Shown here one piece after another: positions 1 to 64,000 of a stretch of DNA of 64,000 nucleotides. Source of the stretch: a virus; IMG/VR virus record IMGVR_UViG_3300031521_000040, positions 1-64,000 of that record; one strand, 5' to 3'. A program made the position numbers and the translations under genes. Every line of letters begins with the position of its first letter. Positions within the stretch are counted from its first letter, which is position 1. The notes beneath the pieces were generated by a model. The model ran no database searches, was not told the DNA's origin, and saw only the letters and a program-made list of their open reading frames with translations.

Positions 1-172
1 ATATTATCAATATGAATATAGTATCCCCTTTATGTCAAGCTTTGGTTGGAGTCGAAGAATTCAATCACAAGTCTTGTAAGTTTGTTCTTTGGTTCGGAGA
101 ACTGAAGAAAGAAGATAAGCGATTGATTGCTCTGTCTGAAGGACAGTCCGCTAAGTTTAGCGAAAACTTCGT

Positions 173-204
173 CAAAGTTACAAGGTTTAAACTTAGCAAT
201 CAAG
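173..204 (-). promoter_or_regulatory. Bacteroidota-type sigma70 promoter
   Basis: minus strand CTTG-N20-TAACTTTG, close to the TTTG/TAnnTTTG consensus. Confidence 0.45.
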
Positions 205-287
205 TGTTTTTAGAAATTTACTAAAAAATTTAACATTTATTAACATTTGATAATTTATAAACACTTGATTATTAGCTAATTAATTTC

Positions 288-2810
288 TTAACTACTTTTA
301 CCATTTCTCGCATCAACTTGTTTTTGAATAATGGTATTTGCTTTTAATGTTTTTTGCATAAACTTTTGACCATCGATTTCTAATGTAATATTGCTATACA
401 TATCGACCTTATTGTTAGCAAATTCAACTTTTAATGGATTTTTAAGTATATTAGCTAGATCAGCTAACATGCCACCACCTTTAGTGTTAACCCTTGATAT
501 TGACTCAACAGCATTTTGAACTGCAATAAAATCTTCTTTATTACCAGACATTACTGCATTTATATATTTAAAGGCTTCACCAACTTTTGTTAAATTGTCT
601 GCATGACTTCCTATTATTGTTAATGTTTTACTTAATGATGCAAATCCACCTAACATACCACCTAAAAATCCTATAGTACCAGTTGTTGCCATCGCAAGAT
701 TTAATGCTCCAATACCAACGGCTACCTGAGCTAATCCCCAGCCAGCACCTTTACTTGAATTAACCAATGTTGATAATCCTTCACTCATTTTACCAATACC
801 CCAAGCAGCAGCACCAATTCCAACACCAACACCTACTGCCACTAAACCTAAAGCAGCAAGCCCGGGTGCTGTTACTTCAGCAGCAGCACCGAGTGATATT
901 AATGGTATTGTTGCGATAGCCATTGCACCACCTAATGCTAATATTGTGAATGGTAATGCAGTAAGTTGTGTTGCATCTAATTTTGCCATGGCATCTGCAA
1001 GTTTGCTAACACCAATAGCTGCGACACCTAAACCAGCACCTATACCAACAGCAGCAGCACCTATACCAGCACCTTTGCCTAGGCTTCTCATCCCTTGTCC
1101 TCTTGCTAGTTCAGGAGCACCTTTTCTAATTGCACCTTTTGCTGTGTAAGCACTTCCAACTTGACCAGCAGCTATTCCACCGCCAGCACCAGCTGCATTA
1201 CTAACACCACCACCCATGCCGACACTTCTTACTAGTTTATCAGCACTAAAATTTAGCATTTTACCTACAGCTCTCCATGCAACAGCACCTGCTAATAATG
1301 TTACTGCTGCAACAGCAATTCCACCCCAACCATTATCTGAAAGTTTGCTAAACCATTTTGTTAAATTTAAAATCGGTGTTAGCATAGCATTAACTCCTCT
1401 TAATAATGGTAATAATGTTGCTTTTAGCGTCTCAACCATTGCCTTAAATGCATCTTCAAAAGTTAAAGCTAATTTTGCACGTTCTTCTAATGTAACCTGT
1501 TCTTTAACGAATGATTCTGCCTGTTCTTTTGTTAATGTTGAGATATCTCTCATTTGACCAGCTAATTTCACTTGAAATTTACCTGATTTAGAATCAAATG
1601 TAGCAGCACCCTCAACTAATTCTTTTTCTCTACCAGTTAAACCACTTCCAGCTAGTTCTTTATTCATTTTATCTAAACCAGCACGTCTTTGAGCTATTTC
1701 AGTCATTGCCTCAACACTAATTCCTAACGAATTTGCAACACTTTCAAGTCTTTGTCTGTCTGCTGGACTTATGAATTTTTCAAATGTACCATTACTCATT
1801 TTTCTAAATGTAACAATACCTCTAGTCATTTCAGATATTTTAGCATTTAATTTATCTGGTTCATTACGAGCTAAATACATCCATTCAAACGGGTCTGTTT
1901 TAGCAAATTCACCACCCATTACTTGTAAATTGGCAGCAAGATTAATTGCTTTTTCTAATCCCTTAGCAGCATCAGCAGCACTAAGAGCATCTTTCATATC
2001 AACTTTAAATTTTTCAGCACTCATTGCCATTTCGCCAATGCCCTTACTACCTGCTTTGAAACTATATGTATTTAATTTTTTAAAATTATCATTAATACCT
2101 TTTAATACTCTAGTTGGACTAACGCCTAATTTTTCTGATATATCTACAATATTTTGTACAAATTCTGATGTTCTTCTAGCATCAATTCCCATAAATTCAT
2201 ATTGTGCTGCTAATTTGGTTGCTTGTTCTATACCAATACCAGTACCTTTGCCGATTAATAATATATCTTTAACCATTTCTTCAGATAATGCACGTGCTCT
2301 ACCTGTTTCATCAGCAAATCCTTCTTGTATTAATGATATATCCTTTAACGTACCACCAAGCATGGTAGCGAAACTAGCACTTTTCTCAAACGATACTCGC
2401 ATCATGTCGGCTTTAGTGCCTGACATTCCTAAATTAAGAATTGTTGACTTTATTACCTTATCTTGTTCCTGTAAATATTTCCAACCTGTTTTTAAGTCCT
2501 GACCTATTTGAGCAAGAAGGTCATGACCTATTTTTCTTTGTACATTAATTTTCTTTTCAGCTTCTAATTGATCAGCTAAGTCTTTTTTTAAACTAATTAA
2601 TAATTTTTTTTCATCATCACCTAATACAGCGAAATTTTTTTTTAGCTCATTTATAAGTCTTTGATTTTCAAGATTAGTTTCTTGTTGTCTTGCTCTTTCA
2701 GCTTCAACCTGACCGATTTGATTATTAATTATTAATTCTTCTCTAAGAAAATCAGTATACTTCTTAGAATCGATAAGCATTTGTTTTATATCTTCTAAAC
2801 TAGCAGCCAT
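288..2810 (-). CDS. tape measure protein
   Basis: 840 aa helical Ala/Gly-rich protein with hydrophobic C-terminal segments, directly downstream of the tail-assembly chaperone pair. Confidence 0.8.
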   Translation of the reverse strand: MAASLEDIKQMLIDSKKYTDFLREELIINNQIGQVEAERARQQETNLENQRLINELKKNFAVLGDDEKKLLISLKKDLADQLEAEKKINVQRKIGHDLLAQIGQDLKTGWKYLQEQDKVIKSTILNLGMSGTKADMMRVSFEKSASFATMLGGTLKDISLIQEGFADETGRARALSEEMVKDILLIGKGTGIGIEQATKLAAQYEFMGIDARRTSEFVQNIVDISEKLGVSPTRVLKGINDNFKKLNTYSFKAGSKGIGEMAMSAEKFKVDMKDALSAADAAKGLEKAINLAANLQVMGGEFAKTDPFEWMYLARNEPDKLNAKISEMTRGIVTFRKMSNGTFEKFISPADRQRLESVANSLGISVEAMTEIAQRRAGLDKMNKELAGSGLTGREKELVEGAATFDSKSGKFQVKLAGQMRDISTLTKEQAESFVKEQVTLEERAKLALTFEDAFKAMVETLKATLLPLLRGVNAMLTPILNLTKWFSKLSDNGWGGIAVAAVTLLAGAVAWRAVGKMLNFSADKLVRSVGMGGGVSNAAGAGGGIAAGQVGSAYTAKGAIRKGAPELARGQGMRSLGKGAGIGAAAVGIGAGLGVAAIGVSKLADAMAKLDATQLTALPFTILALGGAMAIATIPLISLGAAAEVTAPGLAALGLVAVGVGVGIGAAAWGIGKMSEGLSTLVNSSKGAGWGLAQVAVGIGALNLAMATTGTIGFLGGMLGGFASLSKTLTIIGSHADNLTKVGEAFKYINAVMSGNKEDFIAVQNAVESISRVNTKGGGMLADLANILKNPLKVEFANNKVDMYSNITLEIDGQKFMQKTLKANTIIQKQVDARNGKSS

Positions 2811-2825
2811 AAAATATTGTTTAGT

Positions 2826-2833
2826 ATAAATAC
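2826..2833 (-). promoter_or_regulatory. putative late promoter GTATTTAT (tape measure)
   Basis: motif 15 nt upstream of ATG 2810; recurs upstream of most structural genes. Confidence 0.7.
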
Positions 2834-2867
2834 AAAAGACCTAGATTTTAATCATCTAAGTCTTTTT
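2834..2867 (-). terminator. intrinsic terminator
   Basis: aaaagacctagat...atctaagtcttttt imperfect inverted repeat with flanking A/T tracts. Confidence 0.55.
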
Positions 2868-2874
2868 ATATTAT

Positions 2875-3036
2875 TTATCGTTTTTTATTAGCCCTCTCTT
2901 GCATTTTTTCGATTTCTTCATTCTCTTTTTGAAGTAGATATAAAAAATGTCGTCTTCTATATACAGGTAAATTTTCTATGTATTCTGCCTGAAATTTAGC
3001 ATGTTTGGTTAAGATATATATTTCTTCATCCACCAT
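2875..3036 (-). CDS. small gp51-like tail/baseplate assembly protein (not in ORF track); probable -1 frameshift extension of the upstream gene
   Basis: translates MVDEEIYILTKHAKFQAEYIENLPVYRRRHFLYLLQKENEEIEKMQERANKKR; frame is open back to the T9 run at 3067-3075. Confidence 0.75.
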   Translation of the reverse strand: MVDEEIYILTKHAKFQAEYIENLPVYRRRHFLYLLQKENEEIEKMQERANKKR

Positions 3037-3053
3037 CTTCTTATATTCACCCG

Positions 3054-3959
3054 TTAGGTGTTGGGGAAAAAAAAATCTATTCCAACAGTTAAACTTGCAA
3101 AAAATTTATATCCATCATTGGCTACAAATTCATATGACATGTTTACATTAGGACTTACATCCGATATTTTTCTACGAATAGTATAGGCATCTAATGCAGG
3201 CATAGCATCAACAAATTTATCAATATATGATCTATCCATATTATCATTAATTGATACAATTGATGCTTTTAATTTTAATGTATTATTTTGGCTAAACTCT
3301 TCACCATAAGCTTCTTGAATTGCTTTAGCTTGGTTATCAATGCTAATATCTTCACCAGATGTTAATAATCTAAAAACAACACTTTTTTTACGCATCGGTA
3401 TCTGAACTAAAAAATGTCCTTTAGCATCTGGAAATTCAGTAAGTTCTTTATATGTTAATCTTAGTAGATCAACCTTAGTTGTAAATGGAATACCGCTTCT
3501 AGGGTCAGTTACTTGTACTGTATAATCAGCGCCATAGCTTGAAGTACGTAGAAATAATAATATTGCATTTCTATCGCCAGCCAACAAATCCTTAATTGCA
3601 ACATTAGGCGTTTTTATTTTTCTTCTTAGTAAAATATCTAAAACAGTACCGTTTTCAATTAGCGATGGTGTAGTTAATAAATCTTCATCTTTGGAAGTCA
3701 TATACTCAACAGCTACTTCCGATATACCATTATTATAGAACAAACCTTTTGATGGTAATTTAATAATTTCATATGAAGTCATTAAATCGGGGTCGGTTTC
3801 CTTGGACATGGTTTTTTCAAAATCGTTTTGATTAAACGGTTGTATTTTAGGAATTGAAGCATTTATTACAGGATTTGATTCAGTTTCGGATTTAGATGCG
3901 TTTTTATAGTTGTTTAATGCATCACCTATTGATTCTTTTTTGGGCGTGTTGTTTTCCAT
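3054..3959 (-). CDS. gp26-like baseplate hub / tail assembly chaperone
   Basis: LPSKGLFY...YMTSKDEDLL...GDRNAILLFLR..SYG motifs; ends in GIDFFFP; upstream of tape measure. Confidence 0.7.
   Translation of the reverse strand: MENNTPKKESIGDALNNYKNASKSETESNPVINASIPKIQPFNQNDFEKTMSKETDPDLMTSYEIIKLPSKGLFYNNGISEVAVEYMTSKDEDLLTTPSLIENGTVLDILLRRKIKTPNVAIKDLLAGDRNAILLFLRTSSYGADYTVQVTDPRSGIPFTTKVDLLRLTYKELTEFPDAKGHFLVQIPMRKKSVVFRLLTSGEDISIDNQAKAIQEAYGEEFSQNNTLKLKASIVSINDNMDRSYIDKFVDAMPALDAYTIRRKISDVSPNVNMSYEFVANDGYKFFASLTVGIDFFFPNT
3066..3075 (-). promoter_or_regulatory. -1 ribosomal frameshift slippery site T TTT TTC
   Basis: GAT TTT TTT TTC CCC AAC ACC TAA; the -1 frame continues for about 64 codons. 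Confidence 0.7.
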
Positions 3960-3985
3960 ATTATTATAAATTTTTATTATTTTTA

Positions 3986-3993
3986 ATAAATAC
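3986..3993 (-). promoter_or_regulatory. putative late promoter GTATTTAT
   Basis: 26 nt upstream of ATG 3959. Confidence 0.65.
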
Positions 3994-4092
3994 TAATAAA
4001 AAAATTTTGTAATAAATCAAGATTTCATAATATATCTCGTATAATGGTATATGAGCAAGATTTTTTAAATAATAAATATAAATATATAAAAT

Positions 4093-4881
4093 ATGGGTCG
4101 AGACAGAATTAAGGAAGAAAAGAATTTTAATGAAATTATGTCAGTAAATAGTGCTACTGAAATATTAAAAATAAAAAGTGAAATAGGCTCATTGTTACCT
4201 AGTGAAGTAAAAATCATGGCAAAAAATGATAGTCAAAAAAAATTGATTAGCTCGATAAAGAACAATGAAATAACAATTTGCGCAGGACCTGCAGGTTCTG
4301 GTAAGACGTTTGTTGCTCAGGCTTATGCACTTAGTTTATTAAAGAATAATAATAATAGGTATAAACGATTATATTTGATAAAATCAGTAACTACTTTAAA
4401 GAATGAAGAATTGGGATATCTTAAGGGTGGCATAAACGAGAAAATAGACCCGTTTATGTGGAGTTTTTATATTAATATGGAAAAAATAATATTTGAATCA
4501 TCCATTAAAACATTAGTGGAAAGAGAAATAATTAGACCATTTCCATTAGCATTTATAAGAGGTTGTAGTTTAGATGATTGTATAATTTTAGCGGATGAAG
4601 TTCAGAACATATCAATGGATAATGCACGTACTTTATTAACAAGAATAGGAAGTAACTGTAAATTAATATTACTTGGTGATATTAAACAAATCGATTTAAA
4701 AAATAAGCATGAAAGTTCATTAGAAAAATTATTGGAAATGTTTGATGGTGTTGAGAATATCGGAACAATTATGATGAGTAGTGAAGATACCAACGTGAGA
4801 AATCCTATCATAACTATAATAGAAGAAAAATATGATGAATATTTAATAAATAATGAAAATAAAAAACATAAACATGAATAA
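4093..4881 (+). CDS. phoH: PhoH-like ATPase
   Basis: GPAGSGKT Walker A, LGYLKG, PLAFIRG, ILADEVQN, LLTRIG, GDIKQIDL, VRNP motifs. Confidence 0.95.
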   Translation: MGRDRIKEEKNFNEIMSVNSATEILKIKSEIGSLLPSEVKIMAKNDSQKKLISSIKNNEITICAGPAGSGKTFVAQAYALSLLKNNNNRYKRLYLIKSVTTLKNEELGYLKGGINEKIDPFMWSFYINMEKIIFESSIKTLVEREIIRPFPLAFIRGCSLDDCIILADEVQNISMDNARTLLTRIGSNCKLILLGDIKQIDLKNKHESSLEKLLEMFDGVENIGTIMMSSEDTNVRNPIITIIEEKYDEYLINNENKKHKHE

Positions 4882-5152
4882 TATATTGGTTATATATATA
4901 GGTGTTGCAGGTATACGTTCTGAAGATATAGCAGAATACGTTGCAAAGGTTACAGCAAAGATTTCACCAACAGTTTTCGAAGGTGAAATTATTGTTATCC
5001 CCGTTCAATCACATGATACTAAAGTAGAATGTATTAATCCTTATTATGTTACTGATATTGATTTAATTAAGGAAAATACAGAAAAATTAAAAAAATTAAA
5101 AGATGAGCTTATATATCAAGCAGGACTATTAAAAATGAAAAACAATGAGTAG
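4874..5152 (+). CDS. hypothetical protein
   Basis: ORF coupled to phoH stop (ATGAATAA overlap) and to the next gene. Confidence 0.7.
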   Translation: MNNILVIYIGVAGIRSEDIAEYVAKVTAKISPTVFEGEIIVIPVQSHDTKVECINPYYVTDIDLIKENTEKLKKLKDELIYQAGLLKMKNNE

Positions 5153-5888
5153 AAAATTAAAAGTAGGTATTGATATTAATGAAGTATTTCGAGCTAAATG
5201 GAGTCAATTTGATAAATTCTATGTTGAAGAATTTGGCGAAGATGGTGTTCCTAAAGAACAGCCATATGTATATGACTTCTTCAATAAATATAAATTTGAA
5301 GATAAGGTTGAAATAACTAAAGAACTTAAAGAACCTGATGAAATGCCTGAAAATATTAATCCTTTGGATTATCAGGTTGACGAAAGATTAAAGGAAGCAC
5401 CAGCTGATGCCTTTTTATTTAAAGCACCTGAGAAGAAAGTGTTATTGGCTAAAGAAGTATATAATCGTTTCATGTATGAAGATTATGTATTTGAAATTCA
5501 TGGTTCAGCACCTGTTATGTATAGAAACATGGAAGTTGTTGTAAATAACTTTAATCAAAAATATACAGATACTGTCAATTTCACATTATTTTCAGTTGAA
5601 AACAGGTTCAGTATTCCATCAACGTTATTTTTCTTAAGTAAAATGGTTAGCAGATTTAAGAACATATCATTTGTTGATAAAGCAGTTGATATGTGGAACG
5701 ATGTTGATGTATTAATGACGACAGACCCTGAACTATTAGAATTGGGCGCACCATGGGGGAAAAAAATGATTAAAATCATAAGACCTTATAATGAGCACAT
5801 TAAAACAAGTGGGTTAGAAGTAATTGACATATCTGATTTAATTGATAACAAATATTTTGAAAAAATAATTAAATATAAAAAACAATAA
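5145..5888 (+). CDS. HAD-superfamily 5'(3')-nucleotidase-like protein
   Basis: N-terminal VGIDINEV motif I variant; C-terminal IKIIRPYN typical of NT5C-like proteins. Confidence 0.6.
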   Translation: MSRKLKVGIDINEVFRAKWSQFDKFYVEEFGEDGVPKEQPYVYDFFNKYKFEDKVEITKELKEPDEMPENINPLDYQVDERLKEAPADAFLFKAPEKKVLLAKEVYNRFMYEDYVFEIHGSAPVMYRNMEVVVNNFNQKYTDTVNFTLFSVENRFSIPSTLFFLSKMVSRFKNISFVDKAVDMWNDVDVLMTTDPELLELGAPWGKKMIKIIRPYNEHIKTSGLEVIDISDLIDNKYFEKIIKYKKQ

Positions 5889-5892
5889 CAAT

Positions 5893-7050
5893 ATGAATGA
5901 AGAAATAAAAACAGCAGTAGAACAAGATAATCTAGATAAGATTAATAAAATCAAAGCATCTTTAGATAAGCTAAAAAATAAAAAATCTAAGTTTATTTTC
6001 TGTGTGCCAGAAGCACAAAGTCCAGCAGCCAGTGTATATGAAATTTATTTTCATGCAACTGTTGTAAAAAACATGGGCTATGAGGTTGTAATGCTCGTTG
6101 AAAGAGGTGATTATGTTCCGCCAGTTTGGATTGAAAGAGAATTGACAAATCATGTACACATATCAATGGCTGAACCAAAGAATCTTATGGTCGGTCCTGA
6201 AGACATTATGATTATTCCTGAAGTTTTCTCAAATGTAATGGAGAAAACATTTAAAGATAAATTACCATGTGTTAGAATTGGTTTATTACAATCAGTTGAT
6301 TATATGGTAAATTCATTAATCCCGGGTATTGATTGGACTGCATTTGGCATTCACGATATTATAACAACATCACCAACATTAAAGGAATGGGTTGAAACAT
6401 ATTATGGTTTAAACAAATATAATATTAAAACATATAATGTTGGAATTCCAGAGTATTTTGAAAAAACAGAAATTCCACAGAAGCCAATCGTTTCAATCAT
6501 GGGAAGAAATGCTAATGAGATATCTAAATTTGTAAAGTTATTCTTTGCTAAATATCCTCAATATTCATGGTTAACCTTTGATCCTATGCTTACCAAAAGC
6601 AAACCAGCTCAATCAATGCGTAGAGTAGATTTTGCTAAGAGATTACAAGGCAACTTTGCTGCAGTTTGGATTGACAGAATTTCATCATTCGGTACATTTC
6701 CACTTGAATGTATGAAATCAGGTGTTATTCCAATCTGTCTTAAACCAGATATTATGCCTGAATTCATGCTTGAAAGAGACGAAGAAGGTAATGTTGTTAA
6801 AGTTGTAGAAGGCGCTGGTGTTTGGACTGATAACTTTTATGATTTGCCTATTTTAATGGGTGACGTATTAATTAAGTTTTTGGATGATAGCGTAACTGAT
6901 GCATTATATGAATCAATGGATAATGTTGTTTCAAGATTTAATCAAGTAGCATCAGAAAAAAGATTATCTGAAATATATCAAGAATATCTCAACGATAGAA
7001 TTAAACTATTTGAATTAGCATTACAACCTAAAGTAGAAGAAGCAAAATAA
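5893..7050 (+). CDS. glycosyltransferase, GT-B fold (GT4-like)
   Basis: DIMIIPE and SFGTFPLECMKSGVIPI (degenerate E-x7-E nucleotide-sugar motif). Confidence 0.75.
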   Translation: MNEEIKTAVEQDNLDKINKIKASLDKLKNKKSKFIFCVPEAQSPAASVYEIYFHATVVKNMGYEVVMLVERGDYVPPVWIERELTNHVHISMAEPKNLMVGPEDIMIIPEVFSNVMEKTFKDKLPCVRIGLLQSVDYMVNSLIPGIDWTAFGIHDIITTSPTLKEWVETYYGLNKYNIKTYNVGIPEYFEKTEIPQKPIVSIMGRNANEISKFVKLFFAKYPQYSWLTFDPMLTKSKPAQSMRRVDFAKRLQGNFAAVWIDRISSFGTFPLECMKSGVIPICLKPDIMPEFMLERDEEGNVVKVVEGAGVWTDNFYDLPILMGDVLIKFLDDSVTDALYESMDNVVSRFNQVASEKRLSEIYQEYLNDRIKLFELALQPKVEEAK

Positions 7051-7073
7051 TAATATATATAAAATATTTAAAT

Positions 7074-7880
7074 ATGAAAAATATTACTGTAATAATTCCA
7101 GTACACGAATTTAATGAAGTTGTTGAGGGCTATTTAGATAAAGCCATTGAGTCTGCGCAAAAACAAGAAAAAGTAACTGAGCAGCCAGAAATAATTATCG
7201 TTCATCCTGAAAATTTAACCGATGTTATGAATGAGCATAGTAAAAAGCATCTTGGTGTGGTTTATGGCGTAAATAAAGGTTTCGCTGACTATCAATCGCA
7301 AGTAAATCATGCTGTTGATCATGTTGATACCGATTATTTCACAGTTTTAGAATTTGACGATGAATTAGGAACTACGTTTATCAAAAACGGTAATCAATAT
7401 ATTAAGGCATATCCAGAAGTAGACGTTTTTCTAACCATGTTAATTGAAGTTAATGAAAAAAACGAAGGAATTAAAATGACCAATGAAACAGTATGGTCTG
7501 AAAACTTCGTAGGTGAAAATGGTGAAATGGGTTATCTTAATGTAAACGCACTTAAACAATATACTGATTTTAAATTGTCTGGTGCAATCATTAAAAAATC
7601 TGAATTTATCAATATTGGTAAATATAAGATTAATATTAAATTAGCATTCATGTATGAATTTATGCTTAGAGCATTGAATAATGCATGTAAAATAATTACG
7701 ATATCTAAAATAGGTTATAAGCATTTAGCAACCAGAGAAGGTAGTTTATTTGATACATATTTGAAGACTATGCCTATGAATGAAAGAAAATTTTGGTTTG
7801 ATACTGCAACGAATGAAGCTAATTTTATGAGTGATAGAACTATTGATATGTCAAGATTGAGTAAACAAATAATAGTCTAA
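7074..7880 (+). CDS. glycosyltransferase family 2 (GT-A fold)
   Basis: ITVIIPVH N-terminus; TDYFTVLEFDD DxD-like motif. Confidence 0.8.
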   Translation: MKNITVIIPVHEFNEVVEGYLDKAIESAQKQEKVTEQPEIIIVHPENLTDVMNEHSKKHLGVVYGVNKGFADYQSQVNHAVDHVDTDYFTVLEFDDELGTTFIKNGNQYIKAYPEVDVFLTMLIEVNEKNEGIKMTNETVWSENFVGENGEMGYLNVNALKQYTDFKLSGAIIKKSEFINIGKYKINIKLAFMYEFMLRALNNACKIITISKIGYKHLATREGSLFDTYLKTMPMNERKFWFDTATNEANFMSDRTIDMSRLSKQIIV

Positions 7881-7910
7881 AAATAACATTAAAATTCATT
7901 TATATGTGGA

Positions 7911-8663
7911 ATGATTGAAAACGAAGATAGTGCACCATATTTTGGAGAAAGAGAGGAAAAGGCTGTTTTAGATTATATTAATTCTGATTCCCAAGAAGAA
8001 AAGAATAGAATATATAATGAAATTCTAATAGAACCTTTTCGTAAAATGAAGGAGTCTATTTTAAGGCGCTACCCTATTCATATCGGAAATTATGATATGG
8101 AGGAAGTTGAATCAAATGCATTAACTCATTTGATTGAACATATGATTAAATTTAATCCAGATAAAATTACTAAATCGGGTAATAAAACAAAAGCTTATAG
8201 TTATTGTCAAACAATAATAAGAAATTATTATAAAGATCATAGCAAAAAAAGTTACATGGAGAAAAAGGTTAATCTATGCTTTGATGATTATGCTGAAGAA
8301 ATTAATGAAAGCCTTGATTATAGTTATGAGATAGAGTTAGAAAGCCAACATCATCTTGAAAAGTTGATTAACGGTGTAATCGCAAAAATAGATAATAAAA
8401 TCAGTTCTGATACATCAATGAAGAAAAATGAAATAATTGTTGGCGATGCAATTATTAATGTGCTAAGAAATTGGCATATACTCTTCATGGAAGATAGTCC
8501 TGATGGTAAGTATAACAAAAGAGTTACTAATAAATTTGCAAAAAACAAAATATTGTTCTTCTTAAAGGAACAAACCGAATTATCTACTAAAGAGATTCGA
8601 ATTGCAATTAAGCCGTTTAAGGAAATATATTTTATTGAAAAATTAAATTACTTAGATGATTAA
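7911..8663 (+). CDS. gp55-like late-transcription sigma factor
   Basis: KFNPDK...KAYSYCQTIIRNY resembles region 2 of T4-type gp55. Confidence 0.6.
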   Translation: MIENEDSAPYFGEREEKAVLDYINSDSQEEKNRIYNEILIEPFRKMKESILRRYPIHIGNYDMEEVESNALTHLIEHMIKFNPDKITKSGNKTKAYSYCQTIIRNYYKDHSKKSYMEKKVNLCFDDYAEEINESLDYSYEIELESQHHLEKLINGVIAKIDNKISSDTSMKKNEIIVGDAIINVLRNWHILFMEDSPDGKYNKRVTNKFAKNKILFFLKEQTELSTKEIRIAIKPFKEIYFIEKLNYLDD

Positions 8664-9192
8664 AGTATATCAAACAATTATTGATAAAGGACATGGCAAC
8701 TGCATGCAAGCTGTAGTTGCCAGCCTTTTAGAACTGCCATTAGAAGAAGTACCTAATTTCATTGAAATTAAGGAAGGTAGTTGGTTTCTTACTATGGAAC
8801 ATATGTTCGATGATCGTGGCTATGATCTTTGTACTATTGGTAGAGGTGGAAATACTGATACTGAAATGTTAAAAAAAATAGCTAAATTTGATGGTGGTGT
8901 TAATGGTTTTCTTTATGCTTCAGTACCATCCATGACTTTTGAAGGCTGTGGTCATGCCGTTATTGTAGATACTGATCTTAACATAGTACATGACCCCAAT
9001 CCCAATCAACTAGCTCTACAGCTTACTGCTGATGATATTGATTCTATAATGGTTTACCATGATATGCGAATTGGTAAAACAGGTAAATGTTTTACTCTTG
9101 AACAATGGGATAATTTATCTATTGAAGAAAAGGATACTAATACTTATAAAACAGTATATGATAAAGATGGAAAGGTTATAGGCAGTATATAA
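8656..9192 (+). CDS. hypothetical protein, possible papain-like Cys-His-Asp fold
   Basis: GNCMQAVVASLL...HAVIV...VHDPNP. Confidence 0.5.
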   Translation: MIKVYQTIIDKGHGNCMQAVVASLLELPLEEVPNFIEIKEGSWFLTMEHMFDDRGYDLCTIGRGGNTDTEMLKKIAKFDGGVNGFLYASVPSMTFEGCGHAVIVDTDLNIVHDPNPNQLALQLTADDIDSIMVYHDMRIGKTGKCFTLEQWDNLSIEEKDTNTYKTVYDKDGKVIGSI

Positions 9193-9208
9193 TAATTTTA
9201 AATAATTA

Positions 9209-9216
9209 GTATTTAT
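9209..9216 (+). promoter_or_regulatory. putative late promoter GTATTTAT
   Basis: 20 nt upstream of ATG 9237, heading the 9237-12481 operon. Confidence 0.65.
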
Positions 9217-9236
9217 ATGTACTAAAACTAATAACA

Positions 9237-9632
9237 ATGGCAAGACCTTTAAGAAGAAAATTAAAATTTGATGAAGAAAGTGTAAATAAGCTATTACAGG
9301 AAGTATATGACGATGCATTTAACATAAAAGCTAAAATAGCCAGACTTTTTACTAAATGGGAAACCAAGATAAAGGAAGGTGGTGAAATTGCTGCAATTGG
9401 TGATCAGGTTATTAAACTTATAGCAGCTGAAGCTAAAAATCAAGATCAAAAAATCATGTTGTTGAAATACTTAAAAGAAGTCGTTTTTGATAATAAAAAT
9501 CCTAACAACATTGATGTTACAACAAAGTCTAATGAAAACGATGGAACTATTAGCTCTGAAAAAAAGAGCGAGTTAATGAACTATGTTCGTGAAGAAGTAG
9601 AACGTGCTGAAAGAGAAAAAAACAATAAATAA
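9237..9632 (+). CDS. hypothetical helical protein
   Basis: 131-aa ORF behind the late motif, coupled to the next gene. Confidence 0.7.
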   Translation: MARPLRRKLKFDEESVNKLLQEVYDDAFNIKAKIARLFTKWETKIKEGGEIAAIGDQVIKLIAAEAKNQDQKIMLLKYLKEVVFDNKNPNNIDVTTKSNENDGTISSEKKSELMNYVREEVERAEREKNNK

Positions 9633-10963
9633 TGAGTTTAGCTGACGATAAAAGAAGTGTTTTTACAACTATTGGTGCATATACATCCTTTAATGGACAA
9701 AACAAGTTACCGAGAGTTGGTGAGTTATATCCATCCATAAACAATAAGAAGGATGTTGTTCCGTATTTGCTTGATCTGTTAAAAACAGTAGCAGGTAGTG
9801 AAGCATTAAAGAAGTTGATGGGTGATATGATTACTAAATTAGTTGTTAATTCCGAAGCTACCATAAAGACAGCGCTAAAGAATCAATTTACTCAATTCAA
9901 TTCAGGGGATAATCTTCCAACTAATTTTAAAACTAATGGTATTGATTTGCCAGTTAAAAATATTGATATAAATGGTAAATTCAAATTAAGCCCAACATCC
10001 GATAGTGGACAATTGTTATATAATAACATAACCCCTAACTTCGATAAAATTGCACACGATGCTATATCAAGTGAAGGAACTTCAATATCGTTTGCTGGTA
10101 TGAATATGGATATTAAATATAGCGAATCTAGTGATAGTTTTAATATAAAGCCACCTGCAGGAATTAACACTAGCATTGGTGAATATTTTAATAACTATAT
10201 TGATAAAGCAGAAATTATCAATAAAAATGAATTTGTAACGAACATCATGGATAGTATCTATGGTGTTTTATCTAAAAAAAATAACAAAACACCTGCTCAA
10301 ATACTTGAAGAACTTAAAGTTGAACAATTACTTGAACAAGTTATTAATGGTGATGATTCTTTTGTAATATTACCTAAAGATTTTGATTCATTATTGCAAA
10401 GAGCAGATGAATTATCAAATGGAATTATTAATTATGATATGGGGTGTGGTCTTATGGCTGCATCATTATCGTTTGATTCACTGAATGCATTAATTAATAC
10501 TATATCTGGCTCAACCGATTCTTTTTTAGTTAGTAATGCTATAGATGCAACGATTGATCAAAGCACCACTGGTAATACACAAACAACAGCCGAAAATAAA
10601 GAAACCATCAAAGATGGATTTTTTCAACGACTAATAAAAATATTTACGGTGCAATTATTACGTGCTGCAACAACAGCACCACAAATACGTGCTTTATTAG
10701 CTATAATGAGTTTTTTTCAGAATAACGGAACTGTTCTAATAGGTAATGCAGTTGATGACATGAAAAAGTTTAAGACGTTAATTAAGTGTATGGCTAATGA
10801 AATTATTAAAATGATTGCCGAATTCATATTTAATCTTGTTGTATCATATTTATTAGTGCTTCTATCACCAATAATTAAAAAAATATTAAAAGAAAAAATA
10901 AATCAGTTTGTTAAGATCATAAAAAGTTTAACAAGCGTTAATAAAGTAATAGGTTCTGGTTAA
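9632..10963 (+). CDS. putative virion/baseplate protein
   Basis: 443 aa in a late operon with a gp5-like gene; hydrophobic C-terminal helix. Confidence 0.5.
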   Translation: MSLADDKRSVFTTIGAYTSFNGQNKLPRVGELYPSINNKKDVVPYLLDLLKTVAGSEALKKLMGDMITKLVVNSEATIKTALKNQFTQFNSGDNLPTNFKTNGIDLPVKNIDINGKFKLSPTSDSGQLLYNNITPNFDKIAHDAISSEGTSISFAGMNMDIKYSESSDSFNIKPPAGINTSIGEYFNNYIDKAEIINKNEFVTNIMDSIYGVLSKKNNKTPAQILEELKVEQLLEQVINGDDSFVILPKDFDSLLQRADELSNGIINYDMGCGLMAASLSFDSLNALINTISGSTDSFLVSNAIDATIDQSTTGNTQTTAENKETIKDGFFQRLIKIFTVQLLRAATTAPQIRALLAIMSFFQNNGTVLIGNAVDDMKKFKTLIKCMANEIIKMIAEFIFNLVVSYLLVLLSPIIKKILKEKINQFVKIIKSLTSVNKVIGSG

Positions 10964-10974
10964 AACATAAATAT

Positions 10975-11382
10975 ATGGCTGTTGATTTTAGTAGTATTGA
11001 TTCAATTATTGAAGGTTTTAATAAAATATTAAACCTCTCATCTATAGGCGGTCCGCCCCCTGTACCAACACCATTAATTTTAGTGGGAGTACCTCAACGT
11101 ACTGGTTTATCACCAACAAAAATTGCTTCACGCATTATTGCAAGAAAAAGTGAAGCTGGTTTACCTGTTGGCGCTTTACCTTCAGGTGCTATAAGTCCTG
11201 ATGAAATTATGGAACGCATTAGAATTGAAGAAATTATTAGTGCACTACAACTTGAAGCAATCATTACTGTGGGCATACCACCCGGGATAACAATCAGTGC
11301 TGCAGGTGTTTCACCAACAGGACCTGTTTCCGTCTTTGGCTCAACAATAACATTTTCTAAAGGATATGCAGTAATACAATAA
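10975..11382 (+). CDS. putative baseplate/spike-associated protein
   Basis: small Pro/Gly-rich protein in a late operon. Confidence 0.45.
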   Translation: MAVDFSSIDSIIEGFNKILNLSSIGGPPPVPTPLILVGVPQRTGLSPTKIASRIIARKSEAGLPVGALPSGAISPDEIMERIRIEEIISALQLEAIITVGIPPGITISAAGVSPTGPVSVFGSTITFSKGYAVIQ

Positions 11383-11387
11383 ATAAT

Positions 11388-11594
11388 ATGGAAAATTTAG
11401 CGCAATATACACCAACAGAATTACTTTCAATGGTTAATAGAACACATGAGCTTCATGAGACTTTAAAACAGAACATTATTGATTTTAGCATTGAGCTAGA
11501 TGAACTTGAAGCTAAAATCAATGAAAAACTAAGGCTATTGGATGAAGTTGAAAAACAATATATTGAATTAGTTGAAGAAATAAATAACCGATAA
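11388..11594 (+). CDS. small coiled-coil protein
   Basis: heptad-rich 68-aa ORF coupled to the next gene. Confidence 0.6.
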   Translation: MENLAQYTPTELLSMVNRTHELHETLKQNIIDFSIELDELEAKINEKLRLLDEVEKQYIELVEEINNR

Positions 11595-12481
11595 TGTACG
11601 ACAAACCTATAATACACACATCTAATCCTTACAAACAAGAAGGAAGCTCAACAGAAATCACCAGAACAATTTACTATGGCGAAGTGATATCAATTGATGA
11701 TGCTACCGATGGTGGTATTATAAAAGTACGAATACAAGGTTTGGATAATAAAACAGCAAATGTAGACTTGCCTGCATGTTATCCGTTATTACCTAAATTT
11801 TTTCATTTATATCCACAAATCGGAGAAGTTGTTAGAATCTTTATTGAGAATATAAGATACCCTGAACGAAGTAGATTTTGGATTGGTAGTGTTATATCAC
11901 AACCACAAAAAATAGGCTTAGATTTGATCTATACTGCTTTATCGACCACTAATATAGGTGTTACCTCTCCAGAAAGAGCACCATCGACATATCCAGATGC
12001 TGATGGTGTGTTTCCATTGAAAACAGATGTTGCAATTGTTGGTAAAATTAACACTGATATTATTCTACGCATAAATGAAGTTCATATTCGTGCAGGTAAA
12101 CATGAAAATGATAATATTTTAAAGTTAAATACTAAAAATCCAGCTGAAATTAGTTTAGTGTTTGAAAAAACAAGTGATAGCACCGATTTTCAAAGCAGTG
12201 CTATCATAACCAGCGATAAAATTGCTTTGATATCACATACTGGAAATCCACAATTTAAAGCTGTTCGTGTTGATAGCGCAGAAAGAGAACGAATCTTTGC
12301 TGAAGGTCATCCAATTGCCAGAGGCGATGTATTGGTACAGGCATTAGAAATCATTCGTAATGCATTGATTAATCATATTCACGGCTATTCTGGCTTAGGA
12401 GCAGACAAAACATCAGTCATCAATGACTTAGAAAAATTAAATTTTGAGGGTATCTTACAAAAAAACATTGTAACTAATTAA
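11594..12481 (+). CDS. baseplate hub/spike protein with gp5/gpV-type N-terminal OB fold
   Basis: GEVISIDD..GGIIKVRI...CYPLLP...PQIGEVV...RFWIG; C-terminal HIH metal-tip-like motif. Confidence 0.7.
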   Translation: MYDKPIIHTSNPYKQEGSSTEITRTIYYGEVISIDDATDGGIIKVRIQGLDNKTANVDLPACYPLLPKFFHLYPQIGEVVRIFIENIRYPERSRFWIGSVISQPQKIGLDLIYTALSTTNIGVTSPERAPSTYPDADGVFPLKTDVAIVGKINTDIILRINEVHIRAGKHENDNILKLNTKNPAEISLVFEKTSDSTDFQSSAIITSDKIALISHTGNPQFKAVRVDSAERERIFAEGHPIARGDVLVQALEIIRNALINHIHGYSGLGADKTSVINDLEKLNFEGILQKNIVTN

Positions 12482-12490
12482 TTAAATTAG

Positions 12491-12498
12491 TATTTTTG
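12491..12498 (+). promoter_or_regulatory. Bacteroidota-type -7 element
   Basis: TATTTTTG just upstream of ATG 12503; ATTG 20 nt further upstream. Confidence 0.4.
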
Positions 12499-12502
12499 CC
12501 CC

Positions 12503-13297
12503 ATGAATATATCAATACCCATACCGCAGGAGTTATTCACTGCTTTTAATGACGTTACGTTTTTTGACGAACCGCATAAGTATTATGTGAATAATAGGGA
12601 ATTGATTTCTGTTACTACATTAATTCACCAATATCAAGGTGATTTTGAATCTGATTATTGGTCTGACTATAAGGCAAAACAGTTTAACCTCAAGCAATAC
12701 CAAATATTACGAGCATGGAACTTTATAAATAAGAAAGGTACTGTTAAAGGTTCTGCTATTCATGATTATGCTGAAAATTTATTTCAAAATAAAAAATATG
12801 AATATCCAAAAAATATCATATTAAAAGAATTTGGATTTGATCCTGTTATAAATGAATACATGAAAACCAAATCACATGTAAACAACTTCTATAACGATGT
12901 ACAAGGTAGATTGATTCCAATTAGAGCCGAATTAGTAATGTATGATAAGGAAACATACATCGGGGGAATGCTCGATATGTTATTCTATAATGTGAAGGCA
13001 AAGGAGTTTCAAATTTGGGATCATAAAACTAATAAGGATTTTACATATGAAGAACCATCAAGACACTTATTAGATGAATTATTTTTACTGGAAGATTGTG
13101 ATTTAGAGGTTTATTCGTTACAACTTGGTTTATATAAGTATATTATAGAGAAAAATGTGCCAATAAAATTAGGAAAATCGTATTTAATATGGTATTCGCA
13201 CAATAATGAAAATTATGAAATAATTGAATGTAAGGATAGAACATATTATGTAAATAAAATCATTGAGAAAAGAATTGAAGAAATTAAAGGTCTTTGA
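12503..13297 (+). CDS. PD-(D/E)XK exonuclease (Cas4/RecB-like)
   Basis: H.YY...SVTT, GSAIH, E...GMLD...IWDHKT, YSLQL..Y motifs. Confidence 0.8.
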   Translation: MNISIPIPQELFTAFNDVTFFDEPHKYYVNNRELISVTTLIHQYQGDFESDYWSDYKAKQFNLKQYQILRAWNFINKKGTVKGSAIHDYAENLFQNKKYEYPKNIILKEFGFDPVINEYMKTKSHVNNFYNDVQGRLIPIRAELVMYDKETYIGGMLDMLFYNVKAKEFQIWDHKTNKDFTYEEPSRHLLDELFLLEDCDLEVYSLQLGLYKYIIEKNVPIKLGKSYLIWYSHNNENYEIIECKDRTYYVNKIIEKRIEEIKGL

Positions 13298-14087
13298 ATT
13301 GTATTCTTTTTCTTAACAATCCCAATTCATATATGTCGTAATCAAAATACAGATAATTTTCGAATTTTAATAAATCTTTTTTATTTGATACTCTTATTTG
13401 TGATGACCTTCCACCTCTACTCATAATAATTCTATATTTAAAATTTTCAATTTTTATTTTTTTGAAAAATTGAATAATGAAAGCCCAATCTTGTTCTGCA
13501 TGTCCAGTAAACGCTATTGAATGATGTCCTTTATTTTTTATTGTTACCGACCCATCCCCATCAAAAAATCCTCTAAACCAATAAACTCTTAAATCATCAG
13601 GTATTTTATTTAAAATTTTTTCAGGAGATTTTAGTTTATTTTTATAATCGTGTTCAATTAAATAATCACCTATTTTTCTATCAGATATCCAATTAGTATT
13701 AATTAATTTTTTCTCATTAGCAAAACTTCCTTTATTTACCGACTGAAATGTATTCCATTTACCTATTTCGTTTAGCGTTTTTAAAAAATATATGTTATCA
13801 TCTGGTTTGGATGAATGTTTTATAATAGGTGTTTTTGCATTGTTATTAGAATATGCAATATGACCGTCAGCCCATAATAATCCTAAAATATATGCAACCT
13901 CTTTTGTTGTAATGTTTTCAAATTGTTCGAAATTAACGTGTCTGTTTTTGTGTAAATTCAATGTAGCCACTTTTGCTTTTATTGAGTACTTTTCCTTGTT
14001 TAACGTACTGACACAGTAGTCAAGACCATGTTTAGGATACTCGTTTTTGATGAATTCTATTTCTTTATCGCTATAAGTATTTTTCAT
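13284..14087 (-). CDS. free-standing LAGLIDADG homing endonuclease
   Basis: two motifs, AYILGLLWADG and WFRGFFDGDG. Confidence 0.9.
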   Translation of the reverse strand: MKNTYSDKEIEFIKNEYPKHGLDYCVSTLNKEKYSIKAKVATLNLHKNRHVNFEQFENITTKEVAYILGLLWADGHIAYSNNNAKTPIIKHSSKPDDNIYFLKTLNEIGKWNTFQSVNKGSFANEKKLINTNWISDRKIGDYLIEHDYKNKLKSPEKILNKIPDDLRVYWFRGFFDGDGSVTIKNKGHHSIAFTGHAEQDWAFIIQFFKKIKIENFKYRIIMSRGGRSSQIRVSNKKDLLKFENYLYFDYDIYELGLLRKRIQFKDL

Positions 14088-14120
14088 TAATATTTGTATT
14101 AGTTTCCCATTATTTAATTA

Positions 14121-14149
14121 ATTAAAAGTCACTATTAGTGACCTTTAAT
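14121..14149 (-). terminator. intrinsic terminator after the tail tube gene
   Basis: attaaaagtcact-att-agtgacctttaat inverted repeat. Confidence 0.6.
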
Positions 14150-14202
14150 GTATTCCGAAGGCTACATTATCATAGCGCAACTCTTATACCGTAGCCCGAA
14201 GG

Positions 14203-14694
14203 TTACATATTAAGAATACAGCGATATGGCTGAATTTCTAATGTTATGTTGGTTAGTTCATCTGAACCATAGTCATTATCACCAAAATCAATTGATGTGA
14301 TCATACATTGTTCCAAGAACCATTTTTCAACTTCAACGCCTGTTGGGTCTAATGCTTTTAATAGAATATTTTTAGCATAACCTGCTTTATATCCCATACG
14401 ACCTGAAATTGACTCTGCATGTAAACGAACCCATTCCATAAGTTGCTGTGAGGTAGAAGGACCGATTGGGTCAAGAAATGTAATCGACATTGCTTCCCAA
14501 TTATATCTACCAGCAACATAGTTGCGTTCATTCATATAATCAATTTGTACTGAATTTATTTTCATAGAAGGTCTTTTAAACTTTTGTACCTTCCATACTT
14601 CGATTCCTAATTCATCAGCGAACTCAACAAAGAATCGATTAGTTCTTTTAGGTTCATATGTAAACGGAATTCCACGAATCATTTCTCCTGCCAT
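14203..14694 (-). CDS. gp19: tail tube protein (T4 gp19-like)
   Basis: EPKRTNRF, YVAGRYNW, DPIGPS..QQLMEW, LDPTG.EVEKW.L; downstream of sheath. Confidence 0.9.
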   Translation of the reverse strand: MAGEMIRGIPFTYEPKRTNRFFVEFADELGIEVWKVQKFKRPSMKINSVQIDYMNERNYVAGRYNWEAMSITFLDPIGPSTSQQLMEWVRLHAESISGRMGYKAGYAKNILLKALDPTGVEVEKWFLEQCMITSIDFGDNDYGSDELTNITLEIQPYRCILNM

Positions 14695-14760
14695 AATATT
14701 TATTATTAAAATAGTGTTATATTTTGCAATTTATTTTTTATCCTTGCATTTTATTTTTAT

Positions 14761-14768
14761 ATAAATAC
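14761..14768 (-). promoter_or_regulatory. putative late promoter GTATTTAT (tail tube)
   Basis: in the intergenic region upstream of ATG 14694. Confidence 0.65.
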
Positions 14769-14792
14769 TATGCGATATAAAAAACAATAACA

Positions 14793-15194
14793 TTATCTGC
14801 CTGTTCTTCTAAAACTTCTAAGTTCACTGATTGACGGTACTGGTACTTCAATTTGCATTGTTTCTGGCTCATGAAAGAACCCAAGCAATACTTTTTCTTC
14901 AACAGGTTCTGGCTCTATAATCGTTTCTTCACTAATTAATTCGTTACTATCTGTTTCTTCACTAATTAATTCGTTACTATCTGTTTCTTCACTAATTAAT
15001 TCGTTACTATCTGTTTCTTCACTAATTAATTCGTTACTATCTGTTTCTTCACTAATTAATTCGTTACTATCTGTTTCTTCAGCGATTAGTTCATTATCAT
15101 TAGTTTTATTTGTAATTAATCCATCGCTGTTTTCAGTCAACAACGTGGTTTTGGTTTCTGGATTGATTAAGTCTGAAATTACTTTTTTTTTCAT
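14793..15194 (-). CDS. acidic repeat protein (NELISEETDS)n
   Basis: 133-aa ORF with its own GTATTTAT motif at 15212-15219. Confidence 0.65.
   Translation of the reverse strand: MKKKVISDLINPETKTTLLTENSDGLITNKTNDNELIAEETDSNELISEETDSNELISEETDSNELISEETDSNELISEETDSNELISEETIIEPEPVEEKVLLGFFHEPETMQIEVPVPSISELRSFRRTGR
14923..15100. repeat. 30-bp tandem repeat, 5 perfect copies plus 1 degenerate
   Basis: unit gtttcttcactaattaattcgttactatct, in frame with the 133-aa ORF. Confidence 0.95.
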
Positions 15195-15229
15195 AATATT
15201 AATATTTTTATATAAATACTTAAAAACAT

Positions 15230-15254
15230 AAAACCCACCAATTTGGTGGGTTTT
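15230..15254. terminator. intrinsic terminator
   Basis: aaaacccacca-att-tggtgggtttt. Confidence 0.8.
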
Positions 15255-15264
15255 GACATAGTTA

Positions 15265-16839
15265 TTAAATATTATTTATAAACATATATTTGTTATTTCC
15301 ACAATCATATATTCTAGGTATTTTCCTCTCCAACATTATTTCATGCTCTGTTTTGCTATTATCAAAGCCGTTGGTTACTAAGACATCTTTTCTAAATAAA
15401 AATCTGTGTTTTCTTTCTTTACCCACGACATACCAATAGTTAGGACTTGTAGTGTAAAGATATTCAAATTTTAATTGTTTATAGAGATTTCCATTGCTAT
15501 ACCGTTTATTGGCGAAGGTGATTACTGTTTTAGGTATGTAATGCAACAAAAAATATTTAAATAACTTAGATGCTGCACCTATATTACTATGATTTATTTT
15601 ATTACAAAATCTTAGCATTTCATAGTCATTCTCGTCGTTTTTCGTTTTGTTTCCTAAAACATTTCTGAGTTTACCAAACGTCATTAATGATATTAATTCA
15701 TTATTATTAAACAAGCCGATTTTTATTGATGAATTAACATTACCTTGTATGTGATTATTGTTTAGAAATTCCAGAGAGGTTTTACTATCAATTTCCCTTA
15801 TAATACATTTTCTAGCAAATATTTTGTGACTTGTTAAATTTAGTTTATTTTTTATAATTGATAATATGACATCATATTTTTCCAACAGCTCGTCTTCAAA
15901 GAAGTGTAATAATTGAATATTCTTTTCTTCACACATTTTAGTTTTTTTAATATGATAATCATCATCTATGTAGTATTCGGAGTGCCAATATAGTCCATCG
16001 ATTTCAATGGCTAAACGATAATCAGGAATGTAAATATCAAGCTCCAATCCAATAGTCTTTCTGTCGTTAGGAATATATGTTATATTACTTTCCTTTAAAA
16101 AATTACACAGTTTTCTTTCAAATGTTGTCCTAGGTGAACCAATTGGCTGTATTGTAGTGGATAACTCAACATTATGATTTAATCTGTTGTTGATCTGTTT
16201 TCTATTGCCAATAAAAACATGTCCATCCGGATGCAACACTTTTATGTTTTCATTAATAAATTCAAGTATTTTATACCCGCTTTCTTCAAATTTTTTTGAA
16301 AGAGCCAGTTGTCTTTTTATCTCTAATTTGGCTAATATATTTTTATGTATTTCAGCACCTCTTATTTTATATGTTTTTCTAAGATTACCCAAAGCTTTTA
16401 ATCTAACCTCTTCAATTTGAAACGTGTTATCAACGCCATATTTTTCAAAAACAGCTTTTTGTGTGGCTTTTATTCTTAATATAATATTTTCGGGTCTAGC
16501 CTGCCACTCAACTCTACATTTTTCACTGCAAAACATTCTTTCATGTGTAATCTTCTCAACAAACAATTCACCACAGATCAAGCATTTTCTAGTTTCTCTA
16601 GAATTAATTTTTTTTGCTTCATCCGAGCATAGTCGTGAACAATATCTAGTGTTGAATTTTTTTTTCGATCTAAATATTATTCCACAGCGCTCACATGGTT
16701 TTTCGATATAATATTTTTCATCATTTTTTTCTCTAAAATTTAGTTTACATTCTTTTGAGCAAAACATTGTTTCACGTCCTTTTTTAACATGAAATTCATT
16801 GCTGCAATGTTTACATACTAATTTAATAACTGTTGCCAT
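15265..16839 (-). CDS. Hef-like homing endonuclease: Zn fingers, Vsr/PD-(D/E)XK nuclease and C-terminal GNAT(Mom)-like domain
   Basis: three CxxC..(F/Y)CS..C repeats; LELDIYIP..LAIEIDGLYWHS; ARKC..NHIQG..MTFG..EMLRFC..GAASKL..YDCG. Confidence 0.8.
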   Translation of the reverse strand: MATVIKLVCKHCSNEFHVKKGRETMFCSKECKLNFREKNDEKYYIEKPCERCGIIFRSKKKFNTRYCSRLCSDEAKKINSRETRKCLICGELFVEKITHERMFCSEKCRVEWQARPENIILRIKATQKAVFEKYGVDNTFQIEEVRLKALGNLRKTYKIRGAEIHKNILAKLEIKRQLALSKKFEESGYKILEFINENIKVLHPDGHVFIGNRKQINNRLNHNVELSTTIQPIGSPRTTFERKLCNFLKESNITYIPNDRKTIGLELDIYIPDYRLAIEIDGLYWHSEYYIDDDYHIKKTKMCEEKNIQLLHFFEDELLEKYDVILSIIKNKLNLTSHKIFARKCIIREIDSKTSLEFLNNNHIQGNVNSSIKIGLFNNNELISLMTFGKLRNVLGNKTKNDENDYEMLRFCNKINHSNIGAASKLFKYFLLHYIPKTVITFANKRYSNGNLYKQLKFEYLYTTSPNYWYVVGKERKHRFLFRKDVLVTNGFDNSKTEHEIMLERKIPRIYDCGNNKYMFINNI

Positions 16840-16905
16840 ATATTCCGATATTTAACTTAATCCAACAGGGTTAATCTTGCAAATATAAATACTTAATATA
16901 ACAAA

Positions 16906-16938
16906 AAAAAGACAATTAAATAAATTAATTGTCTTTTT
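16906..16938 (-). terminator. intrinsic terminator after the sheath gene
   Basis: aaaaagacaattaa...ttaattgtcttttt. Confidence 0.7.
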
Positions 16939-16964
16939 AGTAATATGTTGTAAATTATTGTTTA

Positions 16965-19757
16965 TTAGTCAGTAAAAGATGCACCAGATGGACTAATGGT
17001 GAACGTTATTCCTATGAATTCAACAGCACGTGTTGGTTTTAGTTGAATTTCACCATAGAGTTCATTTCTATCATTACTTTCTGTTGTATTATTACTACTA
17101 TCCATTTTGATTCTAAAATCAAGTAAGCCTCTTTCTCTCTTGATTGTATCTAGAATAGGTGTTGCTTTTGATAAGAATTGATCGATAGTTGTCTGATCGT
17201 TTTGCTCGAAAACAAGTCTGATTGCGATATTAGCAATAAGTACTTTAATTTGAAGTAATAATCTACGAACATTAATCCTATTAAGTGCAGTTTCTTTAAC
17301 TTGCAATGTTTTTTGTCCGAAGATTGCAGTTCCAGTATCAGCGAAGTCAGCCATTGGGTTAATTCTGCCAGCATATAAAATATCTCTTGCTTCTTGTGAT
17401 AATTTATATTTAGATTTTCTAGCATTAGTAACGCCTCTATTCAAACCTGCTGGCGCAAACCATGGAAATGATGAATTATCTGTAAATGCCATTGCTCGTA
17501 CTACTTCACCTGTAGGTGGAATATAAACGTTTACATTATTTTGAGTATCCCTCAACTGAATCCATGGAAAATAAGTACATGAATAGCTACTATCAATACC
17601 TGCAGTATCCAATAAATCAACAATATCTTGTGCTGCAATAACATCTGCTTTACCGTTGTCTCCAACTGCAATGCTGACATTTACATCAGGTGTATCGATA
17701 ATATATAACGTATCGGTTCTTTGTGTTTCAATCATTTCGATTGTATCTTGAATGATTATATTGTTATCAGACCAGTTTATGCCCGGGGTTGCAAACAAGT
17801 TAATTGTAACTTCTTCAGGATTTGCAAATACGTTAATAGCTGTTTCCCATGCTTGGAAGTCGTTTGTTGGACTACCGTTTGGTACTACGCCATCATAAAG
17901 TCCGTTTAAACGATATAAATCACCATATGAACGACCATCCCTATTAACGTCCCATCCATCAAAACCACCAGCAGGCGCTAATGTGAATTTTCTTGTGTTA
18001 ATATCATAATATGCCGATGTTGAATCAGTTACATCATTAATCGTTTGGAATGTATCAATACCACCGTCAAAGCTATAACCATTTGAGGTTACACCAGAAG
18101 CATGTATGTCCATATGGAAACCTTGTGTTTCAATGTGACTACCAGTACTAATTTGCCCATTAAAATTAAAATAGTTTTGGTTAATACCTACACCTTTAAC
18201 ACTTGGGCTGCTATATGCTGTTTCAGAAATACCTAAGAATACTTTCTTTATTCTGTCATCAGCATTATAATATGTTTTATAGAAAACTTGTGGAGCAATA
18301 CCTGCAATTACGCCAGCTGTGCTACCAGATGTTGTTGCTGAAACTGCATAGTTATTAAATAAGTATCCTTCAAAACCAGCTGGAAAATCACCAATAGTTA
18401 AATCGCTTGCGACTTCAACCATAACGAATTTACTTAACAAGTCATAATCACCATCAATAGTACCGATTCTCTGACCAATATAGTTATTCTGCCCTTTAAT
18501 TATGCTACATCTTGAAAATGTTTCTAATACACTTACATTATCATCAGTATCGTTGAAATCACGAATGATTACATCAAATTCTAATGATATTGGGTTAATG
18601 TTAGCAATACTAATTTTAATTTCTTGATTAGCTGCATTTCCATCTGAAATACTAATAAACTTGAATAATCTGCTAACAGAATTACCTTTAATCTGACTTA
18701 CTACCCATGGAGTTTCAGGTGTTTTAAATTGTGTTTTATAGTTGCTAAAGAAACTAGTATTACATGCGATAATTTTAGTGTTTACACCAAATGCATATGG
18801 CGAAATACCAGAAATTCCATATATTGCCCATTGACTACCAAAAGTAGCACCATCGCTATCAAGTTTCTTTATCAAATCAGGATAAACTGCTTCAGCCCAA
18901 ATTTTAGTTGTTTTATCTTTTGCATCAAATCCGATTACGTTAGGTATAAAGCTACTTGCATCAGGATTTAATGAAACAACATACATTTCTTTTGTTGAAC
19001 CGCTTATTGCATTTAAATTAAACGTGCCGAATAAGTTGCCAATGCCCGTTGATGTTGTGTTTCCTGAAATAGTTAACGTTGTTGCATCAAATACTGTTGT
19101 TGAATTGGCATTTACATTATCTACAACATTACCTCTACTTCTAACAACACCTAACACCATATTTTTATAGTCAGTGTATTCAGTGCCATTAAATGTAGTT
19201 GCTGTTATTGAAACAGTACCGCTTCCAGTACTTGCGCTGTAGGTAATTGCTTTAAACGTTTTTGATATTCCACTAAATGCAGTATCACTATATTTAGTAA
19301 ATCCGCCAAATACAACGCCAGTATCACCTGATGCATAAATTGAAACGCCTAAGTAAGTATTATTGGTATATGATGCTGTGGTAACACCTGTAGCACCTTT
19401 ACTTACAGTTGATGGATCAATACCAGCATTTAATGTAAGTGCCCAAGCTTTTCCTGCATTATATCCGCTTAAACCCAATACTCTAGTTACCCATAATTGA
19501 TTAGTTTCTTCCAGATATGAATTAGCTACATATGGTAATTGATATTGAAGATTACCGTTGGTAAATCTTTGGGTTGTTTGTGCTCCAAATCTGTTAGCAA
19601 ATTCAGTTTTGTCCTGTACGTAAACCTTCTCAAAGGCAGGTCCTTTAAGGGTTTCGCCAACAAGTCCTAATGTTGTAATACCTACGTTTCTTGTTACAAA
19701 GGTTAGGTCTTGTTCTTTAAATTTATACCCCGGTGAGGTAAATACAAATTCTGCCAT
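16965..19757 (-). CDS. gp18: tail sheath protein (T4 gp18-like)
   Basis: SPG N-terminus; WFAPAGLNRG, RINP, FGQKTLQ, RINVRRLL, FEQND, KPTRAVEFI. Confidence 0.95.
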   Translation of the reverse strand: MAEFVFTSPGYKFKEQDLTFVTRNVGITTLGLVGETLKGPAFEKVYVQDKTEFANRFGAQTTQRFTNGNLQYQLPYVANSYLEETNQLWVTRVLGLSGYNAGKAWALTLNAGIDPSTVSKGATGVTTASYTNNTYLGVSIYASGDTGVVFGGFTKYSDTAFSGISKTFKAITYSASTGSGTVSITATTFNGTEYTDYKNMVLGVVRSRGNVVDNVNANSTTVFDATTLTISGNTTSTGIGNLFGTFNLNAISGSTKEMYVVSLNPDASSFIPNVIGFDAKDKTTKIWAEAVYPDLIKKLDSDGATFGSQWAIYGISGISPYAFGVNTKIIACNTSFFSNYKTQFKTPETPWVVSQIKGNSVSRLFKFISISDGNAANQEIKISIANINPISLEFDVIIRDFNDTDDNVSVLETFSRCSIIKGQNNYIGQRIGTIDGDYDLLSKFVMVEVASDLTIGDFPAGFEGYLFNNYAVSATTSGSTAGVIAGIAPQVFYKTYYNADDRIKKVFLGISETAYSSPSVKGVGINQNYFNFNGQISTGSHIETQGFHMDIHASGVTSNGYSFDGGIDTFQTINDVTDSTSAYYDINTRKFTLAPAGGFDGWDVNRDGRSYGDLYRLNGLYDGVVPNGSPTNDFQAWETAINVFANPEEVTINLFATPGINWSDNNIIIQDTIEMIETQRTDTLYIIDTPDVNVSIAVGDNGKADVIAAQDIVDLLDTAGIDSSYSCTYFPWIQLRDTQNNVNVYIPPTGEVVRAMAFTDNSSFPWFAPAGLNRGVTNARKSKYKLSQEARDILYAGRINPMADFADTGTAIFGQKTLQVKETALNRINVRRLLLQIKVLIANIAIRLVFEQNDQTTIDQFLSKATPILDTIKRERGLLDFRIKMDSSNNTTESNDRNELYGEIQLKPTRAVEFIGITFTISPSGASFTD

Positions 19758-19821
19758 GTCTAATATTTATTTATTTTTTTTATTATTATTTTAATTTTAA
19801 AGCTGTTTCCTGCTTTCTACA

Positions 19822-19829
19822 ATAAATAC
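19822..19829 (-). promoter_or_regulatory. putative late promoter GTATTTAT (sheath)
   Basis: upstream of ATG 19757. Confidence 0.65.
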
Positions 19830-20038
19830 TAAAAAATAACGCAAAAGAAGTTTTAGTAAAATTATTATCACATTGCTATTCTTGCTAATAAACCTAAATT
19901 TTGGATTTTTTTAATTTTTTTTATTCATATTTTTTTCTTTTTTTAGTTTTTATATTTAAAATTTTCGTTTTTTAGCTAAAAAATATTTTTAATTTTTTTT
20001 AAAATAAATTATTGATAGATATGGTTTTCCTAGTTTTA

Positions 20039-20046
20039 GTATTTAT
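20039..20046 (+). promoter_or_regulatory. putative late promoter GTATTTAT
   Basis: 19 nt upstream of ATG 20066. Confidence 0.7.
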
Positions 20047-20065
20047 AATAAACGTTTAAATAATC

Positions 20066-22171
20066 ATGAACAAATCACAACAAATTTATTTTGATAGTGG
20101 CAATACTGGAAATGATATTCATACAAAGATAAGACTTGAACAAAATATTAATAGTATTGAATTTCTTAGCTTAAGCATAAGCGCTGAAGATGCTTATCAA
20201 AATTTTAATGCTGATTATGGCGTATTAATTGGAAGGGTAATTGCTAATGGTGGTATTGGCGTTCCAAATGCAAAAATAAGTATCTTCATTCCAATTAGTG
20301 ATACCGATTCATTGAATGGTGACATTGCTAGTGTCTATCCATATAAAACACCTAGAGATAAAAATAATGAAGGAAAAAGGTATAATCTATTACCACGAAC
20401 TTCAAAAATTAGCCCATTGACAGGTCAATGGTCGCCTAAACAGCCATTTGGCTCGTTTCCAATTAAAGAAGAAGTTGTAACTAATGATATATTACTAAGT
20501 GTTTATAAAAAATATTATAGATATACTGCATTAACTAATGATTCGGGCGATTATATGATGTTTGGCGTTCCCATAGGAACTCAAACAGTACATATGAGTG
20601 TAGATATTACTGACATTGGAAGATATAGTATGAATCCAGCATCAATGGTAACTAATTTAGGATACTCACCTAATTTATTTACTGCCGATAAAACCAAAAT
20701 AAAACCTAATAATGACCTAAACGATTTACCTAATATTGAAACACAGGAAATTGATGTGGATGTTATACCTTTTTGGGGTGATGCTACTAATTTCGAAATA
20801 GGTATAACTCGACAGGATTTTAGAATTAGATCAGTAATTGCAAATACTTTCGTTATTTTTGGAAGCGTGTTTACTGATGGTGATAATGCAATGTGGGGTG
20901 CTAATCCTAGTGGAAGTAGACGAATTTCGGAATTATTTCGTGCTAGAGACGATGCGAATACGACTATCGGCATATTCTCAAAGAGAACAGGTAAGGTTAC
21001 CGAAAAAATATATTACTATCCATCTAGCGTTAGTGATGATACAATCGATTCTGGAAATGCTAAGAATGATGGTAGCGACATGTTATTGTTAGACCCTAGT
21101 GAATATTCATTATATAGTGAAAATGGTAATTTTGTTGCCATAATAAATTGTAACAGAAATAAAGTTATAACGAATAATGGTGTTGAAACACCTGTTGCTG
21201 ATAATTCGCCTAATGGAGTATATACTAAATTTAGGGGATTTATGACAATTGAAATATTACCAGATGACGTACAAATGAATTTCACTGGTGATATTGGCGT
21301 TGATACGACACTTGTACCATTCAGATATATCTTAAAATTTCCACAATACGCTGAAAGAAATCAATCATTTATACAGCCAGATAGGTCAACAAGTAAAGAT
21401 TTTCCCAATACGAATCAATGGAGAAAGCAATCATACACTTTTACAGGTGGAAGCTTCTATAGTTTATCTAAATTTCATGGAACAGTATATAATGACTCCG
21501 CAACTGATGCTAATCAGGGTACAAATAATGGATTTTATAATCACGATACAATTAATAAACCACTCAATCAAGACCCTTTCTGGAATGTAGGTATTATTGC
21601 TACAAATACTTATGATGAAAAGTATCCTAACGATGCACTTAAGTTTCCAACTAATTCTAATATTACTGGCACATTAAAAACATTTGGTGCGAATTGGATG
21701 AATTTAAGTATTTATCTACCACAAGTTGGATTTCTGCAGGATGGCTCTAAATTTGTTTATCGTGTTAGATCAGCAGATCATTTCACACGTCAAATTCCAG
21801 ACGATAACGATCAGGGAAACAATGCATATTATTTTTACGATAACGATCAAAAAATTGCTGCTGGTGATATTAATACTAAATGGTTTGCACGTTCAGATTT
21901 AAACTGGACTGACTTTATCAATGTGCCAATTAATGATATTGTATATATGAAGGGCAAAGATAAGGGATTTAAGACTAATACGTTTGAATTAAGTGGTAAA
22001 TATCGAAACGGTACAATAATACCTCATGGATGGTCACACCCATGTCCAATGGATGGTGGAAAACTTGATGGTGATCCATTAATGTCAGCAGACCCTGCAA
22101 TCTATTTTTATAAAGGATTGGATGAAGTAGACTGTATTGAGTTTTTATATAAGTTAGGACTAATTAATTAA
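20066..22171 (+). CDS. putative virion structural protein with an Ig/prealbumin-like N-terminal domain
   Basis: GRVIANGG.GVPNAKISIF...TNDSGDYMMFGVP.G; late motif upstream. Confidence 0.6.
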   Translation: MNKSQQIYFDSGNTGNDIHTKIRLEQNINSIEFLSLSISAEDAYQNFNADYGVLIGRVIANGGIGVPNAKISIFIPISDTDSLNGDIASVYPYKTPRDKNNEGKRYNLLPRTSKISPLTGQWSPKQPFGSFPIKEEVVTNDILLSVYKKYYRYTALTNDSGDYMMFGVPIGTQTVHMSVDITDIGRYSMNPASMVTNLGYSPNLFTADKTKIKPNNDLNDLPNIETQEIDVDVIPFWGDATNFEIGITRQDFRIRSVIANTFVIFGSVFTDGDNAMWGANPSGSRRISELFRARDDANTTIGIFSKRTGKVTEKIYYYPSSVSDDTIDSGNAKNDGSDMLLLDPSEYSLYSENGNFVAIINCNRNKVITNNGVETPVADNSPNGVYTKFRGFMTIEILPDDVQMNFTGDIGVDTTLVPFRYILKFPQYAERNQSFIQPDRSTSKDFPNTNQWRKQSYTFTGGSFYSLSKFHGTVYNDSATDANQGTNNGFYNHDTINKPLNQDPFWNVGIIATNTYDEKYPNDALKFPTNSNITGTLKTFGANWMNLSIYLPQVGFLQDGSKFVYRVRSADHFTRQIPDDNDQGNNAYYFYDNDQKIAAGDINTKWFARSDLNWTDFINVPINDIVYMKGKDKGFKTNTFELSGKYRNGTIIPHGWSHPCPMDGGKLDGDPLMSADPAIYFYKGLDEVDCIEFLYKLGLIN

Positions 22172-22196
22172 CAAAATGTTGAGGTATTTATAGAAT

Positions 22197-23351
22197 ATGG
22201 ATAATCAAGTTAAAATATTACTTAATAGCAATCAGAATGTTAATTCTGTCAATGTAGATATGTATGAAAAAGTCAGTTTAAATAATAATATTTCCGAAAT
22301 CAATGAATATGATATTAGAAATAGTATTAGCGCAACTGAAATATTTGATATTGAGAGAAATAGAAATAGTATCTATAGAATATATGGAAAAATTGAATAT
22401 TTATCATTACTTAATGGACTTCGTAACAACTATAGTAAATTTGAGGATTTTTTTTCACCACAAATAAGTGATGGTAAAAGTATATTAAATTCATTTGATT
22501 TTTATTTAGTGAGAGCAACAACTGGATATACTAAGATTGTGGGAAGTGGCTCAACATGGGTTAGATATTTTAATGTTGTGTCAACACCAAAAGATTTCGA
22601 ACTATTTCCAGTAGGATTTTCTAATAATATATATGGTGAACAAGAATATTCATTTAATTTTAATGCTGATTTTAATGTTTCTAAATATTATGACGAATTT
22701 GGATTTCCAGTTACCGAATTATTTCTATATGCTCAATATAAAAAGGCTGCCAATCCAGTAGAAACATTATATTCTACAATGTGGTCAAGCTATGGCATTT
22801 CGGGAAAAACAATAACAAATACAATTCCATTAAACATTGGTGATTATGTAAAAAACAGTGTAGGTCAAAAGATTGGTGACTTAATTGAATATATTAAAGA
22901 TGATTTCAGTCAGATAGAACTATTTCCACAGGTTTATTATATAACAACGCCATGGACAGGCGGTAGTCTTCAATGGTGCTACAATCCGTTTATACCAATA
23001 AGACTAAGATATTTAACAGATAATGTATATACTGCTAATACGGGGAGTACTACATATGATCTAGTTGAATCCATACCATCATATGCAACAAAAATTGATA
23101 ATAATGGAAATTTTGTTTGGAGAGATATCATGCCTGAAGGATTTATTGATCCATTAACTGGAATAGGTACTGACTATCCGTTTATTAATGGAAAAAGATA
23201 TTTATTTACATCGATCATATTTGATATTATTCCAAATCTGGAAGATGCAGTAACAGCACACGCATTTAGTGATGTATGGTATACAAGGAACGCTAATAAT
23301 TCAAGCATAACACCAACAGGTAATATTAATGATATAGGTAAGCCATGTTAA
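22197..23351 (+). CDS. putative virion structural protein
   Basis: 384 aa, beta-rich; GTATTTAT at 22184-22191. Confidence 0.55.
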   Translation: MDNQVKILLNSNQNVNSVNVDMYEKVSLNNNISEINEYDIRNSISATEIFDIERNRNSIYRIYGKIEYLSLLNGLRNNYSKFEDFFSPQISDGKSILNSFDFYLVRATTGYTKIVGSGSTWVRYFNVVSTPKDFELFPVGFSNNIYGEQEYSFNFNADFNVSKYYDEFGFPVTELFLYAQYKKAANPVETLYSTMWSSYGISGKTITNTIPLNIGDYVKNSVGQKIGDLIEYIKDDFSQIELFPQVYYITTPWTGGSLQWCYNPFIPIRLRYLTDNVYTANTGSTTYDLVESIPSYATKIDNNGNFVWRDIMPEGFIDPLTGIGTDYPFINGKRYLFTSIIFDIIPNLEDAVTAHAFSDVWYTRNANNSSITPTGNINDIGKPC

Positions 23352-24124
23352 TAAAAGAAACAATATTTAATAGAGGAATTGATATGAGCTTAAAAATTAA
23401 TATAGGCTCAAATGATAGCTTTTTAGGATATCAGCAAGAAATTGATAATATTGTTGAAGAAGTATCAGCAGGATTAATTAACTCAATTGTTGATGCGGAA
23501 AAACGAAAATTTAGTTTAAATTCTACAATACCTAATACCAAATTGCAATTTAATTTTAATGGTTTTAATACATTTATTGGTGCTGGCTTTACTGTTAAGG
23601 AAGTAATAACTAATAGCCAGACAATGCTAAACAGTTTTTTTATATTAGATTTTTACGATACGTTTGACCCTAACACACAGCAAAAAATATTCACCACATA
23701 CTTGACTAAGGTTGGTTATATACCGAACTATAATATTAGCGCAAGCACTAGTAATCAATTATACTATTGGTATATACCAATTTCATATACAACTGTACAA
23801 ACAGGCAGTACAGCGATTGGTTATGTTAAATTTAGTTTCTATAATGCTAAGTCAGGCATAACCACGCAATTTTATAACCAATATAATTCAAGTTTAACAA
23901 CAGCAGAGAAAATGTACTTCAAATGCGAACTAAATCTTTTAGATAAAACATGGAGATTTTTGAATATGCCTAATTCAGTTGTAATTGCTAACGAATTAAC
24001 GAACAGTATATTATATAACGATAAAATCAATAACACATATAATACGTTTAATAAAACAATACAGGTTTTTCCAACAGGTAATAGCTATAATTATGTTGAT
24101 AACAAATATAGGCTAATTACATAA
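23345..24124 (+). CDS. putative virion structural protein
   Basis: 259 aa, coupled to the previous gene; NSFFILDFYD motif. Confidence 0.55.
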   Translation: MLIKETIFNRGIDMSLKINIGSNDSFLGYQQEIDNIVEEVSAGLINSIVDAEKRKFSLNSTIPNTKLQFNFNGFNTFIGAGFTVKEVITNSQTMLNSFFILDFYDTFDPNTQQKIFTTYLTKVGYIPNYNISASTSNQLYYWYIPISYTTVQTGSTAIGYVKFSFYNAKSGITTQFYNQYNSSLTTAEKMYFKCELNLLDKTWRFLNMPNSVVIANELTNSILYNDKINNTYNTFNKTIQVFPTGNSYNYVDNKYRLIT

Positions 24125-24881
24125 CGCTATAACCAATTCTTGGCTTTCTCATTGTTTTAACTATTTCAAATTCTTTTTCGTCTTGAATAAAGCCTAGAAT
24201 TTTTAACGCATATTTTGAAACGAAAAATCTATCGCCATCAATATTTTCAATAGGATTTGATTCTGCAAATCCTTCAAACAGTAATGGCAATGGATTACCC
24301 TTTATATATACGTATTCTTGTTGTGATGCAAAGTTCTTCAATACTTGTTCATCATACTGATTTACATCAACTCTATATTTAGTAAATAGAGTAACTTCAT
24401 ATGTCATATCAACGTTTGTTGGTTCAGGCATTTTAAATCGCAAGTATATAATTTCGCCATTATCTAATATAGGTACATCTAAATACCTGAATTTACGTGG
24501 CTGTGGAATTCTATTTTTATTACCAATTCTAGTACCTCTTTGTTTATCAATACGCCTGACAGTAACGTAAGGCGTTGGAACGTTTTTATCATTATCCACG
24601 AATTTCCATGTTTTACTGAATTCTCCCCAACGATCATTTTCTAAATAGAAAGTAGGTACTGGTGTATTATCAATTACTGGCTTCATATTTCCAGTATCAA
24701 CATATGAAAAAACTGCTTGATCTAAATCTTCTAATAATATAGTTCTTGGCAAATATTTGGTATTAACATCGGTTTCGTTCATAAGTTCTTCTATCCTATC
24801 CATTCCATAGTGAAGGTATTCAGTACCGATTTTGGGTGGATTAACATCTAAGGTTAGTTTAACTTTTTTTGGTAGTGCCAT
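24117..24881 (-). CDS. putative tail completion/terminator protein (gp15-like)
   Basis: LEDLD, RW.EF..TW, P..VD.TYEV pattern; late motif at 24896-24903. Confidence 0.5.
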   Translation of the reverse strand: MALPKKVKLTLDVNPPKIGTEYLHYGMDRIEELMNETDVNTKYLPRTILLEDLDQAVFSYVDTGNMKPVIDNTPVPTFYLENDRWGEFSKTWKFVDNDKNVPTPYVTVRRIDKQRGTRIGNKNRIPQPRKFRYLDVPILDNGEIIYLRFKMPEPTNVDMTYEVTLFTKYRVDVNQYDEQVLKNFASQQEYVYIKGNPLPLLFEGFAESNPIENIDGDRFFVSKYALKILGFIQDEKEFEIVKTMRKPRIGYSVM

Positions 24882-24973
24882 ATTAATATTTTTATATAAA
24901 TACTTGTGTGGTAATATTATTTTAAACGAAGTAATAAGTATAAAAATAATTATCAGGTATTTTATAATAATCC

Positions 24974-25004
24974 TTTGACTTTAAATATATAATAGTTACA
25001 TTTG
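24974..25004 (+). promoter_or_regulatory. Bacteroidota-type sigma70 promoter
   Basis: TTTG(24974)-N19-TACATTTG(24997), exact consensus match; heads the 25022-29587 cluster. Confidence 0.75.
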
Positions 25005-25021
25005 CGTTATAATTTAATATT

Positions 25022-25363
25022 ATGCTAATAGAACGTAAAGAATTCGTAGAAGAAAGTGGAAAAATTGGGTACGTTGAGTCAGTATTTGAATCAGGCAACG
25101 TACTAAAAACAACATATTTTCCTGAATCACAAAGACTCTATATTGCATTCAATAGAGGTCACACGTATTCATATGGTAATATATCGCAGGATATGTATAA
25201 TGAATTTGAAAGTAATGAATCGCAGGGAATTTTCTTTCAGAAAAGGATAAATAATAATAGTCGATATCCCTTCCGTAAAGAATTTACATTATATCCTACG
25301 GAAGTTACACTTCTAAAAGAAATCATCACTAAAAAACGAGCTGAAAATGACAACAATGAATAA
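25022..25363 (+). CDS. KTSC-domain-like protein
   Basis: S.NV..T.Y......L.I.F..G.TYSY..I....Y..F....SQG.FF pattern. Confidence 0.7.
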   Translation: MLIERKEFVEESGKIGYVESVFESGNVLKTTYFPESQRLYIAFNRGHTYSYGNISQDMYNEFESNESQGIFFQKRINNNSRYPFRKEFTLYPTEVTLLKEIITKKRAENDNNE

Positions 25364-25619
25364 TATAGAAGATTACCAAAACCTAGTTGAATTACTTAAA
25401 ATGGCACTAGAATTTTATGGTAATGCTGAGAACTATAAAACAGAAAGAGGTGTATTTAATATAATTAATATTGATGGTGGTTCACAAGCTCGTTTTGCGC
25501 TGGATAAGATTAAAGAATTAGAAAAAACATACGTTGATATGAAAACCGAATATGTTGACGTAGGTAATAAAACACCTGAAGAAATTTTTAATATAATTGA
25601 TAAATTAAAAAATGGATAA
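25347..25619 (+). CDS. hypothetical protein
   Basis: ALEFYG..NY...DGG..AR motif; overlaps neighbouring genes. Confidence 0.65.
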   Translation: MTTMNNIEDYQNLVELLKMALEFYGNAENYKTERGVFNIINIDGGSQARFALDKIKELEKTYVDMKTEYVDVGNKTPEEIFNIIDKLKNG

Positions 25620-25995
25620 AATAAAAACATTTGGGGAATATCAGGCTAAGGCGGTTGATTTAAAATTTTCGCTGAATAAATTAGTTGAAAAGCATCCAGA
25701 CTTAGATAGAAACATATTATTCATTCTAGCTGTTAATTATGACTGCTTAGGACTTGGAGAGGAAGCTGGTGAGGTATCAGGTAAGGTTAAAAAAATCATA
25801 AGAGATAAAGGTGGTATATTCACTGATAAAGATATAATCGAAATAAAAAAAGAAATTGGTGATACTTTCTGGTATTTAACATCTTTATGTGAAACACTTG
25901 AAATTACAATGGAAGATGTTGCAACTGCGAACATTGAGAAATTACAATCAAGGCATGCACGTGGGACAGCTCATGGAAGCGGAGATAATCGTTAA
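25612..25995 (+). CDS. MazG-like NTP pyrophosphohydrolase
   Basis: LGLGEEAGEV..KVKK..RD, KEIGD.FWY, NIEKL.SR..RG...GSGDNR. Confidence 0.9.
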   Translation: MDKIKTFGEYQAKAVDLKFSLNKLVEKHPDLDRNILFILAVNYDCLGLGEEAGEVSGKVKKIIRDKGGIFTDKDIIEIKKEIGDTFWYLTSLCETLEITMEDVATANIEKLQSRHARGTAHGSGDNR

Positions 25996-26007
25996 AAACA
26001 TACATAT

Positions 26008-26460
26008 ATGAAATATAATATAAGTGAAGATAGTGGCACATCAATAACAGTAGCCCCTACACAGATAAAATTTAAGAAATTAATACCTGAAGCACAAGTG
26101 CCATTTAAAAAATATACACCTGATGCTGGATTTGATCTCTATTGTACTTCAATAGTTAAAAAGAATAAGTATATAGAATATCACACAGGACTTGCTATGG
26201 AAATACCTGTTGGTATGGTTGGTATTATCGTCCCAAGAAGCTCGATAACCGACTATGATTTAATGCTTAAAAATTCTTTGGGTATTATTAATTCAGGTGT
26301 TTCAGAAGAAATTATTCTATATTTCAGTGATGTTAAGGAATATAGTATGACACAAAAGAAAGAAATTTATAGTGTTGGTGATAGTATTGGTGTTATTTTT
26401 TTTATTGAAGTACCTAATGTTAATTTATGTGAAGTAGAGGACTTCGATGAAATACAATAG
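26008..26460 (+). CDS. degenerate dUTPase-like protein
   Basis: DAGFDL and PRSS present; motif III reads GIINSGVSEE and motif V is absent. Confidence 0.75.
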   Translation: MKYNISEDSGTSITVAPTQIKFKKLIPEAQVPFKKYTPDAGFDLYCTSIVKKNKYIEYHTGLAMEIPVGMVGIIVPRSSITDYDLMLKNSLGIINSGVSEEIILYFSDVKEYSMTQKKEIYSVGDSIGVIFFIEVPNVNLCEVEDFDEIQ

Positions 26461-26539
26461 ATTAATGAAAAATTTACATGTAATTATTGATTATTCAATA
26501 ACACCTAATATTTATAATAAATAAAAACATTATTGTTGA

Positions 26540-27154
26540 GAAAAATGTAAAATATGTGGAATAGATTTTTCTGTAATTAACAGTAGAAAAGATAGTGCAA
26601 AATATTGTTCAAGGAAATGTTCCGCATTAGAGAAAAGAAGTCATGATAATATAATATGTACCGAATGCGGTGAACTTTTCCATATGAAAGAGTCTCGTAT
26701 TAAAAGATATAAGAGGACACAAGGATGTTTTTGCTCAACAAAATGCGTAGCTGATTTTCGAAAAAAGGCATATATAGGTGTTAATAATCCTAATTTTAGA
26801 AATGCTGAAAGAGATGGTAAATATCTATTAGATAAATTGCCGAAATTTGGGCGAATTAAATTACATCATAAGGTTGCATTCGAGTGTCATAATATCGATA
26901 AAATACCTGACAACCATTGTATTCATCATAGAGATTGTATTATTGATAATAATGATGAAGAAAATTTGGTTTTAATAACTTGGAGTGATCATAGATGGTT
27001 ACATAAGAATTTTGGTAATGCTACATTATGGGCATATATAAATAATAAAGTAACTCTGGATGAATTATGTACGTGGTGTAAAGAGCCAAATAAAGCGAGA
27101 TTATTATTACCGTTAAACATAATACAACAAAAAATACTATATGAAAAAAGTTAA
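26540..27154 (+). pseudogene. HNH homing endonuclease whose N-terminal Zn-finger part has no ATG start
   Basis: HHKVA...IHHRD....NN..ENL....SDHRWLH; frame open from 26540 (EKCKICG...YCSRKC...CTECG) but preceded by TGA 26537-26539; first ATG at 26684. Confidence 0.6.
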
Positions 27155-27566
27155 AATAAAATATTTAAATGCTAACACTTGTTTGCCTAAAAAGGCTATT
27201 GATGACGATGCTTGTTATGATGTGGTAGCTGTATCTAAAAAGGAATATGGCGATGGAAGAATTGAATATGGATTGGGATTTTCATTGGAACTACCCCTAA
27301 ACACTCAGCTTGATCTAAGACCTAGAAGCTCTATACATAAAACTGGACTTATTTTGAGTAATTGCATTGGAACTGGTGATGAGGGGTATCGTGGTGAATA
27401 TAAAGCAGTTTTCTATCATATAATACCAACATTAAAGCCATATGATGTTGGAGATAGAATATTACAAATACAATTGAGAACTAGAGAAGATATGAATTTA
27501 ATAGTATCAGAAGATTTGTCTAATTCACAAAGAGGTGATGGCGGATTTGGTCATTCAGGCAAATAA
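27141..27566 (+). CDS. dut: dUTPase (trimeric)
   Basis: DACYDV, RPRSS, GTGDEGYRGE, GDRILQ, RGDGGFGHSG. Confidence 0.9.
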   Translation: MKKVKIKYLNANTCLPKKAIDDDACYDVVAVSKKEYGDGRIEYGLGFSLELPLNTQLDLRPRSSIHKTGLILSNCIGTGDEGYRGEYKAVFYHIIPTLKPYDVGDRILQIQLRTREDMNLIVSEDLSNSQRGDGGFGHSGK

Positions 27567-27599
27567 TTAAAAAGTATAAAACAATAAAAACTATAATAT

Positions 27600-27788
27600 A
27601 TGTCACTACTAAAATTAAGAAGAGAAACAGCAAAACAAAACCTAGAAGCACAGCTTTTACGTGGAAATAAACCTGAAAAGGTTGATGGTAAAACAACAGA
27701 TAAGCACATCCCGCTTTCAACACATGATATTGAGCGAATCAATCGTGAAATTGAAGCAATAAATAATCCTAAGAAAAAAACTGCATAA
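27600..27788 (+). CDS. hypothetical protein
   Basis: 62-aa ORF within the operon. Confidence 0.6.
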   Translation: MSLLKLRRETAKQNLEAQLLRGNKPEKVDGKTTDKHIPLSTHDIERINREIEAINNPKKKTA

Positions 27789-27789
27789 C

Positions 27790-27951
27790 ATGAGTTCGTA
27801 TCAAAAAGAGGTATCTGATGCTGATATAAGATATCAGCAATATCTGGAAAAACTTGCAGCAGCTAAGAAGTCATATGCTCAAGATATAAACAATGAGCCG
27901 ATTCCAATGGATTTTGAGCCGATTAGCAAAGAAGAATATTTAAGATCATGA
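27790..27951 (+). CDS. small hypothetical protein (not in ORF track)
   Basis: MSSYQKEVSDADIRYQQYLEKLAAAKK...EEYLRS; fills the gap exactly and overlaps thyA by ATGA. Confidence 0.6.
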   Translation: MSSYQKEVSDADIRYQQYLEKLAAAKKSYAQDINNEPIPMDFEPISKEEYLRS

Positions 27952-29054
27952 AGCAATATTTGGATTTAATCGACAACATCATCACGAATGGCGTTGAAAA
28001 AGAAAGCGGTAGAGCCAACATGCCTAATACTATTGGAATATCACATGGCGTTATTAAAATGAATTTAGCTGATGGATTTCCATTGCTAACAACAAAAAAA
28101 ATGTACTGGAAAGGTGTTGTGCACGAATTACTATGGTTTCTCAGAGGCGAAACCAACATCAAATACTTAGTAGATAATAGTGTAAACATCTGGAATCCTG
28201 ATTCTTATAGATGGTATCTGAAGCAATGTAAAGATAATAATCTTGAAGTTTATTTTGATACGATTGAAAAATTTGTTGATTTTATAAAAAATGATAGCCT
28301 TGCGTATTACACGAATCTTACTAATAGAGAGTTTAAAGTAATTGATGGTATACACGATATGAGTCTGATAAGTCATATCATGAATTTGAGTCAATTTAAT
28401 TATATTATTGGTGACTTAGGTAAAGTTTATGGTTATCAATGGAGAAATCAAAACGGTGTTGATCAAGTTAAAGACGTTATTGATGGCTTGAAAGCTAATC
28501 CGTTTAGTAGATATCATATTATTGATGGATGGAATAAAGCAGATTTTAATGAAATGGCATTACCACCATGTCATCTGTTATATCAATTTATTGTCAGACC
28601 AATAACTCTTAGCGAGAGACAAAACATATTACATTATTCTGACGATTATGTTGACATATATAATGATACTGAGGAAAGCTTAGATACTCTCAATGTACCA
28701 AGATTCTATCTTGATCTTAATATGTATCAACGTTCTTGTGATTCGGCATGTGGAATTCCATTCAATATTGCATCAATGAGCTTATTATTAATGTTATTTG
28801 CTAAAGCAAGTAATATGATTGCTGGCGAAGCAACGTGGATTGGTGGTGATACACATCTATATTTAAGCCACATTGAAACAGCCAAGGAGCAGTTAAAAAG
28901 AGAACCATTTAAACTACCTGAATTGATTATAAATAAGGATTTATATGATCTTGATGACATATTAAATTTAAATATTGATGATTTTGAACTCCTTAATTAT
29001 GAATCACATCCTGCGATAAAATATGAATTATTTGTCGGACTGAAAAAAAAGTAA
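27948..29054 (+). CDS. thyA: thymidylate synthase
   Basis: FPLLTTKK, ELLWFLRG, YGYQWR, MALPPCH, YQRSCD, GIPFNIAS, GDTHLY. Confidence 0.97.
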   Translation: MKQYLDLIDNIITNGVEKESGRANMPNTIGISHGVIKMNLADGFPLLTTKKMYWKGVVHELLWFLRGETNIKYLVDNSVNIWNPDSYRWYLKQCKDNNLEVYFDTIEKFVDFIKNDSLAYYTNLTNREFKVIDGIHDMSLISHIMNLSQFNYIIGDLGKVYGYQWRNQNGVDQVKDVIDGLKANPFSRYHIIDGWNKADFNEMALPPCHLLYQFIVRPITLSERQNILHYSDDYVDIYNDTEESLDTLNVPRFYLDLNMYQRSCDSACGIPFNIASMSLLLMLFAKASNMIAGEATWIGGDTHLYLSHIETAKEQLKREPFKLPELIINKDLYDLDDILNLNIDDFELLNYESHPAIKYELFVGLKKK

Positions 29055-29069
29055 ATATAACTACATTGA

Positions 29070-29312
29070 ATGACAATATTATATATAATAATCTTTATGT
29101 TGTTAGTGATAATTTCATTACTCTCACTAACGTTATATGTTTTCATAAGGAAAAATGTATATATTTCCGATAAAGAAAAGGAATTCATTTTCTTTGTAAT
29201 TGATATTTTTAGAGATTTTGGTTCAGAATTGGGAATTCAATCGAAAGAACAACACGAAAAATTGGTTGAAGAATTAGAAAAAATTAAAAATAAATATAAT
29301 AAAAAATTATGA
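29070..29312 (+). CDS. small membrane protein
   Basis: N-terminal hydrophobic helix. Confidence 0.6.
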   Translation: MTILYIIIFMLLVIISLLSLTLYVFIRKNVYISDKEKEFIFFVIDIFRDFGSELGIQSKEQHEKLVEELEKIKNKYNKKL

Positions 29313-29587
29313 CTAAATTAGAAATCATATACGAGCAATATCCTGATGAAGTATTCATGTCGGCAGATGGATTCGATGCTGCGGTTATTGGCGTTACCAC
29401 AAATAAAGCAACATCTGAATTAGTTCTGGTTTATTCCAGAAGCTTAGCCTTAATGGTTTTAATGTTAAATATGCCGTATGAAGAAGCTATAGAATATTTT
29501 GATTTTAATGTCGAAGGCGCATATATGGGCGATAAAACACCGATATGGGTTGACGATGAAATGTTTACTGATATGATGGAAGAATAA
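29309..29587 (+). CDS. conserved phage hypothetical protein
   Basis: ADGFDAAVIG...EEAIEYFDFNVEGAYMG..TP. Confidence 0.7.
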   Translation: MTKLEIIYEQYPDEVFMSADGFDAAVIGVTTNKATSELVLVYSRSLALMVLMLNMPYEEAIEYFDFNVEGAYMGDKTPIWVDDEMFTDMMEE

Positions 29588-29616
29588 AAAGGGAAGCTAA
29601 TTTAGCTTCCTTTTTT
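29586..29616. terminator. bidirectional intrinsic terminator
   Basis: aaaaagggaagcta-att-tagcttcctttttt between convergent genes. Confidence 0.85.
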
Positions 29617-29619
29617 ATT

Positions 29620-30432
29620 TTATAATGTGAAAACACTATCATCCTTATTCCAATTATCCCAATTGAATGGGTCAATACCTTGCTTTTGTAAATATTTTGT
29701 TGTTACAACAGCAACATCTTTAGGATTAATCTGCATATCTCTTATATCATTGAAAAACCAACTATTTTTACCTGTTTTTAAATCTTCTGAATCATATCCT
29801 CTATAATCCCAACCATTTACAATCTTATTTGTGCCTTTAATCACTGCAAAATGAGTGTATCCTCTGAACACGCCATTACCTTTATCATGAGCAACATCAT
29901 CACGCATTCCTCTTGGCTTCGTTCCAATCATTTTCTCATTCATGCTAGGGTTAAATGCTTTACTATTGTTTCCTGATGCATTAATATAAACCCTTCCATC
30001 ATCACCAACGTATATATCTGCTTGATTGAATTTCTTTGCAATTTCTTGTAATTGATCATTATTATCATCAAAGAAGCCAGCGCCATGACCGTTCCTACTT
30101 AGCCAAAAATTATGACCAATACCAGTTGCATCGTATGTGTTTAATTCATCAGGTGCTTGCTGTTTAGCAATTTGTAAAAATTGAATAATATCGTTTTTAG
30201 CTTCTTGTATACTAGCTTTATCGAATTGATAAACCGTTTTTGAATATAATTCGTTATTTTCATCGCTTTCAGCCCACAATGCTGTTTCCAGATAACTATT
30301 CAACACTTCATCTACATTAAGATTGGTTTCTGTTGGTTGAGTATTAAAATCTTCATTTAATTTAGGCTTAAATGTTTTATCAAGTCTGCCCATAACTTCC
30401 ATTATTCTATTTTTGCTACTGTTGGTTTTCAT
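29620..30432 (-). CDS. putative internal head (poly)protein with two globular modules
   Basis: leader ending KLNE; module with GHNFWLSRNGHGAGFFD; SMNE linker; module YTHFAV..NKIVNGWDY; late motif at 30447-30454. Confidence 0.55.
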   Translation of the reverse strand: MKTNSSKNRIMEVMGRLDKTFKPKLNEDFNTQPTETNLNVDEVLNSYLETALWAESDENNELYSKTVYQFDKASIQEAKNDIIQFLQIAKQQAPDELNTYDATGIGHNFWLSRNGHGAGFFDDNNDQLQEIAKKFNQADIYVGDDGRVYINASGNNSKAFNPSMNEKMIGTKPRGMRDDVAHDKGNGVFRGYTHFAVIKGTNKIVNGWDYRGYDSEDLKTGKNSWFFNDIRDMQINPKDVAVVTTKYLQKQGIDPFNWDNWNKDDSVFTL

Positions 30433-30550
30433 GTTTAAAATTTTCTATAAATACTTTATTATTTTAAAATTACATGGCGTTTTATCCTTTTTGATTTTAA
30501 TTACATGATTTCTCTCCAATAAAAAAATTTCTAGTATTTATATAAAACAA

Positions 30551-31594
30551 ATGATTATGATTGAATTAAATTGCTGTGGAATATATAAAATAACTAATAA
30601 TATCAATGGTAAATATTATATTGGTTCATCACATGAAGTAAAACATAGAATACAAAAACATTTTGAATTATTGAAACGTAAATGTCATCATAGTATACAT
30701 TTTCAAAACGCATATAATAAATATGGAAAGGACGTATTTAGTGTTGAAATATTGGCTGAGTGTAAGAGAGATGAGCTGTTTATTTATGAACAGCAATATT
30801 TTGATGAAATAATAGATTGGCAGTGTACATATAATATGTCTAAAATTGCTGCTGGTAGTAATTACGATTTAAATAATCATCCTAATGAAAAGGAAATCAG
30901 TAAAAAAATAAGCCTCGGCAATACAGATAAACATACCAAACCATTCTATATTAATGGCATTAGATATGAAAAATTAATAAATGCTGCTGTTGTTTTTAAT
31001 GTAGATATTAAAACAATATCAAACAGGATAAAAGATTGGAAAACTAAAAATTATTATTATGAAAATAAACCGAAAATTGGTGAATACGATAAAATCATAA
31101 ATAATATCTATACTAATAAATTATTTAAAGAAAAACATAAACATGTTTATAGATGTGAATGTGGGGTGGAAATAAGTAAAGATTCTAAGTTCTGTGTTGG
31201 CTGTCGTAAAACAAGAAAAGATAATAGAAAATATATTAATCCTGTTACAATAAATAATGTAAAATATGATTCTGCTAAAGAAGCATCAAAAATACTAAAT
31301 ATTGAATATGCCACTCTAATATATAGAATTAATACAAATACCATCACATATAAGGATTATTTTTACACTAATAATCCTAAAAACATTTATGAGTTAATTA
31401 CAATTAACGAAATAAAAATCAAGGCATCAACAACAAAAATTGATAATAATAGTTCGAACAACAAAAAGTCTTTCATTATTGACGGAATTCAATATTTAAC
31501 ACTTGGTGATGCATCAATAAAACTTAATTTAAGAAAACAACTTATATGGGATAGATTAAGAAGCAAAAAGTTTAAAAATTATATATATGTTTAA
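30551..31594 (+). CDS. GIY-YIG homing endonuclease with NUMOD-type C-terminal repeats
   Basis: GIYKITNNINGKYYIGSS...R...H; three I(N/D)(G/N)..Y....A...L repeats. Confidence 0.9.
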   Translation: MIMIELNCCGIYKITNNINGKYYIGSSHEVKHRIQKHFELLKRKCHHSIHFQNAYNKYGKDVFSVEILAECKRDELFIYEQQYFDEIIDWQCTYNMSKIAAGSNYDLNNHPNEKEISKKISLGNTDKHTKPFYINGIRYEKLINAAVVFNVDIKTISNRIKDWKTKNYYYENKPKIGEYDKIINNIYTNKLFKEKHKHVYRCECGVEISKDSKFCVGCRKTRKDNRKYINPVTINNVKYDSAKEASKILNIEYATLIYRINTNTITYKDYFYTNNPKNIYELITINEIKIKASTTKIDNNSSNNKKSFIIDGIQYLTLGDASIKLNLRKQLIWDRLRSKKFKNYIYV

Positions 31595-31596
31595 AA

Positions 31597-32151
31597 TCAG
31601 TCGCCTTTTTCTCCGTTATTAAAGAAAGCTATTACATCACTGTGGACAGGAACACCCGTTACTCGCTTCCAGTAATTTTTAAATCCACCGATGGTTTTTT
31701 TTGTTTCGGCTGAAACGTTATTAGCACTCTCAACCTCATAATATCTGCTCTTTTCACCACTCATATTATATTCAATAACATCCCCACGACTAATTTCTAA
31801 ATGCTTTTCTTCTAGTTCTTTAAGATATACACCGAATGAAATATTACCACTATCATCACGTGCTATACCACCCTGACCTGAGCCGTAATTCTCTTGCTTA
31901 CCATCTTCAACATTAACCATTACACTTATTCTAACAGGTGGCATAAACTTTTTATCCTTAGCTTTTGCTTGACCGTATAATGTATGTGTTTTGGTTTCAA
32001 TAACGTTTATCCTGTGAATTATTACTTCTTGTGCATTATCTGTTTCTAAGAAATTTCTTCCATACATAACGTCTAGGTCGAATGAGTTATCCGACATGAA
32101 TAAGCCATACCTTTGATTCTCTAAATCGATTATTTGTTTTTTTTGTTTCAT
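31597..32151 (-). CDS. neck/head-closure protein (gp14-like)
   Basis: LYGQ.....F.PPV, G.ISF.VY.KELEE....I..GD.I...YYEV pattern. Confidence 0.6.
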   Translation of the reverse strand: MKQKKQIIDLENQRYGLFMSDNSFDLDVMYGRNFLETDNAQEVIIHRINVIETKTHTLYGQAKAKDKKFMPPVRISVMVNVEDGKQENYGSGQGGIARDDSGNISFGVYLKELEEKHLEISRGDVIEYNMSGEKSRYYEVESANNVSAETKKTIGGFKNYWKRVTGVPVHSDVIAFFNNGEKGD

Positions 32152-32152
32152 T

Positions 32153-32689
32153 TTATTTCATAATCTTAAACCCTTCATCTTCTAATTTATGTATGTTTGC
32201 CATATATGATTGATATTGGCTATCAATTGCTTCTGGTGGAACATTTGCTCTATCCACACCATTAGCTAAATCATTGGCAATTCTTTGTTTACTTACTTCT
32301 GGATTTCCTTCAAATATTTTAGCATATAAATCAAAATCAGTAGATGTGTTATCTTTAATATATTCGATATTTTTTCTACGACCTCTTGAGCTAACATTTA
32401 ATGCATCTAATACCACATTCTTTCCAGCATTTAGCGCATCGATAATTCTTTTATATGCGATTGCTCTTACTTCTTCACTTGTACTATGATCATTAACATC
32501 ACCAGTTAATTCTCTTCTTAAATTATCAAACGATACTATTACATAATCGTTTTTACTTAACGAATTAATCCATGTAGATTTACCACTTCCAGATATACCT
32601 ACTGTAAATATTAATTTTGGCTTTGCCTGTGTAAAATTGGTATTTGTCATTTCCATTAATTCAAATAATCGTTGTTTGTTGTTTTTCAT
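32153..32689 (-). CDS. P-loop polynucleotide-kinase-like protein (AAA_33)
   Basis: LIFTVGISGSGKSTW, SFD.LR.EL.G, VVLDALN, R.VP.E.I..Q. Confidence 0.85.
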   Translation of the reverse strand: MKNNKQRLFELMEMTNTNFTQAKPKLIFTVGISGSGKSTWINSLSKNDYVIVSFDNLRRELTGDVNDHSTSEEVRAIAYKRIIDALNAGKNVVLDALNVSSRGRRKNIEYIKDNTSTDFDLYAKIFEGNPEVSKQRIANDLANGVDRANVPPEAIDSQYQSYMANIHKLEDEGFKIMK

Positions 32690-32834
32690 ATTAACTATAT
32701 ACGTATTAATAGCATAAAATGTTACAAGGTATTGTTTTAAATATAAATACTGATTAATAAAAGATAATTTGGAAAATTTGGTGGTTGTTATACTTTTTAA
32801 CTACGATGCGAGTATTTATGATAAATATTATACC

Positions 32835-33992
32835 ATGGATAGAAATGAACTTAAGAAATATTTAGAATCAGATAACAAGTCTGGATATAAAACACGTGAA
32901 AAACACATAAAATATAAATTTCCTGAAACATATGAGAATATTGTTAATATTTGTCATGAGCATTGGTTTACTGATTTATATAATTTTGTTAATAATGTTA
33001 GTGGTAAGACATGTGCTGAATGTGGTAAAGCTTTAGAGGTTAAAATTTTTAATCTTGGCTATCCTCAGTTTTGTTCTGTTATTTGTAAGAACCAAAATAC
33101 TGGTTTTAAAGAAAAGGTGAAAAAATCTGTTTTTTTAAAATACGGTGTCGATAATCCAAGTAAGTCTGATATTGTTAAGAAAAAAATAAAAGATAAGTTA
33201 TTTACTGATGGAAAATGGTATGTTGAAACAGATGAGTATAAGAAAAAATCGAAAGAGACTTGTACTAGTAAATATGGCACTGATTCGTATAGTAAACTCG
33301 CTGAATATCATGAAAAGGTAAAACAAACCAGTGTTGATCGATATGGAGTTGATTCATATAATAAAACAGACGAATATAAGGAATATTGTAAAACAAAAAA
33401 TTTGGAAAAATACGGCACTGAATGGTTTCAATCTACTGAAGAGTTTAAAGAAAAATCAAAAAAAACTAATCTAAAAAAACGTGGTGTTATAAGTCATACT
33501 AAAACGGATGAATATAAATTGAAAATGAAAGCATATTATTTAAATAAATATGGCATTGAACATCATATGCAAACGGAAGAGGGAAAGAAAAAGGTCTACG
33601 ATGCTATGATTGAAAAATATGGAGAATTATGGTTAAAACATATTCCATCATATAACGCTAACTCCATTATCTATTTAGATATGCTCTCAGAGAAACTAAA
33701 ATTACCGATACAACACGCATTGAATGGCGGTGAGAAGAAATTTATTAGATATTGGGTTGATGGTTATATTCAAAAATATAATATTTGTATTGAATGGGAT
33801 GAAAAGCATCATAACTCAGAACGCCAAAAAATACGTGATGCTAATAGAGAAGAGTTTCTCATTAGCAATTTTAATTGTAAAATTTTTCGAATTAATGAAA
33901 GAGAATTTTTTAAAAATATAGTGACCAGCATTGATGATATTGCTGGTCACATAATAAATTATATTGCTATGATCGGGAACATGGGTGGCTGA
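32835..33992 (+). CDS. homing-endonuclease-like protein with KYG repeats and a Vsr/DUF559-like nuclease domain
   Basis: CxxC..FCS..C, about 7 (K/R)(Y/R)G repeats, YWVDGY....ICIEWDEKHH; ATG 32835 follows GTATTTAT at 32812-32819. Confidence 0.75.
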   Translation: MDRNELKKYLESDNKSGYKTREKHIKYKFPETYENIVNICHEHWFTDLYNFVNNVSGKTCAECGKALEVKIFNLGYPQFCSVICKNQNTGFKEKVKKSVFLKYGVDNPSKSDIVKKKIKDKLFTDGKWYVETDEYKKKSKETCTSKYGTDSYSKLAEYHEKVKQTSVDRYGVDSYNKTDEYKEYCKTKNLEKYGTEWFQSTEEFKEKSKKTNLKKRGVISHTKTDEYKLKMKAYYLNKYGIEHHMQTEEGKKKVYDAMIEKYGELWLKHIPSYNANSIIYLDMLSEKLKLPIQHALNGGEKKFIRYWVDGYIQKYNICIEWDEKHHNSERQKIRDANREEFLISNFNCKIFRINEREFFKNIVTSIDDIAGHIINYIAMIGNMGG

Positions 33993-35077
33993 TATTGCAA
34001 ATGTTTGTTTACATTCTCAGCTATTTTAGCTCTGTTTTCGGTTAAGATAACTTGACTTATGTTTGTTAGTTGTTCCAATATGATTTTTTCAGTATCTTCT
34101 TTTAACTTAGTACCTTCATCAAGCAAATGACGATAATCCATTGTAAGTTGTTTTTCAGCTACACCTAATTCGCCTGTATAAAAACCACGTACACCACCAA
34201 TAACCATTTTAACCTTAGCAATAAGTAAATTTCTTATTTGTTGTTTAGCAACATCATTTAAATTAGTCCATTGAAGTATTTGTGTAGGTGGGTCTGATGG
34301 AAGTCTTACGATATCATTGTTAGCTTCTAAACATTCATCCCTGTTAGATGGATTTGTTTCATAATACCAGTAATACACTCGTCTGCCACTATAATGTTTT
34401 CCCCATGCACTGGAAATCTCGTATCTATCCCCGGGAATTGGGTACAGATGCAGTATTTTTTCACCATTAGCAGTACCTGTTATTCTATATGTTAAGATTG
34501 ATTGCAATATTCTTTGTTTCATACGTCGATCTTGTGCAGATAATAACATTGAAAAAGTTGGTTGGACGTATTGTGATGGACGACCATTCATCGACCAACC
34601 CATCATGCCAGAGGATGTTGTATTCATCGCAAACGGGTCCATTAATCCACCATCAATTTGTGGTGGAGTTTCCCATAGTACTTCATTAACTTCTCTACCA
34701 GCAGGTATTATATAATGTTGTGTATCCTCAGTAGTTGTAATAAAATCACGTTTAAGTTCCCACCCTGCCGATGCAGGTGCATTAGTTCCTTGCCCAACTT
34801 GTTTAGAATATGCATACGTAAACGATTCCATATAATGATTCGATTTGTTAGTATATGCTGAAAGAAAATCACCATTTTCCTTGCTAAGTCCTTCTAATCC
34901 AATCCATTGTTGCTGAATCAACCAGTTGTTTAGTATTGATGAATAGTCTTCAACAACCATTTCGAGATATGAATCCATCATTTCGTCTTTTAATTCGAAA
35001 GGTCTTAAAGGGAAACCTAATTCATGTTTTATGTGGAGATATAATTTATTTTTATCAACCGTTGCTATTATTCCCAT
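33959..35077 (-). CDS. neck/head-tail adaptor protein (gp13-like)
   Basis: IKHELG.P....EL N-terminus; AKVK..IG.VRG...G.....MDY..L..EG C-terminus; late motif at 35098-35105. Confidence 0.7.
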   Translation of the reverse strand: MGIIATVDKNKLYLHIKHELGFPLRPFELKDEMMDSYLEMVVEDYSSILNNWLIQQQWIGLEGLSKENGDFLSAYTNKSNHYMESFTYAYSKQVGQGTNAPASAGWELKRDFITTTEDTQHYIIPAGREVNEVLWETPPQIDGGLMDPFAMNTTSSGMMGWSMNGRPSQYVQPTFSMLLSAQDRRMKQRILQSILTYRITGTANGEKILHLYPIPGDRYEISSAWGKHYSGRRVYYWYYETNPSNRDECLEANNDIVRLPSDPPTQILQWTNLNDVAKQQIRNLLIAKVKMVIGGVRGFYTGELGVAEKQLTMDYRHLLDEGTKLKEDTEKIILEQLTNISQVILTENRAKIAENVNKHLQYQPPMFPIIAI

Positions 35078-35120
35078 AATTATTTAATTTTGTAATTATA
35101 AATACTTAAACAGATTGATT

Positions 35121-35603
35121 ATGCTAAAAATAGAATACAAAATTGATTTAAACAAATCTGGCAGACCATGTATTGATTTGCCTATGGACTATGAGCATAG
35201 ACCAGAAGATAAATTTTTCGCTATTGAAATGGCTAGATATTTTTTACAATCAATATCACCTAAGACAATTGGATTGCTCGATGAACATACACATAATAAA
35301 TTAAATGAAAGTATTGGCTTGTTGGGACAACTTGGTGATCAAATGGCTGAAATCGTTTATAATAATCTAAAATCATTGGGCGATATGCACTCCATGATAA
35401 ACAATGATTATGATTTCAGTGTTGAAACCATTAATGACTTGAATAAATTAGGTGATCGTATAATTACTGATGGTAAAATATATGAAAAACATCAAGGCTT
35501 AAAAGTTTTCGTGGTTGAAAATAATAAAACATATAGGTTATATGTAGACGATAATTGGATAGAGGTTGAAGATGATGATACAACAGAATATAGAACTAGA
35601 TAA
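35121..35603 (+). CDS. hypothetical protein
   Basis: ORF upstream of the helicase. Confidence 0.65.
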   Translation: MLKIEYKIDLNKSGRPCIDLPMDYEHRPEDKFFAIEMARYFLQSISPKTIGLLDEHTHNKLNESIGLLGQLGDQMAEIVYNNLKSLGDMHSMINNDYDFSVETINDLNKLGDRIITDGKIYEKHQGLKVFVVENNKTYRLYVDDNWIEVEDDDTTEYRTR

Positions 35604-35617
35604 TTTATAATAACTCA

Positions 35618-38164
35618 ATGGATCACAAGCCTACTCCTGAACAAGAAAGAATATTCCTTTTTATAAAGAAAAGAACTGAAAACATTGTTATTAAAGCCTT
35701 TGCAGGCACTGGTAAAACTTCTACCATAGTTGAAGCAGTTAAGCTGCTGCCCAAAGACAAGCAAATCATGTTCTTAGCATTTAATAAGCACATCCAAGTC
35801 GAATTGCAGGAAAAGTTACCCAGCCACGTGCGCACTTACACTACTTATGGTTTAGGTACATCAGCCATTAAAAGGAAATATGGTGATAGCATTCAATTTG
35901 ATGAATTTAAAATAGATAAAATCATCCAGAAGAAAGCTAAGTCATGGGATTTAGACGATGAGTTTAAAACAGAAGAAGAAATATTTGTTTATTTAAACAA
36001 CATTAAGAAATTAGTTAACCTTTGCAGACTAACACTTACTTTAAAGCCCGAATACGTGCCTTACGTGGCAGAACGTTATGAAGTTAATATAAGCAAGCCA
36101 AATGATATTAAAAGGGTTCTAAAGGTCTTAAATGATGCAACGCTGGATAGGAAGTCTTTTGATTACACCGATATGATATATTTACCAGCAGTTGATAACA
36201 GTATTTGGATGTTTCCACAAGATTATGTGTTTATTGATGAATGTTTGCCAGCTAAAACATATATTTCAACAATAGAGGGTAAAAGACAATTAGGTGCGCT
36301 TTATTATTTGAGCAAGAAAAATATTACATTACCTGATATTATTACTTATAATGAAAAAACCAGCCTTTTTGAAAACAAAAAAATTAATAAAATTTGGTGT
36401 ACAGGGAAAAAAGATGTTTATTATGTTGTTTTAAATGGAAAAAGAAAATTAAAATCGACTGTTAATCATAGATTTTTAACATTATCTGGCTGGAAAAGAT
36501 TAGATGAACTAAAAATTGGTGATTCTGTAATTTCAAATTATAATAATCAACCATATCATGAAATATTCAATGAAACCCAAAAGAATATAGTAATCGGATC
36601 AAAGCTTGGTGATGGACATCTTGGAAAAATTTCTGATGACATATATAGACTAAGTGTAATACATGGCGAAAAGCAGAAAGAATATTGTGAATGGAAAGCA
36701 TCCTTTTTTGATTCTAAAATAAAAAATTTAAAAAATAACGGCTATGCGAAAAAGCAAGCATATTCCTTTACGACCAAAGGATTTTATTTTAATATATGTG
36801 AAAGTGAAATCATCAATAACATGTCACTACAATCATTAGCGATATCTTGGATGGATGATGGTAATTTAGCAAAAAATGAATTGAGTTCCACTCTTTACTC
36901 AACAGCTAAGAGTGTGAGATTGTCTCAATTACTTTCCGATAAAATTAATGGTCTTTGGAATATTTCATCAACAGTTAGAAAATCTAAAAGCTCAACAACA
37001 AAAAACCCATATTATCGGTTATTGTTTAATAAAGAAAATACTCAAAAAATTTCAAGTCTTTTGGCGCAGTATATTCACCCAAGCATGGGGTATAAGTTAT
37101 GTACTAATGATAGAAATAAATTTAATGAAACACTATGGCTTAATGAAAAAATAAATTTAGGATGTATGGTTGTTACATCTGAGCATAAATTTTATAAATA
37201 TGAAAATACTTATGATATGTCCGTTGAAGATAATCACAATTTCATTGTAACATCCGAAAGTTACATAAATGGTGCTGCTGGAAATTTTGGAATAATAACA
37301 CATAACTGTCAAGACCTTAACAGATGTCAGATTAAAATCATTGAGAAAATATTGAAAAGAGATAAACTAAGCGGAAAAATTACTGGCAGACTGATTTCTG
37401 TTGGTGATTATTTTCAAGGAATTTATGGTTTCAATGCAGCGGATGATAAATCTTTCGAATGGTTTGAAAAATTCCCCAATACTAAGGTATTGCCTTTGTC
37501 AGTATCATTCAGATGTGCTAAAAATGTTATACTAAAAGCTCAAGAGATCGTCCCTGATATTAAAGCATTAGATGATGCACCCGATGGACTTGTAAGGGAT
37601 GGAAATGTGCTTACAGAGGCTGAAAGCGGTGATTTCGTTATATGTAGAACGACAATGCCATTGGTTAAGCTATTTTTCGAGTTTCTAACACAACATAAAA
37701 AAGCAGTTATTAAGGGTAGTGATATTGGCATTCAATTAATTGAATTAATAGGTAAAATCGATACGATTGATAAGCTTAAAACATTTTGGGAAGGTGAGCT
37801 ACATTCGTTTAAAAAAGAGTTGAAATCAACAGGCATATTGAATCCATCAGAGCATAGTGGATATTCAGCATTAGAAGATAAAGTAATGACATTGTTGTTT
37901 TTAGCTAAACTATCCACTAACATTACCGAATTAAAATTAAACATCAGAACTATTTTTACTGATGAAATTGTGGGAATATGCTTAAGTACAGTGCATAAGA
38001 TCAAAGGACTTGAAGCTAATCGTGTTTTTATAGTAAGACCCGATTTACTGCCATTACCCAATGCTCATGGTTGGCAATCTATACAAGAAAAGAACCTAGC
38101 CTACGTAGCGTATACGAGAGCTAAGCTAGAACTTATATTTGATAGAGAATGGAGCGATGAATAA
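35618..38164 (+). CDS. UvrD/Rep-like superfamily 1 helicase containing an intein
   Basis: AFAGTGKT, LAFNK, FIDE|CQD, VGD..Q.IYGF, SFRC, STVHKIKGLE, YVAYTRAK. Confidence 0.92.
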   Translation: MDHKPTPEQERIFLFIKKRTENIVIKAFAGTGKTSTIVEAVKLLPKDKQIMFLAFNKHIQVELQEKLPSHVRTYTTYGLGTSAIKRKYGDSIQFDEFKIDKIIQKKAKSWDLDDEFKTEEEIFVYLNNIKKLVNLCRLTLTLKPEYVPYVAERYEVNISKPNDIKRVLKVLNDATLDRKSFDYTDMIYLPAVDNSIWMFPQDYVFIDECLPAKTYISTIEGKRQLGALYYLSKKNITLPDIITYNEKTSLFENKKINKIWCTGKKDVYYVVLNGKRKLKSTVNHRFLTLSGWKRLDELKIGDSVISNYNNQPYHEIFNETQKNIVIGSKLGDGHLGKISDDIYRLSVIHGEKQKEYCEWKASFFDSKIKNLKNNGYAKKQAYSFTTKGFYFNICESEIINNMSLQSLAISWMDDGNLAKNELSSTLYSTAKSVRLSQLLSDKINGLWNISSTVRKSKSSTTKNPYYRLLFNKENTQKISSLLAQYIHPSMGYKLCTNDRNKFNETLWLNEKINLGCMVVTSEHKFYKYENTYDMSVEDNHNFIVTSESYINGAAGNFGIITHNCQDLNRCQIKIIEKILKRDKLSGKITGRLISVGDYFQGIYGFNAADDKSFEWFEKFPNTKVLPLSVSFRCAKNVILKAQEIVPDIKALDDAPDGLVRDGNVLTEAESGDFVICRTTMPLVKLFFEFLTQHKKAVIKGSDIGIQLIELIGKIDTIDKLKTFWEGELHSFKKELKSTGILNPSEHSGYSALEDKVMTLLFLAKLSTNITELKLNIRTIFTDEIVGICLSTVHKIKGLEANRVFIVRPDLLPLPNAHGWQSIQEKNLAYVAYTRAKLELIFDREWSDE
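36242..37306 (+). mobile_element. intein (355 aa) with LAGLIDADG endonuclease
   Basis: starts CLPAKT, block B TVNHRF, GSKLGDG and WMDDG motifs, ends YDMSVEDNHNF...THN followed by C+1. Confidence 0.95.
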
Positions 38165-38451
38165 TGGAGTTTAAGCTAACAAATGAAATATTAAAAAGTT
38201 ATAAGTCATATGATGACTTATTAAATGTAATCATTCAATCAAAATCGGCTGAATGTTGTGAATTTTGCCTTGATTATGATGGAATATGGAAAAGACTAAC
38301 CTTAAAATGGATGATTGATTATTTTATTGAAAAGGAAGAGTATGAAAAATGTATTATTGTTAATAATTATATACTGACTGATTATATTGCTAACGATTTA
38401 AGACAAGATGAATTAAATACAAAGTTGAATGAAATTACAAAAGCCCTTTGA
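38164..38451 (+). CDS. hypothetical protein with a UvrB/C-like motif
   Basis: YFIEKEEYEKC. Confidence 0.6.
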   Translation: MEFKLTNEILKSYKSYDDLLNVIIQSKSAECCEFCLDYDGIWKRLTLKWMIDYFIEKEEYEKCIIVNNYILTDYIANDLRQDELNTKLNEITKAL

Positions 38452-38477
38452 TAATTCAATTATTATATATATATTTG
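38447..38477 (+). promoter_or_regulatory. Bacteroidota-type sigma70 promoter
   Basis: TTTG(38447)-N19-TATATTTG(38470). Confidence 0.7.
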
Positions 38478-38504
38478 CATCTTATTAATTATAAACATAA
38501 CAAA

Positions 38505-38708
38505 ATGAAAAAAATCCTAATTCTATTGGTAGCATTAATTGCTATTGTTGCATTTTCATGCAAGCCATCAACAAAGGTTGATGCTAAACAAGTTACAGCT
38601 GACTCAATCGCCAGAGTAGATTCAATTGCTAAGGTTGACTCAATTGCTAAAGCAGATTCAATCGCCAAAGCAAAACCTGTTAAGAAAAAATCAGCTAGGA
38701 GACGATAA
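38505..38708 (+). CDS. small lipoprotein with (xDSIAK)4 repeats
   Basis: MKK, hydrophobic core, AFSC lipobox; four 18-bp repeats at 38598-38669; basic tail. Confidence 0.8.
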   Translation: MKKILILLVALIAIVAFSCKPSTKVDAKQVTADSIARVDSIAKVDSIAKADSIAKAKPVKKKSARRR

Positions 38709-38751
38709 TAAATTTGTCCCATATATAATATATATATATGGGACAAATTTA
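38709..38751 (+). terminator. hairpin/terminator after the lipoprotein gene
   Basis: taaatttgtcccatatata...tatatatgggacaaattta. Confidence 0.7.
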
Positions 38752-38765
38752 AATAATTATTAATT

Positions 38766-39044
38766 ATGGAATGGAAAGTATTAATTGAAGGAAAACCTAA
38801 TTTAAGAATCATGGTTAAATTTCTTCCACTAACAGAACAAATCGCCTTTATAGGTCAGTTTAAAAGAACTAATTTGGAATGGGTGAATTTTTGCATTGAG
38901 GAACATACTATGTATATTGATTTAGATCAAATCAATGAAATGTTGGTTAAAACATATGATACTATGACGACAAGAATTAATATGTATAATGAAGTTGCCG
39001 AAGGTTTCACTCTTATTAAGGTGATTGAAGTTAAAGAAGATTAA
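38766..39044 (+). CDS. hypothetical protein
   Basis: 92-aa ORF. Confidence 0.65.
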   Translation: MEWKVLIEGKPNLRIMVKFLPLTEQIAFIGQFKRTNLEWVNFCIEEHTMYIDLDQINEMLVKTYDTMTTRINMYNEVAEGFTLIKVIEVKED

Positions 39045-40774
39045 TCGGTAATTAATTTAAATTCAAAAAAGTCATAATACCATGGCTTGCCTGTTTTCAG
39101 CTCAATTTGTTTTCTTTTAAATTTTGATTCTAATATAAAATCTGGATATGTTTCGGTAATATGTATGGTCAAACAGCCTGATTTATTTATATAATCAGTA
39201 AATACTCTACCTGTTTTTTTACATGTTAAAACATAATGATTTACTGAATTGTAATTGTCATCGACAGGTTTAGCTCTTTTGGTGAAAATTCCACTGAGCG
39301 TCGAAAAATTAATATCATATTTTCTTGAAATTTCCCTGATTGGCATATTATCTTTTTCATAATCACTATATATGCACTTCAATTCATCCACAGAGAATTC
39401 CTCTAATGTTCTATGTTTTTGAGAACTAAATGATTTTTGTGTGTTATTAATATAGTCCTCTTCGTAGCACCAATAAATGTTTTGATTATTTTTTGTATGT
39501 CCCAAGCATTTCCTCAGAATTTGTTCATGTGATAGTCCATCGATATTATTTCTTCCAGCATCAGCTAAAGATGAATATCTTTCAATAATGGTATCAATAT
39601 TTCTATCAATTTTAATAACAGGCTTGGATACTTGAATAACTCTTTTCTGAATCCATTCTTTACTTTGCTTGACATTTTTTCTAATTCTAGATAATTTTTC
39701 TTTGGTTTCATCATGACTAAAAGACCTTATTCCACCAAATTCAATATTATAACCCAAATTTCTATTAGTTGAGTCGTATTCATAAATATATTTAATTTCT
39801 TTATAGTTTAATTCATCAGTTGTTTGTGCAGTATCTATAATATTAAACTTAAATTTATCGAATCCATATTTGTCGAAAGCTTTTAATACATATAAATTAC
39901 AACACTTAGCTCTGTTTTTGTATTCATTATATCTATCGTTAAAGCCTCTTGTTGTTTGACCTACATATTTTTTATTATTTACAGTATTCTCAATTAAATA
40001 AATTATACCAGCAATTTCGTTGTTTTTTTTAGGGTATTCTAATTTTATGTGCTTAATCGATTCAAGAAATTTTTTATTTTCTACTTTATTACCTATAAAA
40101 TAGAAGTATCTTCTTTTTCTATATTGTGAAAGAAAAATTGCATTAGGATATTTTTCTAATATTACATCTTTTTTAATTGTTCCAAATTCTTTCCTGATAG
40201 AGCGTGAATGTTTCAATTTTCCATCGATAAAAACCGAGAATCTCTTGGTTTCTCTTCCGTTTTTTCCGTAGTTTCCTGTCATGAGACCAACATAGTGCCA
40301 ATTTAGTGATTGATATATAATACCTATTTCACCAGCTGATGGGTCAACACTTGCTGTTATTATTTTATATTCTGTATTTTTTTTAAGCCAATCAGCTGTC
40401 TTAGAAATAAAATAGGAAGCTGTATTTTTTGGTGTCCACCAAAGGCATGTACCTCGACTTAATAATATTATTTTATTTGTATACCCATACTTATCCCAAG
40501 TAGTAGATTTATTTGCTGAGTATTCTTCTGAATATATAACAACGCCACCTAAATGGTATTCATTATCTATATTAAAATATATTCCAAAAAAATATCTATT
40601 AAATAACGGCATTGTTTTAAGCCATTCATATTTTAAAATAATATTTCTCGCTGTGCTAAAATCTATTAGTTCTATTTTTGTATTAGATAATGCAGCTTTG
40701 CCATAATCAAAATCAATTGTTGCGGATTCGATTTCTTCTTGTTTTTTACGTACTTTATATTGATATGCTTCCAT
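39041..40774 (-). CDS. Mom-like GNAT domain fused to a GIY-YIG endonuclease
   Basis: LSRG....PKNTASYFIS...ITASVDP..GE.G.IYQS.NW.Y.G (Mom-like), then IIYLIENTVNNKKYVGQT..R (GIY-YIG), NUMOD/HTH tail; start taken as MEAYQY. Confidence 0.8.
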   Translation of the reverse strand: MEAYQYKVRKKQEEIESATIDFDYGKAALSNTKIELIDFSTARNIILKYEWLKTMPLFNRYFFGIYFNIDNEYHLGGVVIYSEEYSANKSTTWDKYGYTNKIILLSRGTCLWWTPKNTASYFISKTADWLKKNTEYKIITASVDPSAGEIGIIYQSLNWHYVGLMTGNYGKNGRETKRFSVFIDGKLKHSRSIRKEFGTIKKDVILEKYPNAIFLSQYRKRRYFYFIGNKVENKKFLESIKHIKLEYPKKNNEIAGIIYLIENTVNNKKYVGQTTRGFNDRYNEYKNRAKCCNLYVLKAFDKYGFDKFKFNIIDTAQTTDELNYKEIKYIYEYDSTNRNLGYNIEFGGIRSFSHDETKEKLSRIRKNVKQSKEWIQKRVIQVSKPVIKIDRNIDTIIERYSSLADAGRNNIDGLSHEQILRKCLGHTKNNQNIYWCYEEDYINNTQKSFSSQKHRTLEEFSVDELKCIYSDYEKDNMPIREISRKYDINFSTLSGIFTKRAKPVDDNYNSVNHYVLTCKKTGRVFTDYINKSGCLTIHITETYPDFILESKFKRKQIELKTGKPWYYDFFEFKLITD

Positions 40775-40810
40775 TATAAATAATTTGATTTTACTCCAGA
40801 AAACAAAGGT

Positions 40811-40842
40811 AAAAAAAGACTTGCATATGTGCAAGTCTTTTT
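40811..40842 (-). terminator. intrinsic terminator after the major capsid gene
   Basis: aaaaagacttgca-tatg-tgcaagtcttttt; abuts a TACCTTTG -7 element (40804-40811) for the next gene. Confidence 0.85.
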
Positions 40843-40865
40843 AAAAATATTCATATCAATTAAGA

Positions 40866-42551
40866 TTATTGAAGATCACCGATTCCGAAAGTCTGAAGAC
40901 CATCACAATAGATTCTACCATAATAACGGTTAAGAACCATTTTCTTTGCATAACGTGTCATAATTCCACGAATTGGTGTAAAATCGAATGGGTTATACAT
41001 GACCGGCGTAAGCTGCATTGGTACGTAAGGAGCGTAGATGTAACCTGTTTCCAAGATACTAGTACCCTTATGTCCGATAAGAATTGTGTTTGCTGGTGAA
41101 TATGGGTCACGATACACGATGTAACGACCACTTAAGCTACCGATTTTTTCGATACCCATGTTGTATTTGTCTTCTTCTGGAGAAGCATTGCTAACGTGGA
41201 AATATTCCAAGTCATCAAATACTGCTGATACTTCAGGAGATACAACTACCCAACTAGCGCCACCACGAAGGGTTGCTTTATGAATCTGAGCTGAAATCTG
41301 GTTGATCTTTGTGATAAGAGTCTGATTCCAGTCTTTTTGTGTTCCATAATAAGTATTAGCTTGTCTACGAAGACCATTATAGTCCCAACGTGCAGTCCAA
41401 GCAGCACCTCTACGTAAGTCACGTAAAATCTCACGATCAATCTCAGCAGCCATTTGCTCTGACAATAAAGCTGTTAATTCAGCTTCAGCATCAATATTAT
41501 GAAACGCTGAAACGTCCTGAGCAAGCTCTGGAGTCCACATAGCTCTCATTTTACGTGTTTCAACAGAAACAGTAACTTGATCTAACTGGAATGTTACTTC
41601 TGCCATACGTGAATCTTCTTCAAGATCACTATAGCTTCTGTATTCATAGAAGAAACTTGTTGTTCCTGATGTAACAGCGCTTAATGGCTGATAACCGTTT
41701 GTTCCTGCATATTGAAGGTCAACTACTAATACGATATCACCTTGTTTGTTAACAATAGCTTGTCCGTATTTTTGTACCTTAACATTGAAAGGAAGTGAAT
41801 GTCCTTTAAGAACGTTTTGTTCTGTAAAACCTGCTGGTGCTACAAAATCTTTGTTAGATGTAATTTTCAAACTTGAAAGGAATGATTCAGTGTCCATCTG
41901 AACACCTGCAGGACCTACCAATTTACCTGAGTCGCTTACCAAGAAGCCATGAATAACAACTTGGATGAATTTTTCGCCAACTGTCCATGATGCACCTGTT
42001 GTTGTACCAGTGTGAACTGACATATCGCCTTTTGAACGATCAAACAATGAAGCACCTTCTTCGTTATATTCTGTTGCATAAAATGCATCATACAATGAAC
42101 GAGTTTCGAATTGTGTTCTTTCTCCAGCAGGTTTGTTTGCTGCATTGCCATAAGCACCGTTAGGTGATGTATGTTGATTACCAGCTGTTGTTGTGTGAGT
42201 GTCATCTTGTACTCTAACACTTGCTTTTGGATTTATGTAGTACAATTTACCAATAGGTAAATTAAGTGCCTGTACAGACACGATATCATTTGCTAAAAGC
42301 TTAGCAAATACCCTACGAATAACTGGAAACGCTACTGTTTCGAATTGTCCTGATGAAGCTGAATCTGATGATTCATTGATCATATAAGATAACTGATTTT
42401 CAAAAAGCTGTGCGCAATTTTCTTTCACGTTACCATCTAATCCTTCTAGCAAGCCGATTTTTTCCCAACGGTTTGTAGTTATTTCTCTTTGTTCACGAAG
42501 TTGTTTTAATCCAATATTGCCAACTTCGGCTGATTCCATTAAAAATCCCAT
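40866..42551 (-). CDS. gp23: major capsid protein (T4 gp23-like)
   Basis: FPVIRRVF..L.ANDIVSVQ, TRKMRA.WTPELAQD...FH.IDAEAEL, EIDREI, YAPYVP, F.P.RGIMTRY. Confidence 0.97.
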   Translation of the reverse strand: MGFLMESAEVGNIGLKQLREQREITTNRWEKIGLLEGLDGNVKENCAQLFENQLSYMINESSDSASSGQFETVAFPVIRRVFAKLLANDIVSVQALNLPIGKLYYINPKASVRVQDDTHTTTAGNQHTSPNGAYGNAANKPAGERTQFETRSLYDAFYATEYNEEGASLFDRSKGDMSVHTGTTTGASWTVGEKFIQVVIHGFLVSDSGKLVGPAGVQMDTESFLSSLKITSNKDFVAPAGFTEQNVLKGHSLPFNVKVQKYGQAIVNKQGDIVLVVDLQYAGTNGYQPLSAVTSGTTSFFYEYRSYSDLEEDSRMAEVTFQLDQVTVSVETRKMRAMWTPELAQDVSAFHNIDAEAELTALLSEQMAAEIDREILRDLRRGAAWTARWDYNGLRRQANTYYGTQKDWNQTLITKINQISAQIHKATLRGGASWVVVSPEVSAVFDDLEYFHVSNASPEEDKYNMGIEKIGSLSGRYIVYRDPYSPANTILIGHKGTSILETGYIYAPYVPMQLTPVMYNPFDFTPIRGIMTRYAKKMVLNRYYGRIYCDGLQTFGIGDLQ

Positions 42552-42577
42552 GGTTATTTTATTTATTTATAATTTTA

Positions 42578-44071
42578 TTATTTTTTACCTCTATGTTCTA
42601 CGTAATCGATAAGCTTTCTCATTTTGACCATGTGCGCATCGTTTGCATAGGCTGTTTTTTCGACCACTTCTTCAAGTTTTTGTTTTGATGAAGGTTGTAT
42701 TGAGGCAGAAACCTTATTTTCAATACTTTCAGAAATAGTTTTTTTATTATTTTTCATTTCAGATAAAAATGATTTGTATACATTTTGTGAATCAGCAATG
42801 CTATTAACTTTTTTGAATTCATTGATAATCTTGATTTTATCGTCTTGAGTAAGTGCTAGACTTTCATTAACGAAAAGATTATTTGAATGTGCAAGATTAG
42901 TGTTGAAAATTGCCATTTCTTTTAATTGTACACGATATTTACCTAAAGCTGTTTTATATTCTTCATTTAATGAAGTTGATGTCTGAATCTGCTGTTTAGC
43001 TTCGTTTAGTTTTTTTGTTAATTTTTTGTTTTCTTCGATCAAACGACTAAGTTTTTTCTCCGATTCTCCAAAACGTCTTCTATTAGCTTCGCCAGTTGAT
43101 AAATAATCATTGCTTGGAAGTTTACTATTCATTGTTGTTCCAGCTGAGAATGATACTCCGTGTGTTTCGTCTACAGGCATTTCATTTCCGCTTCCACCGC
43201 CACCGATTACTGCCTCAATATCCGCATCTGTAAATTCAGTTTCGCTTAATGACGATAAATCATCTTCACCTTCTTCTTCCATTCCTTGGTTTTGATCGCC
43301 ATTCATACCATTAATCATTTCGTCTAATTTGTTTCTCATGGCTACTAATTCTTTAAATGCGTCTCCGCCTTGATTTGCGGGTGTTCCGTATTTAATACCG
43401 TTTGGGTTTGGAAGGTTTTCACCTAAATTTTCCATTTGTGATATTTCTGCTTCGATTTCATCAATAGTAATAATTTCGTCATCATCATTAGCATTACCCA
43501 ATGCTGAATCTACGCTATTACCATCAAGTCCTGATATATCAAATTCTTCTTTTAGATTTGAAATTGGTTTTTGTTTACCTTTAATATTGATATCAAACGC
43601 AATGCCTTTTTGTTTGCCTTTTTCCTGATTAGGAGTTTCAGCTTCAACATCAGCAACGAAATCTTTTTCACGTTCTTCTTCAATAGCCTGTACGCCTTTT
43701 TTAGTATTAAAAGGATCGCTTTTTCCAACAGTGTTGGTGATTTTAACATCTTCCTTAACTGAAACAGCTTTGCCATCAAAGGGTTTACCTTTTCCAACTG
43801 TATCTATAACCTTTACGGTCTCTTTTACTTGTTTTTCCATATCAGATTCTTTGTTTAATTCATCATCATTTTCAGATTCTTTTGCATTGTCTATTTTTTT
43901 ATAAGACTCTTTAGCCGTTTTATTTTTATTAATTTCTTCTTTCAATAATTTTTCAAAGCTGTTTGGAAATTCTTCAGCCAGCTTTTTCTTTGCATTAATT
44001 GCAGCAGCTTCTACGATTGTATTATAATCAGTCAATGCCTCTTTAATTATTGATGGTTTATCTTCTTTCAT
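42578..44071 (-). CDS. prohead scaffold/core protein (gp22-like)
   Basis: acidic coiled-coil protein between protease and capsid genes, many (I/L/V)xE sites; late motif at 44109-44116. Confidence 0.75.
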   Translation of the reverse strand: MKEDKPSIIKEALTDYNTIVEAAAINAKKKLAEEFPNSFEKLLKEEINKNKTAKESYKKIDNAKESENDDELNKESDMEKQVKETVKVIDTVGKGKPFDGKAVSVKEDVKITNTVGKSDPFNTKKGVQAIEEEREKDFVADVEAETPNQEKGKQKGIAFDINIKGKQKPISNLKEEFDISGLDGNSVDSALGNANDDDEIITIDEIEAEISQMENLGENLPNPNGIKYGTPANQGGDAFKELVAMRNKLDEMINGMNGDQNQGMEEEGEDDLSSLSETEFTDADIEAVIGGGGSGNEMPVDETHGVSFSAGTTMNSKLPSNDYLSTGEANRRRFGESEKKLSRLIEENKKLTKKLNEAKQQIQTSTSLNEEYKTALGKYRVQLKEMAIFNTNLAHSNNLFVNESLALTQDDKIKIINEFKKVNSIADSQNVYKSFLSEMKNNKKTISESIENKVSASIQPSSKQKLEEVVEKTAYANDAHMVKMRKLIDYVEHRGKK

Positions 44072-44189
44072 ATTCTTAAAATATCGTATCTAATACTATA
44101 ATTTTTATATAAATACATAATCTTTGTGAAAAAGTATGTTATTTAAAAAAAATGTTGTTATGTAAATGATAATATGTTACAAAATAACA

Positions 44190-44891
44190 TTATAATAAAA
44201 ATTTGTTAGTTGCTGAAATTATTTTTTTTTCGTCTTCCCTTAGATAAATGCCGTTTTTATTAACGTATGTTTCTGCAAATGTCTGACTGCCTGAATCTGG
44301 TGAAAATAAATATCCACCGGGGGTACTAGGTGTAGTAACCAAATCAAAACCAATTAATTCAAAATCTCCTTGAACAAGGTTTTCACCATTAATTTCTTTT
44401 AATGTTCCTACTCCACGTGATGAAATACCCATCTTGATTTTATTCTGTAGGTATAGCACAATTTTATCGCCTACGACAGAAACAATACCGTACTTAATGT
44501 AACCGGGACTAACAATTATTTTAAGCTGACCATATAAAACATTTTCGTATTCATTCTTACCCCACCACATTTTCGTTATCATATGCGAGATATTCTGTAA
44601 TGAAATTATTGATGATTCGGGATGATCTGCTTCTGAAACAGCACTATTTGTATCGACTAGTTGTTGATATATTAAAACCTGTGGAACTAAGACATCTTTA
44701 GGATATATACGACCATTTTTATTTTTAACTCCCCACTTTTGCAGTATACAGTTAACTAAAACTGGTTCGTTGGGTTTAAGCTCGAATGACTCATTGATAA
44801 ATGTAGGGTTTAAATCAGAATTAACATAACCAGCATCATATTCAATTATAATACCAAATCCGCTTTCCCCTGCTTGTAGTATCTTACTCAT
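44190..44891 (-). CDS. gp21: prohead protease (T4 gp21-like)
   Basis: NKNGRIYP, EADHP, ISH, GISSRGVG, FDLV.TPSTPG. Confidence 0.93.
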   Translation of the reverse strand: MSKILQAGESGFGIIIEYDAGYVNSDLNPTFINESFELKPNEPVLVNCILQKWGVKNKNGRIYPKDVLVPQVLIYQQLVDTNSAVSEADHPESSIISLQNISHMITKMWWGKNEYENVLYGQLKIIVSPGYIKYGIVSVVGDKIVLYLQNKIKMGISSRGVGTLKEINGENLVQGDFELIGFDLVTTPSTPGGYLFSPDSGSQTFAETYVNKNGIYLREDEKKIISATNKFLL

Positions 44892-44892
44892 A

Positions 44893-45075
44893 TTAGTATC
44901 TTTCTCTATAAATAGTTTTATTTGTTGCTTTATTTTTGCGAATAAATCTTTTCTTTTTATGTATCATTTTTGCCGTATTATCAACAGTGTTAATAAAAAT
45001 TTGCGTTTCTAAATATTCGTTCATGCTTTTCAGTAACATATTGATTTCTAATAAACTTTCTAATTTAGTTAACAT
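44893..45075 (-). CDS. small basic hypothetical protein
   Basis: 60-aa ORF filling the gap between two minus-strand genes. Confidence 0.4.
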   Translation of the reverse strand: MLTKLESLLEINMLLKSMNEYLETQIFINTVDNTAKMIHKKKRFIRKNKATNKTIYRERY

Positions 45076-45080
45076 GATAT

Positions 45081-45494
45081 TTAATATTGTTTAGCATTCT
45101 TTGCAATATGATTATTAATTTCTTCTAGCTTAGCTAAAATTTTTGTTGATTCTAATTTATTAAATTTTTCGCTAAGGTCTAATAGCTCAGATACGCCACC
45201 TAATACATGTAGTGTTTCCTTTTCAGACTCAATCCATTGACGAGTTCTTTCTTCTTCTCGTCTAAGCATTTCCAATCTGATTTTTTCTAATGCTTCTGAA
45301 TGCTCCTTTCGAATAATATCAATTTTAGCTATTTGTTGTTTTAAATCCCGATTATTTTCGTTAGTCTTTTTCAGTAATTTATTACTGAAATAGGCAATTC
45401 CTACCACGCCTAAAAAAATTAGTAGCATTGATACATAGAAAAATCCGTTATTAAATATTGTTAGTGTATCGATTGGAATTGGAGTCTGTGTCAT
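45081..45494 (-). CDS. membrane-anchored coiled-coil protein (possible lysis accessory)
   Basis: single TM (FFYVSMLLIFLGVVGIAYF) followed by coiled coil; start moved to MTQTP behind CTATTTAT at 45511-45518. Confidence 0.55.
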   Translation of the reverse strand: MTQTPIPIDTLTIFNNGFFYVSMLLIFLGVVGIAYFSNKLLKKTNENNRDLKQQIAKIDIIRKEHSEALEKIRLEMLRREEERTRQWIESEKETLHVLGGVSELLDLSEKFNKLESTKILAKLEEINNHIAKNAKQY

Positions 45495-45565
45495 TTCATC
45501 GTTTATTAGTATAAATAGTTGAAATGACTCGTTTCTCACTACATTTTTCATTATATCGTATTTAT

Positions 45566-48500
45566 ATGAAACCAAATGAAATGCCAGTAATCGATTATTT
45601 GAATGACCCCGATAGCGTTAACATTAACCCTAACATAATTAACGCTATTCCACAATATCAAGATATGCATATTTTTGCTGAATTAACAGCATCTAGAAGG
45701 GCTAGAAGTGTTATCGTAATAGGTGGCGACACTCAATCAACACCAGATTTCAAGGTTAATTTCATTGGAAATAATCAAAATCAAAATAATCCGAATTATT
45801 TAAATTTTACGACAAATTATTATGATGGTAGTACACGTGATAATGAGGAACAGTTTGAATCTTTCGGTATTGCGAGTATTAAAGTTGTTGTAAATTCATC
45901 ATATATACCAACTGTGAGTATACAGTTTGTTGATATACGTGGTTTATCTTTTTTCAATAACGAAAATTCTAAATATAGGATTTTATTTGATTTTCCACCA
46001 CCCGTTTTTAATTTAAAAATTAAAGGGTATTATGGTAGAACATTATCATATGATTTGCATTTAGTCAAATACACATCAGAATTTAAATCAGAAAATGGTA
46101 ATTTTGTGATTGATGCCGAATTTGTTGCAATTACATTTGCGCCATTAAGTGATGTATTGTTTAGATATGCAATTAATTTTCCGTTAATCGAGGATTTTAG
46201 AAGCGAAAGCACTATCATAAGTGATCCAAAACTACCACCTAAAAACACATATGAATTCATATTAAAAATAAAAAATTTGCTTCCTGAAATAAAGAACTAC
46301 CTTAATACCGAATCTGAAACAGGTGATTTTAAACGACTTTCAGATCAGCTTACGGCAAATAATTCAACGCTTGCTCTATTATATGCATATAATGAACATT
46401 TAAAACATGGCACTCCATATATATTTACAGTGGACGATTCAGTAATTAACGAACAAGGAGAAACCAATAATTCTTCAGTTAGACCTCTAAATAGTTTCAG
46501 CGATTATGATAAAAATATAAAATCAAACATAACTGGAATAAAATTATATATTGGCTTCATAACGGAATCTAATAGTTCACAAGAAATATTCAGCTTTTCA
46601 GGGTCTACTCAGTCAATGATTAGTACATTACAATCAAATGAATTGAAAGCATATGCAAAAGAATTAAATGATAGGGGCATTAAAGGTAGCGTTGGAAATA
46701 TTGCAACCGAAAGTGAAATTTCCAAACCAGAAATAATTAATAATACGTTTAATATTTCTATTAAGCAACATTCTAATATACAAACATCATATCAAGTAAT
46801 TGATATTACTAGTTTTTATACTAAATTATTTAAAACAAATTATGATATTGCAACCAATAGAACAACCGTTGCAAAATCACTTAACACAAAAATTAATAAT
46901 AATATTATTGGTACATTAGGAATGAACCCTACCATATATAACGTCTTTAAGTTAATATTGGATGATGTAGATACGTTTTTTAGAAAACTACGAAAAACAT
47001 CTCAAGATGCACAAGATCATCATAATAGGGCTGATAATAAAGGAAAAATATTAAATGGTGGTATGAAAGATGTTGGAAGTATGAAGGCTAGTCAGCCAAT
47101 CTATTCTTTTCCGCTATTAATTAAAATAACGTGTGGTAATAAAGAAGAAAAAACATCACCTACAGCTATCAACCAAAAGCTATCACCGACAGAACAATTT
47201 CCTGAATCAATATTAATTAGCGATTTTATAGATACTTTTTCAAAACAAAAACATAATGTAATTAATAATAACATGAAAAACGAAAAAGATTCTGAAGGTA
47301 ATAATATATGGATTCCAATTTCCCCTCAAGATTCAACTATTGTTAGTGGCGATACGAGATCACCATACTTTGGCTTAGATTCTAACACATCACAAATTAA
47401 TATGAATGAGGATAAAATAATAAATCAATATTTAACTGTTATTTTAAATAGATTTTATGTTCTTAGCGAAGGTATAATTCCAGATAAGTTATACGGTGAT
47501 AAAAACAATCCTTACTTAAAATTTTATTCACAATCAGAAGCATTAAATTTAAAGCTATCTGTTTTTAATAAAGATGTTGTAGGAATTCTAAAGAAATTTG
47601 CTTTAGATAATGCTAATTACACTAACTTCTATACTTATTTAAGCACTCACCTTCACAGTTTATATAAATTCCAGAATAATGAAAAATCTGTTATCAATGG
47701 CGTTTATAGTAATAAAGGTGATGTAAACTTTAGAGGTGTTTTTTTATCAGATGGCGTTGTTGATATTCAAGCACCCACTAGTGATACAAATAAACCGATT
47801 AATACTTTTATAACTAAATCACAAAGAAGCTTTTTTGAAAGTCCCTTTAGTGGATCATTGCCCGAAGCATATTTTCAATTTACAGTTCAAAATATTATAT
47901 ATATTTCAGATAATTTTGTGAACAGCAAAGGTAATAGCTCATCTGATGAATCTAAGGTATCTAATGGAATTCATTTGCAAACGAGATTTTTACTCCCATC
48001 TAATTCGTCTACATTTAATTCATCTGAAAGTATTTCACTCTCAAATATTTTAAATCAAGGTAATGCTGCTTTTATTGGATCAAGATCAAGCATCGGCAGT
48101 AAAAACGAATTTGTTGATGTGGTTGATGTATGGGTTAATACACTTGCAGCCAACGATACATTTTTATACGATAAAGTTATAAACACCCATAGTCGTCTCA
48201 GTTCAGTACTATTACTTTCTAATTTTGGTCATACATTAAGTCCGTTCAGTGTTTTCAAGAGCCTAAATAAAACCATTTTTCAAACGCCATCTGTTGTAGA
48301 AGTTCCATATTATCTATCTTCATATGTTGGAGCTTTAGTGTATGTGATTGAAAATAAAATGATAAATGAGTTAATGGATTTTTTTAATTCCAAGAGTAAT
48401 TTGATCAAAATAGGTATATTAATAATTGCAGATATTCATGATATACAAAAATATTTATCAAAAAACGATAAGGCTATGTTTTTAAGCAAATATGAAAATT

Positions 48501-50422
48501 TTTACGATAATAGTTATGTTGGAATAATAAATGATTTAAAATTCGTGTGTGATAAGATAATAAAAATGGATTCTATTAAGGAAAAATATATTGCATATAA
48601 CACATATTTAAATCCACGTGCAACAAATGTTATTAACTATGGAAGTCATTTTAAAGATATTTTAGTTCCATTGTTAACTAAAACAAATGTGATAATTTAT
48701 GGTGAGAATACATTTAAGCCTGTTATCACTACGCAATCATTTTATAAATCATTGTTTTATGTGGATACCGAAAAGGGGGGGGCAAAATTAGATATAAATA
48801 AAATATACTTTAATAGCTTTTGGTCTTCATTGTATGGTCTATTGGATGATAGAGAAAAAGAACTAATAAAAGAGGAGGGCGAACAGAAAAAGCTGAAAGG
48901 AGATGAGGATATTGTTGCTCAAACATACTACTCGTTTAAAACAATAAATGATAAGTGGCTATGTAGTCCAGAAAATAATAGTGACGGATACCCATATAAT
49001 ATTGCAGGAAAAAAATTAATTGATTCGTTTGCGTTTGTTGATCGTGCTATGAATCCTGCTGGTGATATTATAATAAATCCAGAAATATTACTAAATGCAT
49101 ATGATGACACAAATATTTCTGTTTTTTCAATACTATCTCAAATATTATCATTAAATGGATTTGAATTTTTTCCATTGCAAAATTTTATGAATGATGATAA
49201 TGGGTGGAATGATACATTTAAAATAGATACTAATGGCGAAGTGAGTAAACGACCAGCTTTTGTATGTATGTATGTTGGTGGTTCATCTAGTTACCCATCC
49301 AACACATCCAACGGTTTTGAAAATGACGGTATTATTGATATAAATAATGGTGTTCCCAACGATTTTAATGCGGACTGTCAACAAAATCCCGAATCAGATA
49401 TGCAATCCGAAAACAACAAAGACTTTCCGTATCGTAAAATTCGTGCTTTTAATGTAAAATTCGCACAACAAAATCAGTCAATGTTTACTGACATGAAAAT
49501 TGAAAGTAAAGAGTTTCCTGAAACAAATGAATCACTTCAAATTTTAGCAAGATTAGCTGGTGATAGTAGAGATAATCCAGCAATCCCTAAAGGTCAGAAT
49601 CTATATAATTTATATGAAAACCGTGCATACCGAGCTACCATAACTGGTCTAGGTAATGCAATGATTCAACCAACACAATATTTTCAATTAGATAATGTAC
49701 CTATGTTCAATGGAGCGTATTTAATATTATCTGTGGAACACAATATTGTTGCAAATAAAATGACTACATCGTTTTCAGGTACTAAAATATTGAGATACCC
49801 CATGCCAAAAATAATAAATCCTATGTCGGTATTGGATTTTGAGGGGACAAGTGTTTCTGAATATATAGAAGCAGCAGGTACTGTAACATCGGTTGATTCT
49901 CAACCAAATCCCACTACATTCATTCCGTATGTTCCCAATGGGGGCGTAATTCAAATAAATGCGCCAATAAATCCGCAGTTGGTAAGATTCTCTAGTGGAT
50001 ATGGTGAAAGAATAATCAAGGGTGTTAAGGGATTTCATTATGGAAATGATTTTGCTGCAACTAAAGGAACTCCAATTTGGGCTGCTCAAGATGGAAAAAT
50101 TCATAAGCTTTTGCATCAAGGACATGGTGAAGGATTAAGTGGAGGGTTTGGTGAATATGTAACTATTGACCACGGAAATAATATTTATACTGCATATGCA
50201 CATATGATGCAATGGGCAGATAGTTTAAGGGTTGGAACAAATGTGAAGGCAGGTGAAGTAATTGGTTGGGTTGGTGACACCGATTCCCCCAAGGCATTTC
50301 ATTTACATTTTGAATATAGAAATGGTGCTGATAATGAATTTGACGGTCTTAAAGTAACTGCTGTTGATCCTAAACCACACTTATTAAGATCAATGAAATC
50401 TGTATATGCTAAAACTACTTAA
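45566..50422 (+). CDS. large virion (baseplate hub-like) protein with a C-terminal M23 peptidase
   Basis: HYGND (HxxxD), YAHM, HLHFE; GNAMIQP..YF.L.NVPMF.G.Y.I..VEH hub-type motif; GTATTTAT at 45558-45565. Confidence 0.75.
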   Translation: MKPNEMPVIDYLNDPDSVNINPNIINAIPQYQDMHIFAELTASRRARSVIVIGGDTQSTPDFKVNFIGNNQNQNNPNYLNFTTNYYDGSTRDNEEQFESFGIASIKVVVNSSYIPTVSIQFVDIRGLSFFNNENSKYRILFDFPPPVFNLKIKGYYGRTLSYDLHLVKYTSEFKSENGNFVIDAEFVAITFAPLSDVLFRYAINFPLIEDFRSESTIISDPKLPPKNTYEFILKIKNLLPEIKNYLNTESETGDFKRLSDQLTANNSTLALLYAYNEHLKHGTPYIFTVDDSVINEQGETNNSSVRPLNSFSDYDKNIKSNITGIKLYIGFITESNSSQEIFSFSGSTQSMISTLQSNELKAYAKELNDRGIKGSVGNIATESEISKPEIINNTFNISIKQHSNIQTSYQVIDITSFYTKLFKTNYDIATNRTTVAKSLNTKINNNIIGTLGMNPTIYNVFKLILDDVDTFFRKLRKTSQDAQDHHNRADNKGKILNGGMKDVGSMKASQPIYSFPLLIKITCGNKEEKTSPTAINQKLSPTEQFPESILISDFIDTFSKQKHNVINNNMKNEKDSEGNNIWIPISPQDSTIVSGDTRSPYFGLDSNTSQINMNEDKIINQYLTVILNRFYVLSEGIIPDKLYGDKNNPYLKFYSQSEALNLKLSVFNKDVVGILKKFALDNANYTNFYTYLSTHLHSLYKFQNNEKSVINGVYSNKGDVNFRGVFLSDGVVDIQAPTSDTNKPINTFITKSQRSFFESPFSGSLPEAYFQFTVQNIIYISDNFVNSKGNSSSDESKVSNGIHLQTRFLLPSNSSTFNSSESISLSNILNQGNAAFIGSRSSIGSKNEFVDVVDVWVNTLAANDTFLYDKVINTHSRLSSVLLLSNFGHTLSPFSVFKSLNKTIFQTPSVVEVPYYLSSYVGALVYVIENKMINELMDFFNSKSNLIKIGILIIADIHDIQKYLSKNDKAMFLSKYENFYDNSYVGIINDLKFVCDKIIKMDSIKEKYIAYNTYLNPRATNVINYGSHFKDILVPLLTKTNVIIYGENTFKPVITTQSFYKSLFYVDTEKGGAKLDINKIYFNSFWSSLYGLLDDREKELIKEEGEQKKLKGDEDIVAQTYYSFKTINDKWLCSPENNSDGYPYNIAGKKLIDSFAFVDRAMNPAGDIIINPEILLNAYDDTNISVFSILSQILSLNGFEFFPLQNFMNDDNGWNDTFKIDTNGEVSKRPAFVCMYVGGSSSYPSNTSNGFENDGIIDINNGVPNDFNADCQQNPESDMQSENNKDFPYRKIRAFNVKFAQQNQSMFTDMKIESKEFPETNESLQILARLAGDSRDNPAIPKGQNLYNLYENRAYRATITGLGNAMIQPTQYFQLDNVPMFNGAYLILSVEHNIVANKMTTSFSGTKILRYPMPKIINPMSVLDFEGTSVSEYIEAAGTVTSVDSQPNPTTFIPYVPNGGVIQINAPINPQLVRFSSGYGERIIKGVKGFHYGNDFAATKGTPIWAAQDGKIHKLLHQGHGEGLSGGFGEYVTIDHGNNIYTAYAHMMQWADSLRVGTNVKAGEVIGWVGDTDSPKAFHLHFEYRNGADNEFDGLKVTAVDPKPHLLRSMKSVYAKTT

Positions 50423-50424
50423 AT

Positions 50425-50452
50425 AAAAAAACCCCGATATCGGGGTTTTTTT
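50425..50452. terminator. bidirectional intrinsic terminator
   Basis: aaaaaaaccccg-atat-cggggttttttt between convergent genes. Confidence 0.9.
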
Positions 50453-50454
50453 AT

Positions 50455-51231
50455 TTACAACAAACCTTTTTTTAATTCATGTAATTTAATTATATCGTCT
50501 TCAACATCAGTTTTTTTGTATTTCATTTCTTTTATTTTTTGAATTGTTTTTGAAATGTTGTCCTCAACGTTATTCTTATTCAATTTTTCAAGTATTAATA
50601 AATTTTCGTTTTTATATTCTTCTAACAGCGCTTGTTTTTCTTCATTAGTTGATTTGGTTAGTTTATTAAATAGGCTTCTATCGCTTTCATCCAGTGATTT
50701 GTATTTGCTGTTGAACTTATCAACAGCCATTTCAATAATATCATCATTAATTCCTTCGTGTTCAACGCTTTCAATTAGTTTAGTCTTTGGCTCTTTAATG
50801 TGATTTAATACTAATGTAAATGATTCATGTACTATATCAACATCAATTTCATCGTAATTACACAGTGATTCGGTTATTAGATTATCTATTGCATTATAGA
50901 GAGCAATCTTGCTATTCATTGGTATTGTTGCTTCAGTAATAAACGGTTTTAATTTTTTACGCTCAGCATTAATTTCATCAATAGTGTATACTTCAAATAA
51001 CTTTATTGAATTATCAATATATCGTGATGCTGTTAATTCATTATCAATGAATTTATTTTCTATCCCACTAAAGACTTTGAATTCGAGTTGTAGTATAGGC
51101 GAATTTTTCACTATTGAATAAAAATCAAAAGTTTGCTTTTTAGATTCTCCTAGAAGCTTGCTGTCGAAATAAGATTCTTTCAGTTTATTTGAAATCATGA
51201 AATTAACAATTCCAATGTTGATATTTTTCAT
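50455..51231 (-). CDS. putative head-assembly/core protein
   Basis: helical protein downstream of portal, many (I/L)xE sites; late motif at 51252-51259. Confidence 0.55.
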   Translation of the reverse strand: MKNINIGIVNFMISNKLKESYFDSKLLGESKKQTFDFYSIVKNSPILQLEFKVFSGIENKFIDNELTASRYIDNSIKLFEVYTIDEINAERKKLKPFITEATIPMNSKIALYNAIDNLITESLCNYDEIDVDIVHESFTLVLNHIKEPKTKLIESVEHEGINDDIIEMAVDKFNSKYKSLDESDRSLFNKLTKSTNEEKQALLEEYKNENLLILEKLNKNNVEDNISKTIQKIKEMKYKKTDVEDDIIKLHELKKGLL

Positions 51232-51295
51232 ATAATTTATTTTGATTTTTTATAAATACTGTATTAATTTGTAAATTATCATTATATTGAATATT

Positions 51296-53281
51296 TTATG
51301 GAATATCAATATGTGTTATATCGATATCATCGTCATCATTATTTTTTTGTTTATTATTAATTGTATCTGAATTCTGAAGCATCTTATCGATTTCTTTGAT
51401 CATACTATGAGCTTTTATGTTCATATCTTCGTTTGCTTCCATGTTTTCACTAATGATTTTTTTATGTTTAGCTTCATTAGCTCTTTTGGGTTCTAGATTT
51501 CCACCAAATACCATCTTCTCAACATGTTTAGTGAATTCTTCTTCACTTAATCTTCCTTGCATTTCAGCTAATGGTGGTAATTCACCACCACTTGCTTCAC
51601 CACCCACTGGTGGCATTCCACCCGCTATCGGTGGCATTCCACCCACTGCTGGCGGTGGTGTTCCCCCTGCTGGTGGCGCTCCTGCTGCTGGTGGCATTCC
51701 ACCTTGAGCAGTTGCTCCACTTGCTTCACCACCCATTACTAATTCGGGTTGAGCAAATCTTTTATCAATATCAGTAAATAAACCTGATTTCTTTATTGTA
51801 ACTGGTGCATCAGCAAGCTCTTGCATAACAACCTTTTCCATTTTCTGTTGTTTAAGGTCATCAACGATTTCCTTATCACTCATATTAAATATAATACGTT
51901 TTGCATTGGTATGTGACATTGCTGCAATTCCGTTTTCACCACGTGTTAATTCAGTATAAGATTGCGCTTTATCACGTAATAGTTCCGATTTAAGCAATTC
52001 TTGCTGTGTTGATGGATTTGTTAATGTTAACTCAAAGCTGTTTAAATCTTCGTTGCTATAACCTAATAAGTATAAATGTATCATAGCCATTTTATTAAGC
52101 TCCTGAATCATTGCTTGTTGAATACGACTTACTTTTTTTGCAAAACGTATATCATATTGTGCCATGTTTTTACCAGCGCCAGCAGCATCTTGAAAACTTA
52201 AAAATGGTTTAGGAACGCCAAGACCAATAAAAAGATTATCTCTTAAATATTCTATATCTTGAATTGCATCGAGATTACTAGCCCCGGGCAATGTATCAAT
52301 ACCTGTTTGTGAATTGCTATTTCTCATTGGAAGGAAATAATCTTCATCATTCCCCAATATATTAAATCTATAGTCGATTTGTCCATCATTAGGATTCACC
52401 TGACCTACTTTTTTAAATTTAGTTGCAACCTTATAAATATAATCTTCAATATCGTCTTCATCGATATTACCAACATCTATCTTAAACACTTTTTTCTCAC
52501 CAGCACGAACAATACGATAGGTTAACATGGCATCTTCAGCCATTACAAGCTGTCTAAAGACCCTACGAACCTTATTTAATATGGAACTACCATAGGGTAA
52601 GTACTTATCATCCCCAAGTAGTCTAAAATGCGCTATTTCAAAGACGTTGAATTCATCACCTGTCATTCTTTCCTTAAATTTGACTAATGGTTTACCGTTT
52701 TGAATTCTTTCAAATCGTTCAATTTCATAGTTAACCATTTGTTTGACGTGTGTTATACCTTTTTTTCTTTCGCCATATAATAAGACAAAATTATCACCAT
52801 ATTTTACAGTATTTCTAACCCAAAATGGTAAATTAACGTTAACATTAACAATATCATAGAAAAATTCTTCCAATAATGATTTAATACGTTCTTTGTTTGA
52901 ATATATATTAAGCATTTTGCCATTAACACCGATGGTTGTGGCTTCTTCCATGAATAAATCCAAGGCTGAGGATATAATTGGGTAATATTCCATACCCTCA
53001 TAGTCTATGTATGCGGGCAGACGTGCTGCCTCATATTGAAGTGCCTTTTGGAATCCTCTATCTGTTGTACGAAAGAATTTACTTTGAAGTTCTTTCTTTT
53101 GTTGTAATTCTAAGCCTTTTTGATGAATTTCTTCAGGTGTATTACCTTTGATGATAATCTTAGTTTCCTTAGCGGGGGTGGATTGTGATACTGATGGTTG
53201 TGTCTGTTGTCCACTAAAATCACCGAGATTAAAAAATCCATTAAGTTGTTGATATATTGTTCCTTTTTTTTCTTCAGCCAT
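51296..53281 (-). CDS. gp20: portal protein (T4 gp20-like)
   Basis: ME.YP.ISSALD, KYGD.F, HFRL, PYGSSIL, EDAML.YR..RA.E..VF.IDVGN, EDYFLP, IDTLPG, L.VPK.FL. Confidence 0.95.
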   Translation of the reverse strand: MAEEKKGTIYQQLNGFFNLGDFSGQQTQPSVSQSTPAKETKIIIKGNTPEEIHQKGLELQQKKELQSKFFRTTDRGFQKALQYEAARLPAYIDYEGMEYYPIISSALDLFMEEATTIGVNGKMLNIYSNKERIKSLLEEFFYDIVNVNVNLPFWVRNTVKYGDNFVLLYGERKKGITHVKQMVNYEIERFERIQNGKPLVKFKERMTGDEFNVFEIAHFRLLGDDKYLPYGSSILNKVRRVFRQLVMAEDAMLTYRIVRAGEKKVFKIDVGNIDEDDIEDYIYKVATKFKKVGQVNPNDGQIDYRFNILGNDEDYFLPMRNSNSQTGIDTLPGASNLDAIQDIEYLRDNLFIGLGVPKPFLSFQDAAGAGKNMAQYDIRFAKKVSRIQQAMIQELNKMAMIHLYLLGYSNEDLNSFELTLTNPSTQQELLKSELLRDKAQSYTELTRGENGIAAMSHTNAKRIIFNMSDKEIVDDLKQQKMEKVVMQELADAPVTIKKSGLFTDIDKRFAQPELVMGGEASGATAQGGMPPAAGAPPAGGTPPPAVGGMPPIAGGMPPVGGEASGGELPPLAEMQGRLSEEEFTKHVEKMVFGGNLEPKRANEAKHKKIISENMEANEDMNIKAHSMIKEIDKMLQNSDTINNKQKNNDDDDIDITHIDIP

Positions 53282-53395
53282 TTCTATAATTTTTTATAGT
53301 TTTTTATAAATACAAATATTTTCTGGAAAATACTTTCATATAAATACTATTTGATCTACATTTGTAAATCTAATTTAATTATCAGGGATATAATA

Positions 53396-54835
53396 ATGAA
53401 GGTCAATAGGTTTATTGAAAGAGGAAATTTAAAACATAATGGATTTTATGACTATTCATTAGTTATTGAAGCACAAATCAGAGAAAAGTTTAAAATTATT
53501 TGCCCAATACATGGCGTGTTTGAGCAAAGAGGTGATGCACATTTATCGGGACAGGGATGTGGTAAATGCAAAAAATCCATATTAAAATCTCAAAATGAAT
53601 TCGTTATAGATGCTAAAATAAAACATGAAAATTATTATGATTATACTCTTGTTAATTATGTAAATTCAAAGTTATGTGTTGACATTATTTGTCCTGTACA
53701 TGGGGTTTTTAAACAAACACCTGATAATCATCTAGCTGGTCATGGATGTGCTAAATGTGCATTTGTATTAAATTCATCTATAATGAAAAATGTTTCAGCA
53801 GATAAATTTGAAAATGAAGCAAACGAAACACATAACGATAAATATGATTATCAAAATTCAATATATACTAGAGCAAAAGATAAGATAAATATTAGCTGTA
53901 AAATACACGGGGAATTTAAACAAACACCGAACGATCATTTATCTGGAAAAGGTTGTCCTAAATGTGGAGTGAACCTATCGATAGGCGAAAATGAAGTACG
54001 TGACTTTATCGAAAATGAATTAGGTTTTAAAACAGATAAAATTAGAATAGAAAGTAAAGAAATTGATATTTTTATTCCAGAAAAAAATGTTGGCATTGAA
54101 TACGATGGTCTATATTGGCATTCGGATAATTTTAGGGATAAAAAATATCATTTAAATAAGACCTTATTATGTGAAGAACATAATATTCAACTACTTCATA
54201 TTTTTGAGGATGAATGGATTAATAAAAAAGAAATTGTTAAATCAATAATCAGGTCTAAATTAGGCGTTGTTAATAATAAAATATTTGCTAGAAAGTGCAT
54301 TGTAAAAGAATTGAAAGTAACTGATGTTACAAAATTTCTGTTTGTGAATCATTTACAAGGCAATGTAGGGGGCTGTGCTAGATATGGATTGTACTATAAT
54401 GACGAGCTAGTGTCATTAATGACATTCGGTAAAAAAAGAGCATCAATGGGTGTTAAGATTAGAATTGATGATGAATATGAAATGATGAGATTTTGTAACA
54501 AACTCAACGCAACTGTTGTTGGTGGAGCAAGTAAATTATTAAAACATTTTATAATAGAACATAATCCTGCCTCAATTCTAACATTTGCTGATAGAAGATA
54601 TTCCAATGGTAATTTATATCTAGAATTGGGTTTCAAGCATGTCGGGTATAGCGACCCTAACTATTTTTATTTTTCTAAAAACAGTCTAAAACGTGAATAT
54701 CGTTTTAAATACAGAAAAGATATTCTTATTAAGCAGGGATTTGATGCATTAAAAACCGAGCATCAAATCATGCAAGAAAGAGGGTATTATAAAATATTTG
54801 ATTGTGGTCATATAAAATTCATCATGCGTTTTTAA
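53396..54835 (+). CDS. Hef-like homing endonuclease: Zn-ribbon repeats, Vsr-like nuclease and C-terminal GNAT(Mom)-like domain
   Basis: three YDY...C..HG.F.Q...HL.G.GC..C repeats; EIDIFIP...GIEYDGLYWHS; ARKC..NHLQG..MTFG..RFC..GGASKL..FADRRYS..DCG; TACATTTG at 53357-53364. Confidence 0.82.
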   Translation: MKVNRFIERGNLKHNGFYDYSLVIEAQIREKFKIICPIHGVFEQRGDAHLSGQGCGKCKKSILKSQNEFVIDAKIKHENYYDYTLVNYVNSKLCVDIICPVHGVFKQTPDNHLAGHGCAKCAFVLNSSIMKNVSADKFENEANETHNDKYDYQNSIYTRAKDKINISCKIHGEFKQTPNDHLSGKGCPKCGVNLSIGENEVRDFIENELGFKTDKIRIESKEIDIFIPEKNVGIEYDGLYWHSDNFRDKKYHLNKTLLCEEHNIQLLHIFEDEWINKKEIVKSIIRSKLGVVNNKIFARKCIVKELKVTDVTKFLFVNHLQGNVGGCARYGLYYNDELVSLMTFGKKRASMGVKIRIDDEYEMMRFCNKLNATVVGGASKLLKHFIIEHNPASILTFADRRYSNGNLYLELGFKHVGYSDPNYFYFSKNSLKREYRFKYRKDILIKQGFDALKTEHQIMQERGYYKIFDCGHIKFIMRF

Positions 54836-54851
54836 TGTTTACATAAAATAT

Positions 54852-56891
54852 TTACTTTTTTTCTTTGATTCCATTATACAGCCAATCATTTACCATATGT
54901 GGATTATATGGTGAATTGCTGTTTGGCGAAATATATGGTTGTGTTCTATCAGCCATTGACCTTTCCTTAACTTGATTAAAACTTATCATAGCGTTGATCA
55001 GTTTTTCACTAAGACTTTTACTTTGTTTAAACCTAACCATATCAAAATTATATGTAAAGAGTCCAATTGCCAATCCCATTATGGAATCATCATGAAATGA
55101 ACGTTTATGGTCTGCAACTCTGTTACCATTAACAGTAACAAATGTTTTTAATTCGTTTAATAATCTTACTGATCTGATTGTTATGTCAGCTAAATTTATT
55201 GCTCTTTGCAATTCTAGCAATACTGATGCACGATTGTTTCCGATAAAGAACCCCGGGATTAAATCCACTGATATTATAGCACCATCAGGCATTGTTTTCT
55301 GTCCTTTTTTGATGTATCCTTGAAGTCTATCTCTTGACGGTTTATGTGTAACTTCTGCATAATGAACGTTTTCATACCCAATTTCAAGTAATTTTTCAAC
55401 TGTTTGAATGCCAATACCTCCTGTTATATCAACAACGCAATATGCATTATTATATCGTTTCCCGAATTGATATGCTATTTCGGATAACATCTGTGGTGTT
55501 ACTTTGCCATAATATTCGGCAACTTGTTCTAACTTATGCCTTTTTATCTTAACATCTTTTGTTTTTCCGTTTTTTGTTATAGACCTGATTTCAATAATTT
55601 CATCAACCTTCATTATGTTAATGGTAGAATTATCCTCACCATGCCCAGCAGATGCATCAATACCCATAATATAGTTTTGATCTGGAATTGCATCTTCCCA
55701 AATCCACATGTTCAAATCAATATATTCTTGACGAATAGGTGTTCTTACTTCAAAATCTTGAATACGTTTAATATATTCTTCAGCAATGAAGTTATCACCA
55801 GAACCAAGGAAACTACATAAAAGTTCTTGTGCGATTGCCTTCATATCTCCATTGGCATCCTTGACTTGTTCTTCAAACCATGGTGAGCTTGCTTCCCAAC
55901 CATCATCCATCATTTGAATTCTTCGTTTAGTATCCCAATTTTCATCAGGTAATCTAATTTCAGTTTCTTTTCCTTTGTTTTTAAGCCATGAAAGATTTTT
56001 ATTATATCTTGGGTCGTTAAACCACCACAACTCAACGGCTTTCCAGTTGTTTTCACCTCTTCTTGCACCATCAAAGTGTTTGTAAAATACTGCATCTAAA
56101 CCAGATGGAGTACTAACCATGATTGCTGCACCACCAGTACCTAATGTTGGTTTAGCTGCTTTCCAAAACTTATCACCCTTTTCTGTCCATGCGGTTTCAT
56201 CCCAAAATATTAAAGTAGGTGTCATACCACGTAGACCTTTAGATGAAAATGCACCTAATCTAGAACCATTATCGTATATTTTTAGCTTTTGAGTATCTTT
56301 AAGATTTTCTTTGGTTTCTCTACCCGTTTTAGGTCTAAGCCATTCAGGACAACCTTCTATAAATAATAAAACATCACTCATGATTTCATCACGTGCTGTT
56401 TCTAATTTATCCGCAACAATAGCTACTTGTCTATTTTCATTAAAACAAATATACCATGCTATATAAGCACACGTTGTTGTTGAAATACCAGCCTGACGAT
56501 ATTTATTGGCAACAACAAATCTATTTTCTCTATAGGATTTAATTAAATCTTTTTGAAAGTCGAATAGGCTAAATGGAACGATTAATCCTGCAGTTCCTTG
56601 TGTTTGGTCAAAGATCGTTAAGTATGTTTCAATGAAGTAAATTGGGTTTATTGCACAACGGACAAATTCTTGTTCTTTTTCTGTTTGTGTTAGTTGAGTA
56701 ACCTTTTTAACAGTACCATCATTGGTTGTGATAATAGGTATTATTTTTCCTGATTTTTTTCTTAATTCTTCGCTTAATTTTCTGGCATCCTCTTTTTGCT
56801 TTTCTCTTTGCGTATTATGAGGTATTATTGGTATATGTTCGGGAAATAAATCATCATCATCAACTTCGGGAACATTTTTATTATCTTTCAT
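54852..56891 (-). CDS. terL: terminase large subunit (T4 gp17-like)
   Basis: YFIETY, LFDFQ, KYRQAGIST, FWDETA, VSTPSG, AQEL.C.F, GIDAS.G.G.D, HDDSIM. Confidence 0.95.
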   Translation of the reverse strand: MKDNKNVPEVDDDDLFPEHIPIIPHNTQREKQKEDARKLSEELRKKSGKIIPIITTNDGTVKKVTQLTQTEKEQEFVRCAINPIYFIETYLTIFDQTQGTAGLIVPFSLFDFQKDLIKSYRENRFVVANKYRQAGISTTTCAYIAWYICFNENRQVAIVADKLETARDEIMSDVLLFIEGCPEWLRPKTGRETKENLKDTQKLKIYDNGSRLGAFSSKGLRGMTPTLIFWDETAWTEKGDKFWKAAKPTLGTGGAAIMVSTPSGLDAVFYKHFDGARRGENNWKAVELWWFNDPRYNKNLSWLKNKGKETEIRLPDENWDTKRRIQMMDDGWEASSPWFEEQVKDANGDMKAIAQELLCSFLGSGDNFIAEEYIKRIQDFEVRTPIRQEYIDLNMWIWEDAIPDQNYIMGIDASAGHGEDNSTINIMKVDEIIEIRSITKNGKTKDVKIKRHKLEQVAEYYGKVTPQMLSEIAYQFGKRYNNAYCVVDITGGIGIQTVEKLLEIGYENVHYAEVTHKPSRDRLQGYIKKGQKTMPDGAIISVDLIPGFFIGNNRASVLLELQRAINLADITIRSVRLLNELKTFVTVNGNRVADHKRSFHDDSIMGLAIGLFTYNFDMVRFKQSKSLSEKLINAMISFNQVKERSMADRTQPYISPNSNSPYNPHMVNDWLYNGIKEKK

Positions 56892-56905
56892 TATATTATT
56901 TTATA

Positions 56906-56913
56906 ATAAATAC
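56906..56913 (-). promoter_or_regulatory. putative late promoter GTATTTAT (terminase)
   Basis: 14 nt upstream of ATG 56891. Confidence 0.7.
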
Positions 56914-56924
56914 TATAATGTCAG

Positions 56925-57090
56925 TAAAACCGCAAGGCTCGGCTAATATCTGGATTAGTCGAGCCTCGAAACCTAGTGTTCCGAATAAGGCAACATAGGC
57001 AATTATTAATAATTTAAGCAAAAAACGATGTATATCGTGACACATCGATTTTCGATTTCCTTCCCCCGAATGGTGGGATGAACTCATTTA
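56925..57090 (-). ncRNA. candidate structured small RNA(s), two related units
   Basis: GC-richer intergenic island with four hairpins, downstream of GTATTTAT (57111-57118) and TATATTTG (57095-57102). Confidence 0.45.
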
Positions 57091-57129
57091 TGCACAAATA
57101 TAATGCAATTATAAATACTATGCAATAAT

Positions 57130-57618
57130 TTATTTAAGAGATATCGATGTTGTTTCAATAAATTCATTATCTCTTAATATGATTTTTCTTGACTCAAGCA
57201 TTTCTTTTATTTTATCTAGTGATGTGCCATAGTGAAATACCAATAATGGTGAATCATCATTATCACTGCTACTAAACATTTTATCATAATCACTGACACC
57301 ATCATCATCATTTATTGATGGAATTTCATATGCTAGTGCATGTATTGTATGATAGCCATGCATATATTCTCTATCAGTAGCTTCATGTAAACAGAATAAA
57401 TCAAACGACTTGGTTTTTAAGCTAAATATGCCATTAACAAAACTTTCTTCTGGTGGAATTGCATGATCACACGCTGGTGATATATCCCAACACCAACCTT
57501 CCATATCAATATTTGTTTCATCTAATGAAAAAATGAATTCATACAAACCTTCGTCTTTAGAGTTATATCCTATTTTCAATACATATATCAGTTTCAATTT
57601 ATCTCCTTCGTATTTCAT
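57130..57618 (-). CDS. conserved hypothetical protein upstream of terminase
   Basis: 162 aa; late motif at 57632-57639. Confidence 0.7.
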   Translation of the reverse strand: MKYEGDKLKLIYVLKIGYNSKDEGLYEFIFSLDETNIDMEGWCWDISPACDHAIPPEESFVNGIFSLKTKSFDLFCLHEATDREYMHGYHTIHALAYEIPSINDDDGVSDYDKMFSSSDNDDSPLLVFHYGTSLDKIKEMLESRKIILRDNEFIETTSISLK

Positions 57619-57646
57619 GATATTGTTTTCAATAAATACTATCCAT

Positions 57647-57679
57647 AAAAAAAGCCACCACTTTTTTAAGGTGATGGCT
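57647..57679 (-). terminator. intrinsic terminator
   Basis: minus strand agccatcacc...gtggtggcttttttt. Confidence 0.65.
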
Positions 57680-57701
57680 AGGGTTCTAAGGCGATTCTTT
57701 A

Positions 57702-60356
57702 TTATTTCTTCTTCTTAGCTAACGATTCGTATACTTTGAATCTTTCATCAATCATCGAATCAAGCTTTTTGAATGCATCAGATTTCTTGTTTTCATTTAT
57801 GCTTGGTTTTTTGAGTCCAGCTTTTTCTTCAAGACGACCACGTACATATCTTCTAAGTTTTTGCTCACTCTCATTCAAGTTTTCTTCGAGTTCATTTGGT
57901 GTTGGTTGTCTATCGTCTCTGTTCATGTTTAGATCAGCTTTTATTTTAGGTAAAGCATCTTTTAGTTTTCTCAATGCAAATCCATTAATTTCATGGATAC
58001 CGCCATCTACAATATTATATGAATTACGATCAACAGAAATTGTTGCAATTCCATTTGTATTGTTTGCAGCTACATCAAATGCGATACTATCACCATTTTT
58101 ACGGATATTAGTAAAACCTTGATTTTCCAAATACTGTTTCATTTCTGGATTAATGTATCTACCAAAAGTGGTACTTTGTGATTGACCTATTTGAGCAGTT
58201 ACTGGATCGTTATGATTGTTAGGACCGCTATTTGCATTATACTTATCGAGACCCTTCCAACTTGCATTATTTGCTAAACCAGTTGAAATTTCATTAATCA
58301 TGTTCGTTAATGAACCCAATTGTTTTTTGGCTTCAGCTAATTTAATGTTTATCATCTTGTTTTGACCATCAACATTTACATCAATACCAGTTGTTGGAGC
58401 ACCTATTGGTTTAACAACACCTGCGCCTAATGATTGACCAGCGGGAGCAAATTTGATATCATCATTGAATTCTTCAGTATTTTTCATACCATCAGTATTT
58501 TCAACATTCTCCATGCTTTCGATGTTTTCGATATCGTCCTGTTTTTCATCATCTTCATCACCGTCTTCTTTTAACATTGTTTGTGTCTCAACGTTTGCGG
58601 GATCGATGTTTTCTCTTTGGATTTGACTACCAGCTTTAGTACCAGCTAAGCTAGCACCCTTACCTGCAGTCAATTGATTAGTAATACCTCTTAAAATGCC
58701 TTGTACGTTAACTGGTTCTTGACCAGCTTTAACTAATCTAGCATTTAAAGCAGCTACTTGTGCACCTAAATCAGATGCCATTTTTTCTAATTTTTTTACT
58801 TCCCCACCAACTTCTCCTTGATGGTACGTTTGTTGAATACCTTGTGCAGCATCACCAACAGCATTTACACCAGCCTTAATACCACCAGAAACTGCTTGTC
58901 CTGCTTTACTGATTCCAGAACCAACAGCATTTGCTGCGTTAGCACCTGCTTGCCCAACTCTTTGAGCGCCACCTGCAACTGCACTGCCAACTGCTTGACC
59001 AGCATTACTAATACCAGAGCCAATAGCATTTGCACCAGCTTTTAAGCCACCCATTGCTGCTTTTCCTAATGATTTCAAACCACCAAACAATTCATTTAGT
59101 TTAGCTATATTTTCTTCATCAGTACTTTCATTCATTGAATCAACTTGTGGTTGAAGTTTTTCTGCATATTCTTCATGACCGTAATCATTTTTTAATGTGT
59201 TTAATAACTCAGGATTTATCACCTTTATAACTAAAGCAACACCTTCGAGATCACCATCATTCATGCCATCATTATGTGCATTAGCGTAGCCACTGATAAC
59301 GTTACCAACTTCTTCTTCACCACACTCCATTAATGATTCTGCGCTGTTATAACCTCTTGATTCAGCATATCTTGCGAAAGTACCACATTCTGAACACTGT
59401 GCTTCTTCAACGCCTTGTCCTTCTTCGTGATCTTCAACATTCTGTCCTAAATCCTCGATATCTTCAGGGGGTACAATTTTCAATATTAAATTTGCAATAT
59501 CTTTTCTTTCTTCAATTTCAAGTTCAGGAAGCTTATCTTTAAATGCTTGAATAAATGATTTAAGATATGATTGAGTTTGTGATGGTTCTAAATCAGTTTT
59601 TCTGATTGTATTAGTAATTTTACCAATACCCTTTTCTAATTCTCTAATGCTTTCATCTTCACCTTCACCAGCAGCAGACATTTCTTCGCTACCGTCACCA
59701 GCAGGCATTCCTTCTTCGCTACCATCACCAGCAGGCATTCCTTCGCCACCATCGGGTGCGGGCATTCCTTCTTCGCTATCTGGAGCAGGCATTCCTTCAC
59801 CACCATCAGGAGCTGGCATTCCTTCGCCACCGTCACCAGCTGGCATTTCAGTGCCATCAGCTTGTGCAGGCTCTGCTTCATTACCAGCAGCAAATTCAGC
59901 TGAATTAGTTTGATCTTCAGCAGCAGTTGCAGCATCCAAATCACTTAATTTATTTTCTGCGTTGTCGATTTCCTGACCTGCGATATCTTCATTAAGTCTT
60001 TTTTTGCTACCAGTTTTATTTTGTTTCAAAGAACCAGCTTCATTAATTGTATGCATTATCATATTTCTGTTTTTATCAGCTTCTGACAATGATTTATATT
60101 GAAAATTAGTGATGTTAGCTAGTCCACCAATATATGCAAAATCAGATACATCTGGATCAGATTTGATACCTGCTTTTTTAATATAGTAGTTGTGATTTTC
60201 CTTAATGATACCGTAGGCAACACCATCAGCAGCTCTTTTGTAATCAATTAGATTGCCTAGTGTGCGATTTTTTGTTTCCTTAATCGATTTTTTATTAATG
60301 TCAGCTAAACCTCTTAATCTTTCCAAGTAAGCCTCTCTTGATGTTTGATTTTTCAT
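57702..60356 (-). CDS. large putative internal head/core protein
   Basis: about 10 (I/L/M)xE sites, acidic GMPA repeats, Gly/Ala amphipathic block; late motif at 60401-60408. Confidence 0.6.
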   Translation of the reverse strand: MKNQTSREAYLERLRGLADINKKSIKETKNRTLGNLIDYKRAADGVAYGIIKENHNYYIKKAGIKSDPDVSDFAYIGGLANITNFQYKSLSEADKNRNMIMHTINEAGSLKQNKTGSKKRLNEDIAGQEIDNAENKLSDLDAATAAEDQTNSAEFAAGNEAEPAQADGTEMPAGDGGEGMPAPDGGEGMPAPDSEEGMPAPDGGEGMPAGDGSEEGMPAGDGSEEMSAAGEGEDESIRELEKGIGKITNTIRKTDLEPSQTQSYLKSFIQAFKDKLPELEIEERKDIANLILKIVPPEDIEDLGQNVEDHEEGQGVEEAQCSECGTFARYAESRGYNSAESLMECGEEEVGNVISGYANAHNDGMNDGDLEGVALVIKVINPELLNTLKNDYGHEEYAEKLQPQVDSMNESTDEENIAKLNELFGGLKSLGKAAMGGLKAGANAIGSGISNAGQAVGSAVAGGAQRVGQAGANAANAVGSGISKAGQAVSGGIKAGVNAVGDAAQGIQQTYHQGEVGGEVKKLEKMASDLGAQVAALNARLVKAGQEPVNVQGILRGITNQLTAGKGASLAGTKAGSQIQRENIDPANVETQTMLKEDGDEDDEKQDDIENIESMENVENTDGMKNTEEFNDDIKFAPAGQSLGAGVVKPIGAPTTGIDVNVDGQNKMINIKLAEAKKQLGSLTNMINEISTGLANNASWKGLDKYNANSGPNNHNDPVTAQIGQSQSTTFGRYINPEMKQYLENQGFTNIRKNGDSIAFDVAANNTNGIATISVDRNSYNIVDGGIHEINGFALRKLKDALPKIKADLNMNRDDRQPTPNELEENLNESEQKLRRYVRGRLEEKAGLKKPSINENKKSDAFKKLDSMIDERFKVYESLAKKKK
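59660..59860 (-). repeat. imperfect 27-30 bp coding repeats (EGMPAPDG / EGMPAGDG)
   Basis: about 7 MPA/MSA-containing units in the 884-aa ORF. Confidence 0.85.
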
Positions 60357-60435
60357 TTTTATATTTTTAGTGTTTTTTGTTATTTATATTACATTTTTTT
60401 ATAAATACTTAATTGAGAGCAAAAAAATGTTTTAA

Positions 60436-60684
60436 CTATATTATTTCATAATTTTCATTTATTATCTTATGCTTAGTAAGCATTTCGAAAACCTTTGGCG
60501 TAATAAGCATTTTCCTTCTATAATTATCAATCACTGATTGATTTGCTTTTTCATGTGATACATTTTCATTTAGAAGTTTTGTATTCATATGTAAATGTTC
60601 TAATATGTCATAGAAAATTTTATTTGCTTTTCTTCTATCAACATACTCAACTAACTGCTCTTTTTTAACTATAAATTTTTTCAT
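60436..60684 (-). CDS. small hypothetical late protein
   Basis: KKFIVKKEQL leader; LLNE and IINE sites. Confidence 0.6.
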   Translation of the reverse strand: MKKFIVKKEQLVEYVDRRKANKIFYDILEHLHMNTKLLNENVSHEKANQSVIDNYRRKMLITPKVFEMLTKHKIINENYEII

Positions 60685-60686
60685 AA

Positions 60687-61559
60687 TTATATCATGAATT
60701 CGTTTAAACTTAATTCGTTTTTTAAGTAATTATTCTTTAATGCAACCAATTTCTCAAGGTATCCACTGTTTCTTAATATTTTAAAAACCAGATTTTCTAC
60801 TGAATATTCACCCTTTTTATCTAATCCTGATTGCCTATACTTTTTTATTTTATTTTTAAGCTGATCAATTTTAATTAAAAAATTAGCTTCATCTTTATTC
60901 GTTTCTAAATCATCAATCGTATTCATAATATCAGCCGATTTTAATTGCACATCAGCAGTATCAATATTAACGATTTTTTTTAACGGTTTGCGAACCCAAT
61001 CATTTTTCATGATTGAATATGTTCCTGATGAATGATGTGGTTCATCGATATCTTGAAAATATAACTCAACATCAAATCCCTTTACTTGAATAGGTAATTT
61101 ATCAGACCATAATTGCTTTTTAAGCTTCAAAAAGTCGCCCACAAATTCTTTGTTTTCAGATATTTGTGAAAAATCGAGTACTATATGTATATCTATATCT
61201 GAATTTTCATTATAATTATAATTTGCCATACTGCCTGTAAATATAATATCCTTAAACTTTAAATTTTCTACATCTGAAAATTCAATAAATCTTTTAGCAT
61301 TTAATAATAATATTTTTCTTATTTCAGGCTTTAGTATTTCGTTTTTATCCCATATTAGCGGACACAGCGTATCGTGCATCTGAATTGACGATACATCAAC
61401 ACTATCAGGCTCAATAACCTCTTTTAGTAAATCAGATATATTGGTTTTAGCCCAATACTTGGATGACCAAAATCTTGGCATCTTAGTGTTTTGCTCGTTA
61501 TTACCATTGATTGAATTACTTGATTGAACGTCACTTTTCTCCACGTTAATAATTTTCAT
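60687..61559 (-). CDS. Pol-beta superfamily nucleotidyltransferase
   Basis: DIIFTGS.ANYN....SDIDIH and VELY third carboxylate. Confidence 0.85.
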   Translation of the reverse strand: MKIINVEKSDVQSSNSINGNNEQNTKMPRFWSSKYWAKTNISDLLKEVIEPDSVDVSSIQMHDTLCPLIWDKNEILKPEIRKILLLNAKRFIEFSDVENLKFKDIIFTGSMANYNYNENSDIDIHIVLDFSQISENKEFVGDFLKLKKQLWSDKLPIQVKGFDVELYFQDIDEPHHSSGTYSIMKNDWVRKPLKKIVNIDTADVQLKSADIMNTIDDLETNKDEANFLIKIDQLKNKIKKYRQSGLDKKGEYSVENLVFKILRNSGYLEKLVALKNNYLKNELSLNEFMI

Positions 61560-61599
61560 ATAAATACATAATTATTAATTAAAGTAAAGGAGTATTTAT
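61560..61599. promoter_or_regulatory. back-to-back pair of GTATTTAT motifs
   Basis: 61560-61567 on the minus strand and 61592-61599 on the plus strand, between divergent genes. Confidence 0.7.
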
Positions 61600-61616
61600 T
61601 ATAAATTCTAGCACAG

Positions 61617-63626
61617 ATGAATTTAGAATGTTTAAACAACATAATTACAGATAACTTAGTAATTGACATTGATTTGACTAATGTTAATTCATGGATTAAT
61701 TTTAACAGCGATTTGACTGCATTTAGCCTTACAAAATGGAGCGAAGCTATTGTTGATAATATTAATTTAAATGATTTTGGGTTAACTGATTACGACAACG
61801 GAAAAACAGATATTATGTGGAGTGGAATCACGCTTACACCTAATAATGATTTATTTTCAGTATATAAAGTTGGATATAACACAGTTATCAATCCAACAAC
61901 AGGTCAAACAAGCGGATTTACATCAACAACACATTTTCTTCCAATTACAGGTATCACAAGTACAACTGGAAATTATTTTAATTTAAATGGCGGATATGTG
62001 CAAGGATTTTTCAAACTACAAGATTATAATTATACGTTATTACCTTCCAGATATGGAAAAGGTATAACAATTGAAACAATACTTAAATTATCGTCTAGTT
62101 CTCATGGTATATTTTATATGATGGGAGCACGTGCTGAAGATAAATATAATTCATATTTTAGTGGTGAAACTAAAACAGGCAGTACTACAACAGGCATAAT
62201 AACTAGTGAGGGAAATTATTTGAACGCTTTGATTGGTGATATTGTTACTAAGAAGAGTTTCCAAAGACCTGAAGAAAATACAGAAACCATTTATAGCGAA
62301 ACAGCTCAAATCAATAATCTGAAAAATAACGTTATTGCATTTGAAATAACAACTGATAGAAGACTTGGTTACAAATACTTGAATAATAACGGACTTGTCG
62401 TAAGTGAAGAATCACCAATAAAGATAACCGCAACTGGTTTTACTATGATTGACTTAACGTTCACGCCATATGAAAACATATATGACTTAGGATTGTTAAA
62501 ATGCATGAAACAAAGAATGGGTACATTAATGTTTTACGTAAATGGTCGTGCTGTTTGGATTATAAAGGATTTTCCTGAATTCTATTTTCATGGTTTCAGT
62601 AATCAAAAGGAAAAGGTATTGGGAATTCCATATTCAATAAGTTGGGGCGGTGGGTCTTTTGGATTGAAATATTCATGGCATTATGATTATCAAAAATATA
62701 ATATATATGATAATCAAGATAATACCTATATTACAACACATTTTTCTGTTCACGATAATCCCTTAGTATCAAATAATTTACTATCTGGAATTTCATTAAG
62801 CGCAAATACTAATGCTTTTAATGCAACAGTAATGGAAATTGTATCGACAGGTGCAACAGGTAATACTTACTTTGTTAAATTTAATAATCCAATCTCTGTT
62901 CTGTCGAATAGGAATTATACATTTACATTATCACTTAATAATCACGGCTTATTTAAAAACACTAATAATATAGGTGAAGCTGTTAATAATAAATTATCTA
63001 TTTTAGCATATAGTGATACTGTTGATGTTAGTTTTATGAATAGCATTGAATATGTATATCCTATTACAAGCCTACGTATGGAGGAAATACAGGCACTAGG
63101 GTTACATCCGTTTCAAGATAACCAAGAATATCAATATATTTATCCTAATGGCGTTATGTATTATGGTGAAACAGGTATCCCCGTTCTCGATGAATTCGGA
63201 AATGAAAATACATTTGGTTATGAAATGCCAATTAATCTAACTGGTAATACTTTATGGTATACAACTGGTGTAGATATGTGGAATGAACTTAAAGCAGTAA
63301 TTAGAACATCTGATAATACAGGTCAGAGCTTTATTAATGTTGGCTTATTGATTGAAACAACTGATACTTTAAATCTTAATAGTCCGCTATTTATCAGCGG
63401 ATTTACATATACTGCATCAGATATCTTAGTACATGATACTAGAAAAAATAATCTAACCATCGAAGAAAATTTCAACACATCGTTTATTGGTGGAATTCAA
63501 AAACTAAGAATATATAATAATGCGCTAACATCGCCAGAGGTGTTGCATAATGCGTTAATGGAAACCAAAGTTAATCCAAATATTATTGTAAGTAAGGGTG
63601 GAAGAATAATAACATATAGAGTATGA
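61617..63626 (+). CDS. putative virion protein with a LamG/ConA-like fold
   Basis: G.T.ETIL, LMFYVNG, FIGGIQKLRIYN.AL..PEV.HN; many S/T-G-x-T motifs. Confidence 0.65.
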   Translation: MNLECLNNIITDNLVIDIDLTNVNSWINFNSDLTAFSLTKWSEAIVDNINLNDFGLTDYDNGKTDIMWSGITLTPNNDLFSVYKVGYNTVINPTTGQTSGFTSTTHFLPITGITSTTGNYFNLNGGYVQGFFKLQDYNYTLLPSRYGKGITIETILKLSSSSHGIFYMMGARAEDKYNSYFSGETKTGSTTTGIITSEGNYLNALIGDIVTKKSFQRPEENTETIYSETAQINNLKNNVIAFEITTDRRLGYKYLNNNGLVVSEESPIKITATGFTMIDLTFTPYENIYDLGLLKCMKQRMGTLMFYVNGRAVWIIKDFPEFYFHGFSNQKEKVLGIPYSISWGGGSFGLKYSWHYDYQKYNIYDNQDNTYITTHFSVHDNPLVSNNLLSGISLSANTNAFNATVMEIVSTGATGNTYFVKFNNPISVLSNRNYTFTLSLNNHGLFKNTNNIGEAVNNKLSILAYSDTVDVSFMNSIEYVYPITSLRMEEIQALGLHPFQDNQEYQYIYPNGVMYYGETGIPVLDEFGNENTFGYEMPINLTGNTLWYTTGVDMWNELKAVIRTSDNTGQSFINVGLLIETTDTLNLNSPLFISGFTYTASDILVHDTRKNNLTIEENFNTSFIGGIQKLRIYNNALTSPEVLHNALMETKVNPNIIVSKGGRIITYRV

Positions 63627-63826
63627 GTGTATTAAATGAAATATTTGAAGGTTGGAAAAATCTGATTTTTGAAGATGATAAGGTTGAGGAAGAAGCCAAA
63701 AGAAGAATGGCTATTTGTGTTGGCTGTGATAAATTTACACGTGTAAAATCATGTGAACTATGCGGTTGTTATATGCCAGCAAAAGTACGATCTATGAAAA
63801 GCAAATGTGGTGATAATAAATGGTAA
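63623..63826 (+). CDS. small Cys-rich (Zn/Fe-S) protein
   Basis: RMAICVGC...CELCGCYMPAKVR....C...KW. Confidence 0.7.
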   Translation: MSVLNEIFEGWKNLIFEDDKVEEEAKRRMAICVGCDKFTRVKSCELCGCYMPAKVRSMKSKCGDNKW

Positions 63827-64000
63827 TTAATTCTTACTGTGCGTTATAACATATGTATCTTCTAAAGCATATGCTTCAAATTCATCAGTATTAAAATACA
63901 TTTTACTATATGATGTAAGCTGTTTCGTGATATTGTTAATAATAAAATCAATTCTTCCTGTTAGACATATTGCAGAATGTACATAATCACGTTTAGCTAA
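63827..64000 (-). CDS. 3' end of a CDS entering from beyond the window
   Basis: open frame LAKRDYVHSAIC...VITHSKN* from the window edge. Confidence 0.5.
   Translation of the reverse strand, partial: LAKRDYVHSAICLTGRIDFIINNITKQLTSYSKMYFNTDEFEAYALEDTYVITHSKN

Follow-up and report, generated by a model that had tools for sequence, protein, structure and literature searches.

The word [ST]-G-x-T is strongly enriched in several unrelated late proteins of a large group of uncultured jumbo phages whose hosts are probably Bacteroidota. In the phage analyzed here it exceeds chance by approximately 3- to 11-fold in the late, outward-facing proteins of the particle and is missing from internal or non-virion proteins. 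The word would act as a sequon, accepting a Ser/Thr modification that the phage itself encodes and that takes place in the cytoplasm, ahead of assembly or in its course. O-Glycosylation is the most plausible form of this modification, because the lineage has soluble glycosyltransferases (GTs) and sugar-modifying enzymes. The probability that the word is a modification sequon, most plausibly for O-glycosylation, is placed at about 40%; we infer the modification of the residue itself, its sugar nature and the initiating enzyme.

Distribution and specificity of the word

In the contig to which the window (the whole 64-kb stretch of DNA analyzed) belongs, [ST]GxT is enriched 3.3-fold. The first-pass annotation had counted the broader pattern [ST]Gx[ST] by hand, and all of its counts were reproduced on recounting (Table 1). 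The expected values come from 2000 composition shuffles of each protein, and against these controls the excess is real except in the capsid, where the count of three was right and the claimed enrichment is not significant. The low counts with which the annotation had contrasted these proteins (701-aa protein, terminase and portal) were also confirmed, and no enrichment was found in portal, tube, terminase or tape measure. A non-structural dUTPase-like protein has the pattern at two of its three [ST]G dipeptides.

Table 1. Features of the window, with the number of [ST]G dipeptides followed by x-[ST]
Feature	Position	Strand	x[ST] after [ST]G	Expected	p or shuffles as high	Remarks
GT-B fold, GT4-like soluble glycosyltransferase	5893–7050	+				AlphaFold and Foldseek
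GT2 (GT-A) soluble glycosyltransferase, 268 aa	7074–7880	+				PF00535, 29.7 bits vs 23.3 cut-off
Possible sigma-like factor	7911–8663	+				sub-threshold matches only
Tail sheath, 930 aa	16965–19757	-	9/17 (8 within residues 123–554)	2.5	p 0.0005	PHROG 23, Pfam Phage_sheath_1C
701-aa late protein	20066–22171	+	2/11	1.1		unenriched internal contrast
384-aa late protein	22197–23351	+	5/7	0.6	0/2000	motif-rich
259-aa protein	23345–24124	+	3/3	0.4	p 0.005	motif-rich; co-transcribed with the 22197–23351 gene
Major capsid protein, gp23-like	40866–42551	-	3/7	0.94	p 0.066, not significant	Pfam Gp23, E 4e-73
Late-promoter-like word GTATTTAT, example copy	61592–61599	+				precedes the motif-rich 61617 gene
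669-aa late protein	61617–63626	+	13/17	1.7	0/2000	predicted tandem ConA-like/LamG jelly-roll domains; strongest motif carrier
Terminase			0/6			
Portal			1/6			
Tail tube			0/2			

Comparison across related phages sharpened the motif to [ST]-G-x-T, with only Ser or Thr at position 1 and only Thr at position 4. In three related proteomes, position 1 is raised only for Ser (3.5-fold) and Thr (2.9-fold; Asp 1.2-fold, Asn 0.8-fold), position 2 only for Gly, T-runs aside, and position 4 only for Thr (3.2-fold; Ser 1.2-fold, Val 1.1-fold, Ile 1.0-fold); at x, Pro occurs in 0 of 357 copies and Arg never. In the relative G001, SGxT occurs 92 times against 29 expected and TGxT 93 times against 33, with SGxS and TGxS at expectation. 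Four relatives have enrichments of 2.2- to 3.6-fold, versus a weak rise of 1.1- to 1.6-fold without Thr preference in six comparison phages. In T4, phiKZ, LR756508 and immuto the signal is a diffuse 1.5-fold, with Phe, Trp and Ile raised too at position 4. GC content is not the cause of the excess, because the equally AT-rich Staphylococcus phage K (GC 30%, 1.61-fold) and Campylobacter phage CP220 (GC 27%, 1.36-fold) have no Thr-specific excess. Composition does not explain it either, since the permuted patterns [ST].G[ST], G[ST].[ST], [ST]G[ST] and [ST][^G].[ST] are not enriched and shuffles confined to 20-aa blocks leave the expectation unchanged. Ser at position 1 is encoded by both Ser codon families, and the signal therefore lies at the protein level. 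The enrichment is thus real, protein-level and very specific.

The carriers are of several kinds. By the sharpened definition, the 669-aa protein has 11 copies versus 1.0 expected, and its family of approximately 490 homologues averages 12.9 motifs. In the sheath, residues 634–930 align to the T4 gp18 core (356–653), and the motif is concentrated in the outer, non-core part; sheaths of relatives carry 5–7 copies versus 1.5 expected, and those of comparison phages 0–3. The 384-aa protein has no Pfam, PHROG or Atlas assignment, and its orthologues in G001 and G005 carry 3–4 copies versus approximately 0.25 expected; orthologues of the 259-aa protein carry 2–4, again versus approximately 0.25, and capsids of relatives 1–2 versus 0.5. 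Giant fibre-like proteins of the relatives are motif-rich too, and when repeat-rich fibre paralogues are taken out the ratio remains 2.1- to 3.2-fold. No similarity is detectable among the 669-aa protein, the sheath, the 384-aa and 259-aa proteins and several fibre-like families. The excess is not a general feature of fibres: large S/T/G-rich proteins reach 3.8- to 6.8-fold in the lineage versus 0.9- to 1.7-fold in T4, phiKZ, LR756508 and immuto.

A possible structural role for the word

The AlphaFold model of the 669-aa protein (pLDDT 74.8) is all-beta, and its Foldseek matches include LamG/ConA-like lectin domains, a cyanophage baseplate wedge, minor tail proteins, laminin LG4-5, Gas6 LG, a trans-sialidase lectin domain and many phage LamG proteins. 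The protein is accordingly modelled as a jelly-roll beta-sandwich and is probably a lectin-like virion protein associated with the tail or baseplate; Pfam PF13385 gives no match on it and is on record for one homologue only. Nearly as likely as a modification sequon is a purely structural role, in which a Ser/Thr-Gly turn leads into a Thr at the start of a beta-strand (strand N-cap), with nothing attached and the GTs serving another purpose. The beta-sandwich and beta-helical virion proteins of the lineage would make heavy use of such an element, which would be inherited with them. Of the 13 sites mapped on the model, 7 straddle a loop-to-strand boundary, and the strand begins with the motif Thr at residues 72, 102, 417 and 545, as would be expected of a strand cap. 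Across 110 homologues, eight sites are at least 80% conserved, with Gly invariant or near-invariant and Thr near-invariant, and rare sites occur at background frequency only. In the fibre-like repeat proteins, which are paralogous, the motif is embedded in the repeat units (e.g., LGGTLTGNTTI and HTG[DN]T[DN]IH), and the word is weakly raised in every phage tested (1.1- to 1.7-fold, with approximately 1.4- to 1.6-fold in unrelated phages), reaching approximately 2.9-fold in T4 gp37. The boundary sites and a weaker form of the pattern in another phage are compatible with a structural reading.

Several observations speak against it. Of the 124 distant representatives of clusters in the 669-aa family, 20 have 0–1 motifs, and two full-length homologues (37% and 31% identity) have KTIE, DGRT, SGEK and NGNI at motif sites but keep the conserved core; the family can therefore fold without the motif. 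A generic preference for a turn followed by a strand should favour Asp/Asn at position 1 and Val/Ile at position 4 as well, and none of these is raised. At least seven unrelated families acquired the motif together, and fibre-like proteins of other phages are unenriched.

Glycosyltransferases of the window and of the lineage

The GT-B and GT2 genes to which the first-pass annotation had pointed (5893–7880) both encode soluble glycosyltransferases. The GT2 assignment holds by its Pfam score, with a DxD motif (DTD, residues 85–87), no transmembrane segment and no domain besides GT2; relatives have full-length matches of 53–70% identity. The product of 5893–7050 has no match by sequence in Pfam (Glycos_transf_1 included), PHROG, NCBIfam or PDB sequences, and its GT-B fold, with two Rossmann-like domains, is supported by predicted structure: Foldseek relates the model (pLDDT only 62.9) to MshA, BshA, sucrose-phosphate synthase, an Actinobacillus glucosyltransferase (8xsh also matched) and T4 alpha-glucosyltransferase with probability 1.0 and TM of approximately 0.55 (0.5–0.59 for MshA, BshA, sucrose-phosphate synthase and 8xsh), and its Atlas features match Glycos_transf_1 clusters. 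Its family has an invariant stretch, FGTFPLECMK.G..P, which we take to resemble the nucleotide-sugar motif of the Glycos_transf_1 family. No transmembrane segment is found in this product, and the gene is core, with 58–75% identity in relatives and presence in 13 of 13 records tested.

The late-promoter-like word GTATTTAT occurs 27 times in the window versus 9.7 expected and lies at most 70 nt upstream of the sheath, tube, portal, terminase, 20066, 22197 and 61617 genes (20, 6 and 18 nt for the last three). It is absent between 3994 and 9208, so that the block running from PhoH to the sigma-like gene, where the pair is located, has no copy, whereas the structural genes are each preceded by it; the counterpart pair in G001 likewise lacks it. 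The 'late sigma' gene said to stand beside the GT genes was not confirmed: 5145–5888, apparently the gene meant, gives no match at all, and 7911–8663 gives only sub-threshold sigma-70-like matches (TIGR02937, E 0.0015, 18 bits; Sigma70_r2, E 0.19). In the relative G029, which is 65% complete with the tail module absent, the GT2 orthologue and the pair as a whole are retained, while the 669-aa homologue shows no motif (0 of 7); the presence of the pair hence does not follow that of the motif. Since the late mark is absent and the pair persists where the motif is lost, it is probably not the motif-reading enzyme, or not the sole one. The original proposal is thus supported in part: a real, specific, multi-family motif accompanied by soluble GTs stands, and the case for the window pair as its reader is weakened.

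The pair might instead modify phage DNA (glycosylated hydroxymethyl-pyrimidines) or glycans of the host envelope, unconnected with the motif, which we regard as rather unlikely. Its place beside PhoH and the sigma-like gene in a block without the late word, its retention in G029, the T4 enzyme among the fold matches and the known transferases of DNA-hypermodifying phages (bioRxiv 10.1101/2023.12.21.572611) are all consistent with such a role. However, the one ThyA is bona fide by the ThyA equivalog model, and ThyA-like genes number one per genome; C5-methyltransferase PF00145 was not found with its positive control working, and Tet_JBP PF12851 was not found with its control silent. Palindromes are avoided to an extreme degree (GGCC 0/50 and CGCG 0/25 in the window; AGCT 0/435 in G001), suggesting that the DNA is exposed to restriction, and neither enzyme has membrane segments, unlike GtrB-type serotype converters.

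Beyond the window, complete relatives have 3–9 GT2-type matches, some of them apparently late-expressed amid fibre genes. In G001, one cluster combines a Glyco_tranf_2_5 gene, three GT2 genes, a hexapeptide acetyltransferase and a DegT aminotransferase, and motif-rich fibre-like genes flank a GT32-like plus GT2 mini-operon that follows a late-promoter word. From relative to relative the variable GT clusters are different, while the motif is uniform. A Glyco_tranf_2_5-type transferase, seen only in relatives that are rich in the motif, makes a stronger candidate for the motif reader than the window pair; it lies outside the 27%-complete contig. Among 12 genomes, the Thr-specific excess appears only in those encoding GT2-type transferases: the Thr/Ser index ([ST]GxT enrichment over [ST]GxS enrichment) is 1.6–2.7 in the six GT2-positive genomes, which represent approximately two independent lineages, versus 0.8–1.14 in the six GT2-negative ones. 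Another trans-acting partner or function (phosphorylation or acylation, a lineage-specific assembly chaperone, or Ser/Thr pairs binding host polysaccharide) would fit the same lineage-wide, multi-family, fold-independent pattern, the lectin-like 669-aa protein and a window pair that does not track the motif, but it is improbable, as the searches made here brought up neither a kinase nor any other candidate enzyme, and of modifying enzymes only GTs were seen in abundance.

Comparison with known systems

To our knowledge, the [ST]-G-x-T word has not been described for the glycan machinery of giant viruses. Their GT clusters contain sugar aminotransferase and acetyltransferase genes, as in G001, although these viruses infect eukaryotes and their capsid proteins differ from those of the phage (PMC9614988). 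A precedent for the proposed sequon is the soluble GT-A enzyme SgtA of Clostridioides difficile, which O-GlcNAcylates Thr in the Gly-Pro-Thr repeats of BclA3 (PMC7157674). A soluble GT-A enzyme, a surface structural protein and a Gly-x-Thr core are the same in both systems, whereas SgtA has TPR repeats, accepts Ser also and acts on a collagen-like acceptor; here there is no Pro at x and no collagen repeat, Ser/Thr precedes Gly, and no TPR domain was found in the 268-aa GT2. The proposal also resembles the cytoplasmic multi-site hyperglycosylation of beta-rich repeat proteins by dedicated soluble enzymes, TibC/AAH on TibA and AIDA-I; these are, unlike anything seen here, iron-finger dodecamers that use ADP-heptose on bacterial adhesins (PMC4358343), and no homologue was seen. 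Like T4 alpha/beta-glucosyltransferase (bioRxiv 10.1101/2023.12.21.572611), the 5893–7050 product has a GT-B fold, is soluble and falls outside the late regulon; unlike in DNA-glycosylating phages, no hydroxymethyl-pyrimidine route was found here and palindromes are strongly avoided.

Among tailed phages, mycobacteriophages O-glycosylate the virion with phage-encoded GTs (Freeman et al. 2023, as related in PMC12619734), and a tailed phage with its own GTs and exposed virion proteins as proposed targets is the situation here. By that account, their capsid and tail-tube subunits bear the glycans on C-terminal extensions; here, the motif is absent from the tube and not significant in the capsid, and the putative acceptor is a short defined word scattered over folded domains in the sheath, the lectin-like protein and fibres. 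A system of this type would be expected to have its GT genes within or beside the late structural genes; the window pair lacks the late-promoter word, and the GT32-like plus GT2 mini-operon of G001 has it. The 'Moraphages' are large aquatic Bacteroidota phages with four core GT groups of unknown role (PMC12619734). The two lineages, compared by description only, both consist of uncultured jumbo phages for which Bacteroidota hosts are predicted. They differ in that 'Moraphage' genomes reach 307 kb with no motif reported in that paper, versus 320–365 kb in the present lineage. If the word is a sequon for O-glycosylation, the phage would sugar-coat its own particle by means of a recognition word common to the late outward-facing virion proteins of these uncultured jumbo phages.

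Enrichment of a four-residue word in virion proteins

The contig is 83,181 bp long (GC ~30%, estimated completeness 27%), and the window, its first 64 kb, encodes a gp23-like capsid protein, a 930-aa sheath, tube, portal, large terminase, prohead protease and a 1632-aa protein with a C-terminal peptidase, together with numerous homing endonucleases. Its close relatives in IMG/VR are uncultured phages of 320-365 kb, and tblastn searches of GenBank phages with the 669-aa protein and with the GT-B protein returned no match. The nearest capsid proteins beyond the group (~31% identity) are those of huge uncultured phages and Flavobacterium phage immuto; the hosts of this jumbo-phage group are probably Bacteroidota.

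The first-pass annotation had proposed [ST]Gx[ST] as a glycosylation sequon of the virion, and all of its manual counts were reproduced on recount. The 669-aa protein stands furthest from its shuffles (1.7 copies expected, z 9). For the capsid protein the count of three among seven [ST]G is correct, but the enrichment claimed from it is not significant (0.94 expected, p 0.066), and none was found in portal, tube, terminase, tape-measure-like protein, protease or the protein upstream of the capsid gene. The non-structural dUTPase-like protein is a small exception to the virion-only pattern (p 0.01).

Features of the window and of relative G001, with the number of [ST]G dipeptides followed by x[ST]
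Feature	Coordinates	x[ST] after [ST]G	Remarks
Block holding the GT pair	3994-9208		Zero late-promoter words, here and in G001
GT-B gene	5893-7050		
GT2 gene	7074-7880		DxD motif present
Large homing-endonuclease-type genes (five)	15265-16839, 30551-31594, 32769-33992, 39041-40834, 53351-54835		HNH, GIY-YIG; among structural genes
Sheath	16965-19757	9/17	
Protein	20066-22171	2/11	
384-aa protein	22197-23351	5/7	
259-aa protein	23345-24124	3/3	
dUTPase-like protein	26008-26460	2/3	
Thymidylate synthase	27948-29054		~100 aa longer than Pfam model; residues 2-362 span model positions 1-265
Helicase	35618-38164		Residues 319-387 LAGLIDADG-like; may be an intein
669-aa protein	61617-63626	13/17	
Terminase		0/6	
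Portal		1/6	
G001 sugar-cluster segment	G001:131799-134559 (L097:11799-14559)		Two LAGLIDADG homing-endonuclease genes interleaved with glycosyltransferase genes
G001 489-aa protein	G001:215694-217163 (L101:15694-17163)		Very Thr/Ser/Gly-rich; 0 [ST]GxT, 5.2 expected

The enrichment holds against shuffled controls, in which global and 20-residue block shuffling lead to equal expectations, and none of seven permuted patterns of equal composition is enriched, which counters a composition artefact. Both Ser codon families are used at position 1, and the Gly and final Thr codons follow background usage; these features counter a word at the DNA level and indicate selection on the protein. At position 1, not one of ~220 motif copies has ACC or TCC before GGN (expected 12 and 4-5 times, respectively), a local effect of CCGG avoidance.

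The observation was thus confirmed, and it was sharpened by separating Thr from Ser at the last position. Relative G001 contains 92 SGxT and 93 TGxT, where 29 and 33 are expected, respectively, while SGxS and TGxS are at expectation. A residue-by-residue profile of three related proteomes is similarly exact: Ser (3.5-fold) and Thr (2.9-fold) are raised at position 1, unlike Asp (1.2-fold) and Asn (0.8-fold); Gly is raised 3.2-fold at position 2; Thr is raised 3.2-fold at position 4, unlike Ser (1.2-fold), Val (1.1-fold) and Ile (1.0-fold); and Pro and Arg have zero occurrences at x. In the comparison set (T4, phiKZ, LR756508 and immuto), positions 1 and 4 are diffuse, raised 1.5-fold only, with Phe, Trp and Ile also up, the pattern expected where a generic turn leads into a strand.

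Carriers of the word and the structural alternative

The gene for the 669-aa protein is preceded by a late-promoter-like word, GTATTTAT, which occurs in 27 copies against 9.7 expected and also precedes the genes for sheath, tube, portal and terminase, those at 20066 and 22197, and others. The AlphaFold model of the 669-aa protein is all-beta (pLDDT 74.8). Its structural matches are lectin domains of the ConA-like/LamG kind, LamG proteins of phages, minor tail proteins and a cyanophage baseplate wedge, and the protein is thus likely a lectin-like component of the tail or baseplate. The conserved core of T4 gp18 corresponds by alignment to sheath residues 634-930; eight of the nine sheath sites lie before this part, at residues 123-554, which we take, by published gp18 structures, to be the outward domains. 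An Atlas search with the 384-aa protein yielded nothing informative. The four enriched proteins of the window show no similarity among themselves or to fibres, and a domain common to the motif-rich proteins was accordingly rejected.

The main competitor of a modification signal is a purely structural word capping beta-strands, a reading that we hold to be almost as probable. The sites had been expected in exposed loops. In the 669-aa model, where they were mapped by secondary-structure context only, four of 13 are in loops, seven are at the loop-to-strand boundary and two are inside strands, and at 72, 102, 417 and 545 the strand begins with Thr. Across 110 homologues, which average 12.9 motifs per protein against 1.55 expected, eight sites reach at least 80% conservation and another eleven an intermediate level, and rare sites do not exceed background frequency. 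In the conserved sites, Thr fills position 4 in 89% of cells (Ser 2.5%, Ile or Val 2%), and Ser and Thr interchange freely at position 1. Such placement and conservation fit a structural cap and a conserved acceptor alike. Structural necessity is countered by more distant members of the family: among 124 cluster representatives, mostly with 6-16 copies, 20 have 0-1, and two members of full length (37% and 31% identity) retain the conserved core with the motif sites swapped for unrelated residues. The motif-free homologues P0138, which is encoded on a 68-kb contig, and P0189 have no match in IMG/VR. At the other extreme, the distant homologue P0164 (1143 aa, on a 140-kb ENA contig) has 61 of its 73 [ST]G followed by xT (4 expected), which makes it more saturated than any other case seen.

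Lineage specificity and candidate glycosyltransferases

The Thr/Ser index, which is the enrichment of [ST]GxT over that of [ST]GxS, is 1.6-2.7 in the six genomes positive for PF00535 and 0.8-1.14 in the six negative ones. The chance of such complete separation is 2 in 924 by simple combinatorics; five of the six positive genomes are related to one another, and the link between GT2 and the motif rests on only about two independent lineages.

Proteome-wide enrichment of the two forms of the motif and presence of GT2 (PF00535 above cut-off)
Genome	[ST]GxT	[ST]GxS	GT2
This contig	3.3	1.3	positive
G001	3.0	1.1	positive
G005	3.6	1.4	positive
G014	2.55	0.97	positive
G030	2.2	1.1	positive
Flavobacterium phage immuto	1.7	1.04	positive (2 genes)
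T4	1.36	1.40	negative
phiKZ	1.42	1.28	negative
LR756508	1.46	1.28	negative
Staphylococcus phage K (GC 30%)	1.61	1.46	negative
Campylobacter phage CP220 (GC 27%)	1.36	1.31	negative
G029	1.13	1.39	negative (one sub-threshold match)

Low GC is ruled out as the cause by the AT-rich phages K and CP220, which are at baseline. Large, S/T/G-rich fibre-like proteins are enriched 3.8-6.8-fold in the lineage and 0.9-1.7-fold in T4, immuto, phiKZ and LR756508, by which a generic property of fibre-like proteins is rejected. The fibre-like giants of the relatives, which are partly paralogous, carry the word within several distinct repeat units; inflation by repeat paralogues was rejected as the sole cause, the ratio being 2.1-3.2-fold with these removed. 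The 489-aa protein of G001 is a striking exception in a motif-rich genome and is possibly internal or non-virion.

Both glycosyltransferase genes called in the first-pass annotation exist: the GT2 gene is recognized by family and DxD motif, and the GT-B gene by a predicted GT4-like GT-B fold, its protein having no sequence-family match and the GT-B family profile none among PDB sequences. The two proteins are without membrane segments. Both genes are core in close relatives, and all 13 of the wider relatives tested have a GT-B homologue. Because the 669-aa gene is core there as well, co-occurrence is uninformative inside the close clade. The proposal that motif enrichment accompanies this pair is weakened by G029, which keeps the pair, whereas its homologue of the 669-aa protein has 0/7 motifs. 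The pair therefore does not track the motif and is unlikely to be the enzyme reading the word.

Complete relatives have 3-9 GT2 matches each. A cluster in G001 contains a Glyco_tranf_2_5 gene (G001:132808-133503), three GT2 genes, a DegT aminotransferase and a hexapeptide acetyltransferase, and in the same genome a mini-operon of a GT32-like and a GT2 gene has the late-promoter word upstream and is flanked by motif-rich fibre-like genes. The Glyco_tranf_2_5 gene is found in G005 and G030 and is absent from G029, an absence that is weak evidence because G029 is 65% complete and without the tail module. The late-promoter word also lies upstream of each LAGLIDADG gene in the G001 sugar cluster, and a Mom-like domain occurs in some of the five large homing-endonuclease-type genes of the window.

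Readings of the word and their significance

A cause acting in trans would explain most economically why a fold-independent, residue-exact word is common to many unrelated outer proteins in phages rich in transferases. We consider [ST]-G-x-T to be a modification sequon, most plausibly for O-glycosylation, with a probability of roughly 0.4; some other trans-acting role of the word is improbable. The glycosyltransferases might instead act on DNA, whose decoration by phage transferases is possible (bioRxiv 10.1101/2023.12.21.572611). This is less likely: each genome has one thymidylate synthase, which passes the ThyA equivalog model, no C5-methyltransferase was found, and short palindromes are purged to an extreme degree, implying DNA that is not blanket-protected. 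A Tet/JBP search gave no match, though its own control was also silent. GGCC (0 of 50 expected) and CGCG (0 of 25) are missing from this contig, and CCGG occurs 12 times in the window against 34 expected; G001 has AGCT 0/435, GGCC 0/178, CGCG 0/96 and GATC 285/885, and G029 has GATC 0/615, whereas T4 shows no such loss except for GATC. The lost palindromes differ among this contig, G001, G005, G029 and G030, as if each phage tracked the restriction enzymes of its own host. In G001 and G004 the thymidylate synthase match is split into two pieces within one open frame, which indicates an insertion.

To our knowledge, particle glycosylation is described for a few mycobacteriophages only, with no defined sequence rule. 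Their virions are glycosylated at the C-termini of capsid and tube, as summarised in PMC12619734, which also describes four core transferase groups without known role in jumbo phages with predicted Bacteroidota hosts. Outside phages, the soluble GT-A enzyme SgtA O-GlcNAcylates Thr in the Gly-Pro-Thr repeats of BclA3 (PMC7157674), and hyperglycosylation of beta-helical autotransporters is carried out in the cytoplasm by TibC-type enzymes (PMC4358343). We saw no [ST]-G-x-T rule described in PMC12619734, PMC7157674, PMC4358343 or bioRxiv 10.1101/2023.12.21.572611.

In the fullest form of the O-glycosylation reading, which taken whole is unlikely, a soluble phage glycosyltransferase conserved across this large uncultured jumbo-phage group would read [ST]-G-x-T as a true sequon, and the sheath surface, lectin-like tail protein and fibres would be sugar-coated at sequence-predictable sites. 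If the word is structural instead, it would be a sharply defined strand-capping word used far more heavily in one phage group, of interest for protein design and far less surprising. If it is a glycosylation sequon, it would be the first defined in phage virion glycosylation and would give a role to many orphan glycosyltransferases of jumbo phages; should the rule hold across hundreds of environmental giant phages, glycosites would be predictable from metagenomes, and the result would be relevant to the ways in which phage particles escape recognition or adhere to surfaces.

Follow-up and report, generated by a model that had tools for sequence, protein, structure and literature searches.

The window analysed here (positions 1–64,000 of the IMG/VR virus record IMGVR_UViG_3300031521_000040) comes from an uncultured giant T4-like phage (jumbo phage), the record covering ~27% of a roughly 300-kb T4-like genome. 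As the initial annotation had pointed out, a minus-strand open reading frame of 577 aa lies directly behind the gene of the Gp23-type major capsid protein. Domain profiles and structure prediction confirm that a single chain comprises a Mom-type GNAT domain, a GIY-YIG nuclease, and a DNA-binding tail. The features of the locus and two further nuclease–GNAT genes of the window are as follows.

38766–39044 (+): convergent 92-aa gene, its stop overlapping the stop of the Mom–GIY-YIG open reading frame
39041–40774 (−): whole open reading frame, 577 aa, with the order Mom, GIY-YIG, linker, DNA-binding tail, covered without differences by contigs of independent runs
40028–40690 (−): Mom-type GNAT domain, residues 29–249, including an HTH-like insertion at ~165–215
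39737–40009 (−): GIY-YIG catalytic domain of the I-TevI/Seg type, residues 256–346
39635–39736 (−): flexible linker, residues ~347–380, with the lowest pLDDT of the model (residues 347–351 below 50)
39044–39634 (−): C-terminal DNA-binding region, residues ~381–577, with small beta/alpha modules, a three-helix HTH, and a terminal module
39056–39373 (−): terminal HTH and C-terminal module, residues 468–573, common to the N-terminus of Hef-type nucleases of the same slot
40804–40811 (−): −7 promoter box TACCTTTG, abutting the terminator T-run and fitting the Bacteroidota consensus TAnnTTTG
40811–40840 (−): intrinsic terminator of the capsid gene, stem AAAGACTTGCA / TGCAAGTCTTT followed by a T-run, read from the sequence
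40866–42551 (−): gene of the Gp23-type major capsid protein (Pfam PF07068, E 4.3e-73), directly upstream of the Mom–GIY-YIG open reading frame on the same strand
15265–16839 (−): second nuclease–GNAT fusion, Hef-type, with a Vsr/DUF559-like nuclease (residues 226–332) and a Mom-like GNAT
53351–54835 (+): third nuclease–GNAT fusion, a paralogue of 15265–16839 with zinc-finger modules, an MTES_1575/Vsr-like nuclease, and the same GNAT tail

The homologues of the 577-aa protein share their N-terminus (consensus MEAYQYK) and the upstream TTG (40834) falls inside the capsid terminator stem; thus the true start codon is the ATG at 40774. The joint between Mom and GIY-YIG is ~6 residues long. Since the fusion is common to at least 190 metagenomic protein clusters and contigs from the independent peat runs X2, X3, and X6 span the joint (~40005–40030) with zero differences, it is not an assembly artefact, a possibility that had been raised at the outset.

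The capsid protein of the window is 74–91% identical to the capsids of 80 IMG/VR loci, and in every relative a hairpin equivalent to the capsid terminator is found 3′ of the capsid stop. The −7 element had correctly been placed next to this terminator, and a TTG in the left arm of the stem is 21 nt upstream of it. A TAnnTTTG box within 120 nt after the capsid stop occurs at 9 of 12 MomA–GIY-YIG loci and 12 of 14 GNAT-B–GIY-YIG loci, together 21 of 26, as compared to none of 12 empty sites; its presence at the GIY-YIG fusion loci is more than chance.

The nuclease half matches the Pfam family GIY-YIG (PF01541) at residues 256–337 with an E value of 4.4e-6 and 27.3 bits (cut-off 22.6), the protein matches phrog_314 ("homing endonuclease"), and phmmer relates this half to the I-TevI entries 1mk0 and 1ln0. 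In the VIA comparison with 1ln0 a Z of 12.7 and an rmsd of 1.8 Å over 87 residues are obtained. The I-TevI residues Y6, Y17, R27, E75, and N90 align with Y259, Y270, R281, E326, and N343, of which R281 is present in 108 and the other four in all of 109 homologues. The GIY-YIG domain recognised initially is thus complete in its catalytic residues, and no match to Vsr, DUF559, or MTES_1575 was found in the 577-aa protein, whose nuclease is GIY-YIG.

The tail had been described as NUMOD/HTH. This label is weakly supported: Pfam reports SpoIIID/HTH_psq at weak E values of about 0.06–0.1, phrog_1303 ("DNA binding protein") matches the C-terminal region with E 1e-3, and the tail folded alone gives low-Z matches to the regions with which I-HmuI (5.8) and I-TevI (4.6) bind DNA and to generic three-helix HTH structures (~5), the isolated model being weaker (pLDDT 69.5) than the tail within the full model (pLDDT 86–95). 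NUMOD1 and NUMOD3 proper are found in shorter homologues and not in this protein. The module of residues 468–573 has a counterpart in two Hef-type genes of relatives (L094:6884-8500, BLASTP 43% identity over 110 aa, E 7e-19; L052, 49% over 55 aa). One DNA-binding module is hence carried by a GIY-YIG nuclease here and by a Vsr nuclease there, in the same slot.

This slot was surveyed in 76 capsid-anchored relatives with downstream sequence. It contains a Mom–GIY-YIG gene in 13, a GNAT-B–GIY-YIG gene in 17, a Hef-type gene in 7, GIY-YIG only in 5, and other small open reading frames in 21 of them, and is empty in the remaining 13; further occupants in relatives include EndoVII/HNH–Mom cassettes. 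The terminator T-run on one side and the stop of the convergent gene on the other exactly delimit the insert; in empty-site relatives this stop follows directly after the capsid terminator. One locus (L066) carries two different copies in tandem. Moreover, element and capsid do not share the same history: the closest capsids (90–91%) go with a distant 485-aa form (60–62% in Mom), and the closest copies of the element (76–79% in Mom) are found behind capsids of 82–84%. The optional filling of the slot and the reuse of the DNA-binding tail in Hef-type genes imply a free-standing element of the homing-endonuclease type. We therefore consider it very likely that the Mom–GIY-YIG gene is a homing-type mobile nuclease gene, in line with the homing nuclease that had been one of the two initial suggestions.

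Traces of the presumed homing event were sought as well. Capsid identity to the window, binned over 120 loci, gave no co-conversion signal beyond general conservation, and the pattern of one locus (L010) was rejected as a conversion tract, the capsid C-terminus being 90–100% conserved everywhere, whatever follows. In the last 120 nt no nucleotide separates filled from empty sites, and no cleavage site was identified. A search for operators or targets with the conserved leader TTCTGGAGTAAAATCAAAT gave one other match in the window, with three mismatches (18081–18099), which we do not take as meaningful. Two further candidates were discarded. A 258-aa protein of 63% identity (P0122) was considered as a stand-alone Mom at the slot; since fused forms are found at all loci recovered with it, it may be a fragment. 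What looked like insertions in the capsid genes at three loci (L063, L069, and L072) is a separate small open reading frame with the N-terminal motif of the capsid.

That one DNA-binding module is used at this locus by two kinds of nuclease suggests a target nearby. This argues against the view that the protein is a one-chain offensive restriction–modification weapon, in which Mom would mark the phage DNA genome-wide and the nuclease would degrade unmodified host or superinfecting phage DNA instead of serving its own spread. Such a role has been proposed in print for the Mom–REase fusions of T4-like jumbo phages (Iyer et al. 2021, PMC7824862). The source phage, itself T4-like with its roughly 300-kb genome, would fit, as would the conservation of both active sites and a host-type promoter, which suggests expression by the unmodified host RNA polymerase. 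In addition there are three nuclease–GNAT genes in the window; the protein of 15265–16839 matches Pfam Mom at residues 345–484 (E 1.1e-7) and its GenBank relatives are annotated as "Hef-like homing endonuclease". However, the architecture, with a presumably sequence-specific DNA-binding part tethered to the nuclease, resembles that of homing enzymes of the I-TevI type, tails have been exchanged between lineages, the gene is missing from many close relatives, and a post-replicative modifier would mark host and competitor DNA too. On balance we regard the weapon as an unlikely function of this protein.

The Mom half matches Pfam Mom (PF25680) at residues 33–249 with an E value of 9.6e-22 and 78.1 bits (cut-off 27.1), covering positions 3–202 of the 202 of the profile, and PHROG 1384 ("Mom-like") with E 1.9e-24. 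Its best fold match is Mu Mom (8bv8; Foldseek E 1.3e-9), with a VIA Z of 16.7 and an rmsd of 2.9 Å over 172 residues, whereas generic GNATs reach Z 13 or less. The identity to Mu Mom is about 18–19%, and a sequence search of the PDB returned I-TevI only and not Mom, so that profile and fold searches were needed to find this relation. Mu Mom is a GNAT that hypermodifies adenine at N6 in dependence on Gly-tRNA(Gly); its residues R111, S124, D149, and Y159 are needed for activity, the R151A mutant is dead in vivo, and the protein forms a tight dimer that has a cleft for DNA and requires an HTH-like insertion (PMC13219725). The equivalents of the four residues are R107 and Y154, present in 109 of 109 fusion homologues (mean identity ~50%), and S120 and D144, present in 108 of 109. 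The Mom-like motifs that had first drawn attention to the protein contain them: PKNTAS holds the equivalent of S124, and VDPSAGEIGIIYQSLNW those of D149 and Y159. The HTH-like insertion, placed between the last strands of the fold, is kept at ~residues 165–215. A degenerate GNAT pocket, which had been considered at the outset, is not obvious.

Other positions of the pocket differ. Mu R151 is not kept but aligns with S146, a position that varies between A, M, and S in the family, and this alignment is firm as the spacing from D149 to Y159 is identical. Mu R154 aligns with an invariant E149, and H58/Y59 fall in a gap beside the invariant Y49-E50-W51, where the alignment is less certain. With R151 lost, H58/Y59 replaced, and R154 changed to E149, the donor, the target base, or even the activity may differ; a pocket altered in this way, with E50 and E149 and lacking R151, could reflect a donor or product other than that of Mu.

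The loss of R151 and the replacement of H58/Y59 could also be taken to mean that the Mom-like domain is not an enzyme at all but aids double-strand breakage or a wider target recognition by binding DNA, flipping bases, or dimerising, roles that would suit the tightly dimeric Mu Mom with its cleft for DNA and its HTH-like insertion. A divergent GNAT, type "B" of the Hef tail, moreover replaces Mom before the same GIY-YIG nuclease in 17 loci. According to the alignment it appears to be without the catalytic-Ser loop and the HTH-like insertion, a hint that Mu-type chemistry might be dispensable for what the two types do in common. Nevertheless, we consider such a purely structural role improbable. 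R151 is also missing in stand-alone Mom-like proteins, namely those of Polaribacter phage P12002L and phage f2b1, and close relatives of this Mom subtype stand alone in cultured phages, for example between nrdA and nrdB in phage f2b1. The four residues are nearly invariant, and Mom is the most conserved part of the protein (74%/60% identity versus 69%/56% for GIY-YIG and 48%/22% for the tail). In two loci (L025 and L043) the nuclease joined to Mom has decayed, by truncation or loss of catalytic residues, or is deprived of its DNA-binding part, yet Mom itself is intact and retains the four residues. This persistence points to a benefit of Mom that is independent of its own nuclease and argues against a role limited to immunity from that nuclease.

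In a library of 1.8 billion proteins long Mom proteins are fused also to GIY-YIG, LAGLIDADG, Endonuclease_7, and TnsA-like domains, and the Mom subtype of the 577-aa protein is joined to an EndoVII/HNH-type nuclease in a distant clade. The combination with several homing-type nucleases, the high conservation, and the retention after nuclease decay suggest that Mom is selected for its own activity. We think that the Mom domain is probably catalytically active on DNA.

A substrate other than DNA seems very improbable. The GNAT could act on aminoacyl-tRNA or another non-DNA substrate like the toxins TacT and AtaT, for example slowing host translation, with the nuclease as an unrelated passenger; Mom binds Gly-tRNA(Gly), related GNATs acetylate charged tRNA (PMC13219725), and the pocket is remodelled. 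The fold, however, is closer to Mu Mom than to generic GNATs, the recurrent partners of Mom are DNA nucleases, DNA methylases, and DNA-binding domains, and the DNA-facing HTH-like insertion is kept. tRNA genes are absent from the 64-kb window, and 17 are found in the remaining 19 kb of the record, none for Gly; as the record is only ~27% of the genome, this says nothing on the presence of a tRNA-Gly gene in the phage.

Taken together, we suggest, with a probability of roughly 0.55, that the locus carries a mobile gene of the homing-endonuclease type with an apparently working Mom-type DNA-modifying domain, in a T4-like jumbo phage that infects Bacteroidota. Cleavage, its target site, homing, the modification chemistry, and what the modification protects against are what we infer in the following model. 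The gene would be transcribed from its own host-type promoter just after the capsid terminator. The C-terminal DNA-binding modules would hold the protein to a particular sequence close to the slot between the capsid and helicase genes, and the I-TevI-like GIY-YIG domain on its flexible linker would cut cassette-less genomes in mixed infections, whereupon recombinational repair would copy the cassette into the cut genome. The Mom domain would acylate adenine, or another base, in double-stranded DNA with a donor that is probably an aminoacyl-tRNA, as for Mu Mom. The modification may shield the DNA of the carrier from the partner nuclease, from host restriction enzymes, or from both.

Among these functions, protection in cis against its own nuclease can be put forward only tentatively. 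A post-replicative, trans-acting modifier cannot alone tell self from a co-infecting genome. The tail might deliver Mom to the target, where an adduct derived from aminoacyl-tRNA would make the carrier immune to the attached nuclease (a "homing restriction–modification" cassette); this more specific proposal is rather speculative. The idea that the modification mainly counters host restriction, the gene bringing along a mobile anti-restriction cargo, appears about as doubtful as the latter.

In phages, a free-standing homing endonuclease often also cuts the genome that encodes it. How the carriers survive their own enzyme is an old question, and a nuclease carrying its own DNA modifier would be one answer. 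If the cassette works as proposed, it would be the first homing endonuclease with a built-in chemical immunity and the first case of sequence-targeted Mom-type DNA hypermodification; should the tail indeed target the modification, such proteins would be natural sequence-directed DNA-hypermodifying enzymes. The chemistry of Mom was solved only in 2026, when it was found that the glycine of a charged tRNA is put on adenine (PMC13219725), so that the tools for testing such fusions now exist.

When compared with known systems, the Mom half shares with Mu Mom (PF25680; 8bv8) the Pfam family, the closest fold, the equivalents of R111, S124, D149, and Y159, and the HTH-like insertion. On the other hand, it shares its chain with a nuclease and a DNA-binding tail, whereas Mu Mom stands alone under Com/Dam control, and it differs in the pocket, where R151 is not kept, H58/Y59 are replaced by the invariant Y-E-W, and R154 by an invariant E. 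With I-TevI and the T4 Seg enzymes the protein has in common a catalytically complete GIY-YIG domain, its free-standing and optional nature, and probably also the flexible linker and modular DNA-binding tail; the 250-aa Mom domain in front of the nuclease sets it apart. Like segD the element adjoins the major capsid gene. In T4, segD lies between genes 23 and 24 in antisense orientation and without a recognised promoter (PMC2988022), whereas the element described here runs in the direction of the capsid gene and possesses a promoter of its own.

Hef of phage U5 and the "Hef-like" enzymes combine a nuclease of the Vsr/EDxHD type with a C-terminal GNAT tail (PMC2988022, PMC3239194). They resemble our protein in that a homing-type nuclease is fused to a Mom-related GNAT, and Hef-type genes use the same slot and share the DNA-binding module. 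However, the Hef nuclease is of the PD-(D/E)xK/Vsr and not of the GIY-YIG type, the domain order is reversed, and the GNAT tail is more divergent, with a weak Pfam Mom match and the Ser loop and HTH insertion apparently missing. Hef reportedly cuts its own genome too.

The Mom–REase fusions of T4-like ("group 2") jumbo phages are predicted to be phage restriction–modification modules (Iyer et al. 2021, PMC7824862). Phage group and logic are the same, that is, Mom and an endoDNase in one polypeptide, but the partner here is a GIY-YIG homing nuclease with a tail predicted to be site-specific, and the gene behaves as a mobile cassette in the comparative data. GIY-YIG is absent from the text of that study, in which only REase-fold nucleases are named; as modify-and-cut has already been proposed there (PMC7824862), only the GIY-YIG form is new. 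The comparative picture extends this short published remark by several homing-type partners and by a Mom domain that is the best conserved part and is retained.

Type IIG/IIL enzymes such as MmeI also have a nuclease, a modifier, and a target-recognition part on one chain, and their cutting and protecting activities compete at the same sites. They are cellular defence genes that join a SAM-dependent methyltransferase to a PD-(D/E)xK nuclease, whereas the present protein, which has no homology to them, belongs to a mobile element of a phage and pairs a GNAT acyltransferase with a GIY-YIG nuclease.

In the window, the ORF directly behind the capsid gene encodes two catalytic domains in a single chain:
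39041–40774, minus strand: Mom–GIY-YIG ORF, 577 aa

Pfam places the Mom family (PF25680) at residues 33–249 (E 9.6e-22, 78 bits vs. a cut-off of 27) and the GIY-YIG catalytic domain at residues 256–337 (E 4.4e-6), and PHROGs returns both "Mom-like DNA modification protein" and "homing endonuclease". In an AlphaFold2 model from 109 homologues (mean pLDDT 87) the best structural match of the N-terminal domain is phage Mu Mom, crystal structure 8bv8 (Foldseek E 1.3e-9; VIA-align Z 16.7, rmsd 2.9 Å over 172 residues, compared with Z ≤13 for ordinary GNATs), and the nuclease domain superposes on the catalytic domain of I-TevI (Z 12.7, rmsd 1.8 Å over 87 residues). Thus, Pfam, PHROGs and the fold matches agree with the initial annotation that a Mom-like GNAT and a GIY-YIG nuclease share one polypeptide. 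The two catalytic domains are joined by only about six residues, whereas the linker behind the nuclease (347–380) is of low confidence and the tail beyond it is well folded. Modeled alone, this tail only weakly resembles the regions with which I-HmuI (Z 5.8) and I-TevI (Z 4.6) bind DNA, as well as three-helix HTH domains, so that the NUMOD/HTH nature proposed for it is plausible, although matches this low do not secure it.

The fusion is not an assembly artefact. A word-indexed search at E ≤1e-3 yielded 194 protein clusters, and among the matches listed nearly all have both Pfam domains. The joint is kept without stops across the homologues, and at about 40005–40030 it is bridged with zero differences by contigs of three peat-metagenome runs, all from studies other than that of the likely source. 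No GenBank phage record covering ≥80% of the protein was found, so that to date all known carriers of the fusion are uncultured phages. The record itself is an 83-kb IMG/VR fragment with a G+C content of about 30%, and its rated completeness of 27% implies a T4-like jumbo phage of roughly 300 kb as source. Just past the window (L134, record positions 64001–83181) 17 tRNA genes lie in arrays (2507–13625 of L134), several of them duplicated (Pro, Asp, Glu, Leu); no tRNA-Gly gene is among these 17, in a record that is 27% complete.

Mu Mom moves glycine from Gly-tRNA(Gly) onto adenine N6; R111, S124, D149 and R151 are essential, H58, Y59, Y159, W48 and W181 are important and an HTH-like insertion (175–209) is required (Silva et al. 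2026, PMC13219725). In the alignment R107, S120, D144 and Y154 of the window protein occupy the positions of R111, S124, D149 and Y159, and the insertion is present. R107 and Y154 are invariant among the 109 fusion homologues, as are E50 and E149, and S120 and D144 are conserved in 108/109; the pocket is not obviously degenerate. In contrast, the position of the essential R151 is taken by S146 and varies among the homologues, Y49-E50-W51 stands in place of the H58/Y59 pair, and R154 of Mu corresponds to E149. The Mom segment is the most conserved of the whole protein, and the GIY-YIG residues equivalent to I-TevI Y6/Y17/R27/E75/N90 are conserved in 108–109/109. The Y-E-W and G-E-I-G motifs also occur in a stand-alone protein of the Herelleviridae phage f2b1:
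L001 (f2b1, MN940411.1), 3854–4717: stand-alone Mom-like gene of the Y-E-W/G-E-I-G subtype, between nrdA and nrdB

This nrdA–nrdB slot holds the homing endonuclease gene mobE in T4 and hef in U5. From these residues we read the Mom pocket as being under strong selection and yet no copy of that of Mu; the domain is likely to be active, but a chemistry identical to that of Mu Mom is not assured.

Comparison of 40 loci found with the element protein and 80 found with the capsid gene identifies a hot spot between the latter and the convergent small gene or helicase gene. Contents of this slot in the 76 capsid-anchored relatives with downstream sequence:
13/76: Mom–GIY-YIG
17/76: a different GNAT type (that of the Hef-type nuclease tail) before the same GIY-YIG
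7/76: Hef-type gene (DNA-binding module, zinc fingers, Vsr nuclease, GNAT)
5/76: GIY-YIG alone
13/76: empty
21/76: unrelated small ORFs

At empty sites the terminator is directly followed by the stop of the convergent gene, and exactly between these two the 1.77-kb cassette sits in the window. Two element lineages of about 575 and 485 aa have Mom–GIY-YIG heads that are 55–60% identical and unrelated tails; one locus (L066) carries both in tandem, and their distribution is at odds with capsid similarity. Over its last 110 residues the element shares 43% identity (E 7e-19) with the N-terminal part of the Hef-type proteins of the same slot. One DNA-binding module thus serves two unrelated nucleases at one locus, as would be expected of site-specific homing enzymes directed there.

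The gene next upstream is of the Gp23 type (Pfam), confirming the position straight behind the capsid gene. In the gap, a terminator hairpin is followed by TACCTTTG touching its T-run, and this Bacteroidota-type −7 box is the promoter element initially described as abutting the terminator. Since the box is found in 21/26 Mom/GNAT–GIY-YIG loci and in 0/12 empty sites, it is a property of the cassette. Between box and ATG, a leader of ~20 nt is conserved within each lineage and specific to it (compared, e.g., for window 40775–40803, L066, L070, L077, L068 and L062): GGAGTAAAATCAAAT for the long form, TGCATTAACACATAT for the short form and the forms with the divergent GNAT, while GTATTTAT is also present in some leaders. 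These could be operators or translation signals; I-TevI represses its own expression through an operator.

The 64-kb window holds at least six nuclease cassettes, including:
15265–16839, minus strand: Hef-type gene with zinc-finger/DUF723 modules, Vsr/MTES_1575-like nuclease and Mom-related GNAT tail
53351–54835, plus strand: its paralogue, with the same modules, nuclease and GNAT tail
30551–31594, plus strand: stand-alone GIY-YIG ORF, 347 aa, PF01541 E 9e-12, likely homing-type
32769–33992, plus strand: DUF7487 + MTES_1575 REase-like protein, 407 aa, likely homing-type
35618–38164, plus strand: UvrD/Dda-like helicase gene split by an intein with LAGLIDADG endonuclease (residues about 209–558)

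Compared with Mom, the GNAT tails of both Hef-type genes apparently have neither the loop with the catalytic Ser nor the HTH-like insertion. The helicase halves are contiguous in most relatives, and a related intein (53–55% identical) is found only in L094 and L101. Near the helicase, some relatives have a small ORF (118 aa in L069) with ~50 residues in common with the capsid N-terminus, a segment which may be a propeptide or head-targeting segment:
L069:9323–9679, minus strand: capsid-N-terminus-like ORF, 51% identical to capsid residues 14–64
L063, about 8366–8470, and L072, about 5931–6083: similar ORFs

What the Mom domain contributes can be judged from its partners. A distant clade, with a capsid of about 53% identity, has the same Mom subtype behind the capsid gene with another nuclease and in reversed order, and elsewhere Mom is found beside decayed nucleases:
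L027–L040, about 7320–8745 in each: HTH – EndoVII/HNH-like – Mom gene, about 470 aa
L025:7989–9017: Mom with all four residues (as in L026) and a truncated GIY-YIG without catalytic Arg or tail
L043:7689–8696: intact Mom behind an HNH remnant without its His residues

In 30 of the Mom relatives that are longer or extended at the N-terminus, taken from a library of 1.8 billion proteins, partners include GIY-YIG, LAGLIDADG, Endonuclease_7, TnsA-like nucleases and DNA methylases. These varied partners and the survival beside decayed nucleases favor Mom being an enzyme of value in itself that would gain from the physical tie to a nuclease. The 17 loci in which a divergent GNAT substitutes for Mom before the same nuclease leave room for a non-catalytic role, as this GNAT apparently lacks Ser loop and insertion in the alignment; Pfam barely scores Mom there and does score GNAT. 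Given Mom's partners and persistence, we suggest that the element is a mobile nuclease gene of the homing type and that its Mom domain would modify DNA to the benefit of the carrier, acting either as immunity to its own nuclease or as mobile anti-restriction cargo. With the chemistry of Mom solved, the element is worth bench testing.

In T4 the free-standing GIY-YIG gene segD adjoins gene 23 (PMC2988022), and here as well a GIY-YIG gene lies beside the major capsid gene. By annotation and Pfam, the two Vsr–GNAT genes of the window belong to the published Hef-like family. For the Mom–REase fusions of T4-like jumbo phages, the prediction of Iyer et al. is that phage DNA is shielded by momylation, leaving host DNA or that of superinfecting phages as the target of the nuclease (PMC7824862). 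The initial observation is confirmed and its interpretation partly supported: the mobile homing-type nuclease with a conserved Mom stands, and the modify-and-cut part, a possible role, had already been published for sister fusions. The text of Iyer et al. does not mention GIY-YIG, and full-text literature searches found no paper on a Mom–GIY-YIG or Mom–homing endonuclease fusion. The element is therefore of a fusion type already in print, from which it differs by its GIY-YIG partner and its nature as a mobile cassette, and these two features are what is new.
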